The position numbers and the translations under genes are program-made. The notes under the pieces were generated by a model. That model had not been told where the DNA came from. It was given only the letters and a program-made list of their open reading frames with translations, and searched no databases. This document shows, piece after piece, positions 1 through 64,000 of a stretch of 64,000 nucleotides of DNA (position 1 is the first letter of the stretch; each line of letters starts with the position of its first letter). The stretch covers positions 310,001-374,000 of IMG/VR virus record IMGVR_UViG_3300018080_008436; one strand, 5' to 3'.

Positions 1-350
1 TTTTTAATGAACATACCCATCATTGGGTTCATGATGATAGCTTTCGGGTCTTCTAAAAGCTTACAAAGCTCATACACACCTTGTATAGTAAAGCCTCCGA
101 CAGATAAAGCATGTTTCTTTGGTAAAATACTTGCTTCTAGTAAAAGAAAAAATAGTTCATCTTCTTTTTCTTGTCCGACTTGCTCTAAAGGAGGGATCAA
201 AGCGGAATCTCTGCCAGTTACATGATCAACAGTATGATCAGGCATCATTAGATATCCACCAAGCTCTCTGTTTATTTCATAAACTGGATGAAGTCCACCT
301 AAGTCATCATTAATTAATAGGATTCTTGCAAGGTTGTTTAATTTTTTCAT
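1..350 (-). CDS. hypothetical protein, runs off the left edge
   Basis: Open frame MKKLNNLARILLINDDLGGLHPVYE... from ATG at 350, GGAGG RBS upstream; not in the ORF track because no stop is in the window. Confidence 0.75.
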   Translation of the reverse strand, partial: MKKLNNLARILLINDDLGGLHPVYEINRELGGYLMMPDHTVDHVTGRDSALIPPLEQVGQEKEDELFFLLLEASILPKKHALSVGGFTIQGVYELCKLLEDPKAIIMNPMMGMFIK

Positions 351-364
351 TATTTTCCTCCACT

Positions 365-394
365 AAAAAAGCCCCCGAATTTAATCAGGGGCTT
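365..394 (-). terminator. intrinsic terminator
   Basis: Minus strand AAGCCCCTGA-TTAAA-TTCGGGGGC followed by T6, just after the 399..890 stop. Confidence 0.8.
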
Positions 395-398
395 GAGT

Positions 399-890
399 TT
401 AACATCTCTTGTCTGCGGCCCAGGTTGCGGCCCATGAGTGAGGCTTGTGTTCGCAGTGGAACCCTTGAGCGGCAACCATACCAACCAACTCTGGTAGGTA
501 TTTTGAGCTTTTGTACTTAAGATTTGGATTAACATCCAAGTGAATGGTGATGATCTTCGCAGGGTCAATCTTACCATTTAGGAACCATCCTACCTCAAGA
601 GACCTAAAGGCTTCAATCATCAATCTCTGTCTCAAATTACTGATTCTCTCAGTTCTTTCTGAAGATAGGATTGCGCATCCACCTAATCCAAGGGTATATG
701 CTACGAGGCAAGTAGTAAAGGTGCAGTACTTTTTGCCTTTTCTGGAATAGTTCTGGCTATCTGTACCAATGTAGAACTCCGCATTGGGATGTTCTCCCAT
801 AAAGTCTATCACTTCGATAGCTGTCCTATCCCCAAACCTTTTCCACTTCCAGTTAATAAAAGGCGTGTACTTCCCCTCGTAGAATCCCAT
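399..890 (-). CDS. RNase H-like YkuK/DUF458 family protein
   Basis: YIGTDSQ motif, RL..EA..S, IHLDVN, KP.SWAA..AD pattern. Confidence 0.75.
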   Translation of the reverse strand: MGFYEGKYTPFINWKWKRFGDRTAIEVIDFMGEHPNAEFYIGTDSQNYSRKGKKYCTFTTCLVAYTLGLGGCAILSSERTERISNLRQRLMIEAFRSLEVGWFLNGKIDPAKIITIHLDVNPNLKYKSSKYLPELVGMVAAQGFHCEHKPHSWAATWAADKRC

Positions 891-907
891 AATATGTCTC
901 TCCTATT

Positions 908-1225
908 CTATGGTATGATGATCCCTCCTTTTCTTTTGTCGTTAGGAGTGACTATCGTACTCTGTTGTTCTTTCAATTTTTCGATAGCTTCTTGTTGAGC
1001 CTCGTCTCTCAACCGATCATACTCTTCTTCAGCGAATTTCTGAAAATCTTCGAAGCACTGCTCAAGAGTATACCCTTCTGGGAATTCAAAGTTTTGTGGA
1101 TCTCCCCCATATGGAGTTGGAATGATGAACATCCCGATGAACTGAGGTTCACCTTCTCCAACGGGGAATTTGCCAACTAACTGCTTCCCGTCGTCGTCCA
1201 CGAATTGTTTAATTTCGTAGATCAT
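908..1225 (-). CDS. hypothetical protein
   Basis: 105 aa ORF, ATGA overlap with upstream gene. Confidence 0.75.
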   Translation of the reverse strand: MIYEIKQFVDDDGKQLVGKFPVGEGEPQFIGMFIIPTPYGGDPQNFEFPEGYTLEQCFEDFQKFAEEEYDRLRDEAQQEAIEKLKEQQSTIVTPNDKRKGGIIIP

Positions 1226-1575
1226 ACCCCAATCCCCAGAGTCTCTTCAAGATCCATGACAACGTCTCCACTGTCATTCCAGGAATTGACGACTTTGCTC
1301 TGGATGTTTCTCAGAGCAGGCAACGGAAGGTTCTCAATGTTGACCATATGAGGAACAACCATTACCTTAACCCCAGTTACTCCTTCGAAAAGTTCGTTTA
1401 CCGTTTCGGCAACTCTTTCCATGTCGGACTTTGTTGCTGGAGTCTTTTCATTGCCAACCGTGACAATCAAAAGAGATCCGTCTTCGACATTTGGGAACAC
1501 CTGGGTTTTGAGTGTTTCCAGATCTCGATCCATCTGTCCACTCGTTTCTTTTTTTACAGTCTCTTTCTTTGACAT
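1222..1575 (-). CDS. hypothetical protein
   Basis: 117 aa ORF, AGGAG RBS, promoter upstream. Confidence 0.75.
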   Translation of the reverse strand: MSKKETVKKETSGQMDRDLETLKTQVFPNVEDGSLLIVTVGNEKTPATKSDMERVAETVNELFEGVTGVKVMVVPHMVNIENLPLPALRNIQSKVVNSWNDSGDVVMDLEETLGIGV

Positions 1576-1616
1576 TGTCTTGCTCCTTAGTTAGACTTAA
1601 GAACGATGATATTTAT

Positions 1617-1644
1617 AGTATAGACCGAAAAAACAATAAATCAA
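1617..1644 (-). promoter_or_regulatory. sigma70-type promoter
   Basis: TTGATT-N16-TATACT. Confidence 0.55.
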
Positions 1645-2126
1645 GGGCGAGTATGCAAAATAACTTGTTCGATCAACCTTTCTATGGAAGTTTCTGGCAA
1701 CCTTCTCCTTTCCTTTTTATAAAGAAAATCAAGGTATCTCGTTTTTGGTGCATTATCTGGACGACCATAAAAGAAGTTCTCAGATCCTACATGTAACCCA
1801 AATTCAACATTGGTTGTAAACGCTGGCATTGTTTTAAGTTCTCTAGGAACCCACGCAAGTATGGCTCCAAATTCTCGACAATGCGCTAAAGCCCTATATT
1901 CCCAATAAACTTGTTTGTGATAGTCAAAGGTGTCATCACCCTCTTTTTCTCGTGGTTCAGGGACATAGAGAACTCCATCGAATTCATGCTGTTTAAAAAT
2001 ATCGATAGCATTTGGCCTCCATGACTGCACATCAATGCTTCTTGGAGATGGCCCGACTAAAAACACAGGTTTTGATATACCTCTGATATCCTCTTGAATT
2101 GGTTCTCTTGCATAAACTACTTTCAT
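1641..2126 (-). CDS. nucleoside 2-deoxyribosyltransferase-like protein
   Basis: VFLVGP..SWR...QV.WE..AL...WVPR...TTNVEFG pattern. Confidence 0.7.
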   Translation of the reverse strand: MKVVYAREPIQEDIRGISKPVFLVGPSPRSIDVQSWRPNAIDIFKQHEFDGVLYVPEPREKEGDDTFDYHKQVYWEYRALAHCREFGAILAWVPRELKTMPAFTTNVEFGLHVGSENFFYGRPDNAPKTRYLDFLYKKERRRLPETSIERLIEQVILHTRP

Positions 2127-2446
2127 TGTATCTCTCCTTTATTCTTACACTCCATGTTTTTAACAGTGAAGATTTCATATCTAATGCTAAGGATGATGTT
2201 AAACTGGCTACAAACGTCTATTAATTCTTCATCCATTGGAAAGTCAGGAATTTCTTCCCCTTCTGGCAATGCACTTATCCAATCTTCTGCTTTTTTGACC
2301 CATTCATTCGCCATATGTAAGTTTGTAAATGTTCCCACTTTCCAAGTAGTGAAGCTATTAGTACCAGAAACGGTGCCCTCAACAAGATAGACATTATTAA
2401 CGTCTTCAAGATTATGGTGACTTAATAGAGTGGGTTTAATTTTCAT
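2123..2446 (-). CDS. hypothetical protein
   Basis: 107 aa ORF overlapping the next start. Confidence 0.65.
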   Translation of the reverse strand: MKIKPTLLSHHNLEDVNNVYLVEGTVSGTNSFTTWKVGTFTNLHMANEWVKKAEDWISALPEGEEIPDFPMDEELIDVCSQFNIILSIRYEIFTVKNMECKNKGEIQ

Positions 2447-2473
2447 TGTAATACTCTAAATTTTATTGCAAAA

Positions 2474-2681
2474 CTCCAAGCTCATAGGCAGGATTCTGTT
2501 TAATATTTTCCATCATTTATCTATTGGCATCAACCCGACCATTATAGAGTAGCTCACCCTCTAGGTCTGTTTGAATTGCAACCTCGGTAGTGCAAACGAA
2601 TCTCTTCTCCTACCTTAAGCTAAGTTGTCCTGACCTTCCTCTCATGAGCATTACCTCGTAGAGCGATGGATCGGCTTGAAA
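2474..2681 (-). ncRNA. rnpB: RNase P RNA, minimal (catalytic domain with vestigial specificity domain)
   Basis: GAGGAAGGUCAGGAC (2641-2627) and ACAGAAUCCUGCCU (2499-2486) form P4 with the bulged U; P1 UUUCAAGC/GCUUGGAG, P2 UCCAUC/GAUGGA, P5 CAAC/GUUG, P6 UAGCUUA/UGAGCUA, P7 GGUAG/CUACC, P15-17 with GGU loop, UAGAUAAAUGA motif. Confidence 0.88.
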
Positions 2682-2686
2682 ATGTT

Positions 2687-3118
2687 TTATCCTGGCCAAG
2701 GCCAAGACATAGTTAAGTGTATTGAATACATAAATCCGCCACCATCCTTAACGGCGGAATATATAAAGGGGAAAGGCTTCTTTTTAATGTCTGCGATGGC
2801 TTCCTCAAGATAAGCGATAACCTCTTCCTCAGCCTTATTATCTCCAAGTTCTTTCCGCTTTTCGTGCCAACGAATCTGATCCCTATTTGGAACAATCCGA
2901 ATAAACATGTCAGCAGGAATCCTGTCCTCATTACTACAGAACTCAGTCTTAACCCCAATTTTCTTTTCGTTGGCTTTCTTAATAAAATCTAGGATTTCTG
3001 CTTCAGTCATCTCCATAACTTCAGACATCCCAAAATCTTCTTCTGGAATGCCAAGTGACTCTAGGATATGGACATCCTCTGCAATTGCGTGAAAAACGAC
3101 TTTCATTGATGGCTCCAA
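2687..3118 (-). CDS. hypothetical protein
   Basis: ORF track; real start may be an internal Met. Confidence 0.65.
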   Translation of the reverse strand: MEPSMKVVFHAIAEDVHILESLGIPEEDFGMSEVMEMTEAEILDFIKKANEKKIGVKTEFCSNEDRIPADMFIRIVPNRDQIRWHEKRKELGDNKAEEEVIAYLEEAIADIKKKPFPFIYSAVKDGGGFMYSIHLTMSWPWPG

Positions 3119-3508
3119 TTATTTCTGTTTTCTACCAAGCAGTTTTTTAGTCTTCTTTTCCAAATCGTTGAGTTCAGAGAGCATTTTATCTCTTTCTTTA
3201 CCTTTTTTGTTGGCTCTAACCTCACGTTTCATCCTACGGATTTCAGCAAGTGCTGATTTGAGTCTGTCTTCATTGGTTTTTTCTTCAGGCTCTTCGTCAA
3301 GAGCTTCGTCTATATCATCCAAAAATTTATCAATGATATGTTCAGTATCTCCTGCCTTGTTAGCCCACTGTATAACGAGTTCTGTTGCAGTGAAGTTGAA
3401 TTCATCCATAATTCCATCTATGCCAAACTCGTTGTAAGTTTCTTCTATGTTTTGGGCAATTTTCGGAGAGCATTCGTTTTTGATCAAGAATTTATATAAG
3501 CTTTTCAT
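3119..3508 (-). CDS. hypothetical protein with C-terminal coiled coil
   Basis: 129 aa ORF, ATGA overlap. Confidence 0.7.
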   Translation of the reverse strand: MKSLYKFLIKNECSPKIAQNIEETYNEFGIDGIMDEFNFTATELVIQWANKAGDTEHIIDKFLDDIDEALDEEPEEKTNEDRLKSALAEIRRMKREVRANKKGKERDKMLSELNDLEKKTKKLLGRKQK

Positions 3509-3960
3509 CTGTTTTGCTCAATGTATTTTTTCTTGTATCTCAGTGCTACTTCGCGAGTAGTAGGAATTATTTCCCTGTTCCCTTCATTCTTTAATTTCTT
3601 GTATCCTGTTCCCCATCCCTCTTCTGCGAGGCCACATTCTCTGCAAGATCTAAAAGGAGGTCTATGAGAATGATAATCACTGCTTTTCGCTTCAGCTTCT
3701 AAAACTAATTCATGAGGACATTTGTCCATATAAGCTTCTTCAGCTTTTATTCTGAGTTCAGTCAAGGATTTTAATCTGCGTCCCACTTGGTCAATTTTGT
3801 CTTGGACTTGTTGAATGAGAGCCTTTTCAACTGCACCATCACTGATTGCTTCTTGAACAGTCGATCCTAAGTCTGCAATACTTTGGATTTCTTCTGCTTC
3901 TTCGTCTTCGCACCACATTGGGTCAGGATCTGTATCAATCATTTCATTATTTATGGACAT
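3505..3960 (-). CDS. hypothetical protein with possible Zn-binding C/H residues
   Basis: CPHE...CRECG; GAGGT RBS. Confidence 0.7.
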   Translation of the reverse strand: MSINNEMIDTDPDPMWCEDEEAEEIQSIADLGSTVQEAISDGAVEKALIQQVQDKIDQVGRRLKSLTELRIKAEEAYMDKCPHELVLEAEAKSSDYHSHRPPFRSCRECGLAEEGWGTGYKKLKNEGNREIIPTTREVALRYKKKYIEQNR

Positions 3961-3990
3961 AGTCTACCTCATCGATTGTTGGTTAGACTT

Positions 3991-4082
3991 TGGCGGAAGG
4001 AGAGGGATTTGAACCCTCGTGCCCCTTTCAGGACCAACCGCTTTCCAGGCGGTGACGATTAACCAGACTCCGTCATCCTTCC
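3991..4082 (-). tRNA. tRNA-Ser(GGA)
   Basis: Cloverleaf, loop CU-GGA-AA, long variable arm, G73, encoded CCA. Confidence 0.95.
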
Positions 4083-4088
4083 ATATTT

Positions 4089-4346
4089 TTATTTTTCATC
4101 TTGGGTTTTCGTTTCCCCTACTTTGATCAGATGTCTTGGGTTAACTAAAACAAGATAATTTTTAAGTACACAATATCCATTATCCAACATATACTCAATT
4201 TCATACATGGTGTTTATACTCATACTCCAAATACCTGCACCATGCCAGTCTTGATATTTTTGGGGGCGTTTAACAACATCCCCAATTTTCAAGCCGTTAG
4301 GATTGCAAACATCTGCCAGTTCAAGATCCGTTCTTTTCATCTTCAA
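4089..4346 (-). CDS. hypothetical protein
   Basis: 85 aa ORF in an overlapping gene chain. Confidence 0.6.
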   Translation of the reverse strand: MKMKRTDLELADVCNPNGLKIGDVVKRPQKYQDWHGAGIWSMSINTMYEIEYMLDNGYCVLKNYLVLVNPRHLIKVGETKTQDEK

Positions 4347-4599
4347 GTTCCTTGTTGATGAAATTCTTTAACACTGCATTGAACCCAATAGAGACAAGTT
4401 CTGAAAGCTCGTCCTCTGTTAAATCATGGGTTCTGACCCCCTCAATATTTTCTGATGCTTTTACAGCAACAACAGGAAGTCCACTCTCTTTTATTAAATC
4501 TTTTAGTGCAATAAGTATTAACGTATCGATCTCTCCTTCAGTAAGATCGATCTTAAATGGTTCGCCTGCTTCAAGTTTTTCTGGTTCAAGAATTTTCAT
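4321..4599 (-). CDS. hypothetical protein
   Basis: 92 aa acidic ORF, ATGA overlap. Confidence 0.7.
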   Translation of the reverse strand: MKILEPEKLEAGEPFKIDLTEGEIDTLILIALKDLIKESGLPVVAVKASENIEGVRTHDLTEDELSELVSIGFNAVLKNFINKELEDEKNGS

Positions 4600-4826
4600 C
4601 GTTTAATTACCTTCTCAGGCATTTCATCTCTTTTGTTCACAACCATGTACTTCCCATTGCCCTCAAAAATAACAGAAAGACCGCCATTTATTAGCTTAGC
4701 TGTTTCGCATTTGATCATTTCTGCCCCATCTTTTCTTTTGATCATCTCCCCAACATACTCTTCCTGTACTTTTTGATTGATAAAATCTGTTAGATTCATA
4801 TATCTACCTTTTATTTGGCTCTTCAA
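4596..4826 (-). CDS. hypothetical protein
   Basis: ORF track; start probably the internal MNL. Confidence 0.6.
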   Translation of the reverse strand: MKSQIKGRYMNLTDFINQKVQEEYVGEMIKRKDGAEMIKCETAKLINGGLSVIFEGNGKYMVVNKRDEMPEKVIKR

Positions 4827-5016
4827 TCACCATTATACAGCCAAGATTAGTATCAAAGTAACTAAGTCCATATTCTTCCAGAACTTCTAGGACCAGTTCC
4901 CTCATTTTAAGGGAATTTCCTGTAACAACCTCAAAAGGAGGGTCATAATTAAAAATATGAGAGTCAAGTAAAGACCGAACATCTTGATGCTTAACCCCAT
5001 GTAAATCTAACTTCAT
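4804..5016 (-). CDS. stand-alone Smr-domain protein
   Basis: MKLDLHG...VVTGNS...NLG motifs; ATG at 5016 overlaps the nadD TGA. Confidence 0.7.
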   Translation of the reverse strand: MKLDLHGVKHQDVRSLLDSHIFNYDPPFEVVTGNSLKMRELVLEVLEEYGLSYFDTNLGCIMVIEEPNKR

Positions 5017-5666
5017 TTTCCGTGTAACCAACCCTTCCGATTATGAGTCTCTTTCATTTGAACCTCTTCGGAAGGGACATAAAGACAGTGGTCCTGGATA
5101 TATCGTTGAACTTCTTCGTCCAAATATGGCAAAAAGTCTGATCTGCCATGTTTTTTGAAGTGATCTCTTGCCATAGTAGACGAACATTCGGTAATTTTGT
5201 CTTCTACGTCCAAGAAAAGATGGGGAGGATTCTTATACCATCGATATTTCTTCTTCAATTCGATTCCACTTCTTGTTACAACAACAAATTTGGCAATTTC
5301 CCGTAATTTTTTGAAATTATGCCAGTTAATGAAGTTGTTTACGTTGTCAGCACCAATGATAAAACTGATATCAACATCAAGTTGTGGGTCTTTGAGGAGG
5401 GTTTGGACTAATTCGAAGGTCGAACCACTCAGTTCATGTCTAATTTCGTAATCAAATACATGAAGTTTCGGATTTTTTCTGCAAGCGATAGCGCACATCC
5501 TGAGTCTGTGTAAATTAAGCTCTAAATTCTTACCAAATCGATGTTTATTGCAAGGCAAGAGCCAAACTTCATCAAATTTTCCTTTTTCAAGGACAAATTC
5601 AGCTACTTGTATATGAGCAAGTGTTGGGGGATTGAAAGCCCCGCCAAGAATGGCAATTTTAGTCAT
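5013..5666 (-). CDS. nadD: nicotinate/nicotinamide nucleotide adenylyltransferase
   Basis: ILGGAFNPPTLAH, FIIGADN...W, VVTR, SST.AR motifs; GGAG RBS before ATG 5666. Confidence 0.9.
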   Translation of the reverse strand: MTKIAILGGAFNPPTLAHIQVAEFVLEKGKFDEVWLLPCNKHRFGKNLELNLHRLRMCAIACRKNPKLHVFDYEIRHELSGSTFELVQTLLKDPQLDVDISFIIGADNVNNFINWHNFKKLREIAKFVVVTRSGIELKKKYRWYKNPPHLFLDVEDKITECSSTMARDHFKKHGRSDFLPYLDEEVQRYIQDHCLYVPSEEVQMKETHNRKGWLHGK

Positions 5667-5684
5667 AGTTTTCTCCAATGATTT

Positions 5685-5772
5685 TGGCGGAAGAGGTGGG
5701 ATTCGAACCCACGGATGCTCTCACATCAACGGTTTTCAAGACCGCCGCCTTCGACCTCTCAGCCACTCTTCC
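5685..5772 (-). tRNA. tRNA-Ser(UGA)
   Basis: Cloverleaf, loop CU-UGA-AA, long variable arm, GCCA end. Confidence 0.95.
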
Positions 5773-5778
5773 AAATTT

Positions 5779-5915
5779 TGATGGACAAGACGGGATTCGA
5801 ACCCGCAAATCGAGATGCCTCACCCATTGCTTAGGAGAAAAATAACTCCTGCCCATGGTAGCGACATTACTCTTAAGACCAGAGCCTCAACTTTGCCAAT
5901 TTAAGTTACTTGCCC
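5779..5915 (-). ncRNA. tRNA-like RNA with G3:U70/A73 acceptor and ~60 nt structured insert in the anticodon arm
   Basis: Acceptor GGGCAAG/CUUGUCC-A, D arm ACUU/AAGU, T arm GCGGG-UUCGAAU-CCCGU; ends UCA rather than CCA. Confidence 0.7.
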
Positions 5916-5929
5916 GTCTTGTCAAATTT

Positions 5930-6051
5930 TGGCGGATGAGGTAGGATTCGAACCTACACTGTAGCGGTTTCTGTTTTTTGGTTGCTGAAGAGAACCTTTT
6001 TGTCAAGTTCATTTTTTGGACCGCCGTCTCTGCCAGTTGGACTACTCATCC
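5930..6051 (-). tRNA. tRNA with ~45 nt insertion (possible intron) in the anticodon loop; identity uncertain, possibly Leu(CAG)
   Basis: Acceptor GGAUGAG/CUCAUCC-GCCA, D arm, stem GCGGU/ACCGC enclosing a ~52 nt loop ending CAGAA, intact T arm. Confidence 0.75.
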
Positions 6052-6062
6052 ATATTTATAGT

Positions 6063-6090
6063 AATATAGCCTTAAAATAAGAGATTGCAA
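6063..6090 (-). promoter_or_regulatory. sigma70-type promoter inside the tRNA region
   Basis: TTGCAA-N16-TATATT, 12 nt upstream of the 6051 tRNA 5' end. Confidence 0.6.
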
Positions 6091-6109
6091 GTTAAATATA
6101 AAGAAAAAT

Positions 6110-6196
6110 TGGAGGAAGATTGAGGGTTCGAACCCCATCCCTTTCGGAACCATCTGTTTTCGAAACAGTGACAGGAGCCATCCTGCATAATCTTCC
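6110..6196 (-). tRNA. tRNA-Ser(CGA), non-canonical 8/4 fold
   Basis: 8-bp acceptor GGAAGAUU/AAUCUUCC, 4-bp T stem, 6-bp D stem with 4-nt loop, loop UU-CGA-AA, U73-CCA. Confidence 0.85.
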
Positions 6197-6204
6197 ATAG
6201 AAAT

Positions 6205-6294
6205 TGGCGGAAGGGGAGGGATTCGAACCCTCGGACCCCTTGCGGGGTCGCAGGTTTAGCAAACCTGTACTTTCGGCCACTCAGTCACCCTTCC
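6205..6294 (-). tRNA. tRNA-Ser(GCU)
   Basis: Cloverleaf, loop UU-GCU-AA, long variable arm, GCCA. Confidence 0.95.
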
Positions 6295-6304
6295 ATAGGG
6301 GGCA

Positions 6305-7042
6305 TTATACCCCAAAAATCAATAATTCAAAATCGCCATTCTCATGTTCTACGATTGCAGAGCAATGCTCTACCCAATCTCCGCAGTTATAGTAGTCAAT
6401 CCCATCAATTTTTTTGATTATAGGAGAATGAACATGACCACATATAACTCCATCGCAATGATTCTCTTTGGCATACTCTGAAAGGAGACCTTCAAACTCT
6501 CCAACATAAGTAACAGCTTTTTTAAAATTTTCCCTGGCAAACTTTGATAAACGAACTCTTTTCACTCCGAACATCCTTAAACATCTTGCCAGGAACTCAT
6601 TCATTGAAACAAGAGTGTCATAACCCCAACTTCCAACCTTTGAGATCATGACTCCAATTCTTGAAAAAAGAATGAAATCAAACTTATCTCCATGAGTGAT
6701 GTAATACTTCTTTCCAAAACTGTGATAATATGTTTCTTTACAAATTTCCAGGTTCGGATAATGAAAACTGTCCAAAAGTTCCATCATACCATGATCATGA
6801 TTTCCTAAAACATAATGGACGTTACAGTGTTTTGACATTTTTAGAAGTCTTCTAATGACTTCTGTTTGGTTTTTATCCCATTTAGTTCTGTCTAATCTCC
6901 AAAGATCAAAGATATCTCCGATAAGATATAAATTGTCACATTCAGTCTCTTTTAGGAATTTAAGTAGTTCTTTAGATTTGCATCCAACACTGGCCATGTG
7001 GCAGTCTGAGATGAATACTGCTCGGTACTTAGTTTTACTCAT
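6305..7042 (-). CDS. calcineurin-like metallophosphoesterase, UDP-2,3-diacylglucosamine hydrolase (LpxH-like) family
   Basis: ISDCH, GDIFD, GNHD, HGD, GHVH, NCGDW motifs; AGGAGG RBS before ATG 7042. Confidence 0.85.
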   Translation of the reverse strand: MSKTKYRAVFISDCHMASVGCKSKELLKFLKETECDNLYLIGDIFDLWRLDRTKWDKNQTEVIRRLLKMSKHCNVHYVLGNHDHGMMELLDSFHYPNLEICKETYYHSFGKKYYITHGDKFDFILFSRIGVMISKVGSWGYDTLVSMNEFLARCLRMFGVKRVRLSKFARENFKKAVTYVGEFEGLLSEYAKENHCDGVICGHVHSPIIKKIDGIDYYNCGDWVEHCSAIVEHENGDFELLIFGV

Positions 7043-7130
7043 ATTTTTCCTCCTATAAGTAGTAAGGAATAATACTGAGAAAACAGGATAAAACCTACTC
7101 AATAATGAGTTGTTAACCAAGTATTAATAT

Positions 7131-7221
7131 TGGCAGAGGGAGTGGGACTCGAACCCACAAACCGCATTTCTACAGCTTACATGATTTCAAATCAAGCTCT
7201 TCATCCAGCCAGATTCCCTCC
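7131..7221 (-). tRNA. tRNA-Ser(UGA) with degenerate D arm
   Basis: Acceptor GGAGGGA/UCCCUCU-GCCA, loop UU-UGA-AA, long variable arm. Confidence 0.8.
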
Positions 7222-7227
7222 ATTGAT

Positions 7228-7313
7228 TGGTAGCTAGGAGGGGGGTCGAACCCCTACGCCTTTCGGCATTAGTTTCTAAGACTAACATGTCTACCAAGTT
7301 CCATCACCTAGCC
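7228..7313 (-). tRNA. tRNA-Leu(UAG)
   Basis: Loop CU-UAG-AA, variable arm GCC-GAAA-GGC, ACCA end. Confidence 0.95.
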
Positions 7314-7318
7314 ATCTT

Positions 7319-7395
7319 TGGTAGCCTCGCTGGGAGTCGAACCCAGAACATACAGTTTCTAAGACTGCCCTCTCTGCCAATTGGAGTACGAGACC
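7319..7395 (-). tRNA. tRNA-Leu(UAG), short variable loop
   Basis: 77 nt cloverleaf, loop CU-UAG-AA, ACCA end. Confidence 0.9.
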
Positions 7396-7403
7396 ATTAA
7401 ATT

Positions 7404-7489
7404 TGGCGGAAGGTAGGAGATTCGAACTCCTATGCCCGTGAGGACGACAGTTTAGCAAACTGCTGGCTTACCATTCGCCACAACCTTCC
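7404..7489 (-). tRNA. tRNA-Ser(GCU)
   Basis: Loop UU-GCU-AA, long variable arm, GCCA. Confidence 0.92.
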
Positions 7490-7491
7490 AT

Positions 7492-7578
7492 TGGTAGCCA
7501 GGGAGGGCCTCGAACCCTCACTCCCTTTCGGGAACTGGATTTTGAATCCAGCGCGTCTGCCAATTTCACCACCTGGCC
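7492..7578 (-). tRNA. tRNA-Leu(CAA)
   Basis: Loop UU-CAA-AA, long variable arm, ACCA. Confidence 0.95.
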
Positions 7579-7589
7579 AATAAATTTAA

Positions 7590-7657
7590 TGGAGCTAATG
7601 AGATTCGAACTCATCCCCCTGCCTCTATGGGCAGTTCGGCTACCGTCTAGTAACCCC
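7590..7657 (-). ncRNA. 68-nt tRNA-like RNA with G3:U70/A73 acceptor and 6-nt anticodon-position loop
   Basis: GGGGUUA/UAGCUCC-A acceptor, CUGCC-CAUAGA-GGCAG, AUGAG-UUCGAAU-CUCAU; no CCA. Confidence 0.65.
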
Positions 7658-7689
7658 AATTGGTTGCGTATAAACATATAAACAATATT

Positions 7690-7777
7690 TGGTAGTCTCG
7701 GGGAGATTCGAACTCCCACCTCCTTCGCGGAGACAACGACCTCAACGTTGCGTGTCTGCCAGTTCCACCACGAGACC
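7690..7777 (-). tRNA. tRNA-Leu(GAG)
   Basis: Loop UU-GAG-GU, long variable arm, ACCA. Confidence 0.95.
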
Positions 7778-7824
7778 ATTATAAGTGGCCATAACTGACG
7801 AATTAACCCCAGTTTTGGCCGTTT

Positions 7825-7844
7825 ATTCGTAATATATTACGAAT
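7825..7844. repeat. 20-bp perfect palindrome in a tRNA spacer
   Basis: ATTCGTAATATATTACGAAT. Confidence 0.8.
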
Positions 7845-7847
7845 TAT

Positions 7848-7923
7848 TGGTAGCCCTGGTCGGATTCGAACCGACACTTTACGGATTTTAAGTCCGCTCC
7901 CTCTGCCGTTGGAGTACAGGGCC
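7848..7923 (-). tRNA. tRNA-Leu(UAA), short variable loop
   Basis: 76 nt, loop CU-UAA-AA, ACCA. Confidence 0.9.
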
Positions 7924-7928
7924 ATTTT

Positions 7929-7990
7929 TAACTGTTTTTCTCGTTATAGTGGAAAATATAACTGTTTTTCCAGTTTTGTAACTGTTTTTC
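7929..7990. repeat. three 12-bp direct repeats
   Basis: TAACTGTTTTTC at 7929, 7959, 7979. Confidence 0.85.
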
Positions 7991-7998
7991 CAGTAAAA

Positions 7999-8090
7999 TG
8001 GTGAGCAGGGAGGGATTCGAACCCCCAATGTTTACCCAAAGGGGACAGATTTACAGTCTGCCGCAACACCACCATCGTTGCCGCCTACCC
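7999..8090 (-). tRNA. tRNA-Tyr(GUA), extended D stem
   Basis: Loop CU-GUA-AA, G1:C72, long variable region, ACCA. Confidence 0.9.
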
Positions 8091-8094
8091 ATTT

Positions 8095-8182
8095 TGGTCC
8101 TGGTGGTAGGTAACGATCCTACTTGATGCGCAATGATGATAGTTTTACAGACTACCCCGTCTCCTTAACGGTCTACACCAGG
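8095..8182 (-). tRNA. tRNA-Tyr(GUA) with C1:G72 and atypical T loop
   Basis: CCUGGUG/CACCAGG-ACCA, loop CU-GUA-AA, T loop AUCGUUA. Confidence 0.85.
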
Positions 8183-8184
8183 AT

Positions 8185-8206
8185 AAAAAGGTGACTTAAG
8201 TCACCT
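8185..8206 (-). terminator. terminator-like or processing hairpin inside the array
   Basis: AGGTGAC-TTAA-GTCACCT followed by TTTT. Confidence 0.45.
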
Positions 8207-8293
8207 AATGCCTCTGGGTCAGACTTACCAATACCGTCATATTGGGTCCGATAGCCCAGTAAGGACTTTAAGCGTCTGGTTTTCCCCAGACCC

Positions 8294-8381
8294 TGGAGCG
8301 CGGTGAGGGATTCGAACCCTCGCGGACATAAGTCCCATCAGTTTTGCAGACTGTGCCATTAAACCACTCTGGCAACCGCGC
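8294..8381 (-). tRNA. tRNA-Cys(GCA) with long variable arm
   Basis: Loop CU-GCA-AA, U73-CCA, variable hairpin GGAC-UUAU-GUCC. Confidence 0.88.
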
Positions 8382-8387
8382 ATATTA

Positions 8388-8458
8388 AGCACGATGTCGG
8401 AATCGAACCGACTTCTGCGGGTTTGCAATCCGCCGCCTCACCATCTGGCTCATCGTGC
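8388..8458 (-). tRNA. tRNA-Cys(GCA), no encoded CCA
   Basis: GCACGAU/AUCGUGC-U, loop UU-GCA-AA. Confidence 0.88.
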
Positions 8459-8494
8459 ATGGCAATAAAATTTCAAAGATCTCTTGATGTTTTA

Positions 8495-8566
8495 AATATT
8501 CCCGTTCGGTAACATTCGAAACACTCTGAAGTTCAAAACCTTAGAATATTACCGCTCGGTAACATT
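8495..8566. promoter_or_regulatory. two copies of a 22-bp palindromic operator-like site
   Basis: AATATTCCCGTTCGGTAACATT (8495) and AATATTACCGCTCGGTAACATT (8545). Confidence 0.5.
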
Positions 8567-8586
8567 TTGGCTATCAATTAAGCCAT

Positions 8587-8619
8587 AAAAAAACCCCGTT
8601 CGGAAAACCGAACGGGGTT
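8587..8619 (-). terminator. attenuator terminator upstream of the tRNA array
   Basis: 12-bp stem AACCCCGTTCGG-TTTT-CCGAACGGGGTT followed by T run. Confidence 0.9.
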
Positions 8620-8637
8620 GAAAACCGAGTTAAGAAC

Positions 8638-8715
8638 TTACGTTCTCTGGACGCACAACCCCGTCCATCTCAAACTGAGATATGATGAACATAGGCTGAG
8701 CGATAAAGATTTCAT
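8638..8715 (-). CDS. leader peptide MKSLSLSLCSSYLSLRWTGLCVQRT (putative attenuator)
   Basis: ATG 8715, TAA 8640-8638, AGGA RBS; codons 3-15 only Ser/Leu/Cys/Tyr; contains antiterminator strand GGACGGGGTTG. Confidence 0.85.
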   Translation of the reverse strand: MKSLSLSLCSSYLSLRWTGLCVQRT

Positions 8716-8754
8716 TATAAGTTCTTTCCTGTTAAAAATTCAAATTACAACCCT

Positions 8755-8782
8755 ATTATAAACTGGATCTGAAGCTTTTCAA
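8755..8782 (-). promoter_or_regulatory. sigma70-type promoter for the leader and tRNA array
   Basis: TTGAAA-N16-TATAAT. Confidence 0.75.
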
Positions 8783-9084
8783 GTTGAAAACGCAATTATT
8801 TCAAATTTTTCTTTTTCTTTCAGCCATTCGTACTCATGAAGGTAAGGGTTATCGTAGAAAATAATTGGATACTTTCCACCACCAGTACATATTGGGACAA
8901 CATTATAGGATAGCCATTCAGTCGCCTCTTCAAAATCCATCCCTTCTCCCATGAACTTCTGCAACATAAGTTCATAAGAATAAATAAGTTCATCTCTTAT
9001 GGTGATGCCAACAACACAATTGTCCAAATCATCTAGTTTAATGGTCCCATCATCACATTCTTCCAATATTTTTTGAATATCCAT
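8779..9084 (-). CDS. hypothetical phage protein
   Basis: 101 aa, YSYE.M...EEA.EW..YN motif. Confidence 0.75.
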   Translation of the reverse strand: MDIQKILEECDDGTIKLDDLDNCVVGITIRDELIYSYELMLQKFMGEGMDFEEATEWLSYNVVPICTGGGKYPIIFYDNPYLHEYEWLKEKEKFEIIAFST

Positions 9085-9339
9085 TTATGGGCCAACCCAA
9101 ATAATTCCAATGTTTTTACCAACAGTTACTTTTAATTTAACCATATTATTGCCGATTGCAACGATTCTGTTGAATTTGTAGGTAATAATCTCTCTGGCTT
9201 GGATCATGGAGTTACATACGCCTGTTGAAACGGTAAAACAGGTATCAGGACATTCTATGCTTGCTTGAATGCCACGGGGATGAATATTCTCAAATATTAT
9301 GTGAGCTTCTTCTCCACAAACTGGGCATTTCATACTCAT
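9085..9339 (-). CDS. small Zn-finger protein, Lar-like
   Basis: CPVCG...CPDTC. Confidence 0.5.
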   Translation of the reverse strand: MSMKCPVCGEEAHIIFENIHPRGIQASIECPDTCFTVSTGVCNSMIQAREIITYKFNRIVAIGNNMVKLKVTVGKNIGIIWVGP

Positions 9340-9344
9340 GGCAC

Positions 9345-9459
9345 AAAAAAAGTGCGATACATCTCAACATCAACAACTCGAAATAATCGTACAGGCCGCT
9401 AAACCTAACAACTACGCCCCATGGTAGCTAGAATCGCCAACGTTAAAACATACCGCACT
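9345..9459 (-). ncRNA. orphan structured RNA, 29-bp G-U-rich stem with branched head
   Basis: Uninterrupted 29-bp helix (18 Watson-Crick + 11 G-U) only on the minus strand, followed by U7. Confidence 0.75.
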
Positions 9460-9463
9460 AAAG

Positions 9464-10063
9464 CTATTTTATCTTACCTTTCATGATTTTCTTGGCGATA
9501 TCCAAAATATTCTCGTCAATGGGGAATACATCTTTTTTCTGGTCGATCTGACCAAGATGATCTTCAAGTTCATCACTTTCGAACTCATCATCTTCAGGAA
9601 TTACTCCAAAATGCTCTGGAAGAAGTTTCCTTAACAAATCAGTGCTAATCATAATATCCATGTTTTCCAACACAGAGATAATTATGGCATCAATGAACCC
9701 TACTCTACTGATCGCATCAATAATTCCGTCTGAAACTGACGACAACATGATATTAACGTTGATTACTTCATCCCCTATTTCAGGATCATAATGCAAGTCA
9801 ATATAAATACCGCTCAAGAATCGGTCTCCAGCCCTCCAAGTATTTACCATAGTTTTGTATACTTCTACCATATTTGGTGCGTGTGGGTCATCTTCGTTCA
9901 CTTCCAAAACATAATTAATGGATTGGGCAACTTCATCAGATACTGGGAAAAACAATATGCAATTGTTCTGAATCTCTGAAGCTAAAGGCAATACGAGTCC
10001 CCCAGAACTATCTTCGTTGATCTGTGATTGATCAACGCATGGCATTACGTGGAATCTGTTCAT
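9464..10063 (-). CDS. hypothetical protein, weak resemblance to bifunctional nuclease (DUF151)
   Basis: Spacing of GIYID...IDAII...IMI...LL; acidic tail. Confidence 0.45.
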   Translation of the reverse strand: MNRFHVMPCVDQSQINEDSSGGLVLPLASEIQNNCILFFPVSDEVAQSINYVLEVNEDDPHAPNMVEVYKTMVNTWRAGDRFLSGIYIDLHYDPEIGDEVINVNIMLSSVSDGIIDAISRVGFIDAIIISVLENMDIMISTDLLRKLLPEHFGVIPEDDEFESDELEDHLGQIDQKKDVFPIDENILDIAKKIMKGKIK

Positions 10064-10098
10064 GTGAAAACCTCAAAATCTTGATACCTTATTATACA

Positions 10099-10353
10099 TT
10101 ATCTTCTGCAAATTGGTAGCTGAACATACAATTGATTTGAAGAAGGCTGTTCTGTTGTGTTACCTGGGTTACCCCGAAAATGTTTTCCAGCATATCTGTA
10201 AACAGGTTGTTGCCAATACTGAGGTTGATTGATGTAATATGGATGAGTGTAGAACTTCAACCAATATGCTGGTCCAGTACTGTCTAATTGGATCAACGGA
10301 GGTGGATATCCGCTAAATCTATACTGATACTTGTCTTTATCGTATTCTGTCAT
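10099..10353 (-). CDS. hypothetical Y/P/Q-rich protein
   Basis: ATGA overlap with the upstream gene. Confidence 0.65.
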   Translation of the reverse strand: MTEYDKDKYQYRFSGYPPPLIQLDSTGPAYWLKFYTHPYYINQPQYWQQPVYRYAGKHFRGNPGNTTEQPSSNQLYVQLPICRR

Positions 10354-10610
10354 ATGATATCCAAAGTGTTTTGGGTTCTTTTGGCGACAGTTCCGTATTT
10401 GGAACCGTATCGAGTGGCAGAGAAACGATAATAATCTTTAATCTTCTGCTGATAATCTTCGTCAAAAGAATTGATGTCAACCCTACCTTCTAACACATTA
10501 ACTGCATCAATTCGGAGTTGTTGGACATCGGGAGGAACCCCAAGTACATCATCACCTATCTGCTCAGGCCCAATAGGTTCTTGGGGATACAGTTGATTTT
10601 GATTCGCCAT
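10350..10610 (-). CDS. hypothetical protein
   Basis: 86 aa, GAGG RBS. Confidence 0.65.
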
Positions 10611-11622
10611 ATGCCTCTCTCAAAGCTTTTACCAAGCCTTCCCTTTTATCTTTACCAATATACTTCGAGGGAATCTGAGGCAATACCTTCACAAAAATAG
10701 TCCCACCATTCAAGAAGTCAACTTTGATCTCATAGAATTTTTCAGTGTCCCAATCTGACTTTAGTTGAAACGTGACATCCTTCTTCTTGAACAGTTTAAC
10801 GGTAATGTTTTCTTCAGCTAAAATCTTATCAATTGTAACTTGAACAGATAGAAAAAGATCCGATCCTTTCTGAACAACCCCATCTTGCTCAGAAGGATAA
10901 TTAACAACAACGTAATGAGACCCAGTATAAGTAGAGTCATCCGACTGATAAATCGTATTTCCCTTGTCTTTGAGTCTCATACTGGCATTATGATTGATGT
11001 TTGGGGGGATCTGTATTCTCGTTTTTGAACGAGTTTGCATGTAGCCAACTCCTTTGCATTTCTCGCAAGGCTTGAATCTTTTTCCACTTCCACCACAGGC
11101 TCCACAAATGTTTATATATTGGAACCCAGGTTGATTTACGTGTTGTTGCCCTTGACCATTACAAGTAGGGCAAACAATTTCTTTTCCAAGAAATGCCCCA
11201 GTTGTTTTGCAAGCATCGCAAGCAACAACCTGTTGTATAGTGTGGTTTTTCTTACAACCAAATATCGCTTCTGCTAGAGTAATGCTAATAGATGATCTCG
11301 AATCTGGATTGATCCGTTTTCTGGAAGGCTGATTGCTTCGTTGTCCCCCAAAGAAGTCTTTGAAAACACTCCAAGTTCTTGAAGTCCCAGAATGCGGATG
11401 TGGTTGTTGATTTCCTATCGTACCAAACCTGTCATATTGAGCTTTCTTTTGGGCATCCGAAAGGACTTCGTAAGCTAAAGAGATCTCTTTAAACTTCTCT
11501 TCTTTTGCCTCATCGCCAGCATTTTTATCAGGATGGTATTCCTTAGCTAATTTTCGATAAGCTTTCTTAATCTCATCCTGTGAAGCTTCTCGCCCCACCC
11601 CTAATACTTCATATGGATTCAT
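10564..11622 (-). CDS. dnaJ: DnaJ chaperone
   Basis: J domain with HPD, four CxxCxGxG-type repeats, C-terminal domain. Confidence 0.92.
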
Positions 11623-13931
11623 CTGGAACGCTTTCTCTTTCTTTTTCTAATGACAATGTCGCCACTTTTATCAGCAGTTATAGTCAGAGTATAACTGTAC
11701 TGATCGATATCCTCAATTTCAAGGATTGTGTCTGCAACAAGTGGCTCAACTTGTTTTGAAATAATTCGATCAAGTGACATGGCATTCATACCATGTTCAG
11801 AGTCATGATATTTAACAATAGCTTCAGCTATCTTCGCCCCAATCTTAATACTAATGTATTTGTGATTAACGCGCTGAGCGAATTCTGTAAGTCTCATTTC
11901 TACAATGTCTTGAAGATTCTCTTTCGTCAGTTCCACAAATGGTACGAAGGCATCGACACGATTAACGAATTCTTCACCATAAGATTTCTTACAGAAGTCA
12001 ATTAAACGAGTTCTCTCATTTTCCACAAGGCTTTTTTTACCTTTTGAATTAAAACCCATGGAAGCTGACTTAGAAATATTCAAACCGAAGTTACCTGTCA
12101 TGATGAAGAAGATATTTTTGCAGTCAACCTTTTCACCTACTGCACTAGTAATGGTTCCTTCTGACATAACTTGTAAAAACAGCCTCATGACTTGTGGATG
12201 AGCTTTCTCAATTTCATCGAGCAGTAGGATGCAATAAGGTCTTCTTTTGATTTTGTCAACTACAACATCAACATCCTTGAAACCCACATATCCTGGTGGA
12301 CTCCCAATTATTTTGCTAATTGAGTGTTTTTCAGAGTATTCTGACATATCAATCTTAATCAGATTTTTCTCGCTTCCAAAAATTGCTTGAGATAACTGTT
12401 TGGCGGTATAAGTTTTCCCTGTTCCACTTTGCCCTCCAAAAGTAAGAACTCCAATGGGTCTGTCAGGGTTTCTAACTCCGCTATAAGCATTTCTAAGTAC
12501 CCTACAAACGCTTGTAACGGCTTCTTCTTGTCCAATTACTCTTTTCTTCAGAAATTCCTCAGTCTTTTTAATTCTTTCATGTGTATCCCACATGATAACT
12601 TCTAAAGGAACTCCGCATTGTTTACTGATGACTTTGGCAACATCATCTGAGGTAATTATGGGAGTGTGTTCGTCATTTTCCGACCAAGCGTTTTGAGCAC
12701 ATGCAGTATCCATACAGTCAATTGCTTTATCTGGGAAGTATTTGGTTGGTCTGTATCGTTTGGTCAGATTGATAATGGAGTCAATAGCATCGTTTGAGAT
12801 CGTGCATTCATGATACTTTTCAAAACGATCTTTGATTCCCATCAAGATTTTTTTGACATCTTCATCTGATGGTTCATCAATATTGACAACTCCAAAGCGT
12901 CTTGATAATGCCCCATCGTCAACAAAATGTTTTTTATATTCTTGATGAGTTGTGGCCCCAATACACTTCAACTTCCTTGCAAGAGCAGGTTTAAGAATGT
13001 TTGCGGCATCCATAGCGGAGCCAGCACCTCCTGCACCTACAATCGTATGAATTTCATCAATAAACAGAATGACATCTGGATCATCTTCAACGGCCTTGAT
13101 TAGATCCTGTATCCTTTTTTCAAAATCTCCACGATATTTTGTCCCTGCAACCATTCCTGCCATATTGAGGGAATAAATCCTACACCCTCTGAGTTTGGGA
13201 GGGACAGCATTACTGATGATTCTTTGAGCGATGCCCTCAACAATAGCAGTCTTCCCGACTCCAGCTTCACCAACTAAAATTGGATTTGATTTTGTTCTTC
13301 TGCAAAGGATTGTAATTGTTTCTTCGATTTCTGAATCTCTTGAAATTATCGGATCAAATTCTCCGTTGTTTGCCAACTCTGTCATATCAGTGCAGTATTG
13401 GTCAATAATAGAGTCTTTGGTCTTTTTCTTCGAACTTCTTGAAGTTTTAACTGTGCTTTTGTGAGATTTGCTACTTAAGATCTCTTCAATGCAACTCTTG
13501 AACTCCTTGCATTCTTTGGAAATGATTCTCTTAAGATTCAGGTGAAGATCCATGATAGATATGAACAGATGTCCAAGTCCAACGATTTTGTGGCCATTAT
13601 CGCGAGATAACTTATCTGCCGCTTTGCACACTTCAACGATTTCTTTTGAAATATTAATTTCGTCAAAGGTAACCCCAGAGTCCCCACTCTCATTTTCCTT
13701 TTGTCTATTGGAAAGGAGTCTCTTAAACTTCTTAACGCAAGTGTCTAAATCAACTCCATGCTCGTGCAACGCTAATGTTACAACGTTTTCTCCAGTGAGC
13801 AATGTTCCAATCAAGAATGACTCTGGATATAGGCAATCCACATGAGCATCAATACTTGCGGCTTTAGCAAATACGATCATGTGTAGAACATCGTTACTAA
13901 ACCTGTCATACATCTTCTGGTTTTCTGACAT
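11619..13931 (-). CDS. ClpA/ClpC-family AAA+ ATPase
   Basis: Clp N domain, [46 protein letters not shown]. Confidence 0.93.
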
Positions 13932-13949
13932 ATCTTAATCCTTTCTAAT

Positions 13950-14156
13950 TTAGGAGCAAAAAACTTCCTCTTCTTCTTCAAAACGTAAAAAACTTAACAC
14001 TTCATCAAGATCATCTCCAGACAATTCCTGGTAGATCTTTGCGATACCATTAATCTCATCATCAGACAGGTCGGGATAACGAGACAACGCCAACTTCCCC
14101 TTCTTGTTCATGCTAATCAGGGGTCTTCCTTTTTTATCTCTTATTTCGAATGACAT
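13950..14156 (-). CDS. hypothetical protein
   Basis: 68 aa, AGGAGGT RBS, promoter upstream. Confidence 0.75.
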   Translation of the reverse strand: MSFEIRDKKGRPLISMNKKGKLALSRYPDLSDDEINGIAKIYQELSGDDLDEVLSFLRFEEEEEVFCS

Positions 14157-14181
14157 AGCTACCTCCTAAAATGTCTACCTT

Positions 14182-14209
14182 AATATACTCAGGTTTCTAC
14201 TCAAGTCAA
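14182..14209 (-). promoter_or_regulatory. sigma70-type promoter
   Basis: TTGACT-N16-TATATT. Confidence 0.65.
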
Positions 14210-14225
14210 GCTAAGGTAGCTAATA

Positions 14226-15344
14226 TTATTCGATGTCTACAAAATTGACAATTGGGTTGTAATCTTCGGGCATATACTCGTCTTCAGCGAGAGCCACTAA
14301 TTTCCTCAAACTGTCCTTAATAACCTTTTTGTCTCGTTCGCCTTTATACTTGCTGACTTCGTTATCCAATTCTTCTAGAGTCTTCTTGATTTCTTCGTCA
14401 TTATAAAAATTCAAATTGTTAATATGCTTGATCATCTTTTTGATTTTTCTGACATGCATCTTATTCACATCTCTGTCATGACGTTGTAGAACTTTGTAAG
14501 TATTATCTGCCAACTCAGCGATTTGATGCCTCAAGAAAGAAACCGTGGAATCTAGGAACGAATCTACTAGTTCTTTCTTTTTGTCTTGATATTCTTGAGC
14601 AACAACTTGCTTCATTTCAAGTTCCAAACGGTGGTCAAGAGCTTTTTGCTCACTGTCTCTTGCAATCTGTTCGGCCTTAGCGATATCACTCTGAATAAAG
14701 GATGGTAACGGGATGGACAGAAATGTAACTTCATACTTGAATGAAGCCACTATTTTTTCTCTGTCGGGGATTTTATCTATGATTCTTGAAGTGAAACTTT
14801 CAGTAAACGATACTGGAGGGGATTTGTCATCATCTGGATACAAACGTTTCCAGACTTCATGAGCCATACCCTCATAGTCTTGTTTTACTTCTTCAATAAT
14901 TGAATCGTATCGCATCCCTATGCTTTTGGCAAGATCTAAGAACTCATCTCGGAGATCATCACTTTCTGCTTTCCAGTTCTTGAAGGCAGAATATGGGACG
15001 AATTTTCCCCAAACAGTGTTGAAGCTATGTGATGTCAGGGTTTGTCTGGCTCGTCTTTCAACTGATGCGATTTCAGCAAGAACACTTGGAGGTAAAAGCT
15101 TCTCATGCCCTAGATCGATATAGTTGAGCATGAAATCTTTGTGATCTGAATTGTTAAAATCAATACCAAGTTCTTCATATTTTAGACGACTAATTGCTCT
15201 CCATCTGGAAAGGGTCAGTTTGACAATGACTCCTTGTTCCATTAAAGCAAGTGCCCAATCGTCCCTGAACTGTTTGATTTCAACTTCCTGTCCATTAATT
15301 TCCATCTTCAGGTTCCTTAGTGCAATTCTTCCTAAAGAACTCAA
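14226..15344 (-). CDS. helical hypothetical protein (DUF3150-like, tentative)
   Basis: 372 aa, LG.EKLLP...W..FVP pattern; start may be the internal MEING. Confidence 0.6.
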   Translation of the reverse strand: MSSLGRIALRNLKMEINGQEVEIKQFRDDWALALMEQGVIVKLTLSRWRAISRLKYEELGIDFNNSDHKDFMLNYIDLGHEKLLPPSVLAEIASVERRARQTLTSHSFNTVWGKFVPYSAFKNWKAESDDLRDEFLDLAKSIGMRYDSIIEEVKQDYEGMAHEVWKRLYPDDDKSPPVSFTESFTSRIIDKIPDREKIVASFKYEVTFLSIPLPSFIQSDIAKAEQIARDSEQKALDHRLELEMKQVVAQEYQDKKKELVDSFLDSTVSFLRHQIAELADNTYKVLQRHDRDVNKMHVRKIKKMIKHINNLNFYNDEEIKKTLEELDNEVSKYKGERDKKVIKDSLRKLVALAEDEYMPEDYNPIVNFVDIE

Positions 15345-16011
15345 CTAATCGTTCTGGACAGAATTGATTTACTGTTGCTCTGGTGTCAATCCCTGGCAAC
15401 CCCGCATATTTCCTAAGGAAATTATACATAAGTCTGTCATCATTGTATTCTTCAGTGTTTCGATAGAGACATGCCGCAGATACTCCATACTTTCTTTTAA
15501 AGATCATACAGTTGTTGTCAACCATCTTGTATGGAGTTTTTGCATCCTCTCCAACACTCTCGAACTCATCAATGCCAATACATTCATATTGGTCGTCTGA
15601 AGTCGTTGTCCAGATCCTTCGTCTGCAAAACCCCCATTCTTTCCCACCAAGGACTTCCATAATGTTGTCAACATGGTCAGCATCCCACATTGCGTCATCA
15701 TCTAGGAAAGTAACCCATTCAGTGTTAGCAATCATCAAGCCAACAGCCCTTAATGCAGATCCAGCGGCCTTCGAGTTGATAAGATTGTCCTTAATCACAA
15801 TACTATTTACAGAATAATTCGCTCCTTCTCGTTCCATGTCATATGGAGACCTAACTTTCCCCGCATCATTTGGGAACAGGAATTCATCTTCTCTCTTATT
15901 GTCCCACAACAGAAGATGTTTTATGGGAATAACCGATTTCTGGTTCTGCACTGATTGCATTGTAAGCTTAAGACTGTCTCTGCCTGTTGTCGGTGTAATT
16001 ACAGTGATCAT
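15295..16011 (-). CDS. glycosyltransferase, GT2/GT-A fold
   Basis: ITVITPT..R, WVTFLDDD, VDNNC, DDR. Confidence 0.8.
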   Translation of the reverse strand: MITVITPTTGRDSLKLTMQSVQNQKSVIPIKHLLLWDNKREDEFLFPNDAGKVRSPYDMEREGANYSVNSIVIKDNLINSKAAGSALRAVGLMIANTEWVTFLDDDAMWDADHVDNIMEVLGGKEWGFCRRRIWTTTSDDQYECIGIDEFESVGEDAKTPYKMVDNNCMIFKRKYGVSAACLYRNTEEYNDDRLMYNFLRKYAGLPGIDTRATVNQFCPERLVEFFRKNCTKEPEDGN

Positions 16012-16844
16012 AGTTGTCCTCCTAAATCAAAACCCGCTTCTGGCAAATCCAGAACGTTTGGCATTTCTGGCATTTCTGACATTTCTGGGTTCATTAACTC
16101 TTGTTGAGGTCCGTTGTCTTCTGGAACGCTCTTTGGCACCTTTTTCTGAACAACAACTTCAAAATTCCAAAGAGCATGAGATTTTTCACCATAATGTCTC
16201 AGAACAATACTGGTGTCTGCGAAAATCTGCCCCCCGATATCTCTCCATCTTTGGCAAAAGCTCCAATCTTCAGAGAGATATTTCTTCTTTTCTCCATCTT
16301 TGAGATGCAAAGTCTGGAGCATTGGGATGTAAAGGCCGTAAATCTTCTTGTCTGACATATTGTCATCGCCATCATAGATTAGGTCTGGGTATGCATCGAT
16401 CATTTTCTCAACTGCGCTTCTGTGCAAGCACCAACATCCGCTAGACATCCAAAGCATTGGAAGTAAGCCCTGATCGAAGTTTGGTTGTCTATTCCTGTCC
16501 ATCGGAACAGATGAACAAATCGTTTCTTCATCATTCTTCAACGCATACAGTCCACCAACAAACTTTGCTTCATGAGAAACAAGTTTGGTAAAAATGTTAT
16601 TGCTGGAGAATTTGTTAATGATTTCTAAGTCAGAATCAATAGAAATGAAATAGTCACACTCCTCATATTCATGCATAAATGCGCTAAGATGTACGTTCCT
16701 GACTCTAGAAATCATTGAGTCGTTTTCACTGTAATAAATCTGTATGTCATGCTCTTTACAACTATGGATGGCGCTATATAAGCTTTGCATCATTTTTAGG
16801 TGAGGTCTGCCCAAGACAGGGACGGATACCAAAATCTTTGCCAT
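16008..16844 (-). CDS. glycosyltransferase-like protein, GT-A fold
   Basis: ISRVRN, FISIDSD, GGLY, LSEDWSFC, L.HYG. Confidence 0.8.
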   Translation of the reverse strand: MAKILVSVPVLGRPHLKMMQSLYSAIHSCKEHDIQIYYSENDSMISRVRNVHLSAFMHEYEECDYFISIDSDLEIINKFSSNNIFTKLVSHEAKFVGGLYALKNDEETICSSVPMDRNRQPNFDQGLLPMLWMSSGCWCLHRSAVEKMIDAYPDLIYDGDDNMSDKKIYGLYIPMLQTLHLKDGEKKKYLSEDWSFCQRWRDIGGQIFADTSIVLRHYGEKSHALWNFEVVVQKKVPKSVPEDNGPQQELMNPEMSEMPEMPNVLDLPEAGFDLGGQL

Positions 16845-17380
16845 TATTGATTCTCCTTGTACTCAATATAATCTAAAGTTTTTTGAAGTAGCTCTTTTGT
16901 ATTATCAAGGTTATTATACACGATGATTTGAGGAGGAGGGGCCATAGCCGCAATCATTTTCTTTTTAGCCTTAATATCGTTCTCATCAATGCATTTTGAC
17001 CCAATCGTACCATAAACAATTCTATGGATACCTTTTTGTAAAATCATCCGAAGGCATCTGTGGCAAGGTTCTCCAGTTACATATATCGTGGAGCTACCCA
17101 AATCAGAATAACTGCCATGATAATTAATCAAACAGTTTTCTTCTGCATGAATCATATACCAGTACTTATCTGGGCGTTTGGATAAATCTTCGTCACTAAA
17201 AGTACCACCTTTTAATGGGCCGTTGTATCCAATTGACAAAAGTCTGTGATCGTAAGAGACTAAGCAGGCTCCATGAACAGTACTTTTATCAACAGATCTT
17301 TGGGCGACAGTAAGTGCCAATGCCATATAGTAATCGTCCCAATTTGGTTTCGTCTCTTCGCCACCTTGCCATTTACCCAT
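16844..17380 (-). CDS. dCMP deaminase (ComEB-like)
   Basis: WDDYYM, GYNG, HAEEN, PCHRC. Confidence 0.9.
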   Translation of the reverse strand: MGKWQGGEETKPNWDDYYMALALTVAQRSVDKSTVHGACLVSYDHRLLSIGYNGPLKGGTFSDEDLSKRPDKYWYMIHAEENCLINYHGSYSDLGSSTIYVTGEPCHRCLRMILQKGIHRIVYGTIGSKCIDENDIKAKKKMIAAMAPPPQIIVYNNLDNTKELLQKTLDYIEYKENQ

Positions 17381-17930
17381 TTTTCAATCTCCCAAACGCT
17401 TCATAGCCTATTTTTTGTACAGTTTGATAATTCTGATTTTCCAAAGCTTCGTTTAATCTTCTATAAGCTTTTGAAACCCATACTTTATGTTTGTGAAAGT
17501 CTTTTCTCAATAACATTCTGCATTGATTTGAGACCAGGATGTTCTCATTTTCAATTTGTCTTTCGAAATTGATCTTTTTCGAAACGTTTTTCATCCCCTG
17601 AAGGATTAAGTCATCCACATCTTTGATGTTATAGTACTTGCAAAGATAGTTGATCGCTTCCATCTGATTTCTTAAACCAAAGAAGTCGATGCAAAAGTGG
17701 ATAATTGTTCCTTTCTTCTGACAGCCAAAACAATGATATAGCCAAACTCCGTCTATGTTATTTACATGGAAGGAAGGTTTAGTCTCGTAATGGTCTGGCA
17801 ATGGACACTCACAAACTGCGCCCATTTCATCTCGGTTCCACTTGAGATCTAATCCAGATTCAGTTTCAATGAATTCTGGAAGATCGCAAGTTTTTACGAG
17901 ATGTTCTCTTAGATACCTTAGATCACTCAT
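17373..17930 (-). CDS. CHC2 zinc-finger protein (DnaG primase Zn-binding domain, no TOPRIM)
   Basis: CPLPDH.E.KPSF...YHCFGC..KG. Confidence 0.8.
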   Translation of the reverse strand: MSDLRYLREHLVKTCDLPEFIETESGLDLKWNRDEMGAVCECPLPDHYETKPSFHVNNIDGVWLYHCFGCQKKGTIIHFCIDFFGLRNQMEAINYLCKYYNIKDVDDLILQGMKNVSKKINFERQIENENILVSNQCRMLLRKDFHKHKVWVSKAYRRLNEALENQNYQTVQKIGYEAFGRLKNG

Positions 17931-19591
17931 TCGATGCCTAGTAGTTCTTCAAGTTCAGAGTCTGCGTCAATGATATCCTGCAATGCTTGTCCTCCATCAG
18001 ATGAAGACTCATCAGGGAAAATAATGTTATCATCGTCATCGTCCCCAAGATAGATCTGATCTTCCAGTTTCTCTTCATTAATCAATTCGTCTTCGCTGAC
18101 ATCACTATTGAATAGAATTTCATCAACTCCTTGGACCTGTCCTGGCTCAAAAACTGGATCTGACACTCTACCAAGACGACCATCGAAATCAAGAACCATC
18201 GTTCTTTTTGATTCATCATCTCTGGCCTTAGTTCCAAAGACAAACATTTTGGTTGGTGGGGAGTCGCTGTTCAAAACAGCACTTAAAGCATTGTCGGCAT
18301 CAGCACTGATCATATTCGAACCTGAAAGGTCTTCAGTATGAACGGCAACATCCGCATCATCTGTGCCTGTTGCTTTGTCAGATTTGTTTCTAATGTCCTT
18401 AGTGGCCGCTTTTTTGATCTGTACAGCAGATATGGTAACATAATCGTTAACTCTTCCATAAGCCTGAAGTCTTGAAGATGTATAAGCATCATCAAGATCA
18501 GGTCTGCCCTGAGTTCTTGTTTCGTTACCAATAACGCCAAGATAGTCAACAATCAAAGTGTCAATCTTTTCGCCTTTGGCTTTCAGTTCGGCCTTAACTT
18601 CTTCGATCTTACTGATAATCTTAGACAATTTGGTTTGCTGAGCCATCTGAATGACGTGGAAGTTAGGTTTAATCTTATCCACAAGGTCCATGGCCGCTTC
18701 TTTCAAACGGAAATAGGACTCATCATTCAAACCTTTCTCCCCTTTTCCACCTACTTTGATTCTATTGTAGTCAGTTAAAGCATGTAGGGCCAAAAGTCTG
18801 GTGAATAATGGGATGGCTTTCTTCTCCATGGAAACATAAACAACATTGTACCCTGCCTTGGCCATATTAAAGCCAATGTTGAACATTAATGTTGTTTTTC
18901 CACCATTAACCATACCGCTAATGATAGTATAGGTCCCATATTCAAATCCATGATAAATGTTATCAATGGCCATCAGACCTGTTGGAATAGTGGGGAGACT
19001 TTCTGGATCTTCTCTTCGTTTTTCGATATACTCTAGAGTATGTTTCATCCCTTCTTCGAAGTCCATTATGAGACTGTATGGATCTGGGTCCATGTTCTCA
19101 ATCTTCAGAAAGGACTCCTGAACCTCTTTTACAAGGTCAACCTGATTGTTGGTAGCCTTAACGATTTTTTCAAGATTCTCGTTAATGATTTTAAATGCTT
19201 GCCACTGGATAAATCTGTTGTTGATGTTAGTCTTCAACAATTCATAATCTTCAAGATCTACATCTCTGTGGTAAACGTCATCCCAATAGATCCTAGCGGC
19301 CCCTTTGTCCTCATCAGTCAGTTCCTTTTTACCATAATGACTCATACCATCCATTATGGACTCCATAGCCGTTCTGGTTAGAACTGCACCATGCTTACCG
19401 TAATACGACTTGATTACCTCAAACAGGAATCTTGGCTGATCATGCCAAAAATGCCCTTCTGGTCCACCTCTAAATCCACAAGACATTGCGTCCATGAGGA
19501 TCTTTTTGTCCTTCAAAAGAAGGCATAGAAATCTTGGCTCTTCTTTAAGAGCTTGGCGCTTCAGCGCCTCGTTTTTAATCCGTTCTATCAT
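17927..19591 (-). CDS. DnaB-like replicative helicase
   Basis: IPTG...D, GMVNGGKT, YVSME, IVDYL, I..DAD motifs. Confidence 0.88.
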   Translation of the reverse strand: MIERIKNEALKRQALKEEPRFLCLLLKDKKILMDAMSCGFRGGPEGHFWHDQPRFLFEVIKSYYGKHGAVLTRTAMESIMDGMSHYGKKELTDEDKGAARIYWDDVYHRDVDLEDYELLKTNINNRFIQWQAFKIINENLEKIVKATNNQVDLVKEVQESFLKIENMDPDPYSLIMDFEEGMKHTLEYIEKRREDPESLPTIPTGLMAIDNIYHGFEYGTYTIISGMVNGGKTTLMFNIGFNMAKAGYNVVYVSMEKKAIPLFTRLLALHALTDYNRIKVGGKGEKGLNDESYFRLKEAAMDLVDKIKPNFHVIQMAQQTKLSKIISKIEEVKAELKAKGEKIDTLIVDYLGVIGNETRTQGRPDLDDAYTSSRLQAYGRVNDYVTISAVQIKKAATKDIRNKSDKATGTDDADVAVHTEDLSGSNMISADADNALSAVLNSDSPPTKMFVFGTKARDDESKRTMVLDFDGRLGRVSDPVFEPGQVQGVDEILFNSDVSEDELINEEKLEDQIYLGDDDDDNIIFPDESSSDGGQALQDIIDADSELEELLGIE

Positions 19592-20289
19592 TTCACCCTA
19601 ACCCTAAATACATTCTCATCATTTCGAATATCTGCATGAGACAACATAGCAAGATATGATCCGCAATGATCCTCCTTGATAGCGTTCTCCTGATTAGTTA
19701 ACTGTCCAGCCAAAGGAACTGTAAAAGTAATAATCGTTGGCTTGGAATAATCGTCGCGATATTCTAACAATTGATCAAAGAAAACCCCCGCATCAGTCAG
19801 ATACATGCTAAATCTTTTGTGATAAAATTCACTCAGAAAAAGTATCTGCTCTTCCTTGACCTTTTTGACTAAGTCATTTCTGTTCTCAAATCCAGCCCCT
19901 TTCAGTGTTTGGAACTGACCCGCAAGATTAGAACAGTTATAGGTGTTGCCATGCTTGTCACATGCGATCATTCTAAATAAGATAGCGAATGCCGCTTTTT
20001 TTCTTGCATGAGAGTCGTGCAGACTTCCACCATCAATAATAACAAATGGTTTTTTGAATAGAACCTTTGGGTTCTTGTAAACGGTCTCAGCAAATTTATT
20101 GACATCCTTATGGTATTTGTCGCACAGCAAGTCCCTAAATTCATCTTGCTTAACTCTGAGGTATTTATCGGGGATACCTGCCCGTTTACCTCTTTGGAGG
20201 ATTGCCCTCGCCTGGACGAACATTCTCCTTCTCTTTTCCATTTCGTCCTGGTAATCTTCTAATGTCTTGTCACCCATCTTATACTCCAC
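19588..20289 (-). CDS. DnaC-like helicase loader with degenerate Walker A
   Basis: RAGIP.KY start, LL.YR....KPTIIT; adjacent to DnaB. Confidence 0.5.
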   Translation of the reverse strand: MEYKMGDKTLEDYQDEMEKRRRMFVQARAILQRGKRAGIPDKYLRVKQDEFRDLLCDKYHKDVNKFAETVYKNPKVLFKKPFVIIDGGSLHDSHARKKAAFAILFRMIACDKHGNTYNCSNLAGQFQTLKGAGFENRNDLVKKVKEEQILFLSEFYHKRFSMYLTDAGVFFDQLLEYRDDYSKPTIITFTVPLAGQLTNQENAIKEDHCGSYLAMLSHADIRNDENVFRVRVK

Positions 20290-21502
20290 AACCTATGTAT
20301 CTGGAATTATAATCACTATATGTCTCCTGAAGAGACTTCAGTGAAGTCTTGTCTTTGCTTTTAGAGTTATGGCCTTTAAGTTTCGATTCTGCAAAGAAAA
20401 GAATCCATGACTTCAGAAATTCTTCGTCATGTCCAGACCCCTTAATCGTATCCAAGATAACCCCCGCATGACGTACTTCCACTCGATATTCATGGAACTG
20501 CGCGTCACCGTATTTTGATTTTACAACACTTCTATAAAACTGGACAAGTGATTTAGAGTCTTTCATCGGCTCTAAAGACTTGAATGTTTCGAATTTTGCT
20601 TCTACGTTTTTCTGGGGAACTCTCTTTCTCTGTTTAGTTTCCTTCACCAGATTGTCATCTTTTGGTGAGAGGTTTGCCTCAAGTTCTTTATGTTCTTCTC
20701 TGGTATTTTTTTTAGGAACCAACTTATTATAAACACCTAATGGCAAACGATCATAAAAATGCTCATCTTCTTCCAAACCTTCATAGGCGTTCATTTTGGA
20801 AATTCTGCTGTTCAGTCCATTTAGATATTCTTTATACCCAACGCTTTCATTCCATCTTTCTAACTTAGCCTGAACATCAGGATGCATTTTCCCAACCATT
20901 CGATCAACGAATTGGCAAAACGATTTGCGAACATCATGGATCGATGACTTATCTCCACTTTCAGAAAGGATTTTGAGCATACTCATGACCATGTTTTTGG
21001 TAGGGGCGATGATTTTTCTGATAGTTTTCGGAGTAACTACTCCTTCAGTATTGTAAAATTTCCATAAACCAATGTCCCTCTCAAGAATGAACATATAGTT
21101 TCTTGGAAAGCCACATTTCCAAACATAGAAAATGTTGTTCTCATCAAGTTCATTGATTCGTTTGACAATATTACCAACATCTTTATTTGCCTCTTTCCCT
21201 TCCATCCTGTATTTCACTGGATGACAGTTCTCCAGAAGCAGAACAGGATTGACAGGTATGTTTGTGTAAATCCTTCTTTCTTCTGACGCATCATAATATT
21301 TTGAATCTTTCTTGTAGTACATTTTATTAGATATGATCTGATCAAAGATGACCAAAGAAAGTTTCGTTAAGGTGGCGGGATATAAGCCAGCGTAACAACT
21401 CAGAAGATTCAAATTACATAGCTTGTAATTATTCTGATGTTCTGTTAGCTTATTTCTCGCTTCGTTTTTCGCTTTTGTAGCCATAGGAGCCTCATCTTGC
21501 AA
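20279..21502 (-). CDS. hypothetical basic protein, possible replication initiator
   Basis: 407 aa; position directly upstream of the loader and helicase. Confidence 0.45.
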   Translation of the reverse strand: MQDEAPMATKAKNEARNKLTEHQNNYKLCNLNLLSCYAGLYPATLTKLSLVIFDQIISNKMYYKKDSKYYDASEERRIYTNIPVNPVLLLENCHPVKYRMEGKEANKDVGNIVKRINELDENNIFYVWKCGFPRNYMFILERDIGLWKFYNTEGVVTPKTIRKIIAPTKNMVMSMLKILSESGDKSSIHDVRKSFCQFVDRMVGKMHPDVQAKLERWNESVGYKEYLNGLNSRISKMNAYEGLEEDEHFYDRLPLGVYNKLVPKKNTREEHKELEANLSPKDDNLVKETKQRKRVPQKNVEAKFETFKSLEPMKDSKSLVQFYRSVVKSKYGDAQFHEYRVEVRHAGVILDTIKGSGHDEEFLKSWILFFAESKLKGHNSKSKDKTSLKSLQETYSDYNSRYIGCGV

Positions 21503-22832
21503 TAATAAGGTACTCTACCCCACGTTCCACATATTTGTGTCCATCATCCAAGTAGTTCTCGAAGAAATGGTTGGCATCAACTTTATTCTTGCCTTTTCTG
21601 TACTGGTAGGTAATCGGAACCTCTATTACTTTTATGTCTGTTTTTCCAGCATTCCTGATGGTCGATGTGATAGTGTCAATATCTGCATATGAAGAGTCAT
21701 TGTAGCTTAAAATCCATGTTTTGAATTTCAGACATAGACTCAATAAATACTCAAACTCGGCCTGATATCCCTTCTTGTTTGAGAACCTTTTTGAACCTTT
21801 CTGTATGTGCTCTAAGTCTTCCAACTTTTCCTCATATAAATATTCTTCCAAGAACCTGTATAAGGTGGAGTAGTCGCTACTAGCCCCACCATAAGGGGGA
21901 TCTAAGTAAATCAGATCTGCATTAATAATCCCCCCTTCTAATAATTCTACAACATCCGAATTGAAAACCAAGCTTTCTCCAGAAGAAAGAACAGAATTAA
22001 ATTTCCCCAACTGTATGTCAATGTCGGTAATTTCCTTCCCTTTGTTCTTGTCATGCTTTAGTCTATGTTCTAGATCCGCAATGGTTTGCCCCTGATAATA
22101 CCTACCGCCAAGGAAGCAATGTCGGTTGATATGATTTTCCATAGCCATCAAAGAAAATGCGCCTTTGTATTTCTCGCACATTTCGTTCATTGCGGCTTCA
22201 AACATAATCTCATTATTGTCATCCCGTCTCTTTCTGGTGGTATCTCTCCATTTCTCGGTCCAGAATGATTTTCCAACTTGATGGGTGGACCTTAATTTCT
22301 TCAGATCTTTGCCATAGACAGAGAAATTACTGTTTGGGATGCTTGCCAAAGTCGCTTTGTTAAGAAGATCAATCCCGCAGTAAAACTTCTGTCCACATAA
22401 TATCTCTACATTCCTTCGATAGCGATCAAGGAATCGACATTCTTTCTCTGTAAAGAACTTGCCTTTATAGTTGTCGAGAACAAACGTTCTGCAACCTTCT
22501 GGTTGGTTTTGGCATAAGAATCGGATGTCGTCTTTGGTAACGGGCATAGTGGCGTTTTCCAAAAGACAAACTGCTGTAATGGACGAAGAAGTTAAAAGAT
22601 CATTGCAGATAACTTTCTTCCCCATAGCTTTGAAAAGAAGAGATACCATAGCGCTCCCGCTGAAAGCATCGAACGCGCTGTCGAATTCAATACCTTCACT
22701 TTCTATGGTATCCCAAATATGTAACAGGAGCCTTCTCTTGCTTCCAACGTAATTACTTGGGAGAGAAGAGATGTTTTTGACAATAGATTTTTTATCCCTG
22801 TCATTCTGCAACACTGCGAAAAAATCATCCAT
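21492..22832 (-). CDS. DNA N6-adenine methyltransferase (D12 class)
   Basis: YVGSKRRL, DAFSGS, ND, IYLDPPY, LSY motifs. Confidence 0.88.
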   Translation of the reverse strand: MDDFFAVLQNDRDKKSIVKNISSLPSNYVGSKRRLLLHIWDTIESEGIEFDSAFDAFSGSAMVSLLFKAMGKKVICNDLLTSSSITAVCLLENATMPVTKDDIRFLCQNQPEGCRTFVLDNYKGKFFTEKECRFLDRYRRNVEILCGQKFYCGIDLLNKATLASIPNSNFSVYGKDLKKLRSTHQVGKSFWTEKWRDTTRKRRDDNNEIMFEAAMNEMCEKYKGAFSLMAMENHINRHCFLGGRYYQGQTIADLEHRLKHDKNKGKEITDIDIQLGKFNSVLSSGESLVFNSDVVELLEGGIINADLIYLDPPYGGASSDYSTLYRFLEEYLYEEKLEDLEHIQKGSKRFSNKKGYQAEFEYLLSLCLKFKTWILSYNDSSYADIDTITSTIRNAGKTDIKVIEVPITYQYRKGKNKVDANHFFENYLDDGHKYVERGVEYLIIAR

Positions 22833-22864
22833 GAAACGCCTCGTAAAATAATGTACTTCATTGT

Positions 22865-22892
22865 ATTATACTCTGGGATCTTGGAAAAACAA
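22865..22892 (-). promoter_or_regulatory. sigma70-type promoter
   Basis: TTGTTT-N16-TATAAT. Confidence 0.55.
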
Positions 22893-22899
22893 GAAAGAC

Positions 22900-24450
22900 T
22901 TAGATATCAAAGATGGTAAAATTCTTACCTGTATCCATGATCTCATCTATTTCCCCCAATATATAGTCATCGCCAGCGGAATTAATGAGATTAAATCTCT
23001 CTTCAGCTTTCAGGAGTTTCTTCACCTTATTATTCTGTTTGGTAAGAAATCTGGCTTTGTGGTTATAAGTAACAACAATAGATTTGTCTCTGGGATTTGC
23101 AGAACCTCTATCTGGTCTGAGAGTCCTGCCAACTCTTTGATAGACTCTGGTTGCAGATGCACCACCTCCAGCAAGCAAAGCGGCATCAAGTGTAGGAATG
23201 TCCAAACCCTCATCTGCAAGAGTAGTTGCAATCATGCACATGATATTTTTATCTCGCAGATCTTGGATACATTGTCTACGTTTTTTCCCTGTCATCTTCC
23301 CAGTTACAAATGGAGTATTTGGGATAAGTTTCTTCAATGCCTCTCCATGATGATAATGCTTAACAAGAATTAACGTACTGAGATCTCTGCTGATAAGATG
23401 ATTGGCTGTCCTGGCTACATGAGCATGAAAAGCATCATTCTTTGTTACACATTTTGAATAAACGGACGAGAATGTTGATGGTACACTATCATGATGAATG
23501 GGATCAAATAATATATATGGAGTGAGAAGATATCCATGGTCAATTAGGTATGATGCGCTAATGTCAACAATCTTCTTGCCAAATAAGCCCTGTAAGACGA
23601 TCTCTGCGTTATCTTCCCTATAAGGGGTAGCCGTACCGCCAAAGCGCCAGTAAGCGTTTGGAGAGGCCCCTATAACGTCTCTACAGATCTTTGAACTGGC
23701 ATGATGACTTTCATCAAGGTATAAGCCCTTTGTGGCTCCTAGAAGCTTTCTAATGGCTTTATTTTTATCATGTGAGAGAATATCGTTGTCATCCCATACA
23801 TCTTCATTATCAAACATATAGTCGCTGATCTTAAAAACGTCCTCTTCATGAAGACTTCTGACCACAGATTGAATCGTACAAACATTTATATCTTTGATAT
23901 CAAAATTTCCTGCACCAATTCTTCCGATTGGAACGTTCAGAGTGGAAGATAGGGTGTCGTAAGCCTGATCAAGCAAATCTCTTGTTAGAACGTAGAACAT
24001 AAATGGAGCAGTTTTGATTTCGCCAATAAGCTGAGACACCATCATAGTTTTTCCGCCACCTGTAGCGACTTTAAGTATCCCTCTAGTTCTACTCAAAGCT
24101 CTGCTAATAGTGAAATCCTGATAGTCTCTTTGTTCAAAACATTTAGGGGGTTGGAATTCAAGGAATGGGATGTTCTTTTCAGGAGCAGACCTAATGTCGT
24201 CCTTTTTATGAGGAATGTTGTATTTATTCAATACATTTATCACTAGAGACAACATTCCCGTAAGGAATGACTGTCCTTTATTTTTGTGATAAAACCTTAT
24301 ACGGCCATCCCATTTCTTATCTTGATAAGATTTAGCGAATGGAGCGGCAGGAGAGAAGTACGAAAGATGTCTATGAAGTTCATCTTGTACGTAGTCTGGT
24401 AAATGTCCCACAATTTTCGAATTTGCATTTCCGATCAGTATTTTTACCAT
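22900..24450 (-). CDS. superfamily 2 helicase (UvsW/ResIII-like)
   Basis: RDYQ, ATGGGKT, DESHH, TATP, EGLDIP, QRVGRTLR. Confidence 0.9.
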   Translation of the reverse strand: MVKILIGNANSKIVGHLPDYVQDELHRHLSYFSPAAPFAKSYQDKKWDGRIRFYHKNKGQSFLTGMLSLVINVLNKYNIPHKKDDIRSAPEKNIPFLEFQPPKCFEQRDYQDFTISRALSRTRGILKVATGGGKTMMVSQLIGEIKTAPFMFYVLTRDLLDQAYDTLSSTLNVPIGRIGAGNFDIKDINVCTIQSVVRSLHEEDVFKISDYMFDNEDVWDDNDILSHDKNKAIRKLLGATKGLYLDESHHASSKICRDVIGASPNAYWRFGGTATPYREDNAEIVLQGLFGKKIVDISASYLIDHGYLLTPYILFDPIHHDSVPSTFSSVYSKCVTKNDAFHAHVARTANHLISRDLSTLILVKHYHHGEALKKLIPNTPFVTGKMTGKKRRQCIQDLRDKNIMCMIATTLADEGLDIPTLDAALLAGGGASATRVYQRVGRTLRPDRGSANPRDKSIVVTYNHKARFLTKQNNKVKKLLKAEERFNLINSAGDDYILGEIDEIMDTGKNFTIFDI

Positions 24451-24463
24451 TGAAAGTCATCTT

Positions 24464-24676
24464 TTATTTATCTATTCTGCAAATTCTACCAACACAATTG
24501 CAACCTGAAGGTTTCTCTTCTGGAGGGTTGTCAACCAAAACAACAACCATAGCCCCTTCGCATTTAGGACAGATTGTTGAGGTGTTGTCTACATGTCCGC
24601 ACATAGCACATTTCTTCATTGAACTGATAACAGTTGGTCTGGTTGGTTCGGAATGTCCTCTTTTAATCATACTCAT
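24464..24676 (-). CDS. small Cys-rich Zn-ribbon protein
   Basis: CAMC..CPKC..C.C...C. Confidence 0.6.
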   Translation of the reverse strand: MSMIKRGHSEPTRPTVISSMKKCAMCGHVDNTSTICPKCEGAMVVVLVDNPPEEKPSGCNCVGRICRIDK

Positions 24677-25107
24677 AGTGAATTTTCCTTTAAAAACTTT
24701 TCCACTATGTTATTATACCCAAGTTTATACATTTCTTCCTCCACAACAGGATCTTTTGTAGGTATTTTACCATCGCTGATGTAATCTGTCAACTCATCCA
24801 GAGATTTCTCAATGGCTTTCTGAAAGTAGACAGTATTCATGATCCCACATTTTTTACAGTAGTATTCAACAGCGATATCACCAAAGTTCCTGGCATTCAG
24901 GCAAACAGATATTTGTCGGACCCCATTCTCTTTGATTCTCTTTCTACAGGTTGGGCATTTTACTAGCGCCCAATCTGGAATCCCCATTCCCTCTGACATT
25001 TTTTGATGGAAATCAAGAAGCCCATCCCTCATGTCCTTCTCTTCATAAAAATTACTTTCCATCTTCCTGTTTTTCGGCCCCGTTTTGAGTTTCTTCAGTT
25101 TCCCCAC
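24673..25107 (-). CDS. Zn-finger hypothetical protein
   Basis: CPTC...CKKC. Confidence 0.65.
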   Translation of the reverse strand: MGKLKKLKTGPKNRKMESNFYEEKDMRDGLLDFHQKMSEGMGIPDWALVKCPTCRKRIKENGVRQISVCLNARNFGDIAVEYYCKKCGIMNTVYFQKAIEKSLDELTDYISDGKIPTKDPVVEEEMYKLGYNNIVEKFLKENSL

Positions 25108-25294
25108 TGTTTTCTTCTACTTGCACTTGCGCTTCTTTGATCAACCTCTCTTTCTCTCGTTTGAGATTGGCGAGAACTCTACCCAAGTCTCTATAAGCAA
25201 GCACTTCCTGCCCATTAAGCAGTTTGCTGTCGATTTTCTCAACATCTCTTATCAGAGAGTCAAGAACGTTAACATTTTTCCATAAATCACTCAT
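25052..25294 (-). CDS. hypothetical protein
   Basis: 80 aa, GGAGG RBS. Confidence 0.65.
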   Translation of the reverse strand: MSDLWKNVNVLDSLIRDVEKIDSKLLNGQEVLAYRDLGRVLANLKREKERLIKEAQVQVEENSGETEETQNGAEKQEDGK

Positions 25295-27305
25295 TTTTTT
25301 GTCCCTCCAGTTCTTCTATGACACTGTCAATAATATCTTTGAAAAGTATCGCAATGTTGTAGTTCTCAGGTGTTACCTGTCCTCCGACTTTATCTCTGAT
25401 CATTTCGTCAATAGAGATTCCTGACTTCAGTTCGAACTTAATTTGCTCACTATGAGCTTGTCTTTCATCCTTATCTGTAAGATACAGATACCAATACTTA
25501 TCACGATCAGTGTCTTTAAGCTTTGGATCTTTATTATACTGATTTTCGTGCTCTGGATTTGTAATTGAGAACAAATTATGCGCATATTCATGAACCAGAG
25601 TAGAAGCCTGTTCCGCAGGAGAGGGCATGTCAACCGTATCAATTGCGATCAATGGAGGATTAACAAAGATGCCCTTGGCAATCTCATATGGAGCTTCGAT
25701 TTCAGACTTCTTAAACGACTCTGCGCTCATGAATCCCCCTTTGATTCCCTGACCAAACAACATCTCAACAGGGCCAACAACAACGTTCAGATTCTCAAAT
25801 GAAACTTCCCTTTCTTTAGCCAATGGCTCAAGAAGTTCACAAGCATCATAATAATCTTTTAGATCCCTAAGATGAAAAGAGTCTCCATCTCCAATCCTGA
25901 TACTTCTGGAGTTATGATCACTACGAAATTGAGGTTTATCTTTCCCCTCTGGAACTTCAGTTTCGTTGAAGTATCTGACTTTTGCCAATTGTGTAAGACG
26001 ATCTTTATCACCTTTCACCATATTGACATAAGAATGATCATCTGACTTGATGTCAATCGTATTGGTATAACGATTGTATCTCGTAATGAGTGGGATGGTT
26101 ACTGGATGGAAGAACTTCCTCCAGATTTCTTCTCTAACATAGACAGGAGTCTCGATAATAACAAACTTAGTTTTGGTATTATAATCAATGACTCTGAACC
26201 ATGGGATCTGTCTATCTGCACTTAATTTTCCATTTCGAATCATAGATGAAATATTAATAGGGAATTTATCATCGGTTTTAAATGACACATAGTATGGTGT
26301 CTTCGCAGGGTTCTCATGCCCATCCTCTTCAAATGAATAAGCAATCTTCATCAACTCATTGGCAGACCCGATAAGCTGATGGAAGTTCCCGACATTTTTA
26401 ATGAAGATGTTGCTGATCTCTTCAAAGGTCCAACCAAGTTTCAAAAACCTTTTGATAGCAAAAAGAAAAGCGTCTCTATGTGCTTGTGGTGCATCTTCGG
26501 CATAATCGCCAAAAACAGAAGGGTCAAAGAAGTATTCCCGATAACCATTCAGGATATGCCATTCCTTTTCTGGGGCTGATGGTTGAGGATCGCTACCGAT
26601 ATTAATTAAAATAAAGGGAGCCTTCTGAGAGAGAAGATTCTCAGGCTTATCCCGCTTACGTCCATCAATGTCTATCTCTTCATAAAAATTAATCCCTTTG
26701 GTATCATGTGGAGAGACATAGCCCCCAAGAACAGTACCTTCTCGATCATCCTGGGTTCTCATTTTTAAGTGGGGAGGGAGGGCCTTCGCAACAGATGGCA
26801 TACGATTGAGATTAACCTCAATGATTGGAATCCTGTCAACGTTTTCTCCACCAAGATCTTTATGGATTAGATCCTTGATATTTTTGAAGCCATCAAGATA
26901 CCGTACTCTTAAAGATGAGAAGGGCGATCCATAAATGATAGGTTCTTTTGAGTAAGTTCCAAAAGTCTCAACGACCTTATCTTTGATCTTGTCAAAGAGT
27001 TCTTCAAACTGATAGTTAGTGAAATAATCTTTGTTGATAACATAGAACCTTCCAGAGTCGATATCATAACAGACCTGTAGAAGGTGTTTGGCATCGAATC
27101 CCTTGAACTGCTCCTTAAGAAGCTCCAAGGCGGTTTTTGCATTCATGCTGACAGGAGCACGAAAAATTCTGGATTTGTGGTTTTTAGTTGGTAATGACGC
27201 AAAATAACTAACGATTTGGTTTCTTAGATTCGAGGTAGTCTGTTGCTTCGATGTCATATTCAATTCTCGCTTTGAACTCGCCCAAATTCCACGAATCTGG
27301 ATCAA
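25287..27305 (-). CDS. large protein with C-terminal HExxH zincin-like motif
   Basis: STLVHEYAH...E.QA; start uncertain (27257 or later). Confidence 0.6.
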   Translation of the reverse strand: MIQIRGIWASSKRELNMTSKQQTTSNLRNQIVSYFASLPTKNHKSRIFRAPVSMNAKTALELLKEQFKGFDAKHLLQVCYDIDSGRFYVINKDYFTNYQFEELFDKIKDKVVETFGTYSKEPIIYGSPFSSLRVRYLDGFKNIKDLIHKDLGGENVDRIPIIEVNLNRMPSVAKALPPHLKMRTQDDREGTVLGGYVSPHDTKGINFYEEIDIDGRKRDKPENLLSQKAPFILINIGSDPQPSAPEKEWHILNGYREYFFDPSVFGDYAEDAPQAHRDAFLFAIKRFLKLGWTFEEISNIFIKNVGNFHQLIGSANELMKIAYSFEEDGHENPAKTPYYVSFKTDDKFPINISSMIRNGKLSADRQIPWFRVIDYNTKTKFVIIETPVYVREEIWRKFFHPVTIPLITRYNRYTNTIDIKSDDHSYVNMVKGDKDRLTQLAKVRYFNETEVPEGKDKPQFRSDHNSRSIRIGDGDSFHLRDLKDYYDACELLEPLAKEREVSFENLNVVVGPVEMLFGQGIKGGFMSAESFKKSEIEAPYEIAKGIFVNPPLIAIDTVDMPSPAEQASTLVHEYAHNLFSITNPEHENQYNKDPKLKDTDRDKYWYLYLTDKDERQAHSEQIKFELKSGISIDEMIRDKVGGQVTPENYNIAILFKDIIDSVIEELEGQKNE

Positions 27306-29319
27306 CGGGTTCGTATGTTTTGCCGTTAAGTATCAACTTATAGTTGAATATTGCTATCGTTGTTGGCCAACTCTTTCCATTGTACTGATTACACATTCCA
27401 AGACCATGAATCCAAGCGGAAGCTTCTGGTTCGTTGTATCCCTGGTCCATTAAACCTGAGAATCCAACAGCATAACAGCCGAATCGGATTGATGGATAAT
27501 GTATATGCCCAATAAATGTGTTATGACCTAACGATCTTGACGCTTTCTCCAATTTGTTTCCATTTTGGTTGTAAAAGGTCATGTCGCCATGTATGAACTT
27601 GGCGCTACCTATTTCCAGTACATTCTTAAGATAAGTTATCTCGTATCCAGAATTTGTCAAGTCGCAAATGAACTCAACATTGAGAATTGAGTTCAATTGA
27701 GGGTATTTTTTTATGAAATCCTGGGCAAATCGCTCATGGTTACCTGTAATCGCATGGCGTTCCTTTGCCCATTTTGCCATTCGTTTCATAATATAGCTGG
27801 TTCTTGCCCCTTCGTTCAAATAATCACCAAAAATTACATGTCCTTTGTCCAGATCATGGTGGTTAATTGCCTTGGCATCAAAAAAGTCTCCAACATTAAC
27901 TAATACATCTGGTTTGTAATCTTTACATACTTGTTCCTGGAGATCAAGCACATTAGCGTCATGACTTGGAGCATGCATGTCAGCCGTCACAAAAATCTTT
28001 TTACTTGGTTCATGTACGCCTTTTGAAGAAATGATTTTGTCGAAATACGAAGTGTAGTATTCGCCATTTATTTGCTGAACCAAACATGGTACAACAGTAT
28101 GATCCCCATCTTCATTTACATGAACAATCAGAATCCCCTGATTCCAAATCTCATATTTATGCTTTTGCTTTCTATACTTAGAAAACCCATCATGATAGGC
28201 GACTTTCACAGTCCTTCTGTCTTGAAAGTCAATCTGTTTGATAGTTCTAATTATGTGTTTCTCGCATAATGATCCAGGAGACATGAAGAAATGGGAAGAT
28301 CCATCAGATGCGGCTTTAGAAACAACCTCTTGTCGATGACAGTTCACAATCATCTTGCCTGCAAAAATCTCGTTATCAAGGTTTTTAATAGAGGTTGAGA
28401 CATAATCAGTGATCATATCCTGATTACTTACGGTCAGGTCATGTCCTAAATTAATATCTTCTCTAATAATTTTATAGCTAAAGTTATGGGAGAACCTTTT
28501 CTTATGAACAAACTTGAGTTCTTCTGTTTTAGCAAGAACAATTAAGTTCTCCACATCTCCCCACTTAAAGCTAATCTCATTATCGTCATCTAGAATATGA
28601 CCTATGTGAATGACATTGTCTGCGTCAAAGAAATCGTTGACATTATTAATTAGATCAAGCATCTTTCTCTTAGTATGCTTGCCATGAGAGTCACCAACAA
28701 CGATATAGGTTCCTTCATCAAGTTGGATCGATTCCTCATTTCCCAACCCATATTCATCAAGGTCTTGAGTTGCGAGGTCTTTAATCTCTGTAAAACAGAT
28801 GGGAAGGTCTTTTTCTTGAAGGTTGATCCTTTCCAAAAAGTCGTCTTTTCTCATCTCTTTAATTCGACAGTAATTATGTCTACTCAAAGAGACCATCGCA
28901 TTAACTAGATGCTGAATCAGTTCTTCATTACTTTTGGCTTCCTCATCCTCACCTTTTTCATTAGCATGGAAAGTTGCCGCATGCCATGCTTTCCAGTCTG
29001 TATTCTGTGCTTTCCTTTCAACAGAAGAGACAGTTCTCTCCATCTTCTCTGCTATAAAAGGGTATGATTTTTCAGAATCTAGATACGTATGGAGACGCAA
29101 CATATCCTGTTGACTCCATACGCTTCGTCTATTTATGGGGTCGGTATTTTCTTCAGTATCATCGAAGAAATGTTTCCAATTTACTCTACTAAATTTTCTT
29201 CTGGCCGCATCACCACTACATCTCAGTTCCTCCCCGATCTCTGGCCATGTTTTTCCTTGATTAACTCTCAGTTCATACAATTGTTCGGTGTTGTCATTAG
29301 TCCAAAAAGACACGCTCAT
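27208..29319 (-). CDS. HTH/Myb-like repeats fused to two tandem metallophosphoesterase domains
   Basis: W.EIGE.L and WS...IAEKM.RT repeats; GDSH/GHILD then ADMH/GDFFD/GNHE/HGD/GHIH. Confidence 0.75.
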   Translation of the reverse strand: MSVSFWTNDNTEQLYELRVNQGKTWPEIGEELRCSGDAARRKFSRVNWKHFFDDTEENTDPINRRSVWSQQDMLRLHTYLDSEKSYPFIAEKMERTVSSVERKAQNTDWKAWHAATFHANEKGEDEEAKSNEELIQHLVNAMVSLSRHNYCRIKEMRKDDFLERINLQEKDLPICFTEIKDLATQDLDEYGLGNEESIQLDEGTYIVVGDSHGKHTKRKMLDLINNVNDFFDADNVIHIGHILDDDNEISFKWGDVENLIVLAKTEELKFVHKKRFSHNFSYKIIREDINLGHDLTVSNQDMITDYVSTSIKNLDNEIFAGKMIVNCHRQEVVSKAASDGSSHFFMSPGSLCEKHIIRTIKQIDFQDRRTVKVAYHDGFSKYRKQKHKYEIWNQGILIVHVNEDGDHTVVPCLVQQINGEYYTSYFDKIISSKGVHEPSKKIFVTADMHAPSHDANVLDLQEQVCKDYKPDVLVNVGDFFDAKAINHHDLDKGHVIFGDYLNEGARTSYIMKRMAKWAKERHAITGNHERFAQDFIKKYPQLNSILNVEFICDLTNSGYEITYLKNVLEIGSAKFIHGDMTFYNQNGNKLEKASRSLGHNTFIGHIHYPSIRFGCYAVGFSGLMDQGYNEPEASAWIHGLGMCNQYNGKSWPTTIAIFNYKLILNGKTYEPVDPDSWNLGEFKARIEYDIEATDYLESKKPNR

Positions 29320-29351
29320 ATAAATTTCTCCACAAGAAATGATATACTATA

Positions 29352-29379
29352 ATTATAGCCAGCAATCCGCCGACTACAA
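29352..29379 (-). promoter_or_regulatory. sigma70-type promoter
   Basis: TTGTAG-N16-TATAAT. Confidence 0.55.
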
Positions 29380-30027
29380 GCAAAAATACGAAAATTCAAC
29401 AAAACCCATTTCCTCAGGTACATTTTCATATCTAACAACAAACCCATTTTCGAGCAATTCATAGACATAAAGTCTTGGAAAATCGAATGGGCCTGGATAC
29501 TCGTTTGAAGTTGTGCTACTGTCACTACTTAAAGATTGGCTTGAACTACTGGATGAGTCTTTTGAGCTAGAACTGGACGTACTGTCTGAACTAGGAGTAT
29601 CTTCGCTACTGGTGCTGGAAGAATCTAATGAGCTTGAACTAGAGGAATACTCTTGTGAGCTTGAACTAGGAGATCCTAAGCTACTTGAAGAAGATTCGCT
29701 TGCCTCTGTTGAGCTACTACTGCTTGATGAGTCTTTTGAGCTTGAAGAACTGGATTCAGTAGAAAGTGAAATTGAAGTAAGACTGGATTCAGAAGTTGGG
29801 CTTGATGAGCTTGATGAAGATATTCCCCCTATTGATAAACTTGATTCACTAGAAGAACTATATTCAATAGCTGGATTATAAATAGGTATAGAGGCCCATG
29901 TGATAATGGCACTCGTTATAGGATAACCAGTTATGATAGTAATATATCCATCTCCTGAACCAGCGTAAGCCTTCTTTCCTGTCAGGGGATAGTTATCAGA
30001 TCTTCTTAAATCGTATCGTCTTATCAT
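29374..30027 (-). CDS. Ser-rich protein
   Basis: Long poly-Ser tract between short globular ends. Confidence 0.8.
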   Translation of the reverse strand: MIRRYDLRRSDNYPLTGKKAYAGSGDGYITIITGYPITSAIITWASIPIYNPAIEYSSSSESSLSIGGISSSSSSSPTSESSLTSISLSTESSSSSSKDSSSSSSSTEASESSSSSLGSPSSSSQEYSSSSSSLDSSSTSSEDTPSSDSTSSSSSKDSSSSSSQSLSSDSSTTSNEYPGPFDFPRLYVYELLENGFVVRYENVPEEMGFVEFSYFCL

Positions 30028-33000
30028 TCTGGTAGCCTTTTGCTTATTGGAACGTTTATAATAGTTCCATCACTTGACCTCGGAATCCTTTTGGAAATAT
30101 TATACATTACTCCAATATGATGGATAACTGCGACCTCATCAGTGAAATTTGTTACTCTTGTTGCGACTCTGAATGATGACGCAAAGAACAAATCCATAAA
30201 TATAGTTGTCGATGGGTCCTGTGGAGCCAAGAATGTAATCGTCCCTTCAATATTATTGGCCGCGTATTCTGAAGAATCAATCAAAGTCCCTTGAGTCTCA
30301 TCCAGTCCAAGTCTATAAACATTCAGTGTAAAGTTTGCATTCCATCGACCATTAACAGCCGTATAAGTTTTGAAATCTTCTGTTTGTAATAATTCATTAA
30401 ACCTTGTGGGCAATATCGTATGTTGATCTGGAATGATGTTATAGTACTCTTCTGGTCTCAAGGATTCACTTTGAGTCATAAGGTATTCTACAGTAGAGTT
30501 CTCTGGGACATCTGCTTCGCTAGTTATATGAATTGAAGAAATGTATTCGTCATCGTCCAAGTTCACTGAGATTGGTTTGAAGAAAATAACGAATTCTCTT
30601 GGGTTGTAATAATCAACTTCTACTCCACCGTTAATTACTGGGGTTTGGAAATCAGAGTTTCCAACGAGTTTGATCTCATATTGAATATATTTCTGCAAAG
30701 CATCAATTGACTTGTCATGTTCATAAGGAATTGAATAGTCAATGAAGTCAGTCCAGTCAGAATATGTAATCCCATCTACACTAGTTCTTATTCTGTAGGT
30801 TACTTCTGCTCCTGTAGGAACGGTAACTCCCGCTATTACAGTAGTGTCTGGGATATTGGGATTCTCAAAGACAATCGTCCCAGTAAGAGTTGTTGTGTTA
30901 ATTTGTAAATTATTCCCTGATGCGATCTCATTACAAATACTATTTATTTGGGCTGAAGTGCTGTTATCTAAGTAGAATACAGACGATCCTCCCTCCTCTC
31001 CATATTTCTCAAGCAAGATAGAGTCAGATGCATGGGGTTGCCCTAATTGAATCGGAATTATCTGAACTTCACCCTCTCCATCAACAAAGTTGACAGTTTG
31101 TACAGCTTGATTTAAAGAATTCTCGGATGTATTCTCGTCGCCATCTGTGACAATGATTACAAATTTCTTATAGTCTTTGTAATCTTCGTTATTTGTTTGA
31201 TATTGGACCAATTGCTCTGCGGCTCTTTTTACTGCATCATGCAATTGACTTGCACCAAAGAAACCAAATGAATCGATTGCAGAGGCCAAGTAGATATCAT
31301 CACTTGTTAACTCTGGGACTCTATGTCTAATGGATGGATACCATTGTTGAATACTGGCCACATTGATGATGAATTGTCTTTCGGAAAGATAACCATCAGA
31401 CGTTGCAGAAACTCTGGCCTTAATATGCATGTAATCTCTTTTTACTCCTGCTCCCATTACCAAGAATCCAGGATCAGTTCCTTCTTCGTCTTCTGGTGGT
31501 TTGTATGGAAGTAGTTCAACAGTAATACGAGATCCATCAGTTACAATCTCTTCTGGTACGACAATTACATTCCCGATATCGTCAACGTACTGATACTCAG
31601 GGAACTTCGCATAAACACGAATATCAAAACCTCTTTCAGTTTCTTCGATATCGGTAGCAGTATAGAATGTTGCGGACGTATCTTCACTTCCAGCAGGGCC
31701 AGCAACTCCTGATTGAGATGAAGCTTCTTCTTCGTCCTCATAATCTAATATAAAGATTGGTTCACCATTATTAAGGTCGTTCCCCAATTCTATCTTAGTA
31801 GCAAGTCGTCTTGCCAATTCAGTTCCAGCAGGCACTTCGAGCGTAGCAAACATCATTCTGTTGCCTTCTGGATTCACAGGTTCATTTTCATATGGTTGCG
31901 AATTTGTGGGATCGTATCTAACTGTTCCATTTACAACAAAGTCTGTATCAATATTCTTTGTTGGAAGAATGTTCGTCATGGCAACACATCTGACATTATG
32001 AGAGTGACTTAACTGCTCATCTGATTCATAGCTGGTAAACGTATGAGTATGATTGCCAATTGAGCCGAACAAATTAATCGTACTTGTCGTAGTGCCATTC
32101 CCATTGATATCTAAGCTAATTACATGAGTGTGACTGCTTACTACTTCACCTCCGCTATCTTCGTCATATACGTCTGAACGAATTAAACCAGACTGAACAG
32201 AATAGTCAGACAAAGAAATGTCTTGGTTGGGACCGACAATCAAACAACCATCAATCAGGTTTCTTGTATCCTTCATCTGAGGTAACTGTCCACCAGAAGC
32301 ATTACTCTCTTCGCAAATTCCACTTTCAAATGTCACTTTTGGCAATGGATACTCTATTACTGACTCAAAATCGGTTCCCTCATTAATTGTGAGTTGATTG
32401 AGAATTGGTTGGCCTTTCCAAGTCAATTCAGCATAGATTCTTGCAGTAGTAACTCCATCTCTGACAAAATTAGTCTCATATTTTAGCTCAATACCAAGGG
32501 GTTCCACATATTGTTGTAGTGGTTTTGGAATTCTAATGCCACCACCAGGAGTGGGGAGTGGCCTTCCATTGGCGATTTCTCCTCTTCTGTATCCCCCTTC
32601 TTCCTTTCTGTAAGAGGTATATGCTTCAACCTGACTTAACCAAGGCTCTCTAAAGATCTCACGTTCTCCAAGAGGTTGCTGATGTCCAATATTTTTGTTT
32701 TTAGGAATGGCTGTTAACTCAAGCCTATCTGTTTGCCAAGTGGACCTTCTAGGGTTTGAATTGAATGTTGTTAAAGTTCTTGGTAAATCATTCGGTTGTC
32801 CCAAACCTCTAAGCCTTTTTACACCATCCTCTCCAACGAAAATGTCAGTTGGGTTGAAGTCATCTTGTAAATCCACTACAATTTTTGCGTTTGGATTACT
32901 TTCTCCATCAGCGTAGATAGGTGTCAGAGCGTCTTTTGCATAAAAAATGAATGAATCATCCTCATCTCCAAAGTTCTGACCAGTCAAGCTAACGATCCTT

Positions 33001-36000
33001 CTAACTTTTCTTACATATCCAGATGGATGGAAAACTTCAATATCTACATTAACATCCACAATTGGAGGGCAAAGTTCTGCCGCCGCCGCACCCGCTTCCC
33101 TTGGTTCAACTGGCTCTATTGGCCCAATGAATACCCCTCCAGCCCAACCATTATCAGTAACACTTGAGCTTGGCTCAACATTAAATTGTTTGGCTGATCT
33201 AAAAGAGAAGTTTACTTGGACGTTATCTTCAACAACTTCACTAGCGTCAAGATATTCCACGCCAGTCCCTATCTCATAAACTTCATTTTCAGCAGGGACC
33301 AAAACGCCTGGATTTACAGAAGTTATAGTAACTGGATTCGCTATGAAGAACATATCTGCTAATATTTGCTCATGTTGATCTCTGTCCCCAAACGATACAG
33401 AAGCTTCGATAAATAACAAGGAAACAATATCACTCGTTGGTATTGTTATAGAGGCTTTGCCATTAACTATTTCTAAAGAGAATTGATACTGCTCAAACTG
33501 TTTGGCATATGTCCATTCTGCTGGATCTTGATAGAAAAGTCCGCTTTCTTCCTCAGTATCTTGTTGAACAGATCCACCAACAAGTTCAATGTATTGATTA
33601 ATGATGTCATTTGCGTTAGTAGATCTGAGTCCAGTTCCAGAACTTGCACTTGGTGCGCTATCCGTCTCATTAACAGATTCAAGAACTTCTTCGAACGGAT
33701 TGTTTTGAACTATTTCTCTCCATTGATCGATAGCTGTTTTGGGTGTTTCCACAGGCTCCCCATTTTCATCAACAGCCACATTTTCCAATGGTCTTATATT
33801 AGCAAATTGTTGAGTTGTTGGATATGAAGAATCTTTATAAACAACATTTGATGCTGTTGCATCCAAATCAATCACTCTATTTGTATACAGAGTTATATTA
33901 ATGAATTGATCGTTAGCTAAAACAAACTCATCAGCCACAATATAATTAAGAGTAATTGTACTGCCATCAGAAGCATGATATCCTCTAACATACCTTTTCT
34001 CATATCGTGGAAAACAATCTAAGCTATCTTCATCTTTTGGAGCGGCTAGATAATATTGGACCCGATCTGATTCAACATAAGTACTGTCAATAACAATAGG
34101 GGAAATAAAAGAAACTTCAAATGGATCTAGATACAATCTAGCAAGAGTCCTCCCAGTTTCACCCATAAAATCGGCATATGCGAAAATCTCATAATCTTTC
34201 GAGAAGAATAAAGGATTTTCTATGCCAGGGATATTCAGCCCTTCAAAAGTTTTCTCCTCATATTCAGTGGCAAAACTCTGCATAGATGACGTAGCCAAAC
34301 CATTAGAGGTATATATTGGAGTTTCGATTACATAATCGACATCTTCTTCTGTGGCATCAGTTTCTTCAGCAGTTGGTAATTCTGTGGCCGTTTCTTGATC
34401 CCCATCATTTTGCTCTAATTGAGCTACAATATCCGTTTCAGGAGAGTATCTGAGTAATCGACTTAAATCTTCTTCTTTGTCTTTTACTGTTTCCAATATA
34501 TCTTCAACAATAGGAAGTACCCTTGCACAAACGTTACCATCAACAGTTGGCATATCAAGAGTTTGCCTCTGAGTAAATTTTTCTGCAAGATTCAAATCTT
34601 CATAAGGAGTTGATGGTGGAACTCTGTCGATATCATATGGTTTTAATAATGATGGATCAACATCTTTGTCATTAACAATTGGAGTCACATCAACGCTAAG
34701 TATCTCTGTCGCAAGAATATTATCTGTTGGAGTTAACTTCTCATCTGACGATTCGTTAAGTCTTATGGTTGTTCCCAATTCAGCAGAAACATCAAACAAA
34801 AGTGGATCGACAATATCAATGTATGGCCCAAGATTTGGATCAGTTCCAATCTCATCAATTTTGGTTGTTTGGATGTTACCTGATTTATCTAGAATATCAA
34901 TAATACTTTCTCTGAAATACCCCTCAGTAGATTGTACATAAATTCTTTTTTGGCCAGCAAACGATGGGTATGTTACAAAGGCTGATTCTATTTTGTCTTT
35001 TGCAAAAATGTCTGGCTCTTTATCAACTAACAAATTGACTTCTGTTCCGTCAGGGAACGGAGTTCCATCTTTCTCAAAGAAACTCATTGGAAGAAGGGCT
35101 GTCTGCCCAAAGAAGAAGATGTTATAACTCACCCATTCACTAAATGCTTCGAAATCCCACTCTAAATAGTAACCATCTGAATTCTGCAAATAAAAGACGA
35201 CATCTCTTGAGACCTTAGTATCTCTAACAAGGATGTTTGCGGTTGATCCGTTAATGTTTGTTATTTTGTTATAAGAACTGTCTTGAACAATACTGCCAGC
35301 TAAACTATTATTTGTGACAGCGAGGCGCACACCAGGATCGAAGGTTATTGTATTACTATCAATCTCTGTGATTGTATGGCCAATATTAGCGGCATCCCCT
35401 TGTAAGATATCTATTACATCTCCAACTTCAAAATCAGAAGCGTCTTCAACTGTTACAGTTGTGTCTCCAACATACAAAATGCTAGTAATATTGCTTTGCG
35501 TTATTCCTGCATTTGTTAGTAGCTTTCTGGAGATAAGATTTGTAGATGCAACGATATCTATGGACTCTTCATTATTTGGGGCATTATTCCCAAGAGTAAT
35601 TGAAGGAGATTCACTGCCAGGATAAAATAACTGCCAATTAGTAAGATTTACATCACTAATAACATTGAAGTCAACTTTGAAATCTCCAATATTGTATGTA
35701 TGGTTATTTTCAAGAGTCTTAAATCCATAAGCAATCATGGGATCTTCAACAGAAACAGCAGTAACTGATGAGAAATCTATTGTCGCATCACCAGTTCCAG
35801 AAACCAGATTCAAAGTCCCACTATCAATTGGACTAGTGTTACCATATGTAATTAAAGAAATCTGATCACTTTTTAGCTTATGTTGAACCGTAAACTCAGC
35901 ACCATTATTCTCATAAACAGCGTCAACATCAGCCTGAGAACCCGAAACATCAAAGATGTAAGTTGTTCTACTTGGGTTATTCAGGTCTAGGTTAATCGTT

Positions 36001-37940
36001 GCGAATGTCCCAAGTCCTGCTGTAATAGTGGATACATCAACATCAGAACCCCCGAAGGTGAACATATCAAACTTTATGTCAGACGGATAGTAGGTTTTAA
36101 ATCTATTTACTAAGCACTCAACGATGTTTTGTCGGTTGTTGTATCTGTCCATCATCCCCATACTTCCAGAACTATCTACAACAAATGAGAGTATTGCATC
36201 AGAGTACTCAATTTCACCATCAACAATGTCATCTTCAATGGTTATCGGGTCTGTGGCAGGAGGTGTTGTTATAGTACTGTTTCCTGGATCGAAAGGGTCA
36301 AAGTTACCAACAACTCTTAAAGCAAAAACGGAATTGTAAAGGTCTTCCCAAGTAGTCTCATCTTTACTTGTCCATGCAAAAGTGTCTGAATCAGCATTTT
36401 TCTCATCATATGCCCATAATACAAAATTATCTTCATCTCCATTGTGGCGCAATGTGATGGAAAGATATCCATTACTAGGAGTTGTTTCATCCATTAAATC
36501 GAAATCGAACGCATACCAATCGTCTTTAACAATTGTTGAGGCATGAAGTGAGGCCAAATGGAGTTCGCTTTTAGGAGTCCCATCATCATAACAGTCAGAT
36601 ATGGACATCCTTATCCAATAATTTGATGTTCCTCTTGCCCTGTACAAGAATACATAAACCTTACCAATACTGTATTCCGAATCATAGACTTTGAATGTTT
36701 GTGCAAGTCTATTTCTTATGTTTGGGTTGGCCGCAGAAGACAAACCTAATAGCAATGGTTTTGTTTGGTTCCAAAAGAGACCCGAACTAGAAGAGCTTGA
36801 GGAAACATTTGCTTCACTTTCACTACTGGTACTGGAAGAATCAATACTTGAACTACTAGAGGTTGAATTACTTGTTGGACTGGATGAAGAAGAGTTTGAC
36901 TGTGAACTTTCCGATTGAGAACTATGCCCAAGGCTTGAAGAAGATGAGCTTGAATCAAGAGAACTTGAACTAGAAGAGCTACTTGTTGTAACTGTGCTGG
37001 ATGAGTAACCACCCGAATCAGAAGAGCTTGAATCAAGAGAACTTGAACTACTGCTAGAACTTGAGCTAAATTGGTTACAAGATAGGGCTAAGGTATTCGG
37101 AAATGGCAATAGGGTTCCATCCCAGTCAACTGTACCAGATAATCCACTATTGTTTTGTTCAATAAGAGTTATTGTTCCTGCGCCAGTCCTTTGACCGACA
37201 GCTATTAAGTTGATTAAGCCAACCTCCCTATAAACTCTGACCTGTTGAATTGCTCCTTGGACAAACAAACCAACATACATATTGCAATTGGTAGTGTTTC
37301 CATCTCCCATCCCTGAAAAAGTCCAGTTTGTGAAGTAAGCACAATTGCCCCCTTCGCAGAATGGACTTGTACAACATTGGGAGCTACTTGAGCTTGGAGA
37401 TTGAGTCGATTGACTGCTTGTACTTGAAGAATCAATAGAGCTAGACGAACTAGAGGTGCTTCTGTCGATACAATATATTATGCCTGAATAAGAGAAGTCA
37501 AGTGGAGTCCCATCCCAATTTACTTGTCCAGTTATCCCGCTATTATCTCTTTCTTCAAGATCTATATCTGAGGCTACCAATGAAGTAACTTGCCCCAAAG
37601 CTATGATATTAAAATATGTTGGGTCTTGGTATAGTTCAACCTGCTGAGTGTTAGTTGCTGGGAAGAACACCGTTCTTACATAAATAATTTCATAATCAAG
37701 ACTTACCCCAATAAGATTCCACCCAGTTAGATGAGCACAAGCAGTTCCTTCGCATTCTGGGTATTGACAGTATCCCGAACTACTAGAGCTTGAGGAAGAG
37801 TCTATACTCGAAGATGAGCTACTAGAAGTAGAAGAAGAATCTATACTCGAAGATGAGCTACTAGAAGTAGAAGAAGAATCTATGCTCGAACTCGAACTTG
37901 AACTTTCGCTATATTGAAAACTTGAACTTGAACTTGACAT
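30024..37940 (-). CDS. 2638-aa putative virion structural protein with poly-Ser linkers and split vWA domain
   Basis: FVVDSSGSM and distant FVIIVTDGDEN; HxH motifs; acidic beta-rich sequence. Confidence 0.7.
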   Translation of the reverse strand: MSSSSSSFQYSESSSSSSSIDSSSTSSSSSSSIDSSSTSSSSSSSIDSSSSSSSSGYCQYPECEGTACAHLTGWNLIGVSLDYEIIYVRTVFFPATNTQQVELYQDPTYFNIIALGQVTSLVASDIDLEERDNSGITGQVNWDGTPLDFSYSGIIYCIDRSTSSSSSSIDSSSTSSQSTQSPSSSSSQCCTSPFCEGGNCAYFTNWTFSGMGDGNTTNCNMYVGLFVQGAIQQVRVYREVGLINLIAVGQRTGAGTITLIEQNNSGLSGTVDWDGTLLPFPNTLALSCNQFSSSSSSSSSSLDSSSSDSGGYSSSTVTTSSSSSSSSLDSSSSSSSLGHSSQSESSQSNSSSSSPTSNSTSSSSSIDSSSTSSESEANVSSSSSSSGLFWNQTKPLLLGLSSAANPNIRNRLAQTFKVYDSEYSIGKVYVFLYRARGTSNYWIRMSISDCYDDGTPKSELHLASLHASTIVKDDWYAFDFDLMDETTPSNGYLSITLRHNGDEDNFVLWAYDEKNADSDTFAWTSKDETTWEDLYNSVFALRVVGNFDPFDPGNSTITTPPATDPITIEDDIVDGEIEYSDAILSFVVDSSGSMGMMDRYNNRQNIVECLVNRFKTYYPSDIKFDMFTFGGSDVDVSTITAGLGTFATINLDLNNPSRTTYIFDVSGSQADVDAVYENNGAEFTVQHKLKSDQISLITYGNTSPIDSGTLNLVSGTGDATIDFSSVTAVSVEDPMIAYGFKTLENNHTYNIGDFKVDFNVISDVNLTNWQLFYPGSESPSITLGNNAPNNEESIDIVASTNLISRKLLTNAGITQSNITSILYVGDTTVTVEDASDFEVGDVIDILQGDAANIGHTITEIDSNTITFDPGVRLAVTNNSLAGSIVQDSSYNKITNINGSTANILVRDTKVSRDVVFYLQNSDGYYLEWDFEAFSEWVSYNIFFFGQTALLPMSFFEKDGTPFPDGTEVNLLVDKEPDIFAKDKIESAFVTYPSFAGQKRIYVQSTEGYFRESIIDILDKSGNIQTTKIDEIGTDPNLGPYIDIVDPLLFDVSAELGTTIRLNESSDEKLTPTDNILATEILSVDVTPIVNDKDVDPSLLKPYDIDRVPPSTPYEDLNLAEKFTQRQTLDMPTVDGNVCARVLPIVEDILETVKDKEEDLSRLLRYSPETDIVAQLEQNDGDQETATELPTAEETDATEEDVDYVIETPIYTSNGLATSSMQSFATEYEEKTFEGLNIPGIENPLFFSKDYEIFAYADFMGETGRTLARLYLDPFEVSFISPIVIDSTYVESDRVQYYLAAPKDEDSLDCFPRYEKRYVRGYHASDGSTITLNYIVADEFVLANDQFINITLYTNRVIDLDATASNVVYKDSSYPTTQQFANIRPLENVAVDENGEPVETPKTAIDQWREIVQNNPFEEVLESVNETDSAPSASSGTGLRSTNANDIINQYIELVGGSVQQDTEEESGLFYQDPAEWTYAKQFEQYQFSLEIVNGKASITIPTSDIVSLLFIEASVSFGDRDQHEQILADMFFIANPVTITSVNPGVLVPAENEVYEIGTGVEYLDASEVVEDNVQVNFSFRSAKQFNVEPSSSVTDNGWAGGVFIGPIEPVEPREAGAAAAELCPPIVDVNVDIEVFHPSGYVRKVRRIVSLTGQNFGDEDDSFIFYAKDALTPIYADGESNPNAKIVVDLQDDFNPTDIFVGEDGVKRLRGLGQPNDLPRTLTTFNSNPRRSTWQTDRLELTAIPKNKNIGHQQPLGEREIFREPWLSQVEAYTSYRKEEGGYRRGEIANGRPLPTPGGGIRIPKPLQQYVEPLGIELKYETNFVRDGVTTARIYAELTWKGQPILNQLTINEGTDFESVIEYPLPKVTFESGICEESNASGGQLPQMKDTRNLIDGCLIVGPNQDISLSDYSVQSGLIRSDVYDEDSGGEVVSSHTHVISLDINGNGTTTSTINLFGSIGNHTHTFTSYESDEQLSHSHNVRCVAMTNILPTKNIDTDFVVNGTVRYDPTNSQPYENEPVNPEGNRMMFATLEVPAGTELARRLATKIELGNDLNNGEPIFILDYEDEEEASSQSGVAGPAGSEDTSATFYTATDIEETERGFDIRVYAKFPEYQYVDDIGNVIVVPEEIVTDGSRITVELLPYKPPEDEEGTDPGFLVMGAGVKRDYMHIKARVSATSDGYLSERQFIINVASIQQWYPSIRHRVPELTSDDIYLASAIDSFGFFGASQLHDAVKRAAEQLVQYQTNNEDYKDYKKFVIIVTDGDENTSENSLNQAVQTVNFVDGEGEVQIIPIQLGQPHASDSILLEKYGEEGGSSVFYLDNSTSAQINSICNEIASGNNLQINTTTLTGTIVFENPNIPDTTVIAGVTVPTGAEVTYRIRTSVDGITYSDWTDFIDYSIPYEHDKSIDALQKYIQYEIKLVGNSDFQTPVINGGVEVDYYNPREFVIFFKPISVNLDDDEYISSIHITSEADVPENSTVEYLMTQSESLRPEEYYNIIPDQHTILPTRFNELLQTEDFKTYTAVNGRWNANFTLNVYRLGLDETQGTLIDSSEYAANNIEGTITFLAPQDPSTTIFMDLFFASSFRVATRVTNFTDEVAVIHHIGVMYNISKRIPRSSDGTIINVPISKRLPE

Positions 37941-37942
37941 CT

Positions 37943-40900
37943 TTAATTAACTTCTGGCTGAATCAGAGGTAAAATCTCTGAACTTCCTTTCTTTGTAGAG
38001 AAGATTTCTCCACCTGTTGTACCTGCTACTGTTTGTCCTGACGCAGATTCAACTCTTACTATACCATTGACTTCTAAGTTGCCTTCAACGAAGTCATTTA
38101 GGTCAGCTATATTCTCCCAGGTATTCCCATCATCCTCACTATTATAAATGAAACTGCTTGAACCCACGACCAGAATATTATTTTGGTCTTTTTTCATATC
38201 GGAAACGACATCGATTAATGCAGTGTTTCTGTGAGTATGTTGAGAAGGCAACCCTCTAATCAGATAATCTTCCACCTGGATTGTTTCAACTTGATTGTTG
38301 CGTACCATGTGCTCATGTGTATTCGAAAATTCGTCTCTCAAAACCTTTACCTGAACAGTATTCGCAACAAAATAAGCGTTACTTGCAACGATCTCTAGTT
38401 TTATGGTTGTCGAGTCGATTACTGATTTGATAAAATTGGTTTCTGATTTATTCGCAGAAGATATGATAGTAATCTTATCTCCATTAACCATATTAGTTGT
38501 ATCCTCAACCTTAATCGTTGAGTCTCCCAACTCAATATCTTCTGTGACAACATGTGTACTTGTTACAAAGTCATCATAATATATATTCTTTGTATAGCCA
38601 TAATTAGTGGCGTTGATTTCCCAACTCCAAGTCTCAGAAATTTTGATATTGTTGTATTCGGTGAAGTCCCAATTAGTATTGTTGAGTAACTTAACGGTCA
38701 TTGTTGTCGCTGTATGCTGAACTACCTCACTAAAATATTCAACTCCAATTTCCAATGGGTTCCAGAATCGAATTCTTGCATCTTTGAAAAGAGTTCCATC
38801 TTTTTGAACCAATGCATTGTTAAACAAGCTTGTATCAGAGACTTCAAACTTAACAGTGGCATTTAGAACCTGTTCAAAAGAAGCTATCGATCCACTAACA
38901 AATCCACCAACCAAATCCAAATCATGATAATGGGATGAATCCGTAGAAGTAATTTTGTTATTGAAAGAAGATAATGGTTGGTAAATCGGACCAGTTAATC
39001 TAAATACATCGTCAGACCCTATAATCAACCCCACAGGAGTTGTTATTATTTCAGTATTAATTAAGCTAGAGAAGTCATTTAGTATGATCTTATTCCTAGA
39101 ATTCTGATAAACTGTCATGCCTTCTATCAACGCGGCATCACTATCACCATTGGTAACTTGGAAATCAAAATCAACCAAGAAATTATCAACAACATTTTGG
39201 GTAAAAACTACGTCAAGGTTAACTTTTCCACTACTGTCAATCCCTACGAATGATTGCCCAGGTATGATATCTTCATTAGTAGAATCTGGAGTCTCAGCAT
39301 TGTAGGGGGTGATAGTTCCGTCAATGATTATCTGATTTGACGTATTAGAAACAACTGTGTACTCTTTGCCAAGATTTCCATTTTGATCAGTTGATACGTA
39401 AATTTTTCCGTTAGCCAATTGATTGTTTTGCGTGAGGAAGTCAAAATCAACATCAAGAACTGACCTATCTCCAACAAATTTTATTCTCTTGCCAACATAC
39501 GTTAACCAAATAGCTACGAATTCAGTTTCCAGTTCTACAGTTATTTCTCCACCAATTGTCCTAGAAGAGTTTTCCGCGATAGTGTACCCAGCTACAATAG
39601 GCAAGTCTACAACATAAAGTGTTCTTCCTTTGTATTGATTTGCTGAAATAGTATCTGACGCTTCAATTGACAGAACTACCGCATTATTAACAGGGTTGAC
39701 AGAAATCGATTTTATTAAGCCAGATACATCGATATTAGTTACCTGTCCTGGGAATCCAACAGACCAAATCTGACCATCATAAGGGAACTCACCTGTTGTA
39801 GTTTGACTATCTTCGTAAACTCCGATATCTGTACCAAATAATATATTTCCATTGTCAGCTTCTACCATATCGTTTACAACAACTGGGTAAACTTCAAATG
39901 CCAAATTACCACTCTGGCTTTGGATAGTTTCATTAGCCTCTCTGCCAAGAACTACAATAGATGAATCAAATCCTGAGTTGAAAATCACCCTACCACTGAA
40001 GATAGGAGTGTCGTTCCCTTCGGCAAAAATGGAGATGTTGCGTTTGTCCAATTCTCCGTCTGCATATCTAAAGTCATTTGGATATGTATAGGATACTGAC
40101 ATAATGGTATGTCCAAAGGTTGAAACTTTGGATGACTGAATTGTTCCCCTAACTTCTTCAAACTTCCTATACGTACTCCATACCTTACCCAAGTCGGAAC
40201 TTCTAAGAATATAGTGAATCACATTACTCAGGTCCGTTCCTGCGGCACTAGCGAGAATCCCACCAGTTGATATCGGCAAAAAGTTTACGATGTTTACGTT
40301 TTCAACTGTAGCATCAAACAATCCAGAGGTCCATACAAAATCACCAAGGTATGGGGTGTAAGCAATTTTATTCTTCCCTCCAACTAGCAAAGTATTGGTC
40401 AGGTCAACGTTACCAAGGTTTTCCTCTCCATCAAACTGTTGCCACCAAGACCCCATAGTTAATCTAACACTTGCGATTGTTTCTGGATCTTCTTCAAAAG
40501 GAGGAGAAACCTGGATAGAGTTTGGAGTAGCTTTTACAATAACATAACTTGTGTTATTTTTAGGGTTCGATGGATCACTTATAGTTTCTATCTTAACTGC
40601 TCTATTTGGTACTAACTCTGAGTAAATTCCCCCAGCCGCTTTGATAATACCAACTGTTGGATCTCCCTCAATATTTTTAAATGAAGCTTCATGAGGTGGA
40701 ATAACAACAAAACTATCTTCAGGCCATCTTAAGGACATAGAGAGTGCAGGGAATCTGACGGCTTCCTGATCTTGAAGCGTCCATGTGATCATATCCTGAG
40801 TCAAATAAACCCCGTTATCAGTTGCAACTAACAGATTCTCATCCCCAAAGACACTCATATCATAAACAGGTCTTTTCAACCCCCAAACATAGAACCAGTT

Positions 40901-43900
40901 CGCGTTTACATTGTCGTTTCTTCGCGCCCAGAAAACTCCGATATCAGTTCCAACAATAATATTACCAGAGAATGTACCTGTTCCAATAAGGATCTTGTTG
41001 ATTGACGTTGCTCCCTTAGCTTCAAATGGGCTTTGGAAGTTAACTAAACTGTATGCTTCGCTATTCTCAATGTCTATGTAATTCCCATAATAGTTTTCAT
41101 CCGCAGGATTTTCAGAATAATGGAAGTCATAGAAAAGGCTCTGAATCATCTCAGAATCGATTTCGGGGTAGACATACCTTACAGCTTGAGTCAACTGTAA
41201 AAGGTTGCTCAGATAGGCGTTATTTAGCTCATATGGCCTTTGATCGCTTTCATACGACAGCCGATCTTCTATTTCTTCATGAGTGTTGGTGCCAATGTTG
41301 GTTAAGAAACTATCATATATGTTCAATCGGATAGCCGAACTTGCATCTAAATTAGGCAATTTATAAACAGTGGCAGGAGTATCTATTTTTATTGTTGATC
41401 TCGGAGAGAATGAAATTATGTTATCTGAAACAGATGTGATTGTTCTATAAAGATAAGATGTCTCAACTTCTCTCTCTTCAACCGATCTTTGAGCTTCAGC
41501 TTCTGCGGCTTGTTCCGCACTTGCGCCACTTTCTCCTCCAGCCACAACAGTTTCTGTTGGTGGAGGAAGCTCATCTTTCCGAATCGAAATGCGATCTCCA
41601 GCCTGAAACTGACTTGCGTCCTCAACTTCAATGAAATTATCATAAACAGATAAACCGTTGGTCAAACTTGATGTTCCACTGAAGTCTACCAATCCTAATG
41701 TCGGATCAACTGTGAAACTCCATCCTCTAGATGCTCTATTATCGATATCTGTTTTGGTTGAGTAAATAAGTTTACTGTTAATATAGATATCATATGGCAC
41801 ATCTGTTGGCCATCCTCCACTCTCGGCATACCACTTATCGAAATTAACGAGAGTTGTAATAGTTTGATCAGTTACAGTAATCTCTTTTAAATAGAATGTT
41901 TTGCTTCTATTCCCATAAGCGTAATCGAAATATACATTTTCTCCGTTAAGAGTTAGTGATGGCAGTGGAGATCCAGAAAAACTAAACTTACTTGTAAACG
42001 ATGAAGAATATTCATAGACTTCATTAACTGAGCCAACAAAGAATGATTCTAAATCATATGACACTTGGAAAGAATATGCAACAATATCACTAATTTTATT
42101 CCACCCCCCAGAGTATCTATAAATGCCGTCTGGTTTAGAAAGATACATAATACCATCATATGCAAAGAACTTGCCATTCTCACCTTCTTCTGGAAGATTG
42201 CAAATAAAATTCCATGTCTCTCCACTATCTTTTGATCTATAAACCTTTGTATTTGATACGGCATAGAGAGTTATGACTAAGCTATGGGTATGGCCATTGG
42301 CACTTTGAACAGTCCAATCGGTTACGTCATGAGTATGCCCATCTTCCAATTCAAGAGTTCCATTCCCATTAATGTTAACATCAAGAGTATGAGTGTGACC
42401 AAGCTTAGTTGTAACTTTCATAGACTTAAAATCTTGTTCAATCTGGTTGTAGTTACCTTCGAGTTTCTCAACCCAGGTCTTTCCTTGGTCTTCTGTTTTG
42501 AAAATTCCATCAGAGGCACAATATACGTTATTACTTGTGAAAACCAGTATGTCATTAATGTTGGGAGATTCTCCTGGCCTTGTTGTATTAGAAAGTATTG
42601 TACTTCTATTGTGAGATCTGAGAACCAGAACTCCATTATTTGAAGCAACCCAAACACTTCCTTCTTCATCTTGTTCTGCATTTTTGAACACCCCTACATT
42701 TGATGGAGTATTTGGGGCTTCCCAACTAAGATAGAAGTTATCTTGTAAGTTGACATTTGTTGCAACGATATCTTTTCCCACAGTCAAGATTTTATCTGTT
42801 GTAACACCATTTCTTGTAATTTCTTGAACCTCGATTGATATCGCTGGGATACCATCAAGATATCTCTCGACCTTGGCGACTGTTTTAACTGAGCCTGGAT
42901 TCTCAGCAATCCTTTCTTGAACTTCTTCACTTTCTGGATCTAACAACTCATTTGTCTCTACGTCTCTAAGTTGAACCGCTATTAATGTCTCGTCATCTCC
43001 AACTTCATCAAAATCTTTAAGGTCAGTTATTTTGTAGTTTGGAACTGGAATATATGAAAGTTTTTGAATCATTGTTTGATCGGCATCACTATTTGATTCA
43101 GATTTCCCTACAATAAGATATGAATCTCCAGTTTCTGTAAGAGTTTCTTCCGCTAAAGCAATTTGCAGTGTGTAGATATCACTTGTAATCTTCAACGGAG
43201 TGCCAGTTTCTATCTCATAATTTTGCTTTGCTTTTTCGAACATTTCTAATAGATCTGTTCCTGTCTCATAAAAAGGCAGATCGTTAATAACAAAAACAAA
43301 CGCATCATCATTTGGGATCATGATTAAATCATCGGATGTTCCAACATATAGATTACCGAATCGATCTTCAAACATAGAGTATGCAACTTTAACATCTCCA
43401 ATAACTGATTGAATGATTTCATGAGTGTGAGAAGAATCCGTTTCAGTAGTTTCGTTTATGTCATTCTGCCAATCAAGCAATCCCTGACTCTCTGCATCCT
43501 CAACAACCCCATCTTGTACTGAGTGCAAATGGGCAACCAAATACGTTTCGTCATCCTGCCCTACAGCATAGTATACAGGCTCGTCGTTGATGTATGTTTG
43601 TTCAGTAAGACCTGTATTCTCTTCATTTACCAATAAATTATGGTAATGGTCTAATGTATTTTCTGTTACTGATGGTGTTACCAAGAAATTTATACCATCA
43701 TTACTGATTACGGGATAGTTAAATGGTGAGAATGGTTCGTCTGTTCTTCCAACATGAGACAAGAATGGGATCTGAGAAATCTCAAATACTCCAGATGCGA
43801 TTTTCTGAGCATTGACAAAAAAGATATTCTCATTCCTGATAACTCCTGTTACCTCTGAATTCCCAAGGATTTCAATCGTAACATGATCTGCCTCTAATCC

Positions 43901-45484
43901 TACCGTCTTTTGATAGTCGAGTAAAGTAACTTCAATATTTCTTGCCGCGTCAGGAGTGAAAACAAACGTGTCGTCTTTATCTCTTAACAATGCCTCGGCA
44001 GTTACACTTTGACTTTTCAAATCTGCAAATCCAGCAATGGACTGAGTTTCTTCATCAAAGAATACAAATGGATTCGTGTTAATATCAACGCTTGCAAAAG
44101 AAGCATTGAATTCTGTTATCATGTTTAACATGAATCTATAAACACTACTTTGCTGTTCAGAATATTGGAATCTTGTTCCCTCATATTCAAAGTCAACACC
44201 ATAAGTTTTGGTTATCCCTCCAATTATTCCTGTAAGAGAAATCGTCTTGGTTGTTGGGTCGGCAGTAATATCGTCAGATGTCTCGTCACCAACTGGGATG
44301 TTGTTTACATAAACTATGTATTGGCTTGATTCATCCCATACAAAATTTGAGATATCTGGGAGAACGTGAGTGTGGTCTTCAACAGTCCCAGTTGTAAACT
44401 CCTGAGTTTGCATTTCGTTCTCAACTATCTTATGATAGTGATTGTCAGCCGTTCCAACAATACCAACTGTTTGACCGTTACCATCAGTATCTATTGTAAA
44501 TGTATGTCGATGTCCTTCGACAGTATCTGTTAGCTGACTTTCTGTTATGCTGAAATTTCCTCTTCTGCTTTCTGGGTTATAAGAGGTAAGAACTGCGTTT
44601 CTGAAATCTGTTTCAAGATTGATTCTTGCAGGATCGTATGATGCAGACCCACCATGGTGATGGGCGGCAACAATTTGATTTGCATAACTGGTGATTGTAG
44701 ATTCAAGATTCTTCAAAGTATTAACATCAGAAGTGTCAATAGAAACAACCTCATTTCCTCTTGTTGTTACCAAACCTAAGAGTACTTTAGCTGGGGCCGC
44801 AGAAAAGTTTGGTGCTGAGTTAAAAGTAACTTCAGTAAAATGATTCGCAGAGTCATCTCTAAACTGATATGAGTATATCGCATCCATTTGAGTGTCGTAA
44901 GCTTCTTTTGCAACAATATAGTCATTAAAATCGTTGTAATCATTGACTGACGGTTCGGGGATCAAATATGGAGGGTAATCAGCCAAAGGCGGATAGAAAT
45001 TAGAATATTTTCTAGTAACCCAAATATAAGTATCTGCATTGTTGTTTAAAGTTATGACTTCTGGTATGACAACTTTTACGTAGGCATTTTCAATTGGTTT
45101 TGTTGGATTGAATGTTGGGTCATATTCTTGAACGACTGCGATATAGGCATCTGCTTCTGCATCAGTCATATCTTCTTCTGGGGCTTCTTGAAGTTTTACG
45201 ACTTCAACTTCTCGATCTCCGCTAACCATACTTGATCTTTGTTTGACTGTATATGGGCTTTCAGCGAAGTATCCATTAATAATTCCTCTACCTGGAAGTA
45301 TTTGAACTGTTGTATCTGTTAGATGTTCTATTTCCCATCCTTCAATGACACCAACACCAACGACTCCAACATATGACTCCATATTGTAGTCAACTGTGAC
45401 GAATCTCTGGTATTCTGACTGAGCAGAATATGCTCCCCCTCTTGGGAAGTATTCTAATTTGAATCTTGGTGCAATTTTAGGCAT
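37943..45484 (-). CDS. 2513-aa putative tail/fibre protein with BNR/Asp-box propellers and HxH repeats
   Basis: SKDSGETW, SSDLGKVW, SEDDGNTW boxes; ~13 HxH motifs. Confidence 0.7.
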   Translation of the reverse strand: MPKIAPRFKLEYFPRGGAYSAQSEYQRFVTVDYNMESYVGVVGVGVIEGWEIEHLTDTTVQILPGRGIINGYFAESPYTVKQRSSMVSGDREVEVVKLQEAPEEDMTDAEADAYIAVVQEYDPTFNPTKPIENAYVKVVIPEVITLNNNADTYIWVTRKYSNFYPPLADYPPYLIPEPSVNDYNDFNDYIVAKEAYDTQMDAIYSYQFRDDSANHFTEVTFNSAPNFSAAPAKVLLGLVTTRGNEVVSIDTSDVNTLKNLESTITSYANQIVAAHHHGGSASYDPARINLETDFRNAVLTSYNPESRRGNFSITESQLTDTVEGHRHTFTIDTDGNGQTVGIVGTADNHYHKIVENEMQTQEFTTGTVEDHTHVLPDISNFVWDESSQYIVYVNNIPVGDETSDDITADPTTKTISLTGIIGGITKTYGVDFEYEGTRFQYSEQQSSVYRFMLNMITEFNASFASVDINTNPFVFFDEETQSIAGFADLKSQSVTAEALLRDKDDTFVFTPDAARNIEVTLLDYQKTVGLEADHVTIEILGNSEVTGVIRNENIFFVNAQKIASGVFEISQIPFLSHVGRTDEPFSPFNYPVISNDGINFLVTPSVTENTLDHYHNLLVNEENTGLTEQTYINDEPVYYAVGQDDETYLVAHLHSVQDGVVEDAESQGLLDWQNDINETTETDSSHTHEIIQSVIGDVKVAYSMFEDRFGNLYVGTSDDLIMIPNDDAFVFVINDLPFYETGTDLLEMFEKAKQNYEIETGTPLKITSDIYTLQIALAEETLTETGDSYLIVGKSESNSDADQTMIQKLSYIPVPNYKITDLKDFDEVGDDETLIAVQLRDVETNELLDPESEEVQERIAENPGSVKTVAKVERYLDGIPAISIEVQEITRNGVTTDKILTVGKDIVATNVNLQDNFYLSWEAPNTPSNVGVFKNAEQDEEGSVWVASNNGVLVLRSHNRSTILSNTTRPGESPNINDILVFTSNNVYCASDGIFKTEDQGKTWVEKLEGNYNQIEQDFKSMKVTTKLGHTHTLDVNINGNGTLELEDGHTHDVTDWTVQSANGHTHSLVITLYAVSNTKVYRSKDSGETWNFICNLPEEGENGKFFAYDGIMYLSKPDGIYRYSGGWNKISDIVAYSFQVSYDLESFFVGSVNEVYEYSSSFTSKFSFSGSPLPSLTLNGENVYFDYAYGNRSKTFYLKEITVTDQTITTLVNFDKWYAESGGWPTDVPYDIYINSKLIYSTKTDIDNRASRGWSFTVDPTLGLVDFSGTSSLTNGLSVYDNFIEVEDASQFQAGDRISIRKDELPPPTETVVAGGESGASAEQAAEAEAQRSVEEREVETSYLYRTITSVSDNIISFSPRSTIKIDTPATVYKLPNLDASSAIRLNIYDSFLTNIGTNTHEEIEDRLSYESDQRPYELNNAYLSNLLQLTQAVRYVYPEIDSEMIQSLFYDFHYSENPADENYYGNYIDIENSEAYSLVNFQSPFEAKGATSINKILIGTGTFSGNIIVGTDIGVFWARRNDNVNANWFYVWGLKRPVYDMSVFGDENLLVATDNGVYLTQDMITWTLQDQEAVRFPALSMSLRWPEDSFVVIPPHEASFKNIEGDPTVGIIKAAGGIYSELVPNRAVKIETISDPSNPKNNTSYVIVKATPNSIQVSPPFEEDPETIASVRLTMGSWWQQFDGEENLGNVDLTNTLLVGGKNKIAYTPYLGDFVWTSGLFDATVENVNIVNFLPISTGGILASAAGTDLSNVIHYILRSSDLGKVWSTYRKFEEVRGTIQSSKVSTFGHTIMSVSYTYPNDFRYADGELDKRNISIFAEGNDTPIFSGRVIFNSGFDSSIVVLGREANETIQSQSGNLAFEVYPVVVNDMVEADNGNILFGTDIGVYEDSQTTTGEFPYDGQIWSVGFPGQVTNIDVSGLIKSISVNPVNNAVVLSIEASDTISANQYKGRTLYVVDLPIVAGYTIAENSSRTIGGEITVELETEFVAIWLTYVGKRIKFVGDRSVLDVDFDFLTQNNQLANGKIYVSTDQNGNLGKEYTVVSNTSNQIIIDGTITPYNAETPDSTNEDIIPGQSFVGIDSSGKVNLDVVFTQNVVDNFLVDFDFQVTNGDSDAALIEGMTVYQNSRNKIILNDFSSLINTEIITTPVGLIIGSDDVFRLTGPIYQPLSSFNNKITSTDSSHYHDLDLVGGFVSGSIASFEQVLNATVKFEVSDTSLFNNALVQKDGTLFKDARIRFWNPLEIGVEYFSEVVQHTATTMTVKLLNNTNWDFTEYNNIKISETWSWEINATNYGYTKNIYYDDFVTSTHVVTEDIELGDSTIKVEDTTNMVNGDKITIISSANKSETNFIKSVIDSTTIKLEIVASNAYFVANTVQVKVLRDEFSNTHEHMVRNNQVETIQVEDYLIRGLPSQHTHRNTALIDVVSDMKKDQNNILVVGSSSFIYNSEDDGNTWENIADLNDFVEGNLEVNGIVRVESASGQTVAGTTGGEIFSTKKGSSEILPLIQPEVN

Positions 45485-45493
45485 AATTTATCC

Positions 45494-48400
45494 TTAATCG
45501 GTTGTTACTGTCCATCCTTTTCCTTGAAGGTTTGATTTTGCTGTTAGTCCTGCTCCAGTTGGGGCAGTATTCCCTAACGTATTAACGATTCCATTACTCA
45601 ACCCATTCCCATCCAAGTCTATCAATATATTATTAACTGCTGTAGCAGAGAAACTATTATTTCTACAGTCTACATCATCCAAGGATGTGTTACTTGACAA
45701 ATCCAACGTTGTTAATGAGTTATTCCTACATTCCAAATCTTCTAGCACTGTGCAATTTGATACATCTAACGTTGTCAACGAATTATTTGAGCAATGGAGG
45801 ATTTCCAAATCAACTAACAGAGATAAATCAAGCGAAGATATCGAATTGCTCCCACAGTTTAATTGGAAAAGATCAGGGTGATCTTCAACAGCCAATGAAG
45901 TCAAACCATTAGACGGAACTGAAAGTACAAACAGACTTTGGTTAGTAAGATCAAGACTTGTTAGGAGAGGGTTGCTAGTGATACTAACATTATTTACACT
46001 AGTAAGTTGTGAAATGTCTATGGAAGTAATGTCTGAGTCATTTACAACAACCTGAGTTGGAGACGTTGGCGATATTCCTGAGGCAAATGCAGTATGAGAT
46101 GGCTCACCATCCGTATAAGTGTGAGTTACGCTGGAAGTATCGAAGTATTTTGTCTCATCATCCATGTCCCAGTCAGTATTCCCCACTGCTCCACCACCTC
46201 CCAACGCGAAGAAGATACTATCTGGACTTGCAGATTCCGTAACAATCGTCATAATTGGGTGACCAATGCCAGATGAAGAGCTAGAATATTCTTCGGAAGA
46301 AGTACTTGAACTTTCTGAATAACCTTCTGAACTTGAACTTTCGCTTTCTGAACTACTTGATTCACTTTCTGAACTACTTGATTCACTTTCTGAACTACTT
46401 GATTCTGAATATTCTTCGGAACTACTACTTGATTCAGATTCTGAACTGCTTGATTCGCTTTCTGAACTGCTTGATTCGCTTTCTGAACTGCCTGATTCGC
46501 TTTCTGAACTTTCACTCTGTGATGAGGACGATTCAGACTGAGAACTACTGGATTCTGACTTGGACGAACTTGATTCACTTTGAGAACTAGAACTCTCTGA
46601 CTGAGAACTAGAACTCTCTGACTGAGAACTACTAGATTCACTTTGAGAGCTTGAACTCTCTGAGTAGCCTGCCGAAGAAGTACTAGAACTTTCAGAGTAT
46701 CCTCCTGAACTAGAAGAACTCTCTGATTGGGAACTACTAGATTCACTCTGAGAGCTTGAGCTTAAGCTTTGACTACTTTCTGATTGAGAGCTACTGGATT
46801 CACTCTGAGAGCTTGACGATTCAGAATATCCTTCTGAACTAGAAGAACTATCGGACTGTGAACTATTTGATTGACTACTGGAACTTTCTGAGACTCCTCC
46901 TGAACTGACAGAACTTTCTGAATAACCAAAAGAAGAGCTAGAGCTTGACGACTCCCCTAAACTCGAAGAACTACTTGAATCAAGAGAACTGGATGAACTA
47001 TCGGAACTACTGGTATATTTAAGAACTGCGCTACAATCTTCGGTTCCTCGCCCCATGTTCCACATACCTTCCCTTTCGATGCTGTTAACAACTTTGTCAA
47101 CAATCAGAAAGTTATCTAATACTCCATGGAACCAATTCCCTACACTTGATGAACCCATATAAAATTCACTATTCGAATTGGCCATTGTTACATATCCAAC
47201 GTCCACTTGAGAGCCAGAGATATCTACGTTCCTCAAATAAATTTTGATATCAGAAGTGTCATAAGTTACTACAAGATAGTTCCATTTGCCTTTTAGTAAC
47301 GATTGGGAAGAACTTATTGATCTTGTGTTGATCCCATTGATCAAATCAAATTTTACTATTCCGTTCTCAACATATAAATCCCAAACCCCATCTTTAGAAG
47401 CGATATACTGTGTTCCTGTAATACTGTATGGCTTTACCCAACAAACTATTGAGAAGCTTTGATCACTGACTCCATCAGTAAAGTTTAGTTTGGTTCCAGC
47501 AGGAACCTCAATGTTCTGTTGAAGTAAGTTATCAAGAACAATAGCGTTGTTTACTTTTCCAACAACAGACCTGGTTGAAGTATTTATTGCCACTCCATTC
47601 TGTTGCAAAGTTCCAATTTGAGAAAAGTCACCAGAAGAGTCCCACAAAAATGAGTTCCCATAATTCTCATTCAATTTCCAATATCCAACAATATTGTCAC
47701 AGAGATCCCATTCTGTCTCCTCTATGGTACTGGATGAACTAGATGAAGATGAAGAACTGGAACTGAATAAGACGTTTTCTCCTTCTACTAGAGTAACCAA
47801 CCCATCTTTCATACCAACAACAAAACTCATTCCAAATTCTTGAATAGAACTATTGTCATAATCAAATTGAGCTAAGGTGTCTTCATCATCGACAGGAATA
47901 GTTATCGTTTCGATATTGGATTTCAAAATCTCCCAAGTTGATGGAACGTTTGCTTGTTCAATCTCCATCATAAAAGATGAGGAGAAGTTAGCTGTGTAAA
48001 GATCGCTATTGAAACCAGCCGCTGTCCAGAATGCAAGATCATATGTTGGTCTTTGGACCGAAGAAACTTCAATTGAGTCAATTGATGACAGAATCTCTAT
48101 TTCTCCTTCTTCATCTGGAGATTCAAGAATCAATCCACCTCCATCAGCAACATGCTCTTCTAAAATGTCAGGAATCTCTTCTGCGAAATCATCTGGAAGA
48201 CCAATAAAATAGATAACATCAAATTCGTCAGCCCCAAATGTTTTAATATACTCTGTATCTATTTCTCTATAGGTTACTCCTTCAATTGAATCTATGTAGT
48301 TTTCGTAATATGTTTCAATGCTTTTAACAACACCAACATGCACTACTTCTCTTGGCAATTTCTGCCCAGCCCACTTGAGGAATGTTCTCCAAAAAGTTAT

Positions 48401-48499
48401 TGGAGTTGTTCCATGGCCTGTTCGGAAACCTCCCAAACGGTCAGTAGTTATGGCAACTCTGCCATTAATATGTTCTTTTGTTATTAATGCTACATACAT
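45494..48499 (-). CDS. LamG-like domain + long Ser/Glu repeat + LRR domain protein
   Basis: VGYWKLNE, FSI.CWVKP, W.YLVVTYD; (SESSSSQ/E)n; C.NNSLTTLD.S repeats. Confidence 0.8.
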   Translation of the reverse strand: MYVALITKEHINGRVAITTDRLGGFRTGHGTTPITFWRTFLKWAGQKLPREVVHVGVVKSIETYYENYIDSIEGVTYREIDTEYIKTFGADEFDVIYFIGLPDDFAEEIPDILEEHVADGGGLILESPDEEGEIEILSSIDSIEVSSVQRPTYDLAFWTAAGFNSDLYTANFSSSFMMEIEQANVPSTWEILKSNIETITIPVDDEDTLAQFDYDNSSIQEFGMSFVVGMKDGLVTLVEGENVLFSSSSSSSSSSSSTIEETEWDLCDNIVGYWKLNENYGNSFLWDSSGDFSQIGTLQQNGVAINTSTRSVVGKVNNAIVLDNLLQQNIEVPAGTKLNFTDGVSDQSFSIVCWVKPYSITGTQYIASKDGVWDLYVENGIVKFDLINGINTRSISSSQSLLKGKWNYLVVTYDTSDIKIYLRNVDISGSQVDVGYVTMANSNSEFYMGSSSVGNWFHGVLDNFLIVDKVVNSIEREGMWNMGRGTEDCSAVLKYTSSSDSSSSSLDSSSSSSLGESSSSSSSFGYSESSVSSGGVSESSSSQSNSSQSDSSSSSEGYSESSSSQSESSSSQSESSQSLSSSSQSESSSSQSESSSSSGGYSESSSTSSAGYSESSSSQSESSSSQSESSSSQSESSSSQSESSSSKSESSSSQSESSSSQSESSESESGSSESESSSSESESSSSESESSSSSEEYSESSSSESESSSSESESSSSESESSSSEGYSESSSTSSEEYSSSSSGIGHPIMTIVTESASPDSIFFALGGGGAVGNTDWDMDDETKYFDTSSVTHTYTDGEPSHTAFASGISPTSPTQVVVNDSDITSIDISQLTSVNNVSITSNPLLTSLDLTNQSLFVLSVPSNGLTSLAVEDHPDLFQLNCGSNSISSLDLSLLVDLEILHCSNNSLTTLDVSNCTVLEDLECRNNSLTTLDLSSNTSLDDVDCRNNSFSATAVNNILIDLDGNGLSNGIVNTLGNTAPTGAGLTAKSNLQGKGWTVTTD
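46270..47010 (-). repeat. Ser-rich low-complexity coding repeat (~21-nt degenerate unit), boundaries approximate
   Basis: Encodes SESSSSQ/SESSSSE heptads. Confidence 0.8.
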
Positions 48500-50938
48500 T
48501 TATTGATTTACCAAATTGATTTTATCACCACTAAACATCAAAGCAAACTCATCCACAACAGGTAAGCTTGTATCATATGAAACCATCCTGATACCAACTC
48601 TTATATTGTCAATTTCTGGCATTTCGAAAAACTCATCAGGATTTATAATTGTGTAATCATCCCAGTCAGTTGAATTATCTGCATTATACCCAAATGTTAT
48701 CTCAGTATTTGTTGGTTGAGTAATTGTCCCTGTCAACAAACCTTTCTTGATATCAGATTCATTCTCAAGTGAGAACTTAACGGTATAGAAGTACTGTGCT
48801 CTTTTGGTTGAATATACCAAATTCACACTTGTAACTTTTGGAGTGAGGTCGTTGGAATTTGTTTCCATTAGAACCTGGAATTGAGCAAACTGCCCTTCAA
48901 GACGAACGTTGTTTAAATCCCTTACAATTGGATTAGCTTCACCATTATTTGAATTGTAACAAGTTCCCCAAGGTGTTTGGCGCATCTCAGAGATAGAGTT
49001 TCCAGTTCTTATACATATCGTTATTTTAGTATTGTCTGGTTTATCTTCAGACCAAATGAGTTGCTTCCAGAAACCAATGTCTTCTTGAACTTGAAGGACG
49101 GGACTAACAAAAACAGCGGTCACCCTCTCAACTGGAATTGCAGTTGCGTCTTCCATATATTTCCATTTTTCTATCTCTTTGTCCTCATTGATTTCAATAA
49201 TTCTTTTATATAAAGCATACATAAAGGTTTCAGCGGTTGTTTCGGAAGGATTGCCAAACCCATTTGTGACATCAGCATAAACCAACCTTTCCCCCGTTCT
49301 GTAGGCATTTAAAGTAGCCTCATCTGCATATAAGATTCTGCCGAAAGATGTTGCAAACAACACTCCACCATTTTGGGTATCTTTGGTCATGAAAGTAATC
49401 TCTTCACCATTATTAAAATGTATTATTGGAATTCCTCTGCTTTGACTGGTATCTGGTACACCTTCAGGCTCTGGTTCTGCTTCTGTATCAGTTGTTTCTG
49501 GTATACTAAACAACAATGAGAAGTCAGCATCACTTAAATCATAATCAGTCTCTGCTGGGGTTTCAGAAGCTGACAACCATTCGATGTACATTTGATAGTC
49601 CGTTCCATCCGCTAGTGACAATGGTATGTTCCACTCAAAAGTACCATCATTAGAAGTTTTCGGAGTTATTTCCAAGACCTCTGCTCCACTTTTATACAAA
49701 GCGAGTTTGACAGCATCGTTTACTCCTCTTGTTGAAGACCAAGTAATATCAACAGTATCTCCAATTAGCCAAACCTCACCGCCATTTGGAGATGTCATGA
49801 CTACTGTTTTCCCTGCATTAGGATCTTCCTCTGGTTCAGTTGGAGTCTCCTCTTCTGCTGGAGTAATATCTCCACAATGAACTAGATACAGTTTGTCTCC
49901 CATGGCCGCTAAATTGGCTCCTGTGTCAATATTCAGGAGTTGTTGTACCCCTTCTGCGTCAGTATCGAAGATGGGAGTGAGATTTCCTTGATAGTAGTTA
50001 AAAACTCTACCCCAGTTTCCACCCCCCACAGTGACTGTAGAACCATCTTGAGCAAAACTACCGATCCCAACCAATCTGTTATATGGGAATATATCAAGGA
50101 TATCTTCATTTGACAACCCATCGGTTTTTATGATATCTTTTGTATTTATAAATTCGTATGTTGTATGAGAGAAGACATTCTTAGAAACCCTTCTGGTTGT
50201 TGCAACATTATCTGGCTGTGATATTTCAATCTGCCAATTACTTCCGTCATATGAAACTACATTTTGAGCGTCCATTGCCAGGTAGATTTTGTTATCAAAT
50301 GACGACATCTGGTTAATTGACGTTCCATAAGGTCTATAGAAAACAACCCATGCTTGATTTACAGCATCAAACCTATAGACAATTGCAGGTCTAGACGTTG
50401 CCGCATAAATTTCCCCATTATAGGATACAAAATTAACTACTTCTCCATTGGAAGTTTGATCAAGTGTAACCGCATTTGTTGTTAGATTTATCCTATAAAT
50501 TAAACCATTAGGAGAAGTCCCTGCGAAAAGAGTTGATCCATTGACAAGCAATGCTGTGACAAGCTGATCGTCTAGTTGATAAAAGTTCTCCCATATGTAT
50601 CTATCTTTACTCCTAATGATCATTCCGTCATTGCTGGTTCCAGCATAAGCATATGTCGAATCGAATGTGATTGACCAAATAGATTTCTCAGAACTCTTTT
50701 CATAGATGAATGGCAATAGTCTCTCATCTTGGTAGTCGAGATAAGAAGAGCTAGAACTAGAACTGGAATCGATAGAACTACTAGATGAGCTAGATTCGGA
50801 TTGAGAACTAGAACTAATGCCAAAACTCGAACTAGATGAACTACTAGTTGAGCTTGTACTCGATTCAGAAGAATACAAGTAACTAGAGCTAGAACTAGAG
50901 TCTAGTGAACTTGATGAACTAGATGAGTTATTGGCCAT
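48500..50938 (-). CDS. beta-propeller protein with SPNGGE Ig-like domain
   Basis: YAGTS..G.I.R repeats; SPNGGE.W..G....ITW. Confidence 0.7.
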   Translation of the reverse strand: MANNSSSSSSSLDSSSSSSYLYSSESSTSSTSSSSSSSFGISSSSQSESSSSSSSIDSSSSSSSSYLDYQDERLLPFIYEKSSEKSIWSITFDSTYAYAGTSNDGMIIRSKDRYIWENFYQLDDQLVTALLVNGSTLFAGTSPNGLIYRINLTTNAVTLDQTSNGEVVNFVSYNGEIYAATSRPAIVYRFDAVNQAWVVFYRPYGTSINQMSSFDNKIYLAMDAQNVVSYDGSNWQIEISQPDNVATTRRVSKNVFSHTTYEFINTKDIIKTDGLSNEDILDIFPYNRLVGIGSFAQDGSTVTVGGGNWGRVFNYYQGNLTPIFDTDAEGVQQLLNIDTGANLAAMGDKLYLVHCGDITPAEEETPTEPEEDPNAGKTVVMTSPNGGEVWLIGDTVDITWSSTRGVNDAVKLALYKSGAEVLEITPKTSNDGTFEWNIPLSLADGTDYQMYIEWLSASETPAETDYDLSDADFSLLFSIPETTDTEAEPEPEGVPDTSQSRGIPIIHFNNGEEITFMTKDTQNGGVLFATSFGRILYADEATLNAYRTGERLVYADVTNGFGNPSETTAETFMYALYKRIIEINEDKEIEKWKYMEDATAIPVERVTAVFVSPVLQVQEDIGFWKQLIWSEDKPDNTKITICIRTGNSISEMRQTPWGTCYNSNNGEANPIVRDLNNVRLEGQFAQFQVLMETNSNDLTPKVTSVNLVYSTKRAQYFYTVKFSLENESDIKKGLLTGTITQPTNTEITFGYNADNSTDWDDYTIINPDEFFEMPEIDNIRVGIRMVSYDTSLPVVDEFALMFSGDKINLVNQ

Positions 50939-51297
50939 TATTCTTTACCTTTTAATTCTACGAAACCTGGAGGGAGATCGACAGGAACACTAGGTTTATG
51001 ATCCTTAAAATCTTTATTCCCCGAATCCTGTTCTCTATCCTTGATCATAACGTCATTTGGTCCTTGAGCAGTCATATCAACTTTTTCTCTTATGACAACA
51101 CAAAAATCAAGATCTTCTATCTCTGGGATTTGACAATTTGTTCCAGAAATGACAAACTCGATTTCCCCCTCATCTGTTTTAATAACATCTGCAAAATGAT
51201 CAATTGTCATTGCTTCAGAAACCTCAACCTCTTCTGAATCAATTAATGATAGAGATTTATTAAATTTTATGATAGTTATCGCCATAATTATCTCCAA
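50938..51297 (-). CDS. hypothetical protein
   Basis: ORF track; likely start MAITI. Confidence 0.65.
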   Translation of the reverse strand: MEIIMAITIIKFNKSLSLIDSEEVEVSEAMTIDHFADVIKTDEGEIEFVISGTNCQIPEIEDLDFCVVIREKVDMTAQGPNDVMIKDREQDSGNKDFKDHKPSVPVDLPPGFVELKGKE

Positions 51298-54200
51298 ACA
51301 TCTCCATTTGAATCATGTGCCCTGATATATTTTAAGCTACCCTCACTTTGATATGCAATTGCTGGACGACCATTGGTTTCTCTTAAAGTGAGATAAGAAG
51401 CGTTTGTATCTATTATTTGAGGCGTATCTGTCCAACTAGTTCCTCCAGTATTGTCTGCTCTAATGTACTTAAGTATCCCCCCAGTTATGATATATGCTAT
51501 AGCTGGGCGACCATTTATTGAGTAGACAGATACTTGTTCAATATCCACTAAAGATCCTTCGTCACTAGCGTCATATGTATTCCATGATAAAGACCCTATA
51601 GAAAATTTCAAGATATTATTCCCAATAGATGGGTGATATCCGAAAGCGACACCATAAGATGCCCCAATTATTGCCACAGAAACAGAGTTATTATATCCAG
51701 TTGATGGGAAGCTATATACAGTGCTATATGGATTCCAAAAGCCAGCAGTTCCCCCAGTTACAGTCCCAATCTCATCCTTATTCGGATTAAAATATACCAT
51801 CCTGGTACTTCCAATGGCATCCATATATTGAGTCACTTCTGATGTAACTAATAAAGGGGATTCTGCCCCCCAGCTAGACCCATCTGCATTATCAGCTTGT
51901 AATGAGTACATGGAAAATCCGCCTTGTGAGTATACCGCTATTGGTTTTGAACCATAAGTTAACTTAAGTGGATATTCATAAAGTGCGCCACCTCCACTTA
52001 AAATATCAGCAGGAGTATCCGTCCAAGAAGTACCGAAAGCATCGTCTGATTGGATATATTGTGTAACATAAGGGAAGCTGTCTCCTTTACAATATAAAAC
52101 GGCTGGCTTAAAGTTTACTTCAGCTAATGAAGGTGGATAGGTTTCATCTTCTATTCCAAATGTGCCAATTGTAGCTGGGTTATCCCATTCATCCCCTGAA
52201 GTATCTGATGCCATAAGGAATCTCATCTCACCAGAGTTGTTGTCATAATAGGCAATTGCAGGTCTACTATTTATTATTTCCATAGAAGCATATTTTGCGT
52301 CTTGAGCCAAGACTTCATATGGAGCACTGCTAGATGATGAGCTTTCTGAATATCCCCCCGAACTTAAACTGCTGGAGCTATCACTAGACTCAGAACTAGA
52401 ACTGGAACTGGAATTCTCAGAGTACATCTCGGAACTGGAGCTTTCACTAAAAGAATCTGAACTCTCTGACCAAAACTCATTATCGCAATTATAAATATAT
52501 ACAAATGTTCCGTCAGAAGCGGCAACCTGACTATTGTTTAAATCAACCCCCTGCCAGAAGGAAAATGTTGGTACAAACAATATCTGGATATTTTCCCAAT
52601 TCTCATCAATTTTTGTGTTTACATAAATAGGAAAAGAAACGCCTACAACATGACTGTCTTTGTAAAGTCTTGATATGTTACCTGTATTTGTTCCAAATGA
52701 ACCTTGATATACCCATGATGTTCCATTAAATTCATAGACAAGACCACCATTAACAATCAAAGTATTATCATATATTGCAACAGTCAATCCGAATTGTGTT
52801 GTAAGGCTGGGCAAAGTCTGGAACTCTGACCAAGATGAACCATTCCACCGATAAATATAAACGACTCCATTATTTGAATCGTAGCTCTTGTCTCCAACCA
52901 CAATCCAGTTTCCAAAAACATCAACGCCATCTCTGTTACCATAAGAAGGAGTGGCAGTAGTTGATCCTAAAGATGGAGTGATTTTCTGTATGAAATTCCA
53001 GCCACTAGAATAATGGTAAATATATATAGCGCCAAGAAATGAGCTATATACAGGTGCTCCGACCACTAATCTTCCGTTATGAAGCTTTATTGCAGAGCCA
53101 AAATAATCCCCGACATTTTCTCCTGCAAAAAGTGCTGTGCTGGACCAAGAGGCCCCAGTATTACGATAAACATAAACTAATCCAGTAGTTGAGAGAGACA
53201 ACTGAGAAGAGCATGCTAAGTCTTTTTGTCCAGATTGACTGTCGTCTAAAGCAACAATTCCACCAAACAAATCTCCATCCCCAGATCCATTAATTTGAGT
53301 GTCATAGCTCCATGAACCACCAGCATACTCATACAAATAAACACATCCTCTGTTGTTATTCCCAGACGTGTCATACGTTGGATTGCCAATAGCCATGTAA
53401 TCATCTGTCATTGAAATGTCATCAACATTACCTCCCCCAGGATTTGGTGGTTCAAGTGTTTGGATGATTTCGCAACCAAAAGAGGAACTGGAACTTTCTG
53501 AGTCGGATTGAGAACTAGAACTGTTGGAATAATTCTCAGAACTTGAGGATTCTGAGAACCCCCCACTATCAGAACTTGAAGATTCTGAGAATCCCGCAGA
53601 ACTAGGGCTAGATGTACTTGACGGATCTGAAAACATCTCTGAACTTGTTGAACTGGAACTCTCAACAAAGAAGTATTTATTCTCATCCGATATTACATAA
53701 AATGTGTCAGAGGATGGATGCTGACTTGCTCTTAAAATATATGGGAAACTATCACTTGTTGATAAAACACCCAAATAGGTTCCACTTGAATCGAATTTAA
53801 CAATTCGGAGGCTTGACTGAGTACCTCCACCAACATAAAGATAATCTGTTGAGGTGTCAATATCAAAACAGCTAACTGATTTACCTGAGAAATATGAAGT
53901 AATATTATAGTCAATAGTTTTAACTAAATTCCCATTTATATCTGCAAACTTAAAGAGCTTATTCTCAGTTAAGATGAATAGATCCCCTTTTGAATTCGAT
54001 AATGCTCCAAGAACATTACTATCAGTAAAAGATCCTGTTGCAATCATATCCCCATCAGAATTAAAGCTTAGAAGACCCAGTATCTCGTCAACTACATAAC
54101 AACCTCCACTATCATGGTTAGTACAAGCTATAGTTGGGGAACTTAAGTTGATTATCTCAATGTCAATATTAAGATCTTTGTCTGTTTTGTAAACAGATGT

Positions 54201-54563
54201 TCCATCAACAACCCAACACCCTAAACATTCATTATTTGTAGGGTTCTCGTCTTCCATGGGAACTTGATACTGAATAACAGAGATGGAGTAAGGATAAGAA
54301 AGAGACAATGAATTTAGCTCATTACCTTCATAGTCCGACTTAATAACTAATCCATTATTGGTATCTACTCTAAATATGTTCCCACTAGACCAGCAAGAGT
54401 CTACGGCCTGTTGAATGGAGAATTTAACAGGGGTATCATAAGATATTAAGGACGAAACAAATGTAAATGAAGAATTGTATTGACTATATATCTGTTGATA
54501 CCCGTCAAACCCAAAAGCCGTAACCCCTCTACTGCGTGATGTTTGTTGATTCGCAATATTCAC
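51288..54563 (-). CDS. multi-propeller protein (FG-GAP-like repeats, poly-Ser linkers)
   Basis: DYFGSAI...LVVGAP...GAIYIY; NGRPAIAY repeats. Confidence 0.75.
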   Translation of the reverse strand: MNIANQQTSRSRGVTAFGFDGYQQIYSQYNSSFTFVSSLISYDTPVKFSIQQAVDSCWSSGNIFRVDTNNGLVIKSDYEGNELNSLSLSYPYSISVIQYQVPMEDENPTNNECLGCWVVDGTSVYKTDKDLNIDIEIINLSSPTIACTNHDSGGCYVVDEILGLLSFNSDGDMIATGSFTDSNVLGALSNSKGDLFILTENKLFKFADINGNLVKTIDYNITSYFSGKSVSCFDIDTSTDYLYVGGGTQSSLRIVKFDSSGTYLGVLSTSDSFPYILRASQHPSSDTFYVISDENKYFFVESSSSTSSEMFSDPSSTSSPSSAGFSESSSSDSGGFSESSSSENYSNSSSSQSDSESSSSSFGCEIIQTLEPPNPGGGNVDDISMTDDYMAIGNPTYDTSGNNNRGCVYLYEYAGGSWSYDTQINGSGDGDLFGGIVALDDSQSGQKDLACSSQLSLSTTGLVYVYRNTGASWSSTALFAGENVGDYFGSAIKLHNGRLVVGAPVYSSFLGAIYIYHYSSGWNFIQKITPSLGSTTATPSYGNRDGVDVFGNWIVVGDKSYDSNNGVVYIYRWNGSSWSEFQTLPSLTTQFGLTVAIYDNTLIVNGGLVYEFNGTSWVYQGSFGTNTGNISRLYKDSHVVGVSFPIYVNTKIDENWENIQILFVPTFSFWQGVDLNNSQVAASDGTFVYIYNCDNEFWSESSDSFSESSSSEMYSENSSSSSSSESSDSSSSLSSGGYSESSSSSSAPYEVLAQDAKYASMEIINSRPAIAYYDNNSGEMRFLMASDTSGDEWDNPATIGTFGIEDETYPPSLAEVNFKPAVLYCKGDSFPYVTQYIQSDDAFGTSWTDTPADILSGGGALYEYPLKLTYGSKPIAVYSQGGFSMYSLQADNADGSSWGAESPLLVTSEVTQYMDAIGSTRMVYFNPNKDEIGTVTGGTAGFWNPYSTVYSFPSTGYNNSVSVAIIGASYGVAFGYHPSIGNNILKFSIGSLSWNTYDASDEGSLVDIEQVSVYSINGRPAIAYIITGGILKYIRADNTGGTSWTDTPQIIDTNASYLTLRETNGRPAIAYQSEGSLKYIRAHDSNGDVWR

Positions 54564-54609
54564 AAGTTACACTCATATGATCATAGAATATCTAAACATT
54601 CTTCAATTT

Positions 54610-55701
54610 TTACTGCTCGTTTTCCTCTAACCATTTTTTAGCAAGCAAAGCCTTCCAATGATTATTCTTGACACTTTCTTGTATAGAAATGTGATCTTCT
54701 AGAGGATTTGTTAAGCAATCAAACATACATGGTTCAAATTCCCATGCGATTTTCTTCTCTTCTGCCCTTTTCCGAAGGTTGTTAACAAGATCGCATGACT
54801 TTTTGCAGTTTATGCATTCATTGTATACCATTTGCTCCCTCAACCTAGTGCAGAAAGTTCTGACATTATCCCTAAAAATCATTTTTGCATTTTCTTCGTA
54901 GTAATCAATGATTTTCTGGTATTCTTGTTTTTTCATGAACTCATAAATTGTATCAGCATATTCCCAAAGATGATTACCTATCTCTTCTGGATAACTCCTT
55001 TTGAGTTTCGGATCAATTTGATGTCGAGAGAAGTCCCCTTCTTCCAAGAAATTTTGAACCTTGCCTAATGTTTCATCAGGATACATGATAAGATCATCAA
55101 ACGAAATAACCAGAATAGGTATGTCTGGGTTCGCTAAAAGCCATTTGCATGCCTGATATGTTACGTTAATAAACATTTCGGGAGTATGAATCCTTAACCC
55201 TGACTCAACTTCTTCTTCATGAGTCATAAAAGGAAATCGTTTTAATCTTTCCTGAGATTTAGCAACTTGCCTTGGATCTCTAAGCATATAGATGATTTTG
55301 TCAATATATTCAGGATTACTGTTAAAAAGACCCTGGCTAACGATCTTGCATATTTGGCCATCAAGCTTAGGCATATTCATGTGCCACTTGATGCCTCTAA
55401 CTGAGTATCGGCATTCCCAGAATCCGTTAGGATTCATGTCTTTGCTAATCTTAAAATCTCTTTCGGCATTTGGGGCAACTATTTCTCTTATATATTGCCT
55501 GGCCTCAAACTCTTCATCTGTTTCTTCATCGTGTTTTTGTAGTCCAATCGCGATTCTTTGTTCCTGAGGAAATTTATGACCAATTATACGATCATCTCCA
55601 AAGGCTATGCGCAAGCAATCCATCATTAATGATGTGCCAGAACGAGGACACCCAGAAACAGTAATCAGACCTTTATTTTGTTGGTCAGAAGGAACATCCA
55701 T
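54610..55701 (-). CDS. sulfotransferase-family protein
   Basis: VSGCPRSGTSLMM PAPS loop, NP.GFWE, RDP..V..S. Confidence 0.8.
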   Translation of the reverse strand: MDVPSDQQNKGLITVSGCPRSGTSLMMDCLRIAFGDDRIIGHKFPQEQRIAIGLQKHDEETDEEFEARQYIREIVAPNAERDFKISKDMNPNGFWECRYSVRGIKWHMNMPKLDGQICKIVSQGLFNSNPEYIDKIIYMLRDPRQVAKSQERLKRFPFMTHEEEVESGLRIHTPEMFINVTYQACKWLLANPDIPILVISFDDLIMYPDETLGKVQNFLEEGDFSRHQIDPKLKRSYPEEIGNHLWEYADTIYEFMKKQEYQKIIDYYEENAKMIFRDNVRTFCTRLREQMVYNECINCKKSCDLVNNLRKRAEEKKIAWEFEPCMFDCLTNPLEDHISIQESVKNNHWKALLAKKWLEENEQ

Positions 55702-55762
55702 AATAATTCTCCATGTTATGCTAATAAATCCTTAAACATTATACATGAAGGGCTAGGTCAGA

Positions 55763-56500
55763 TTAATCAAAATAAGCAGGAATTGAGTTTTCTATCATAA
55801 TCCTGCTTACTGAACACTGGAGGTTGTTTAGATTATAAACATTGTCCAGTATCTGGAAAGGGATATCTTCAAAAACACTTGAACCTGAAGGGGCAGTTTG
55901 GCCAATGGCTGTATAGAAGGCGCTATTGACATCAAGATCATCAATAATTGGAACCCCACCACCAACAATATCTTGATCGTCAACTCGAATAACCATAGTT
56001 ACATCATTACCTATATAAGAAATCTCATCTTTATCCCAGAAAAATTCAATTTCAAAGCTAGTGTTTTTTGATATTGTGGTTTCGTCGTCTATCAATGAGT
56101 AACTGCCAGCGGAAGTTTTGACTCTAAATTCTATTCCATCTTTTGTAAAAAACGCTCCAATCCCTGGAGATTCAATATCTGTTTCGCCCATATTGACTCC
56201 CCAAAGCATATATTCCTTTTCTGAAAATCTAGCTGGGTGGATGACTCCATTCTGCAAATTAAATGGGAAAGACATGATTAATCCGACATATCCAGTTGAT
56301 ATAGAGAAAAGCTTGGATGCATCATCACAGAAGATTCTACCCTGATTATGCAAAGTTTTCTTTATTGATGACGCGAAATGAGGGGTTTCGTTATCCTCCA
56401 CGACCTCAAAGAAACCAGAATGACGCATTTCAGCCGCATTATCAATCAAAGGGTTGTGAATGCTTTTTAGGTCTTTTGTGTCGCTATAGTAAGTGATCAT
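55763..56500 (-). CDS. hypothetical protein
   Basis: 245 aa, AGGAG RBS. Confidence 0.75.
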   Translation of the reverse strand: MITYYSDTKDLKSIHNPLIDNAAEMRHSGFFEVVEDNETPHFASSIKKTLHNQGRIFCDDASKLFSISTGYVGLIMSFPFNLQNGVIHPARFSEKEYMLWGVNMGETDIESPGIGAFFTKDGIEFRVKTSAGSYSLIDDETTISKNTSFEIEFFWDKDEISYIGNDVTMVIRVDDQDIVGGGVPIIDDLDVNSAFYTAIGQTAPSGSSVFEDIPFQILDNVYNLNNLQCSVSRIMIENSIPAYFD

Positions 56501-56511
56501 TTGATTACTCC

Positions 56512-56952
56512 TTATGAATAGTCAAAGAACACCTTATATGCTCCATTTCCCGTTTCAAGATTAGTCGATCCAATCTCAATATCAAGATAGATGTAGTCAG
56601 ATACAGCAGAACTTTTGTTCCCTATATCTTCATTGTTTGCGTCTCCAGATGTTCCTGTCGTGTTGAGTCCAGAAAAGTGGTTAGACAATGGGGAAGATGC
56701 TACTGAGGAACTAAAATCTGGTGATGTTTCGATACCGAAATGGCCATCGTCCCCAGAAGTTACACTAATTCCGCCATTTGATATGACCCCCAGTTTGATA
56801 TTTCCTACTGCGGAAACATCATCAAACGCTATGTCGATGACCTTAACTCTACTATGAGTTCCAGAAGTTATTCTCCCAAAATCCAAAATAGAGACGTTGC
56901 CTAACAGAGCGCCACTCTCATTATGATACTCCCTAACTGTAATACTAGGCAT
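56512..56952 (-). CDS. hypothetical beta-rich structural protein
   Basis: Start MPSIT with AGGAG RBS. Confidence 0.7.
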   Translation of the reverse strand: MPSITVREYHNESGALLGNVSILDFGRITSGTHSRVKVIDIAFDDVSAVGNIKLGVISNGGISVTSGDDGHFGIETSPDFSSSVASSPLSNHFSGLNTTGTSGDANNEDIGNKSSAVSDYIYLDIEIGSTNLETGNGAYKVFFDYS

Positions 56953-56962
56953 AGTTTTCTCC

Positions 56963-59900
56963 TTATTTTTTAGGCATAATCCATTTTTTGGTTTGGACTT
57001 CGCTCCAGCCACTATCGGCTGAGTAAACCTGAATATTTACATAATATAGTTCTCCAGGAGTCAAGTTATCTCCTCCACCATAATAGATTGAGTTCAAGTC
57101 TGTTTCAATTATACCAGAGTCCCACTTGTCGCTCAAATATGGCTGAGAACCAACAAAAATTCTTACTTTTTCAACTGTTCCGATTTCTTTGATATGTTCG
57201 TTTTTAACAACCATGGCCGTATATTCAGTGACCCCACTGTCTACCCAACCTTGGAAAGTAAAGTCTTCGAAACTCAAGAACCCAACTAACCCACTTTGAA
57301 GAACGATAACCATTTGATTATTCTGCTCGTCATAATCAACTCCAATTGATCCAAAGAAATCGATCTCCGTTTCACTTGAAGAAGGATAAATATCAACCAT
57401 ACTAAAATCAGCATCTGAGAAATCTTCGTTCGCATCATTGACTTCTGCGGCAAGCCATTCCATTCTTATTTTGTAATCTGAAGCTATTTCCAAGGTTGCT
57501 GGAACATTCCAAGCAAACACTCCAGTGTTCGGAGTTGATGAAGTTATGGTTCTCAAAAATACATCTTCTTTATATAACTCAATCTTGACAGAATCATTAA
57601 TGGACTTGTTAGATTTCCATAATATCTCGACTTCTCCACCAATTAAAACATTCTCACCACCATTAGGATATTCAATCTCTACAGGTTGTGTTGCTGGAGT
57701 CGGATTATCTTCCTCATCGGGCTTAAACAAAACATTAGGAGACGTTGTAACATTGTATTCTCCGTTCAATGTATTGTAAGCGTGATGTTGAGCGACAAAC
57801 TGATCTCCCCCAGCATCAATCTCAGACAATCCATATAAGAAGTTGTTAGAACAGAACTTACAATATCTAGCCTGACCGTTGGTGAATCTTTCATTAATCA
57901 ATAATCTAAAGAAGTCTCTATCAAGAACTCTCAAATAACTATCATCGGACCCATTTAATGCAATCATAAGTTGACCGTTACTTGAAATGTCGAAATCTGA
58001 GATTTCATATCCCTCAATTCCATAGATTGCTGTGATTGATCCGTCATACTTCCAAAGAACATTCGTCCCAGCAACAAATGTTGAATTGTAATAATCGGAT
58101 TGTACGATTTTAAACGGAGCATCGAACCCATCAACTTCACTAACAGTTGTCAAAGCATCTGGGTCGAGTTCTTGAATCTTTCCTAACTCTGGCAGTGCTG
58201 TCCATATGTTAGTATCATACCACGACATAATTTGATAAACATTATCAACAGATGTATTCTCAGTTACAAAAAGTTGAGGTTGATCAGAGTTGTCAATGAA
58301 ATGTTCAATTGTATATTTCTTAAGTTTCTCATCTGTAGTGACATACATTTGTTGCCCTTCAGGATTAACAATAATGTTCTTAATTGTACCGTCCTCAGAG
58401 GTACTAAATGCTGATGCGGCTACATTTGAGTTATATTCGATTTTATAAAGTCTGTCGTCCGAAGTTCCAGCCCAAAATGATCCTGTTGAATCTTCTAATG
58501 GATTGTAAGAAACATTTGATGAAATTGCATCAGTAATTAAGTCTTGATTCCAAGTGAATTTAGGTATGATAAATGAGTATTTTACTTGTTCGTCTTTATA
58601 TTTTTCTTCCTGAATCCTAACACTGATATTTTTAACAGGAGAGTCTTTGACAATTAGATCCACATAAAAAATGGGTTCATGTTTAATGTTGACATCATCA
58701 TCTTCTGGAACATAACAATTGCTTGCTCCAGCGATTTCCTCAACATCTGGAGGATTCAGTAGATTGTCGTAATTGAAAAATTCATTATTAACAGTTCTAA
58801 ACGAGAATTGTATTTGTTGAGTGTCGTCATCTGAATCAAATCCACTTTGTGGAGTATAGGTAAATGGAATTAAGTTGTCTGGGTTATTTCCAGCAATGAT
58901 CTGGTTTAATACTTCTGTGAACTCATCTGGTAAGCTTGAAAAAGAAGATTCAGAAGAGGAGTTCACATCCCATTCGTCTCCGTCAACATCCTCGGATATT
59001 GCAAACATTAAAGAGCCATTATAAGCAATCGCTGGTCTTCCATCTACAACAGTTAAAGAAGTCCCCTCAGTATTGTTTGTCAATGAAGAGACAACCACTG
59101 GTGTTGGCCAATTCGTGCCATTTATATCTTCAGAACGAATATATCTTAATTGAGTGTCTACAGAAGCTTGATAACTAATCGCAGGATGTCCATTCACAAT
59201 GGCTAGGGAGTTCCAAACCCCGACATAGCCACTATCAACATCTTTTATGTTCCCCGCCGACCAATTTAACCCATCAGCATCGTCTGCGATAGTGTATTTT
59301 AGCTTAAAGCCATGGACATCATAATAGCTTACACAAGGCTTGCCATTGGTGATGGCTATAGACATATATCTATAACTTCCCGAATCAATTAAAAATCTAT
59401 TTGTAGAGGTCCAGCTAGACCCATTAGCATCATCTGCCTGAAGATAAGATAAAAATGAGCTTTTTCTGTATACTACTGCTGGCTTGCCATTTACCTCTGC
59501 TAAAGAAGATTCCCTAATGAAGTCTGGAGTATTGTCAACTTGCTTGACATTTCCTGCTGACCAATTTGATCCATCAGCGTCATCTGCTATTGCATATTTG
59601 ATATATTGATTAGTCTCATCCCAATATGATATTGCTGGCTTACCATTAATTATTGCCAAAGATGGATTGTGCCCCACGTCACCAAATGAATCTACTGTTT
59701 GGTAATTCGACCAACTTGAACCATCAGCATCATCTGATTGAATATAAATGAGGTTTTCTACAACAGAGTCATAATATGCTATCGCAGGTTTTCCGTTTAC
59801 AGAGGATAATGAAACCTCAAAACTAGAAGCCCCACCAGAAGAAATAGTTTTTATATTGCTGGATGGCCAGAAAAGGCCCTCTATATCACTGGCAATGACA

Positions 59901-60016
59901 TACTTTAATTGTGAATTGTCATCATCATAATATGCAATAGCTGGCTTGCCATTAATAACCGACAAGCTGGAGCTTGTCATGGTTGTTCCGCCAGAATCTA
60001 CTGTTATAATTGCCAT
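56963..60016 (-). CDS. beta-propeller repeat protein with YPNGGE Ig-like domain
   Basis: Seven NGKPAI.Y-type blades. Confidence 0.75.
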   Translation of the reverse strand: MAIITVDSGGTTMTSSSLSVINGKPAIAYYDDDNSQLKYVIASDIEGLFWPSSNIKTISSGGASSFEVSLSSVNGKPAIAYYDSVVENLIYIQSDDADGSSWSNYQTVDSFGDVGHNPSLAIINGKPAISYWDETNQYIKYAIADDADGSNWSAGNVKQVDNTPDFIRESSLAEVNGKPAVVYRKSSFLSYLQADDANGSSWTSTNRFLIDSGSYRYMSIAITNGKPCVSYYDVHGFKLKYTIADDADGLNWSAGNIKDVDSGYVGVWNSLAIVNGHPAISYQASVDTQLRYIRSEDINGTNWPTPVVVSSLTNNTEGTSLTVVDGRPAIAYNGSLMFAISEDVDGDEWDVNSSSESSFSSLPDEFTEVLNQIIAGNNPDNLIPFTYTPQSGFDSDDDTQQIQFSFRTVNNEFFNYDNLLNPPDVEEIAGASNCYVPEDDDVNIKHEPIFYVDLIVKDSPVKNISVRIQEEKYKDEQVKYSFIIPKFTWNQDLITDAISSNVSYNPLEDSTGSFWAGTSDDRLYKIEYNSNVAASAFSTSEDGTIKNIIVNPEGQQMYVTTDEKLKKYTIEHFIDNSDQPQLFVTENTSVDNVYQIMSWYDTNIWTALPELGKIQELDPDALTTVSEVDGFDAPFKIVQSDYYNSTFVAGTNVLWKYDGSITAIYGIEGYEISDFDISSNGQLMIALNGSDDSYLRVLDRDFFRLLINERFTNGQARYCKFCSNNFLYGLSEIDAGGDQFVAQHHAYNTLNGEYNVTTSPNVLFKPDEEDNPTPATQPVEIEYPNGGENVLIGGEVEILWKSNKSINDSVKIELYKEDVFLRTITSSTPNTGVFAWNVPATLEIASDYKIRMEWLAAEVNDANEDFSDADFSMVDIYPSSSETEIDFFGSIGVDYDEQNNQMVIVLQSGLVGFLSFEDFTFQGWVDSGVTEYTAMVVKNEHIKEIGTVEKVRIFVGSQPYLSDKWDSGIIETDLNSIYYGGGDNLTPGELYYVNIQVYSADSGWSEVQTKKWIMPKK

Positions 60017-60024
60017 TCTTTACC

Positions 60025-60846
60025 TCAAGGAATCGGCTGTTCTTCTAAGTAAGCCGTACCTAATAATTTATTATTATCTCTAAAAATCTGTTGTATGTAG
60101 TAATTGACAGTATCATTTATTATAACAAAAGCATTCCCAGAACTTCTATCTATACTGACACAAGTTAAATTCTCTAATCTCTCGTCCTTCAAATCGTTCT
60201 CAATGATCTGCTGAGTATCAAAATCAACCATATAAAGAACCGAATCTGCGACAAACCATAAACGATTCAAATTAGTGTCATAATCCATCGTGAAATTCTT
60301 AGGAAGCGTTGATAGATACGGCTTCTCATATTCAATTGTGGTTGAAGGGATTGTTCCAGGAAATTCAAACTCAAACAACGTTTCGCCAATATTATTTAAT
60401 TGAGTCACTTTCTGAGTTGAAGCGTCAACAAAACTCTTTACAAAAATCGTTCGATTATTCCTGTTAAGAATAATTGAATGTGGCAAAGTGAATCCTTCAA
60501 TTGAACGAATAAAAGAATTGTCAACAGAACTTAAAGACAAAACATTCCCATTACCCGCATCGGCTATCCAATATCTTCTATTAAATGGATTCCAAGCCGT
60601 ATCTAGAGGAAAATTAAGGTCCCCATAGTCCGTTATGGATTTGATCGTTGTTGCGCTATAATCATCGTTATTTGGGTTCTGAGGGTATAGTATGACGGTT
60701 CCATCATCTAACAATGGGTAACAGGTCAAAAACGTTCCATTAATAGGGTGAATTTTAATAGATTGAACTTCATCAATATTCTCGACTGTTCTAGTTTCGA
60801 GAAGACTGATTTCTCCTAAATTAATTGTATTGATTCTATCTGACAT
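60025..60846 (-). CDS. NHL-like beta-propeller protein
   Basis: LNFP.D...WIADAGNG.V. Confidence 0.65.
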   Translation of the reverse strand: MSDRINTINLGEISLLETRTVENIDEVQSIKIHPINGTFLTCYPLLDDGTVILYPQNPNNDDYSATTIKSITDYGDLNFPLDTAWNPFNRRYWIADAGNGNVLSLSSVDNSFIRSIEGFTLPHSIILNRNNRTIFVKSFVDASTQKVTQLNNIGETLFEFEFPGTIPSTTIEYEKPYLSTLPKNFTMDYDTNLNRLWFVADSVLYMVDFDTQQIIENDLKDERLENLTCVSIDRSSGNAFVIINDTVNYYIQQIFRDNNKLLGTAYLEEQPIP

Positions 60847-62985
60847 TTAGCACCCCCAATCTCCATTTCCTCTTTCCCATTTAATAGTTACTCCATCAGT
60901 TGTCAGAATATATCCAAATTGCCCATTAGCTATCTCTGATCCTAATGTCCATGTAGCAGGGTTTATATTGTCATTAGATAAGTTTATTGGATTTTGCCAA
61001 GTTCCTGAGTAATATCCAACGTATCTATTCCAGTCACCTCCATGACCATTGTTATCATAACGAACATTAAGGTACATCCATGTACTAGTATATCCAGTAT
61101 AATATATTGACACAAAGGCATTCATATTAATTCTGTCGTCACCTTCAGTTTGCCGCCAATATTCTCCACCAGGAGGGCCAGGATTACAATTATAATTATC
61201 TGGGCAAACTTCCTGAGGTTTCCCATTTGCAAATTGGCATCCAAGGAAACTTCTTTCTGTAGGTGTCTCTCCAGACCAAGATAAAGTAACAAATATTGTT
61301 GGACCTGTATCTCCAGGACAATTGCACTGAGGAAGTCCAGACGAACTTGAGCTAGAGGTAATTCCGAGAGAGCTATCACTACTTGAGGAATCCAAAGAAC
61401 TAGAAGAACTACTTGATGTACTAGAGGAACTACCCTCTCTTGCACCAGTACATTCATACATATATGCTTTCCCAGGATTTCCATCATTATAGATATATGA
61501 ACCAATCCCTATATAATCTCCATTAACTGCAACCTCATTATATGTTTGGTTACTTGGGTTTGGTTCTGTAAAATTCTGATAAAATATCCAAGAATCATCA
61601 ATCCATCTATATAGATTTTGTCCGATTAATAGTTGATCTCCATCTATAGAAGTCTGAAATGAAGTGGAACCTAAAGAAAATCCCTGAACATAATCCCATG
61701 AATCTCCATTCCACTCATATGCATAAACATATCTTGGATTGTTTTGGGAAATTGTCATTCTATCCCCATTAATCCTTACGAGATAACCAAGCCCATCATT
61801 TGGAGTTGGCCCAGTGAAAGTTTGAATATGTTTCCATTTGCCATTTATTCTTTCATAAGCGTATGCCCTACCCCTTTCGCCATATTCTCTACGAGCACCA
61901 ACAATTGCATGATCTCCATAAATAGATACTGCGTTTCCAAAATACCCATTAGATTCTGCGTTGGGAGATGAGAGTCTTTTCTCTAGATACCATGTGCTCC
62001 CACTTCTTGCATAAATATAAGCCAACCCACCATTTGTTTCATAAGTACCTTGATATGCTCCAATAATAATCCTATCCCCACTCATATAGCATGATACGCC
62101 AAAATAATCATCAATATTAGGATCTTGTATAATTTGATGCTGAACCCATGATGATCCATTCCATCTATAAATAAATAGATATCCCTCTTCCCTTTCTGTG
62201 GTTATAGCACAATAATTTCCTCCATCATATGCAACCTGCCATCCGAAATGCCGATACAGAGAACTATCTGCTTCGATCATTTGCTTTTGAGTCCAAGAAC
62301 CATTTTCCAATTCATAATAAAAAACTTTCCCATATGAGTCCAAACTGTCATAATGACTAGCCCCAACAAACATTTTTTTACCAGAGATCTTTATTTGTGT
62401 ACCATATCTGTCACCGTTTATTGGCCCCTCAATGGCTTGTTTGTATTCGAAACACCCATCATTAAAACTTGATGACGAACTATTTGGAAGACAGGCATGT
62501 TCACAAACTTCAATTGTTTGCCCCTTCTCGTATTTAGAACTTGCGCTGAGATTGTCAAGGGTAATAACATCCTCTGCACCTTTGTTTACATAAGTTCCTT
62601 GATCAACTCCATCTATACAAACAGTTCCTTCAGGTATTACCCCCAAAAATGGAGGTGGAGAGAACCACATAGTGCCGTGAGATTGCGAAATGTTTCCGAT
62701 TGCTGTTGTTACACAAATAAGAGAGCTAGAAGAAGAAATATTCTCCAAAGATTCCGAAGATGAAGATTCCCCACCAATAGATTCAGAGCTTTCTGAAATT
62801 GAGCTTGGCATGAAGCTATCAGATGACGAACTAACAAGTTCACATTCCAAACAGGTTGAGAAAGTTCCCTCAATACTTAATGGATCAGTATCGACAGGGT
62901 CATAGGTTCTCTCAGTGTACGTATAGCACGTCCCCTCTATCCTAACTGTCTTCCCCTGATATTCTTCAAATACTATATGTCCCAT
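60847..62985 (-). CDS. FG-GAP repeat protein with poly-Ser linkers and Cys-containing C-terminal module
   Basis: YFG.AVSI.GD.AIVGA repeats. Confidence 0.8.
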   Translation of the reverse strand: MGHIVFEEYQGKTVRIEGTCYTYTERTYDPVDTDPLSIEGTFSTCLECELVSSSSDSFMPSSISESSESIGGESSSSESLENISSSSSLICVTTAIGNISQSHGTMWFSPPPFLGVIPEGTVCIDGVDQGTYVNKGAEDVITLDNLSASSKYEKGQTIEVCEHACLPNSSSSSFNDGCFEYKQAIEGPINGDRYGTQIKISGKKMFVGASHYDSLDSYGKVFYYELENGSWTQKQMIEADSSLYRHFGWQVAYDGGNYCAITTEREEGYLFIYRWNGSSWVQHQIIQDPNIDDYFGVSCYMSGDRIIIGAYQGTYETNGGLAYIYARSGSTWYLEKRLSSPNAESNGYFGNAVSIYGDHAIVGARREYGERGRAYAYERINGKWKHIQTFTGPTPNDGLGYLVRINGDRMTISQNNPRYVYAYEWNGDSWDYVQGFSLGSTSFQTSIDGDQLLIGQNLYRWIDDSWIFYQNFTEPNPSNQTYNEVAVNGDYIGIGSYIYNDGNPGKAYMYECTGAREGSSSSTSSSSSSSLDSSSSDSSLGITSSSSSSGLPQCNCPGDTGPTIFVTLSWSGETPTERSFLGCQFANGKPQEVCPDNYNCNPGPPGGEYWRQTEGDDRINMNAFVSIYYTGYTSTWMYLNVRYDNNGHGGDWNRYVGYYSGTWQNPINLSNDNINPATWTLGSEIANGQFGYILTTDGVTIKWERGNGDWGC

Positions 62986-62998
62986 TATTCACTCCTAC

Positions 62999-64000
62999 TT
63001 ATGGACAGTTCTCATTTCCTGTTGTTGGAACGTAATTCAAAGAGCCATTTTTCCAACTACCCCAAGGTTGTCCTGATCCCGAAATTGGCTCCCACTTAAT
63101 AGTAACTCCCTCTAAGTGACCCGACGTAACAGTACATTTCCCAAACATGATGTCTCTAATGTCAGTGTAAGCCGAAGCGCTACTCCCCCAAACCCCACAC
63201 AATGTTGTTGGAGATACGTTAATCATATTGTCTACATTAAAGTGAGGATTGCAACCAGTTGTTGTACCATATCCTCCACCTTCATTATAGTTCAAACCTA
63301 CATAAAACTGGGCTTGGTTATTTCTTATTATAACTGCTATGTCTGCTTCTCCTGGGCTATATCCACTTCCTTGGTCTACACTGAGTCGAACTGAGTCATC
63401 TATGGCTATTCTCCAAACTTCTCTGCCTGAAGTCCAGTAATTGCTTGGACAAATTATTTTACTCTCCCCATTTTCCCACTCTTCTCTTAAGAAAACCCTA
63501 AGACCTGGACCACTCCAACAAAGTGTCATTTTTACTCTTGGATCGGAATTCCCCTCACAATTTATCTGATCTAACGCATCGCTTTCAGAACTAGAAGAGC
63601 TAATAGAACTACTGCCCAAACTGCTCTCACTTGAGTCAGAACTGAACAAGAGACTGCTTTTACTTGATTCAGATGAAGATGTATTTCCAATACTTTCTGA
63701 GGAACTACTAATTGATTCACTAATTGAACTGATACTTTCAGTAAATAGCTCGCATGCATCATATCGCCAATTTAAGAAACCTGATGAATCTGATGAAGAA
63801 GACGGAGGATCAAAACTAGAACTCGATTCAGAAATGGTTATACTTGATTCACTTGAACTTGAATCAGATCCGACAACCCCAGAACTTGACGACTCAGAAT
63901 TTCCTAAGGAACTTGACTCGGATTGTGAACTGGAAGATTGTGAAATCGAACTTGATGACTCAGAATAATTCTCACTTGAGGAGCTAGACGAAGGACTAGA
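62999..64000 (-). CDS. Ser-rich protein with Cys-containing C-terminal module, 5' end outside the window
   Basis: Frame of the 62999..63649 ORF stays open to position 64000. Confidence 0.8.
   Translation of the reverse strand, partial: SSPSSSSSSENYSESSSSISQSSSSQSESSSLGNSESSSSGVVGSDSSSSESSITISESSSSFDPPSSSSDSSGFLNWRYDACELFTESISSISESISSSSESIGNTSSSESSKSSLLFSSDSSESSLGSSSISSSSSESDALDQINCEGNSDPRVKMTLCWSGPGLRVFLREEWENGESKIICPSNYWTSGREVWRIAIDDSVRLSVDQGSGYSPGEADIAVIIRNNQAQFYVGLNYNEGGGYGTTTGCNPHFNVDNMINVSPTTLCGVWGSSASAYTDIRDIMFGKCTVTSGHLEGVTIKWEPISGSGQPWGSWKNGSLNYVPTTGNENCP

What the first reader, a model, noticed from the sequence alone, without database searches (positions are those of the whole stretch)
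9345..9459. Orphan ncRNA: 29-bp helix in which all 11 non-Watson-Crick positions are G-U
Seen: minus-strand AGUGCGGUAUGUUUUAACGUUGGCGAUUC pairs without interruption with GAGUUGUUGAUGUUGAGAUGUAUCGCACU. It encloses two small hairpins (UAGCUAC/GUAGUUG; UAGGUU/GGCCUG) and is followed by U7. The arms differ at 11 of 29 DNA positions, always in the G-U-compatible direction, which argues for selection on RNA structure rather than a DNA inverted repeat. It is far larger than needed for a terminator and I cannot assign a family.
Basis: seen in the sequence. Interest (0 to 1): 0.65.

Follow-up and report, generated by a model that had tools for sequence, protein, structure and literature searches.

The report
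Conserved branched RNA in huge phages
The long G-U-rich hairpin is real and belongs to a previously unclassified structured RNA, conserved in a group of uncultured huge phages: a roughly 30-bp stalk that ends like a terminator carries an almost invariant three-way-junction head whose loop holds a six-base self-complementary sequence.

Summary
Minus strand 9459..9351 forms 29 uninterrupted pairs (18 Watson-Crick, 11 G-U) followed by U7. No other stem in the 476-kb phage genome exceeds 18 bp, which is the level reached in shuffled genomes. Only the minus-strand RNA folds well (-47.5 kcal/mol, z -4.9, against -16.8, z -0.35).

The same element follows the same gene in 16 distinct metagenomic relatives and one distant one. 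That gene encodes a 199-aa protein with a DUF151/BFN fold and sits at the end of a ClpB-like/DnaJ block. A Cys-Tyr-Leu-Ser tRNA array follows in 11 of the 15 related loci scanned and in the distant relative.

Covariation is strong: 21 of 45 pairs change on both sides and 94% of cells pair. The outer 16 bp vary freely but stay paired. The inner helix, the junction and two hairpins are more conserved (81%) than the adjacent coding sequence (62%), and ten G-U wobbles never vary. The loop of hairpin P1 is always a 6-nt palindrome (CCAUGG, CCUAGG or UCUAGA).

No Rfam family matches. The phage has no Ro, RNase III or reverse transcriptase gene, no second copy and no repeated core motif.

Best reading: a terminator-embedded RNA whose head is a specific recognition and probably self-pairing module. 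Its function is unknown, and no expression data exist.

The parts
9345..9459 (-). Whole element: closing helix, three-way junction with hairpins P1 and P2, and U-run (115 nt)
   Evidence: The covariance model R1 scores it at 128.6 bits.
9444..9459 (-). Outer stalk, 5' strand (16 nt); pairs with 9351..9366
   Evidence: Fourteen of 16 pairs change on both sides among homologues. Sequence identity is only 52%, yet 88% of cells pair. The foot next to the U-run is GC-rich.
9431..9443 (-). Inner conserved helix, 5' strand; pairs with 9367..9379
   Evidence: Thirteen pairs. Five never vary and three change on both sides. The G-U wobble positions are almost fixed: G-U or U-G in 14-15 of 15-16 informative sequences at each of five pairs.
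9416..9428 (-). Hairpin P1: 3-bp stem and 7-nt loop
   Evidence: The third stem pair covaries (GC 6, UG 5, UA 2). The MFE fold shows it.
9419..9424 (-). 6-nt palindrome CCAUGG in the P1 loop
   Evidence: It is always self-complementary: CCAUGG, CCUAGG or UCUAGA in all 16 distinct sequences, and UCUAGA in the distant relative L151. All 48 cells are complementary, two of three positions change on both sides, and 0 of 500 shuffles match. On the protein tree the types are interspersed.
9383..9415 (-). Hairpin P2: 14 bp with one bulge and a UAGC loop (9398..9401)
   Evidence: Of the 13 P2 pairs in the consensus model, ten never vary, five of them G-U wobbles, and three change on both sides; all cells pair. 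The 10-nt stretch GUUUAGCGGC is invariant and occurs once in the genome.
9351..9379 (-). 3' strand of the closing helix (inner part 9367..9379, outer part 9351..9366)
9345..9351 (-). U7 tract directly after the helix
   Evidence: Read in the sequence. A U-rich tract follows the helix within 0-8 nt in every complete homologue (L022 is cut off before its 3' end).
9464..10063 (-). Upstream gene, 199 aa, DUF151/BFN-fold protein; the element begins 4 nt after its stop codon
   Evidence: Pfam finds no family. The AlphaFold2 model has pLDDT 76.6. Foldseek matches TM0160 (1sj5, 1vjl) at E 2e-5, probability 1.0. Nineteen homologues were found, and the gene precedes the element in every locus where the upstream region could be read.
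9085..9339 (-). Downstream ORF (84 aa, weak Lar-like zinc ribbon); not a conserved neighbour
   Evidence: The genes downstream of the element differ between loci.

Best explanation
The element is a clade-specific, previously unclassified structured RNA read from the minus strand. It is most likely made as the 3' end of the mRNA of the upstream DUF151/BFN-fold gene, and it has two functional layers.

(1) The stalk. This is a closing helix of 28-33 bp. Its outer half is free to change in sequence, and its GC-rich foot abuts a U-tract. It would zip up from the pre-folded head as the 3' strand emerges from the polymerase. I infer that it acts as an intrinsic terminator and as a shield for the 3' end. 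Being dsRNA longer than about 22 bp, it is also a plausible entry site for a host RNase III, which would release the head as an RNA of about 75-80 nt; this last step is speculative.

(2) The head. It consists of a 13-bp inner helix, a three-way junction, hairpin P1 and hairpin P2, and it is the sequence-specific part. The inner helix stacked on P2 would form a duplex with two-fold symmetry, because both strands read CGAUU...AGUUGUU, and its G-U wobbles are fixed. That suits a dimeric binding partner (inferred). The P1 loop presents a 6-nt self-complementary sequence that stays self-complementary when it changes. I read that as loop-loop (kissing) pairing between two copies of the RNA (inferred).

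Shown: the structure, its conservation, the strand, the genomic position and the absence of any known family. Inferred: termination, dimerisation, a partner and processing. The biological role is unknown. The candidates are a stable trans-acting RNA or RNP of the phage, or an autoregulatory site for the upstream protein.
For: The helix is the longest in the genome by 11 bp, and only the minus strand folds.

The same architecture sits at the same place in every relative recovered, including one whose flanking protein is only 37% identical.

Covariation is strong: 45 pairs, 94.2% of cells paired, 21 pairs with changes on both sides, 0 of 500 shuffles as good, and slid controls giving 5-10 pairs.

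The head is 81% identical between homologues, against 52% for the stalk and 62.5% for the last 300 nt of the upstream CDS.

The closing helix is 28-33 bp in all copies, and a U-rich tail always follows.

The P1 palindrome is fully self-complementary through changes on both sides. Its three types are interspersed on the protein tree, and the duplex energies are -5.2 to -8.0 kcal/mol.

The head alone folds into the same junction, with no competing fold within 5 kcal/mol.

The core motifs occur once in the genome, so this is not a repeated promoter or operator, and there is no second copy.
Against: No RNA data exist. No RNA run holds this sequence, so transcription, the RNA ends, termination and processing are all untested.

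The family is shallow, with 16 distinct sequences and one distant member. Part of the core conservation could be shared ancestry.

The palindrome has only three states. The protein tree that spreads them is weakly resolved (4 of 8 inner branches are left unresolved) and omits four loci whose protein my script failed to extract.

No partner protein is identified. DUF151 proteins are reported both as nucleases in vitro (PMC7249048) and as interactors of the Clp chaperone CLPC1 (PMC8889267). The upstream protein may therefore belong to the chaperone block and have nothing to do with the RNA.

The alignment used for the pair counts was fitted to the model and so leans towards the structure. The unfitted MAFFT alignment nevertheless gave 20 of 45 covarying pairs.
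Confidence: 0.5

Rival explanations
1. It is only an unusually long, branched intrinsic terminator and mRNA 3' stabiliser for the upstream gene; the head has no function of its own.
For: The stalk has a GC-rich foot followed directly by a U-tract in all copies. The element starts 0-4 nt after the stop codon. No conserved promoter precedes it: the -10-like TAAAAT is merely the Ile-Lys-stop codons, and the Ile codon varies between ATA, ATC and ATT.
Against: Ordinary terminators in this genome are short 7-12-bp hairpins, and no other stem exceeds 18 bp. The loops and junction are more conserved than the coding sequence next door. Ten G-U wobbles never drift to Watson-Crick pairs, although such drift is common in the stalk. 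The P1 loop keeps its palindromy through changes on both sides. Termination needs none of this.
Confidence: 0.2
2. Its main role is as an RNase III processing signal of the T7 early-mRNA type. It would separate the chaperone-block mRNA from downstream transcripts and leave a protective hairpin.
For: It contains 28-33 bp of dsRNA, more than the roughly 22 bp RNase III needs (established knowledge). The stack of inner helix and P2 is two-fold symmetric, with a junction in the position that an internal loop occupies in T7 sites (read from the sequences). It lies at the boundary between a protein-coding block and a tRNA array.
Against: RNase III sites are conserved in shape, not in loop sequence; here a 10-nt loop region and a palindromic loop are fixed. 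No RNase III gene is found in the phage, and the host is unknown. A U-tract would not be needed.
Confidence: 0.15
3. It is a cis-regulator of downstream genes: a riboswitch, attenuator or RNA thermometer.
For: It lies upstream of small ORFs and the tRNA array, it ends in a terminator-like structure, and G-U-rich helices are typical of thermometers.
Against: The gene immediately downstream differs between loci and lies 125 to about 1,360 nt away. No alternative fold exists within 5 kcal/mol, and a 29-bp closing helix is too stable to switch. No ribosome-binding site is sequestered.
Confidence: 0.05
4. It is a Y-RNA-like, decoy or sponge RNA that binds a host RNA-binding protein or nuclease.
For: It has a long 5'/3' stem, a conserved head and a 3' oligo-U, as in Y RNAs. 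It lies beside tRNA genes, and the phage encodes RtcB.
Against: The phage has no TROVE/Ro gene. Rfam gives no Y RNA or YrlA match even at E up to 10. The stalk lacks a conserved bulged Ro-binding helix and varies freely.
Confidence: 0.07
5. It is a DNA-level element: a protein-binding inverted repeat, a replication origin, or a recombination or restriction-related palindrome.
For: It is an inverted repeat in DNA. The P1 palindromes are also classic 6-bp DNA palindromes, and CCTAGG is strongly avoided in this genome (1 found, about 63 expected).
Against: All non-Watson-Crick positions are G-U on one strand only, in every homologue. The opposite strand loses more than half of the folding energy. 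Compensatory changes preserve RNA pairs, including interchange of G-U with A-U and G-C. A DNA-binding protein would not tolerate three different palindromes. The core motifs are not repeated elsewhere.
Confidence: 0.03

Closest known systems
Intrinsic (Rho-independent) terminators and 3'-UTR-derived small RNAs
   Same: A GC-rich helix foot is followed at once by a U-tract. The element sits directly after a stop codon and on the same strand as the gene.
   Different: The stem is 28-33 bp instead of about 5-14 bp and closes a three-way junction. The head is sequence-conserved across phages whose flanking proteins are only 37-58% identical.
Phage T7 RNase III processing sites (R1.1 type) and rRNA processing stalks
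   Same: A long dsRNA is formed by flanking sequences, with approximate two-fold symmetry around a central interruption. The stalk is variable while what it encloses is conserved.
   Different: There is a branched junction instead of an internal loop, the loop sequences are invariant, a U-tract is present, and cleavage has not been tested.
Kissing-loop dimerisation hairpins (HIV-1 DIS; ColE1 RNA I/RNA II 7-nt loops)
   Same: A 6-nt self-complementary sequence is displayed in a small hairpin loop and changes only to other palindromes.
   Different: The context is a bacteriophage, the stem is only 3 bp, and no dimer has been demonstrated. There is no homology.
phi29 packaging RNA (pRNA)
   Same: It is a phage RNA of about 115-120 nt with a 5'/3' closing helix, a three-way junction and loops suited to pairing between molecules.
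   Different: pRNA uses two different complementary loops to form a ring and belongs to small phi29-like phages. Here there is one palindromic loop and a helix about 30 bp long, and no Rfam family, pRNA included, matched at E up to 10.
Y RNAs / bacterial YrlA
   Same: It has a long terminal stem and a conserved internal module, is about 110 nt long, ends in U residues and lies near tRNA-related genes.
   Different: No Ro (TROVE) protein gene is present, there is no tRNA-like T-arm or D-arm, and Rfam gives no match.
Phage T4 stable RNAs species 1 and 2 (rnaC, rnaD) beside the tRNA cluster (recalled from memory, not tested)
   Same: They are small stable phage RNAs of unknown function encoded next to the phage tRNA array.
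   Different: No sequence similarity was detected to anything in the phage collection beyond a tRNA-Tyr gene. The structures were not compared.

Membership tests
Any Rfam 15 family | Covariance-model score at or above the family's gathering threshold | tested here: not met
   There is no hit on the element at gathering thresholds in the window. The best sub-threshold hits are plant miRNA precursor models at 15 bits against 119 needed, E = 2.9. No match overlaps the element in four homologous loci at E up to 0.5.
Intrinsic terminator | GC-rich stem immediately followed by a U-tract on the transcribed strand | tested here: met
   Here the foot AGUGCGG/UCGCACU is followed by U7. A GC-rich foot and a U-rich tail are present in all homologues.
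Intrinsic terminator | Simple hairpin of about 5-14 bp with a small loop | tested here: not met
   A helix of 28-33 bp closes a three-way junction. The pattern scan for terminators did not list it.
Intrinsic terminator | RNA 3' ends generated at the U-tract | not testable with these tools
   No RNA sequencing run holds this sequence.
Y RNA / YrlA | Ro60/Rsr (TROVE) protein encoded in the genome, usually adjacent | tested here: not met
   PF05731 is absent from the 476-kb genome, while the control genomes were detected.
Y RNA / YrlA | Conserved bulged Ro-binding helix in the terminal stem, with a tRNA-like module | tested here: not met
   The outer stem varies freely. No Y_RNA, YrlA or tRNA model hits the element.
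Retron msr-msd RNA | Adjacent reverse transcriptase | tested here: not met
   RVT_1 (PF00078) was not found in the genome.
RNase III processing site | At least about 20-22 bp of dsRNA | tested here: met
   There are 29 bp here and 28-33 bp in homologues.
RNase III processing site | Staggered cleavage by RNase III | not testable with these tools
   The phage has no RNase III gene, the host is unknown and there are no RNA data.
Kissing-loop dimerisation element | Self-complementary hexamer exposed in a hairpin loop and kept self-complementary in evolution | tested here: met
   CCAUGG, CCUAGG and UCUAGA are the only types. All 48 cells are complementary, two of three positions change on both sides, and 0 of 500 shuffles match. 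The distant member L151 has UCUAGA.
Kissing-loop dimerisation element | Physical RNA dimer that depends on the loop | not testable with these tools
   Only thermodynamic estimates are available: hexamer duplexes of -5.2 to -8.0 kcal/mol, and a two-molecule fold 14 kcal/mol below two monomers.
phi29 pRNA | Two distinct mutually complementary loops, phi29-type phage, Rfam pRNA model | tested here: not met
   There is one palindromic loop only, the phage is 476 kb, and no Rfam family matched at E up to 10.

The most novel reading that the evidence does not exclude
The head is a self-assembling RNA module. Two copies, or more, would join through the palindromic P1 loops into a symmetric RNA-only or RNA-protein particle made by a clade of huge phages. 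The two-fold symmetric helices with fixed G-U wobbles would bind a dimeric partner. The RNA would be released from the end of the chaperone-gene mRNA by cleavage in the variable stalk. That would be a new class of phage quaternary-structure RNA encoded next to a tRNA array, as the large ROOL and GOLLD RNAs often are.
Probability: 0.25. Interest if true: 0.8.

Novelty: new variant of a known kind. Interest (0 to 1): 0.6.

Why it matters
Huge phages carry many translation- and proteostasis-related genes, but their non-coding RNAs are almost unstudied. This element is a clean case backed by covariation. Its head is more conserved than the neighbouring protein gene, its wobble pairs are fixed, and one loop changes only between palindromes.

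If the RNA dimerises or recruits a dimeric protein, it would be a compact and tractable model of about 115 nt for RNA quaternary structure in phages. It would also be a new handle on how these phages organise expression at the boundary between their chaperone block and their tRNA array. If it proves to be only an ornate terminator, it would still show how far terminator hairpins can be elaborated. The covariance model can be used at once to annotate related metagenomic phages.

Tried and rejected
- **Local folding of the whole genome.** ViennaRNA local folding of both strands timed out twice. I replaced it with my own exact stem scan.
- **Genome-contig scan.** I used a pattern with only 16 specified bases, which was a poor choice. 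It returned at least 120 hits in unrelated bacteria; the bases flanking them match the element no better than chance, about the number expected by chance by my own estimate.
- **Phage collection.** There was no near match, and the distant search hit only a tRNA-Tyr gene.
- **IMG/VR.** It holds only an identical copy (L002/L015/L150) and one distant relative, L151.
- **RNA evidence.** Only three DNA metagenome runs hold the region and no RNA run does.
- **Upstream protein.** Pfam and PDB sequence searches gave nothing. Only the fold search identified DUF151/BFN.
- **Own promoter.** The -10-like TAAAAT before the helix is the Ile-Lys-stop codons, and its second base varies, so I dropped the idea.
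- **Bistable switch.** The repeated CGAUU/AGUUG segments suggested an alternative fold, but none lies within 5 kcal/mol.
- **Repeated promoter or operator.** The core motifs occur once in the genome.
- **Hidden small ORF.** Fixed TAG triplets close all three sense frames, and CTA/TTA triplets close the antisense frames (read from the sequence).
- **Published catalogue.** The catalogue of about 10,000 phage RNA candidates (PMC10690425) could not be checked, because its alignments are not held.

Full report
**Where the window lies**

The window is bases 310,001-374,000 of a 476,248-bp IMG/VR virus record with 39% G+C, estimated 98% complete. All genes around the finding run on the minus strand. 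In the direction of transcription they are:
- a ClpB-like AAA+ protein (13931..11619) and a DnaJ (11622..10564);
- two small ORFs;
- a 199-aa ORF (10063..9464);
- the element (9459..9345);
- two small ORFs, and a short GC-rich terminator (8619..8592);
- an array of 14 tRNA genes for Cys, Tyr, Leu and Ser only (8458..3991).

**Check of the observation**

The minus-strand RNA pairs exactly as described. There are 29 consecutive pairs, 18 Watson-Crick and 11 G-U, followed by seven U, the first of which is the last paired base.

The minimum-energy fold is -47.5 kcal/mol (z = -4.9, none of 200 shuffles as good). The complementary strand reaches only -16.8 kcal/mol (z = -0.35).

An exhaustive scan of both strands of the whole genome for uninterrupted stems within about 150 nt ranks this helix first at 29 bp. 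The next is 18 bp, and shuffled genomes reach 17-18 bp. The helix is therefore neither chance nor the usual terminator style of this phage.

**Homologues**

Nothing similar is in the phage collection, and IMG/VR holds only an identical copy.

The upstream 199-aa protein has about 19 metagenomic relatives at 38-58% identity. In every contig whose DNA could be fetched, the gene order ClpB-like / DnaJ / small ORFs / 199-aa homologue is kept where the contig reaches that far. A non-coding gap follows, and it folds into the same shape.

A pattern taken from the invariant core recovered 11 more metagenome contigs. This gives 16 distinct sequences, one of them (L022) cut off at its 3' end. They come from marine, sediment and saline samples.

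A profile search with the protein family found one distant relative, L151, at 37% protein identity. Its element scores only 18 bits. It still has a long closing helix, a P1 loop with UCUAGA, a P2 base GUAGUUG/CGAUUA, a UUUAGC apical loop and a run of six U.

A tRNA array beginning with Cys and Tyr follows in 11 of the 15 related loci scanned and in L151; the four without are short contigs or contig ends.

**Anatomy and covariation**

The consensus has four helices.

- *Helix 1, the outer stalk (16 bp).* Fourteen of its 16 pairs change on both sides, and it has no sequence conservation (52% identity).
- *Helix 2, the inner helix (13 bp).* It is nearly invariant and includes five G-U wobbles that hardly vary. 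Three of its pairs covary, which confirms that it is a helix.
- *P1.* A 3-bp stem whose third pair covaries, with a 7-nt loop.
- *P2.* Thirteen pairs: ten never vary, five of them G-U, and three covary. It is capped by UAGC within the invariant GUUUAGCGGC.

Overall 94.2% of cells pair and 21 of 45 pairs change on both sides. None of 500 column shuffles reaches any of the five measures, and sliding the partners by 1-3 columns gives 5-10 such pairs. The unfitted MAFFT alignment already gave 20 of 45.

The head is 81% identical between homologues. That is more than the last 300 nt of the upstream coding sequence (62.5%) and far more than the stalk.

The closing helix is 28-33 bp in every member, usually with one or two single-base interruptions. 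The window's copy is the only uninterrupted one.

About one third of all pairs are G-U in every member. The sense strand folds at -41 to -51 kcal/mol against -13 to -29 for the antisense.

**The palindromic loop**

The P1 loop always contains a six-base self-complementary sequence: CCAUGG, CCUAGG or UCUAGA. Treated as self-pairs, all 48 cells are complementary, two of the three positions show changes on both sides, and no shuffle matches.

On a tree of the flanking proteins, CCAUGG and CCUAGG are interspersed and UCUAGA forms one clade. With L151 this implies at least three compensatory switches, although the tree is weakly resolved and four loci were left out after a failed extraction.

A hexamer cannot pair with itself inside a 7-nt loop. 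The simplest reading is pairing between two RNA molecules. The duplex energies are -5.2 to -8.0 kcal/mol, and a two-molecule fold lies 14 kcal/mol below two monomers.

**A second symmetry**

Read from the sequences, both strands of the stack formed by the inner helix and P2 read CGAUU...AGUUGUU. The stacked duplex is therefore two-fold symmetric about the junction. This does not produce a competing fold: the head alone gives the same junction, with nothing else within 5 kcal/mol.

**What it is not**

- No Rfam family matches this copy or its homologues.
- The phage has no Ro/TROVE, RNase III or reverse transcriptase gene. An RtcB gene lies 120 kb away.
- There is no second copy, and the core motifs are unique in the genome, so it is not a repeated promoter or operator.
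- Stop triplets close all six frames.
- The -10-like TAAAAT just upstream is the Ile-Lys-stop codons, with a varying Ile codon, so no promoter of its own is evident.
- The bacterial hits from a pattern scan that was too short are chance.

**The upstream protein**

Pfam and PDB sequence searches are blank. An AlphaFold2 model (pLDDT 76.6) matches the DUF151/BFN protein TM0160 with probability 1.0.

Plant DUF151 proteins cut RNA and DNA in vitro (PMC7249048). DUF151-UVR proteins are also enriched interactors of the Clp chaperone CLPC1 (PMC8889267). This protein could therefore either belong to the chaperone block or handle the RNA. I did not test any binding.

**Interpretation**

I read the element as a terminator-embedded structured RNA at the 3' end of the DUF151-gene transcript. 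The variable stalk, with its GC-rich foot and U-tract, supplies termination and 3' protection, and it is a plausible RNase III entry point. The conserved head is a specific recognition module that probably pairs with a second copy through P1 and may bind a dimeric partner.

The structure, conservation, strand and context are shown. Termination, dimerisation, processing and any partner are inferred. No expression data exist.

The rivals are a pure terminator, a pure RNase III signal, a cis-regulator, a Y-RNA-like decoy and a DNA element. They are weighed in their own sections. The DNA reading is the weakest, because the G-U asymmetry and the compensatory changes are RNA-specific.

**Verdict**

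The feature is real and strongly supported by covariation. It belongs to no described family and is specific to a small clade of uncultured huge phages. Its parts resemble known kinds: a terminator, a processing stalk and a kissing loop. The combination, and the conserved head, are new. Interest is moderate to high. The function remains open.

Noticed in passing
window 8294-8381 (- strand); also L004:6228-6316, L006:5708-5793, L010:5311-5395: There is a tRNA with the Cys anticodon GCA that is 85-89 nt long and has a long variable arm (class-II shape). In the window it lies beside a normal 71-nt tRNA-Cys (8388-8458). Which amino acid it carries is unclear.
   Followed up: no
window 3991-8458 (- strand) and the matching parts of L004-L028 and L151: The tRNA array downstream of the element holds only Cys, Tyr, Leu and Ser genes. 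It starts with Cys and then Tyr in 9 of the 12 loci where an array was found, counting L151.
   Followed up: partly
window 5782-5915 and 5933-6051 (- strand): Rfam reports full-length tRNA matches spanning 134 and 119 nt that ARAGORN does not call. They may be tRNA genes with an insertion or intron, or decayed copies.
   Followed up: no
window 8585-8782 (- strand): Two strong sigma-70-like promoter matches (11/12 and 10/12) are followed about 100-150 nt later by a perfect 12-bp GC-rich terminator, just before tRNA-Cys. This may be a short transcript or a leader of the tRNA operon.
   Followed up: no
whole genome G000: CCTAGG occurs once where about 63 copies are expected, and CTAG occurs at half its expected frequency, while CCATGG is not avoided. 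This hints at restriction pressure from the unknown host.
   Followed up: no
window 9464-10063 (- strand): The 199-aa protein has a DUF151/BFN fold that Pfam misses. It is conserved at the end of a ClpB-like/DnaJ gene block in this phage clade.
   Followed up: partly
L012:1-1435: The ClpB-like gene of one relative is 1,143 aa long and has a weak LAGLIDADG endonuclease hit. This suggests an intein insertion.
   Followed up: no
G000:C1:198526-199671: The phage encodes an RtcB RNA ligase (224 bits), far from the element.
   Followed up: no
G000 record as a whole: IMG/VR labels the 476-kb record a provirus, although the identical metagenome contig (Ga0180433_10000003) is 524,692 bp. The trimmed ends might reveal the host, or the trimming may be an artefact.
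   Followed up: no

What the first reader, a model, noticed from the sequence alone, without database searches (positions are those of the whole stretch)
29374..64000. Block of poly-serine-linked adhesin-like proteins with an embedded sulfotransferase
Seen: at least eight ORFs carry Ser tracts (up to ~245 aa) separating propeller, FG-GAP, LamG, LRR and vWA modules. No obvious signal peptides. A sulfotransferase lies within the block and two GT-A glycosyltransferases at 15295-16844. Established: bacterial serine-rich repeat adhesins are O-glycosylated by linked GTs. Inference: a mucin-like, glycosylated and possibly sulfated virion fibre coat.
Basis: partly seen in the sequence, partly recalled or inferred. 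Interest (0 to 1): 0.6.

Follow-up and report, generated by a model that had tools for sequence, protein, structure and literature searches.

The report
Poly-serine-linked tail fibre genes with sulfotransferase
A half-megabase phage from marine sediment builds its tail-end receptor-binding proteins from folded modules joined by long acidic poly-serine spacers, and carries among them a sulfotransferase that many unrelated phages also keep beside their tail-tip genes, which suggests an undescribed sulfate modification linked to phage attachment.

Summary
The poly-Ser tracts are real. They mix all six Ser codons and are mostly not DNA tandem repeats. The tracts separate FG-GAP and BNR propellers, LamG, Ig-like, LRR-like and marginal vWA modules. 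No ORF has a signal-peptide-like or membrane-spanning segment.

The window lies in a 476-kb IMG/VR phage record. The block follows a 2077-aa tape-measure-like gene and four large ORFs, so it sits in the baseplate and tail-fibre slot, not in a capsid "coat". A related phage keeps the same gene order and linker positions. Its linker lengths differ and the modules after the linkers are exchanged.

The sulfotransferase is a well-folded PAPS-type enzyme. Across phages its homologues sit next to genes ending in a new ~170-aa C-terminal "X" domain. Two block proteins carry that domain. In small siphophages the X proteins lie 3-4 genes after the tape measure, often followed by APS kinase, glycosyltransferases and methyltransferases.

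The genome also has its own APS kinase, a second sulfotransferase and a 30-kb glycosylation island. The linkers are Ser/Glu-rich and poor in Thr and Pro, so they are not mucin-like. Modification of the fibres is inferred, not shown.

The parts
62999..64000 (-). 3' part of a 785-aa ORF (genome 372999-375356). It has a conserved N-terminal ~390 aa, poly-Ser tracts at aa 388-595, and a C-terminal X-like domain at aa 594-770 (window 63047-63577).
   Evidence: The N-terminal half is 44.5% identical to the L019 orthologue. The C-terminal module differs between the two phages.
60847..62985 (-). 712-aa modular protein. Order of parts: 52-aa family N-terminal domain (62830-62985), Ser linker, Cys-bounded module 2, Ser linker, FG-GAP propeller (about 61501-62448), Ser tract at aa 514-552, and X-like C-terminal domain (60850-61341).
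   Evidence: FG-GAP_2 at 1.4e-23. The N-terminal domain is shared by at least 19 paralogues. X-like domain.
60025..60846 (-). 273-aa ORF with no known family, conserved in the related phage.
   Evidence: 56% identity to the L018/L019 orthologue at the same position. No Pfam or PHROG hit.
56963..60016 (-). 1017-aa protein with a BNR-like propeller at the N-terminus and Ig-like domains (Kre9_KNH at aa 784-853, Ig_Rha78A_N-like). It has no Ser tract.
   Evidence: The C-terminal 650 aa are 60% identical to the L018 orthologue, which lacks the N-terminal propeller.
55763..57012 (-). Two small conserved ORFs (166 aa at 56512-57012 and 245 aa at 55763-56500) directly upstream of the sulfotransferase. 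Function unknown.
   Evidence: 75% and 56% identity to the L018/L019 orthologues in the same order. No family hits.
54610..55701 (-). PAPS-type sulfotransferase of 363 aa: catalytic domain at aa ~7-262, plus a Cys-rich C-terminal extension.
   Evidence: Sulfotransfer_1 at 27.3 bits against a cut-off of 22. GCPRSGTS and RxPxxVAKSQ motifs are conserved in 50 homologues. AF2 pLDDT is 91.7. VIA Z is 12.5-11.6 to CurM ST, TPST1/2 and OLS ST. There are 443 metagenomic homologues.
51288..54563 (-). 1091-aa protein: conserved N-terminal 300 aa, Ser tracts at 302-365, FG-GAP propeller, Ser tract at 701-749, BNR-like propeller.
50938..51297 (-). 119-aa ORF conserved in the relative.
   Evidence: 63% identity to the L018 orthologue.
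48500..50938 (-). 812-aa protein that starts with a 71-aa Ser tract, then a globular part with a Kre9_KNH Ig-like domain.
   Evidence: It is 62% identical to the L018 orthologue, which carries a tract at the same place, aa 1-71.
45494..48499 (-). 1001-aa protein: N-terminal domain, short Ser run, LamG (47084-47470), 252-aa Ser/Glu tract (46271-47026), LRR-like C-terminal module.
   Evidence: Laminin_G_3 at 2.2e-13, LRR_4 below cut-off, phrog_7816 at 1e-17. Contigs break inside the tract.
37943..45484 (-). 2513-aa protein with propeller repeats (Reg_prop, BNR-like) and no Ser tract.
   Evidence: No match in GenBank phages.
30024..37940 (-). 2638-aa protein. Three Ser tracts (aa 1-61, 157-190, 285-388) flank two ~95-aa Cys-rich modules. 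About 2250 aa follow, with marginal vWA matches at 30954-31286 and 36033-36188.
29374..30027 (-). 217-aa ORF that is 37% Ser (tract at aa 55-177). Last gene of the block; it overlaps the upstream ORF by 4 nt.
3991..7489 (-). Five phage tRNA-Ser genes (anticodons GGA, UGA, CGA, GCU, GCU) that together read all six Ser codons.
   Evidence: aragorn. A link to the Ser-rich proteome is an inference.
15295..16844 (-). Two divergent GT-A-like ORFs (238 and 278 aa) in the replication and nucleotide-metabolism module. They are not part of the block and their target is unknown.

Best explanation
The block is the distal-tail (baseplate and tail-fibre) gene module of a ~0.5-Mb tailed phage found in marine sediment and seawater.

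It encodes very large receptor-binding, adhesin-like proteins. Their folded modules include FG-GAP and BNR propellers, LamG, Ig-like, LRR-like and possibly vWA domains, plus a previously undescribed ~170-aa C-terminal 'X' domain. These modules are strung on acidic poly-Ser spacers.

The spacers appear to do two things. They act as long, flexible, protease-poor, non-sticky tethers that let binding modules reach out. They also act as junctions where modules are exchanged.

The embedded enzyme is an active-looking PAPS-dependent sulfotransferase from a phage clade that travels with X-domain tail-tip genes. It is supplied by a phage APS kinase. It most likely sulfates the fibre proteins themselves, or glycans attached to them, before assembly.

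Shown: the tracts, the modules, the position behind the tape-measure gene, synteny with module swapping, the sulfotransferase fold and motifs, and the gene linkage across phages.

Inferred: presence of these proteins in the virion, the tether role, and any sulfation or glycosylation of the fibres.
For: Context:
- The record is a 476-kb IMG/VR virus, 98% complete by CheckV.
- On the minus strand the order is: a 2077-aa ORF matching tape measure (phrog_167, 6e-18, plus a glycine zipper), then ORFs of 512, 907, 900 and 1455 aa, then the block, then a metallophosphoesterase, then replication genes.

Relative L018/L019:
- It has the same gene order, with the sulfotransferase in the same slot (71% identity).
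- Ser tracts lie at the same positions but differ in length: 297-554 against 302-365, and 496-686 against 492-743.
- N-terminal parts are 44-66% identical, while the modules after the linkers differ. For example, the G000 protein ends in an X-like domain where the L019 orthologue has FG-GAP.

Paralogues:
- At least 19 share a 52-aa N-terminal domain followed directly by a Ser linker.
- Their C-terminal modules vary: LamG, DUF285, FG-GAP or X.
- A constant anchor with variable tips is the usual pattern for receptor-binding proteins.

Sulfotransferase:
- Motifs, fold and model quality are given.

Linkage in other phages:
- In the 5 non-self loci, of 28 viral loci in all, that have a poly-Ser ORF nearby, that ORF is the immediate neighbour, with a gap of 19-444 nt.
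- X or X-like domain ORFs sit beside the sulfotransferase in at least 12 loci.
- X and X-like are homologous: hhalign probability 95.9%, E 6e-9.
- In L069 and L070 the order is tape measure, two genes, X protein(s), sulfotransferase (followed in L069 by an APS kinase).

Other support:
- G000 has its own APS kinase at 1.4e-43.
- Predicted complex of the sulfotransferase with the X-like domain gave weak support. The score was 0.47 (runs 0.53, 0.47, 0.01) with a best control of 0.00. The mark was reached by 58 of 80 solved complexes and 2 of 110 mismatched pairs. At scores of 0.60 or under, only 7 of those 80 reached it, as did both mismatches. The runs agree in at least 33% of contacts, and partner pLDDT is at least 68.
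Against: - No block protein matches a known tail-fibre or baseplate family in PHROGs or Pfam. No sheath (PF04984) or terminase (PF03237) match was found in the genome. The tail assignment therefore rests on one tape-measure match plus gene order.
- The four ORFs between the tape measure and the block are unannotated.
- 20 of 28 sulfotransferase loci have no Ser- or Thr-rich neighbour. The enzyme does not need poly-Ser.
- Fold ranking does not reveal the substrate: CurM ST, TPSTs, OLS ST, Stf9 and Teg12 tie within 1 Z unit.
- The X-like model matches no known fold (best Z 5.2). Its binding role is assumed from its position.
- The complex prediction is only weak support.
Confidence: 0.6

Rival explanations
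1. The sulfotransferase, and the glycosylation genes, act on host envelope glycans rather than on the fibres. An example would be sulfating the receptor that the neighbouring X-domain tip recognises. That could block superinfection or stop progeny from sticking to debris. On this reading the poly-Ser tracts are plain unmodified linkers.
For: - Receptor-binding genes and receptor-modifying genes often travel together in phages (own knowledge, for example seroconversion genes beside tailspike genes). Adjacency to X proteins fits this reading equally well.
- Neighbours in several loci are typical glycan-building enzymes: GFO_IDH_MocA, hexapeptide acetyltransferase, GT2, GT9, Methyltransf_21.
- 20 of 28 sulfotransferase loci have no Ser- or Thr-rich protein nearby.
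- Viral sulfotransferases are usually listed as auxiliary metabolic genes (PMC10829341).
Against: - In all 5 non-self loci that have a poly-Ser ORF, it is the immediate neighbour of the sulfotransferase.
- The sulfotransferase keeps its slot inside the fibre operon in G000 and in L018/L019.
- The complex prediction gives weak support for direct contact with the X-like domain: score 0.47, best control 0.00.
Confidence: 0.22
2. The proteins form a mucin-like, O-glycosylated and sulfated fibre layer coating the virion, including the capsid, as seen on some giant viruses and glycosylated mycobacteriophages.
For: - Genome 240-272 kb holds GT2-like genes (3-4), GT1/GT4-like genes (4), Glyco_transf_7C, NeuB (8e-33), a CMP-sugar synthetase (7e-19), methyltransferases, a second sulfotransferase (2.7e-21) and a weak Maf/MptE-like ORF (1.2e-5).
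- In L059, two poly-Ser ORFs, the sulfotransferase and homologues of three island genes lie within 15 kb.
- The genome has 33 poly-Ser ORFs with 4742 linker residues in total.
- Phage virion glycosylation has a precedent in mycobacteriophages (own knowledge; referred to in PMC11256854).
Against: - The block sits behind the tape measure, not with head genes.
- The linkers are poor in Thr and Pro (1.9% and 0.5%) and rich in Glu, unlike mucin PTS domains.
- There is no glycosyltransferase inside the block.
- No capsid association has been shown.
Confidence: 0.13
3. The proteins are not virion parts. They act inside or on the infected cell, for example as disordered scaffolds or condensate formers, or as effectors released at lysis. 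The sulfotransferase is then an unrelated metabolic or DNA/nucleotide-modifying gene.
For: - No homology to known structural proteins.
- Long Ser/Glu tracts are intrinsically disordered.
- A paper states that glycosylation- and sulfation-type nucleotide modification has been reported in phages (PMC10829341).
Against: - The extracellular-type binding modules (FG-GAP, LamG, Ig-like, BNR, DUF285) fit surface recognition.
- Position after the tape measure, and tail-tip linkage of the sulfotransferase in small siphophages.
- No thymidylate-synthase-type hydroxymethylase was found in the genome.
Confidence: 0.05

Closest known systems
Polyserine linkers of secreted carbohydrate-active enzymes in marine Cellvibrionaceae (Saccharophagus degradans, Teredinibacter turnerae; PMC2386152 and PMC2699552, listed)
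   Same: Long, nearly pure Ser runs placed exactly between folded binding or catalytic modules. Many proteins in one genome carry them. The habitat is marine.
   Different: Here they are in a phage, in proteins without signal peptides, in the tail module, and with regular Glu/Gln interruptions. The hosts of this phage are unknown, so a shared origin was not tested.
Modular phage tail fibres and receptor-binding proteins (conserved N-terminal anchor, exchangeable C-terminal tips)
   Same: Position downstream of the tape measure. The N-terminal part is conserved and the C-terminal modules are swapped between relatives. A paralogue family shares one N-terminal domain.
   Different: There is no sequence match to any known fibre family. 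The joints are disordered poly-Ser spacers rather than coiled-coil or beta-helical shafts. Proteins reach 2638 aa.
Serine-rich repeat adhesins of Gram-positive bacteria (Fap1, GspB, SraP)
   Same: Very Ser-rich regions flanking binding domains. The idea of O-glycosylation by linked enzymes.
   Different: No KxYKxGKxW signal peptide, no LPXTG motif, no SecA2/Y2 system, no adjacent GtfA/B, and irregular S/E tracts rather than dipeptide repeats.
PAPS-dependent sulfotransferases (Pfam Sulfotransfer_1/3; CurM ST, TPST1/2, Stf9, Teg12, HS 3-OST)
   Same: The fold, the 5'-PSB loop (PRSGTS) and the 3'-PB motif. Z is 12.5-10.3.
   Different: Sequence identity is only 13-20%. There is an extra ~100-aa C-terminal domain with five conserved Cys. 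The clade is phage-specific and linked to tail-tip genes. The substrate is unknown.
Glycosylated mycobacteriophage virions and glycosylated giant-virus fibrils
   Same: A virus-encoded sugar-modifying toolkit together with Ser-rich structural proteins.
   Different: Modification is not shown here. The glycosyltransferases are about 100 kb from the block. A sulfation arm (sulfotransferase plus APS kinase) is not part of those systems as far as I know.

Membership tests
PAPS-dependent sulfotransferase | 5'-phosphosulfate-binding loop (PxxGTT/S) near the N-terminus | tested here: met
   GCPRSGTS at aa 17-24, at least 90% conserved in 50 homologues.
PAPS-dependent sulfotransferase | 3'-phosphate-binding motif (R...S) and the sulfotransferase alpha/beta fold | tested here: met
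   R141, P143 and S149 are invariant. The model has pLDDT 91.7. VIA Z is 12.5 with rmsd 3.6 over 182 aa to 4gbm, and Z is 12.3 to 5wrj. The profile hits SULT and CurM ST at 6e-5 to 1e-4.
PAPS-dependent sulfotransferase | Sulfotransfer activity with PAPS | not testable with these tools
   Supporting context only: a phage APS kinase at 1.4e-43, and APS kinase adjacent to the sulfotransferase in G001, L051 and L069.
Tyrosylprotein sulfotransferase (TPST/RaxST-like) | Closest structural class and conserved acidic Tyr acceptor sites in the presumed substrate | tested here: inconclusive
   TPSTs fill the top 12 Foldseek rows, but TM is only 0.26-0.36. They tie with CurM and OLS sulfotransferases by Z. 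The S-S-S-E-x-Y-S-E-S motif of G000 linkers covers 76 Tyr, but Phe fills the same slot 44 times. The motif is absent from linkers of other sulfotransferase-linked phages.
Phage tail fibre / baseplate module | Location downstream of the tape-measure gene in the same orientation | tested here: met
   phrog_167 at 6e-18 for the 2077-aa ORF at genome 386980-393213. Four ORFs, then the block, all on the minus strand.
Phage tail fibre / baseplate module | Conserved N-terminal part with exchangeable distal modules among relatives and paralogues | tested here: met
Phage tail fibre / baseplate module | Homology to characterised fibre or baseplate proteins | tested here: not met
   No PHROG structural hit for any block ORF. 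No GenBank phage match for the 2513-aa ORF.
Phage tail fibre / baseplate module | Presence in the virion | not testable with these tools
   Needs proteomics or imaging.
Serine-rich repeat adhesin (SRRP) | Long N-terminal signal peptide, LPXTG anchor, accessory Sec system and adjacent GtfA/B | tested here: not met
   No hydrophobic N-terminus. No LPXTG or KxYKxGKxW motif. No glycosyltransferase in the block.
Mucin-like (PTS) domain | Pro/Thr/Ser-rich composition | tested here: not met
   Linkers are S 65%, E 12%, Q 6%, T 1.9%, P 0.5%.
Polyserine linker (PSL) architecture | Ser-dominated spacers between independently folding modules, recurring in many proteins of one genome | tested here: met
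   67 tracts in 33 ORFs, median 44 aa, maximum 481 aa, lying between Pfam-defined modules.
Polyserine linker (PSL) architecture | Occurrence in secreted carbohydrate-active enzymes | tested here: not met
   No signal peptides. No glycoside-hydrolase family hits in the block.
GT-A glycosyltransferase (ORFs 15295-16011 and 16008-16844) | N-terminal Rossmann motif, DxD motif and a profile match above threshold | tested here: inconclusive
   Motifs are present by inspection: LDDD at 103-106 and DSD at 70-72. Profile matches are below cut-off: PF00535 at 16.6 bits, PglI at 6.7e-4, phrog_14775 at 6e-5. The Atlas feature score is 0.98 to 'putative glycosyltransferase' clusters.

The most novel reading that the evidence does not exclude
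Phages of several lineages carry a dedicated sulfation cassette beside their tail-tip genes: a sulfotransferase of this clade, often with APS kinase, glycosyltransferases and methyltransferases. The cassette sulfates the receptor-binding proteins after translation. Sulfation could be direct, or could fall on O-glycans carried by poly-Ser spacers or by the new X domain. This would be a new kind of virion modification that gives fibres a polyanionic, glycosaminoglycan-like surface.
Probability: 0.28. Interest if true: 0.8.

Novelty: new variant of a known kind. Interest (0 to 1): 0.62.

Why it matters
Tail fibres decide which cells a phage can attach to.

Here an uncultured megaphage builds them in an unusual way. 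Dozens of binding modules are tethered by acidic poly-Ser spacers. Those spacers also appear to be the points where modules are exchanged between relatives.

The wider point is a conserved gene pairing: tail-tip 'X' proteins with a sulfotransferase, often accompanied by APS kinase, in phages from about 55 kb to about 500 kb. The papers searched here treat viral sulfotransferases as generic auxiliary metabolic genes.

If the enzyme modifies the fibre or its receptor, sulfation becomes a new variable in phage adsorption and host range. It can be tested directly by co-expression and mass spectrometry.

The work also defines two new domain families: the 52-aa N-terminal anchor-like domain, and the X domain with 549 cluster representatives.

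Tried and rejected
1. Tyr-sulfation of the linkers. G000 linkers show a striking S-S-S-E-x-Y-S-E-S-S-S context, and TPSTs top the Foldseek list. Three results count against it. Phe fills the same slot 44 times against 76 for Tyr. TPSTs tie with other sulfotransferases by Z. The motif is absent from linkers of other sulfotransferase-linked phages, and nearly absent from the close relative. I kept it only as a minor variant of the novel case.

2. Obligatory link between the sulfotransferase and poly-Ser. Rejected, because 20 of 28 loci have no Ser- or Thr-rich neighbour. The more general partner is the X domain.

3. Fold of the X-like domain. The model has pLDDT 73.6. The best PDB match is Z 5.2, and BFVD E-values are above 0.2. 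No assignment was possible.

4. Word-based homologue search for the X-like domain found only the query itself. The exhaustive profile search was needed.

5. Structural genes by Pfam. Sheath (PF04984) and terminase (PF03237) gave no match. Atlas look-alikes for the 907-aa ORF scored below 0.9 and are leads only.

6. Other genome checks. No seryl-tRNA synthetase-type core (PF00587) and no thymidylate-synthase-type enzyme (PF00303) were found.

7. GenBank phages. No match for the sulfotransferase or the 2513-aa ORF.

8. The family N-terminal domain was found in IMG/VR only in this same phage.

9. Literature. No paper in the library links polyserine or serine-rich tracts with phage fibres, or sulfotransferases with tail fibres in this sense.

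10. Artefact reading (wrong frame or simple repeat). Rejected on mixed codons, few tandem arrays, conserved positions in a relative, and identical flanking contigs in an independent run.

Full report
**1. What the sequence shows**

All long ORFs in the window lie on the minus strand. GC is 37-41%. I scored a tract as at least 12 Ser in any 20 residues. By that rule seven ORFs between 29374 and 64000 carry tracts:

- 29374-30027 (217 aa, 37% Ser)
- 30024-37940 (2638 aa, three tracts)
- 45494-48499 (1001 aa, including a 252-aa tract at aa 492-743)
- 48500-50938 (812 aa, which begins with a 71-aa tract)
- 51288-54563 (1091 aa)
- 60847-62985 (712 aa)
- 62999-64000, which runs on to genome coordinate 375356 (785 aa)

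The 2513-aa ORF 37943-45484 has no tract. The length estimate of about 245 aa is right.

The tracts use AGT, TCA, TCT, AGC, TCC and TCG together. Only four short tandem arrays occur in the 34.6 kb. They are therefore kept at the protein level and are not simple DNA repeats.

Pfam gives these module matches:

- FG-GAP_2: 1.4e-23 and 1.8e-7
- Laminin_G_3: 2.2e-13
- Reg_prop: 4.4e-7
- Kre9_KNH Ig-like: 1.6e-7 and 3.2e-5
- BNR and LRR: below cut-off

A vWA match in the 2638-aa ORF just reaches the cut-off at 23.8 bits. A hydropathy scan finds no signal-peptide-like or membrane-spanning stretch in any long ORF. There are no LPXTG or SRRP signal motifs.

**2. What genome this is**

The window is bases 310001-374000 of a single 476,248-bp IMG/VR virus record, rated 98% complete by CheckV. 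The same proteins also occur on a 524,692-bp contig.

Upstream in the window are phage-type replication genes: DnaB-like helicase, primase, SNF2 helicase, Dam methylase and dCMP deaminase. There is also a ClpB-like AAA+ protein.

The genome encodes 59 tRNAs and a tmRNA. Five tRNA-Ser genes lie in the window at 3991-7489, and together they read all six Ser codons.

The stretch 45494-50938 is held by runs from two sediment metagenomes and one seawater metagenome. In one run, contigs are identical on both sides of the long tract. All short-read contigs break inside it, with alternative joints that skip 78-183 nt. The exact tract length is therefore unverified and may vary.

**3. Poly-Ser is a genome-wide building principle**

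Thirty-three ORFs carry tracts. With a slightly looser threshold there are 67 tracts totalling 4742 residues. Composition is:

- Ser 65%, Glu 12%, Gln 6%
- Thr 1.9%, Pro 0.5%
- Lys plus Arg 1.1%

These are acidic poly-Ser spacers, not mucin-type Pro/Thr/Ser domains.

The 712-aa ORF belongs to a family of at least 19 paralogues. They share a 52-aa N-terminal domain with invariant Y9, G11, C20, Y21, P35, C45, L46 and C48. That domain is followed directly by a Ser linker. A subset has a second Cys-bounded module, and the C-terminal modules vary: LamG, DUF285, FG-GAP or X. A constant N-terminal piece with variable tips is what one expects of receptor-binding proteins docking onto one site.

**4. 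Position in the genome**

Reading along the minus strand:

- A 2077-aa ORF at genome 386980-393213 matches the tail tape-measure family (phrog_167, 6e-18) and has a glycine zipper.
- ORFs of 512, 907, 900 and 1455 aa follow.
- Then comes the block: 785, 712, 273, 1017, 166 and 245 aa, the sulfotransferase, then 1091, 119, 812, 1001, 2513, 2638 and 217 aa.
- A metallophosphoesterase and the replication genes come next.

This is the slot where tailed phages keep baseplate and fibre genes. The assignment is weakened by two results. No block protein matches a known structural family. Pfam sheath and terminase models found nothing in the genome.

**5. A relative with the same block**

A sulfotransferase homologue with 71% identity lies on contigs L018/L019 (GC 32-33%) in the same gene order. 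The orthologues are 44-75% identical.

Ser tracts sit at the same places but have different lengths. The tract at aa 1-71 of the 812-aa protein is matched by a tract at aa 1-71 in its 811-aa orthologue. Others are 297-554 against 302-365, and 496-686 against 492-743.

Sequence before a linker is conserved, while what follows can be a different module. The G000 785-aa protein ends in an X-like domain. Its orthologue carries an FG-GAP propeller there. The 1001-aa protein has an LRR-like end that the orthologue lacks. The linkers therefore behave as module-exchange joints.

**6. The sulfotransferase**

Pfam Sulfotransfer_1 scores 27.3 bits against a cut-off of 22. There are 443 metagenomic homologues. 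In 50 of them the PAPS-binding loop GCPRSGTS and the R/S 3'-phosphate motif are conserved, as are five Cys in a C-terminal extension.

The AlphaFold model has pLDDT 91.7. It aligns to solved sulfotransferases at Z 12.5-10.3. CurM ST, TPST1/2, the olefin-synthase ST, Stf9 and Teg12 are tied. Tyrosylprotein sulfotransferases lead the Foldseek list, but with low TM scores. The fold is certain. The substrate class is not.

The genome has its own APS kinase (1.4e-43), so it can help supply PAPS. A second sulfotransferase (2.7e-21) lies in a 30-kb island at genome 240-272 kb. That island also holds about eight glycosyltransferase-like genes, NeuB, a CMP-sugar synthetase, methyltransferases, a BNR sialidase-like protein and a weak Maf/MptE-like ORF.

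**7. What the sulfotransferase travels with**

Twenty-eight IMG/VR loci carry homologues at 30-49% identity.

- Six, including this phage, have a poly-Ser ORF within 10 kb.
- In all five non-self cases it is the immediate neighbour, 19-444 nt away.
- Two further loci have Thr/Ser-rich proteins nearby.

A more general partner emerged. This is a ~170-aa C-terminal domain, here called X. It has a C..DP..LTV.G...W.G.TW...G..K..CP..Y start and a G-I-T-Y-x-W-x-x-G-x-G-W end. It is encoded directly upstream of the sulfotransferase in many loci. The C-termini of the window's 785-aa and 712-aa proteins are homologous to it: hhalign probability 95.9%, E 6e-9. A profile built from these X-like domains hits further sulfotransferase neighbours.

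In total at least 12 lineages pair an X-superfamily protein with the sulfotransferase.

An exhaustive profile search finds 549 cluster representatives. The domain is always at the C-terminal end, mostly in ~200-aa proteins.

I sampled contexts in the reverse direction:

- In two ~55-58-kb phages the order is tape measure, two genes, a tandem pair of X proteins, then the sulfotransferase. One also has an APS kinase. The other has methyltransferase and glycosyltransferase-like genes downstream.
- A third contig has X, X, a split sulfotransferase and a GT9/GT2 gene.
- Two short contigs have no sulfotransferase.

X proteins therefore occupy the tail-tip slot, and the sulfation genes follow them.

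The X-like model (pLDDT 73.6) is beta-rich and matches no known fold convincingly.

A complex prediction of the sulfotransferase with the window's X-like domain gave weak support:

- The score was 0.47 (runs 0.53, 0.47, 0.01), and the best control was 0.00.
- The mark was reached by 58 of 80 solved complexes and 2 of 110 mismatched pairs.
- At scores of 0.60 or under, only 7 of those 80 solved complexes reached it, as did both mismatches.
- The runs agree in at least 33% of contacts, and partner pLDDT is at least 68.

**8. Interpretation**

The best-supported reading is a tail-fibre and baseplate module whose binding domains are tethered by acidic poly-Ser spacers. A sulfotransferase belongs functionally to the tail-tip genes.

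Two questions stay open. One is whether the enzyme sulfates the fibre proteins, glycans on them, or the host receptor glycan that the tips recognise. The other is whether the Ser tracts are glycosylated at all.

"Coat" and "mucin-like" are not. The two GT-A-like ORFs it cites (15295-16844) look like real but divergent GT-A enzymes. They sit beside dCMP deaminase and the primase, far from the block, so they give no support for fibre glycosylation. The glycosylation island and locus L059 are better arguments. In L059, poly-Ser ORFs, the sulfotransferase and homologues of three island genes lie within 15 kb.

**9. Novelty**

Polyserine linkers are known in secreted enzymes of marine bacteria (PMC2386152, PMC2699552). 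Modular fibres and phage virion glycosylation are also known.

I found no paper in the library that describes any of the following:

- poly-Ser-linked phage fibres;
- the X domain;
- the 52-aa N-terminal family;
- a conserved pairing of tail-tip genes with a sulfotransferase and APS kinase.

One survey lists viral sulfotransferases only as generic auxiliary genes (PMC10829341). I rate this a new variant of a known kind, with a testable and more novel possibility of sulfated virion fibres.

Noticed in passing
window 3991-7489 (genome 313991-317489), minus strand: A cluster of five tRNA-Ser genes (anticodons GGA, UGA, CGA, GCU, GCU) reads all six Ser codons. It is part of a set of 59 tRNAs plus a tmRNA. 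It may serve the very Ser-rich late proteome. No seryl-tRNA-synthetase-type core was found.
   Followed up: partly
genome 409748-409822 (outside the window): A tRNA with anticodon CUA, called 'Pyl' by aragorn, so a possible amber suppressor. The block ORFs are open under table 11. Recoding was not examined.
   Followed up: no
genome 400083-401171 (L011:6083-7171, minus strand): A phage-encoded actin-like protein: Pfam Volactin at 3.3e-63 and MreB_Mbl at 1e-7. It lies a few genes upstream of the tape-measure gene.
   Followed up: no
genome 240000-272500 (L034, L035): A 30-kb island holds about eight glycosyltransferase-like genes, NeuB, a CMP-sugar synthetase, several SAM methyltransferases, a second sulfotransferase, a BNR_2 sialidase-like protein, NUDIX, a kinase/HAD phosphatase and a RecD2-like helicase. 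It lies directly downstream of the largest poly-Ser paralogue cluster.
   Followed up: partly
genome 97610-98155, plus strand (L023): An APS kinase (PF01583, 1.4e-43) lies on the opposite strand to nearly all other genes. Its homologue sits next to the sulfotransferase in G001, L051 and L069.
   Followed up: yes
genome 208568-216151 (L007:8568-16151, minus strand): A 2527-aa ORF that is 49% Ser, with 13 tracts of up to ~490 aa and no Pfam domain. A homologue of one of its non-Ser parts lies directly upstream of the sulfotransferase in L037.
   Followed up: partly
genome 202378-237869 and 290760-300660; window 60847-62985: At least 19 paralogues share a new 52-aa N-terminal domain with three conserved Cys. 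In IMG/VR it was found only in this phage, although L020 has a 365-aa protein with a similar N-terminus next to its sulfotransferase.
   Followed up: partly
window 11619-13931, minus strand: A ClpB/Hsp104-like double AAA+ chaperone of 770 aa (phrog_4871, 1.9e-207), unusual for a phage. It could help handle long disordered proteins. That idea is speculation.
   Followed up: no
window 46325-46822: Short-read contigs from three public runs all end inside the long Ser tract. Alternative joints there skip 78, 170 or 183 nt, so there is either an assembly ambiguity or real length variation.
   Followed up: partly
whole record: IMG/VR classes the 476-kb record as a 'provirus', and the same proteins occur on a 524,692-bp contig. 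The record may be a trimmed piece of a larger contig. A 296-kb IMG/VR record from the same metagenome is 100% identical over the parts compared.
   Followed up: no
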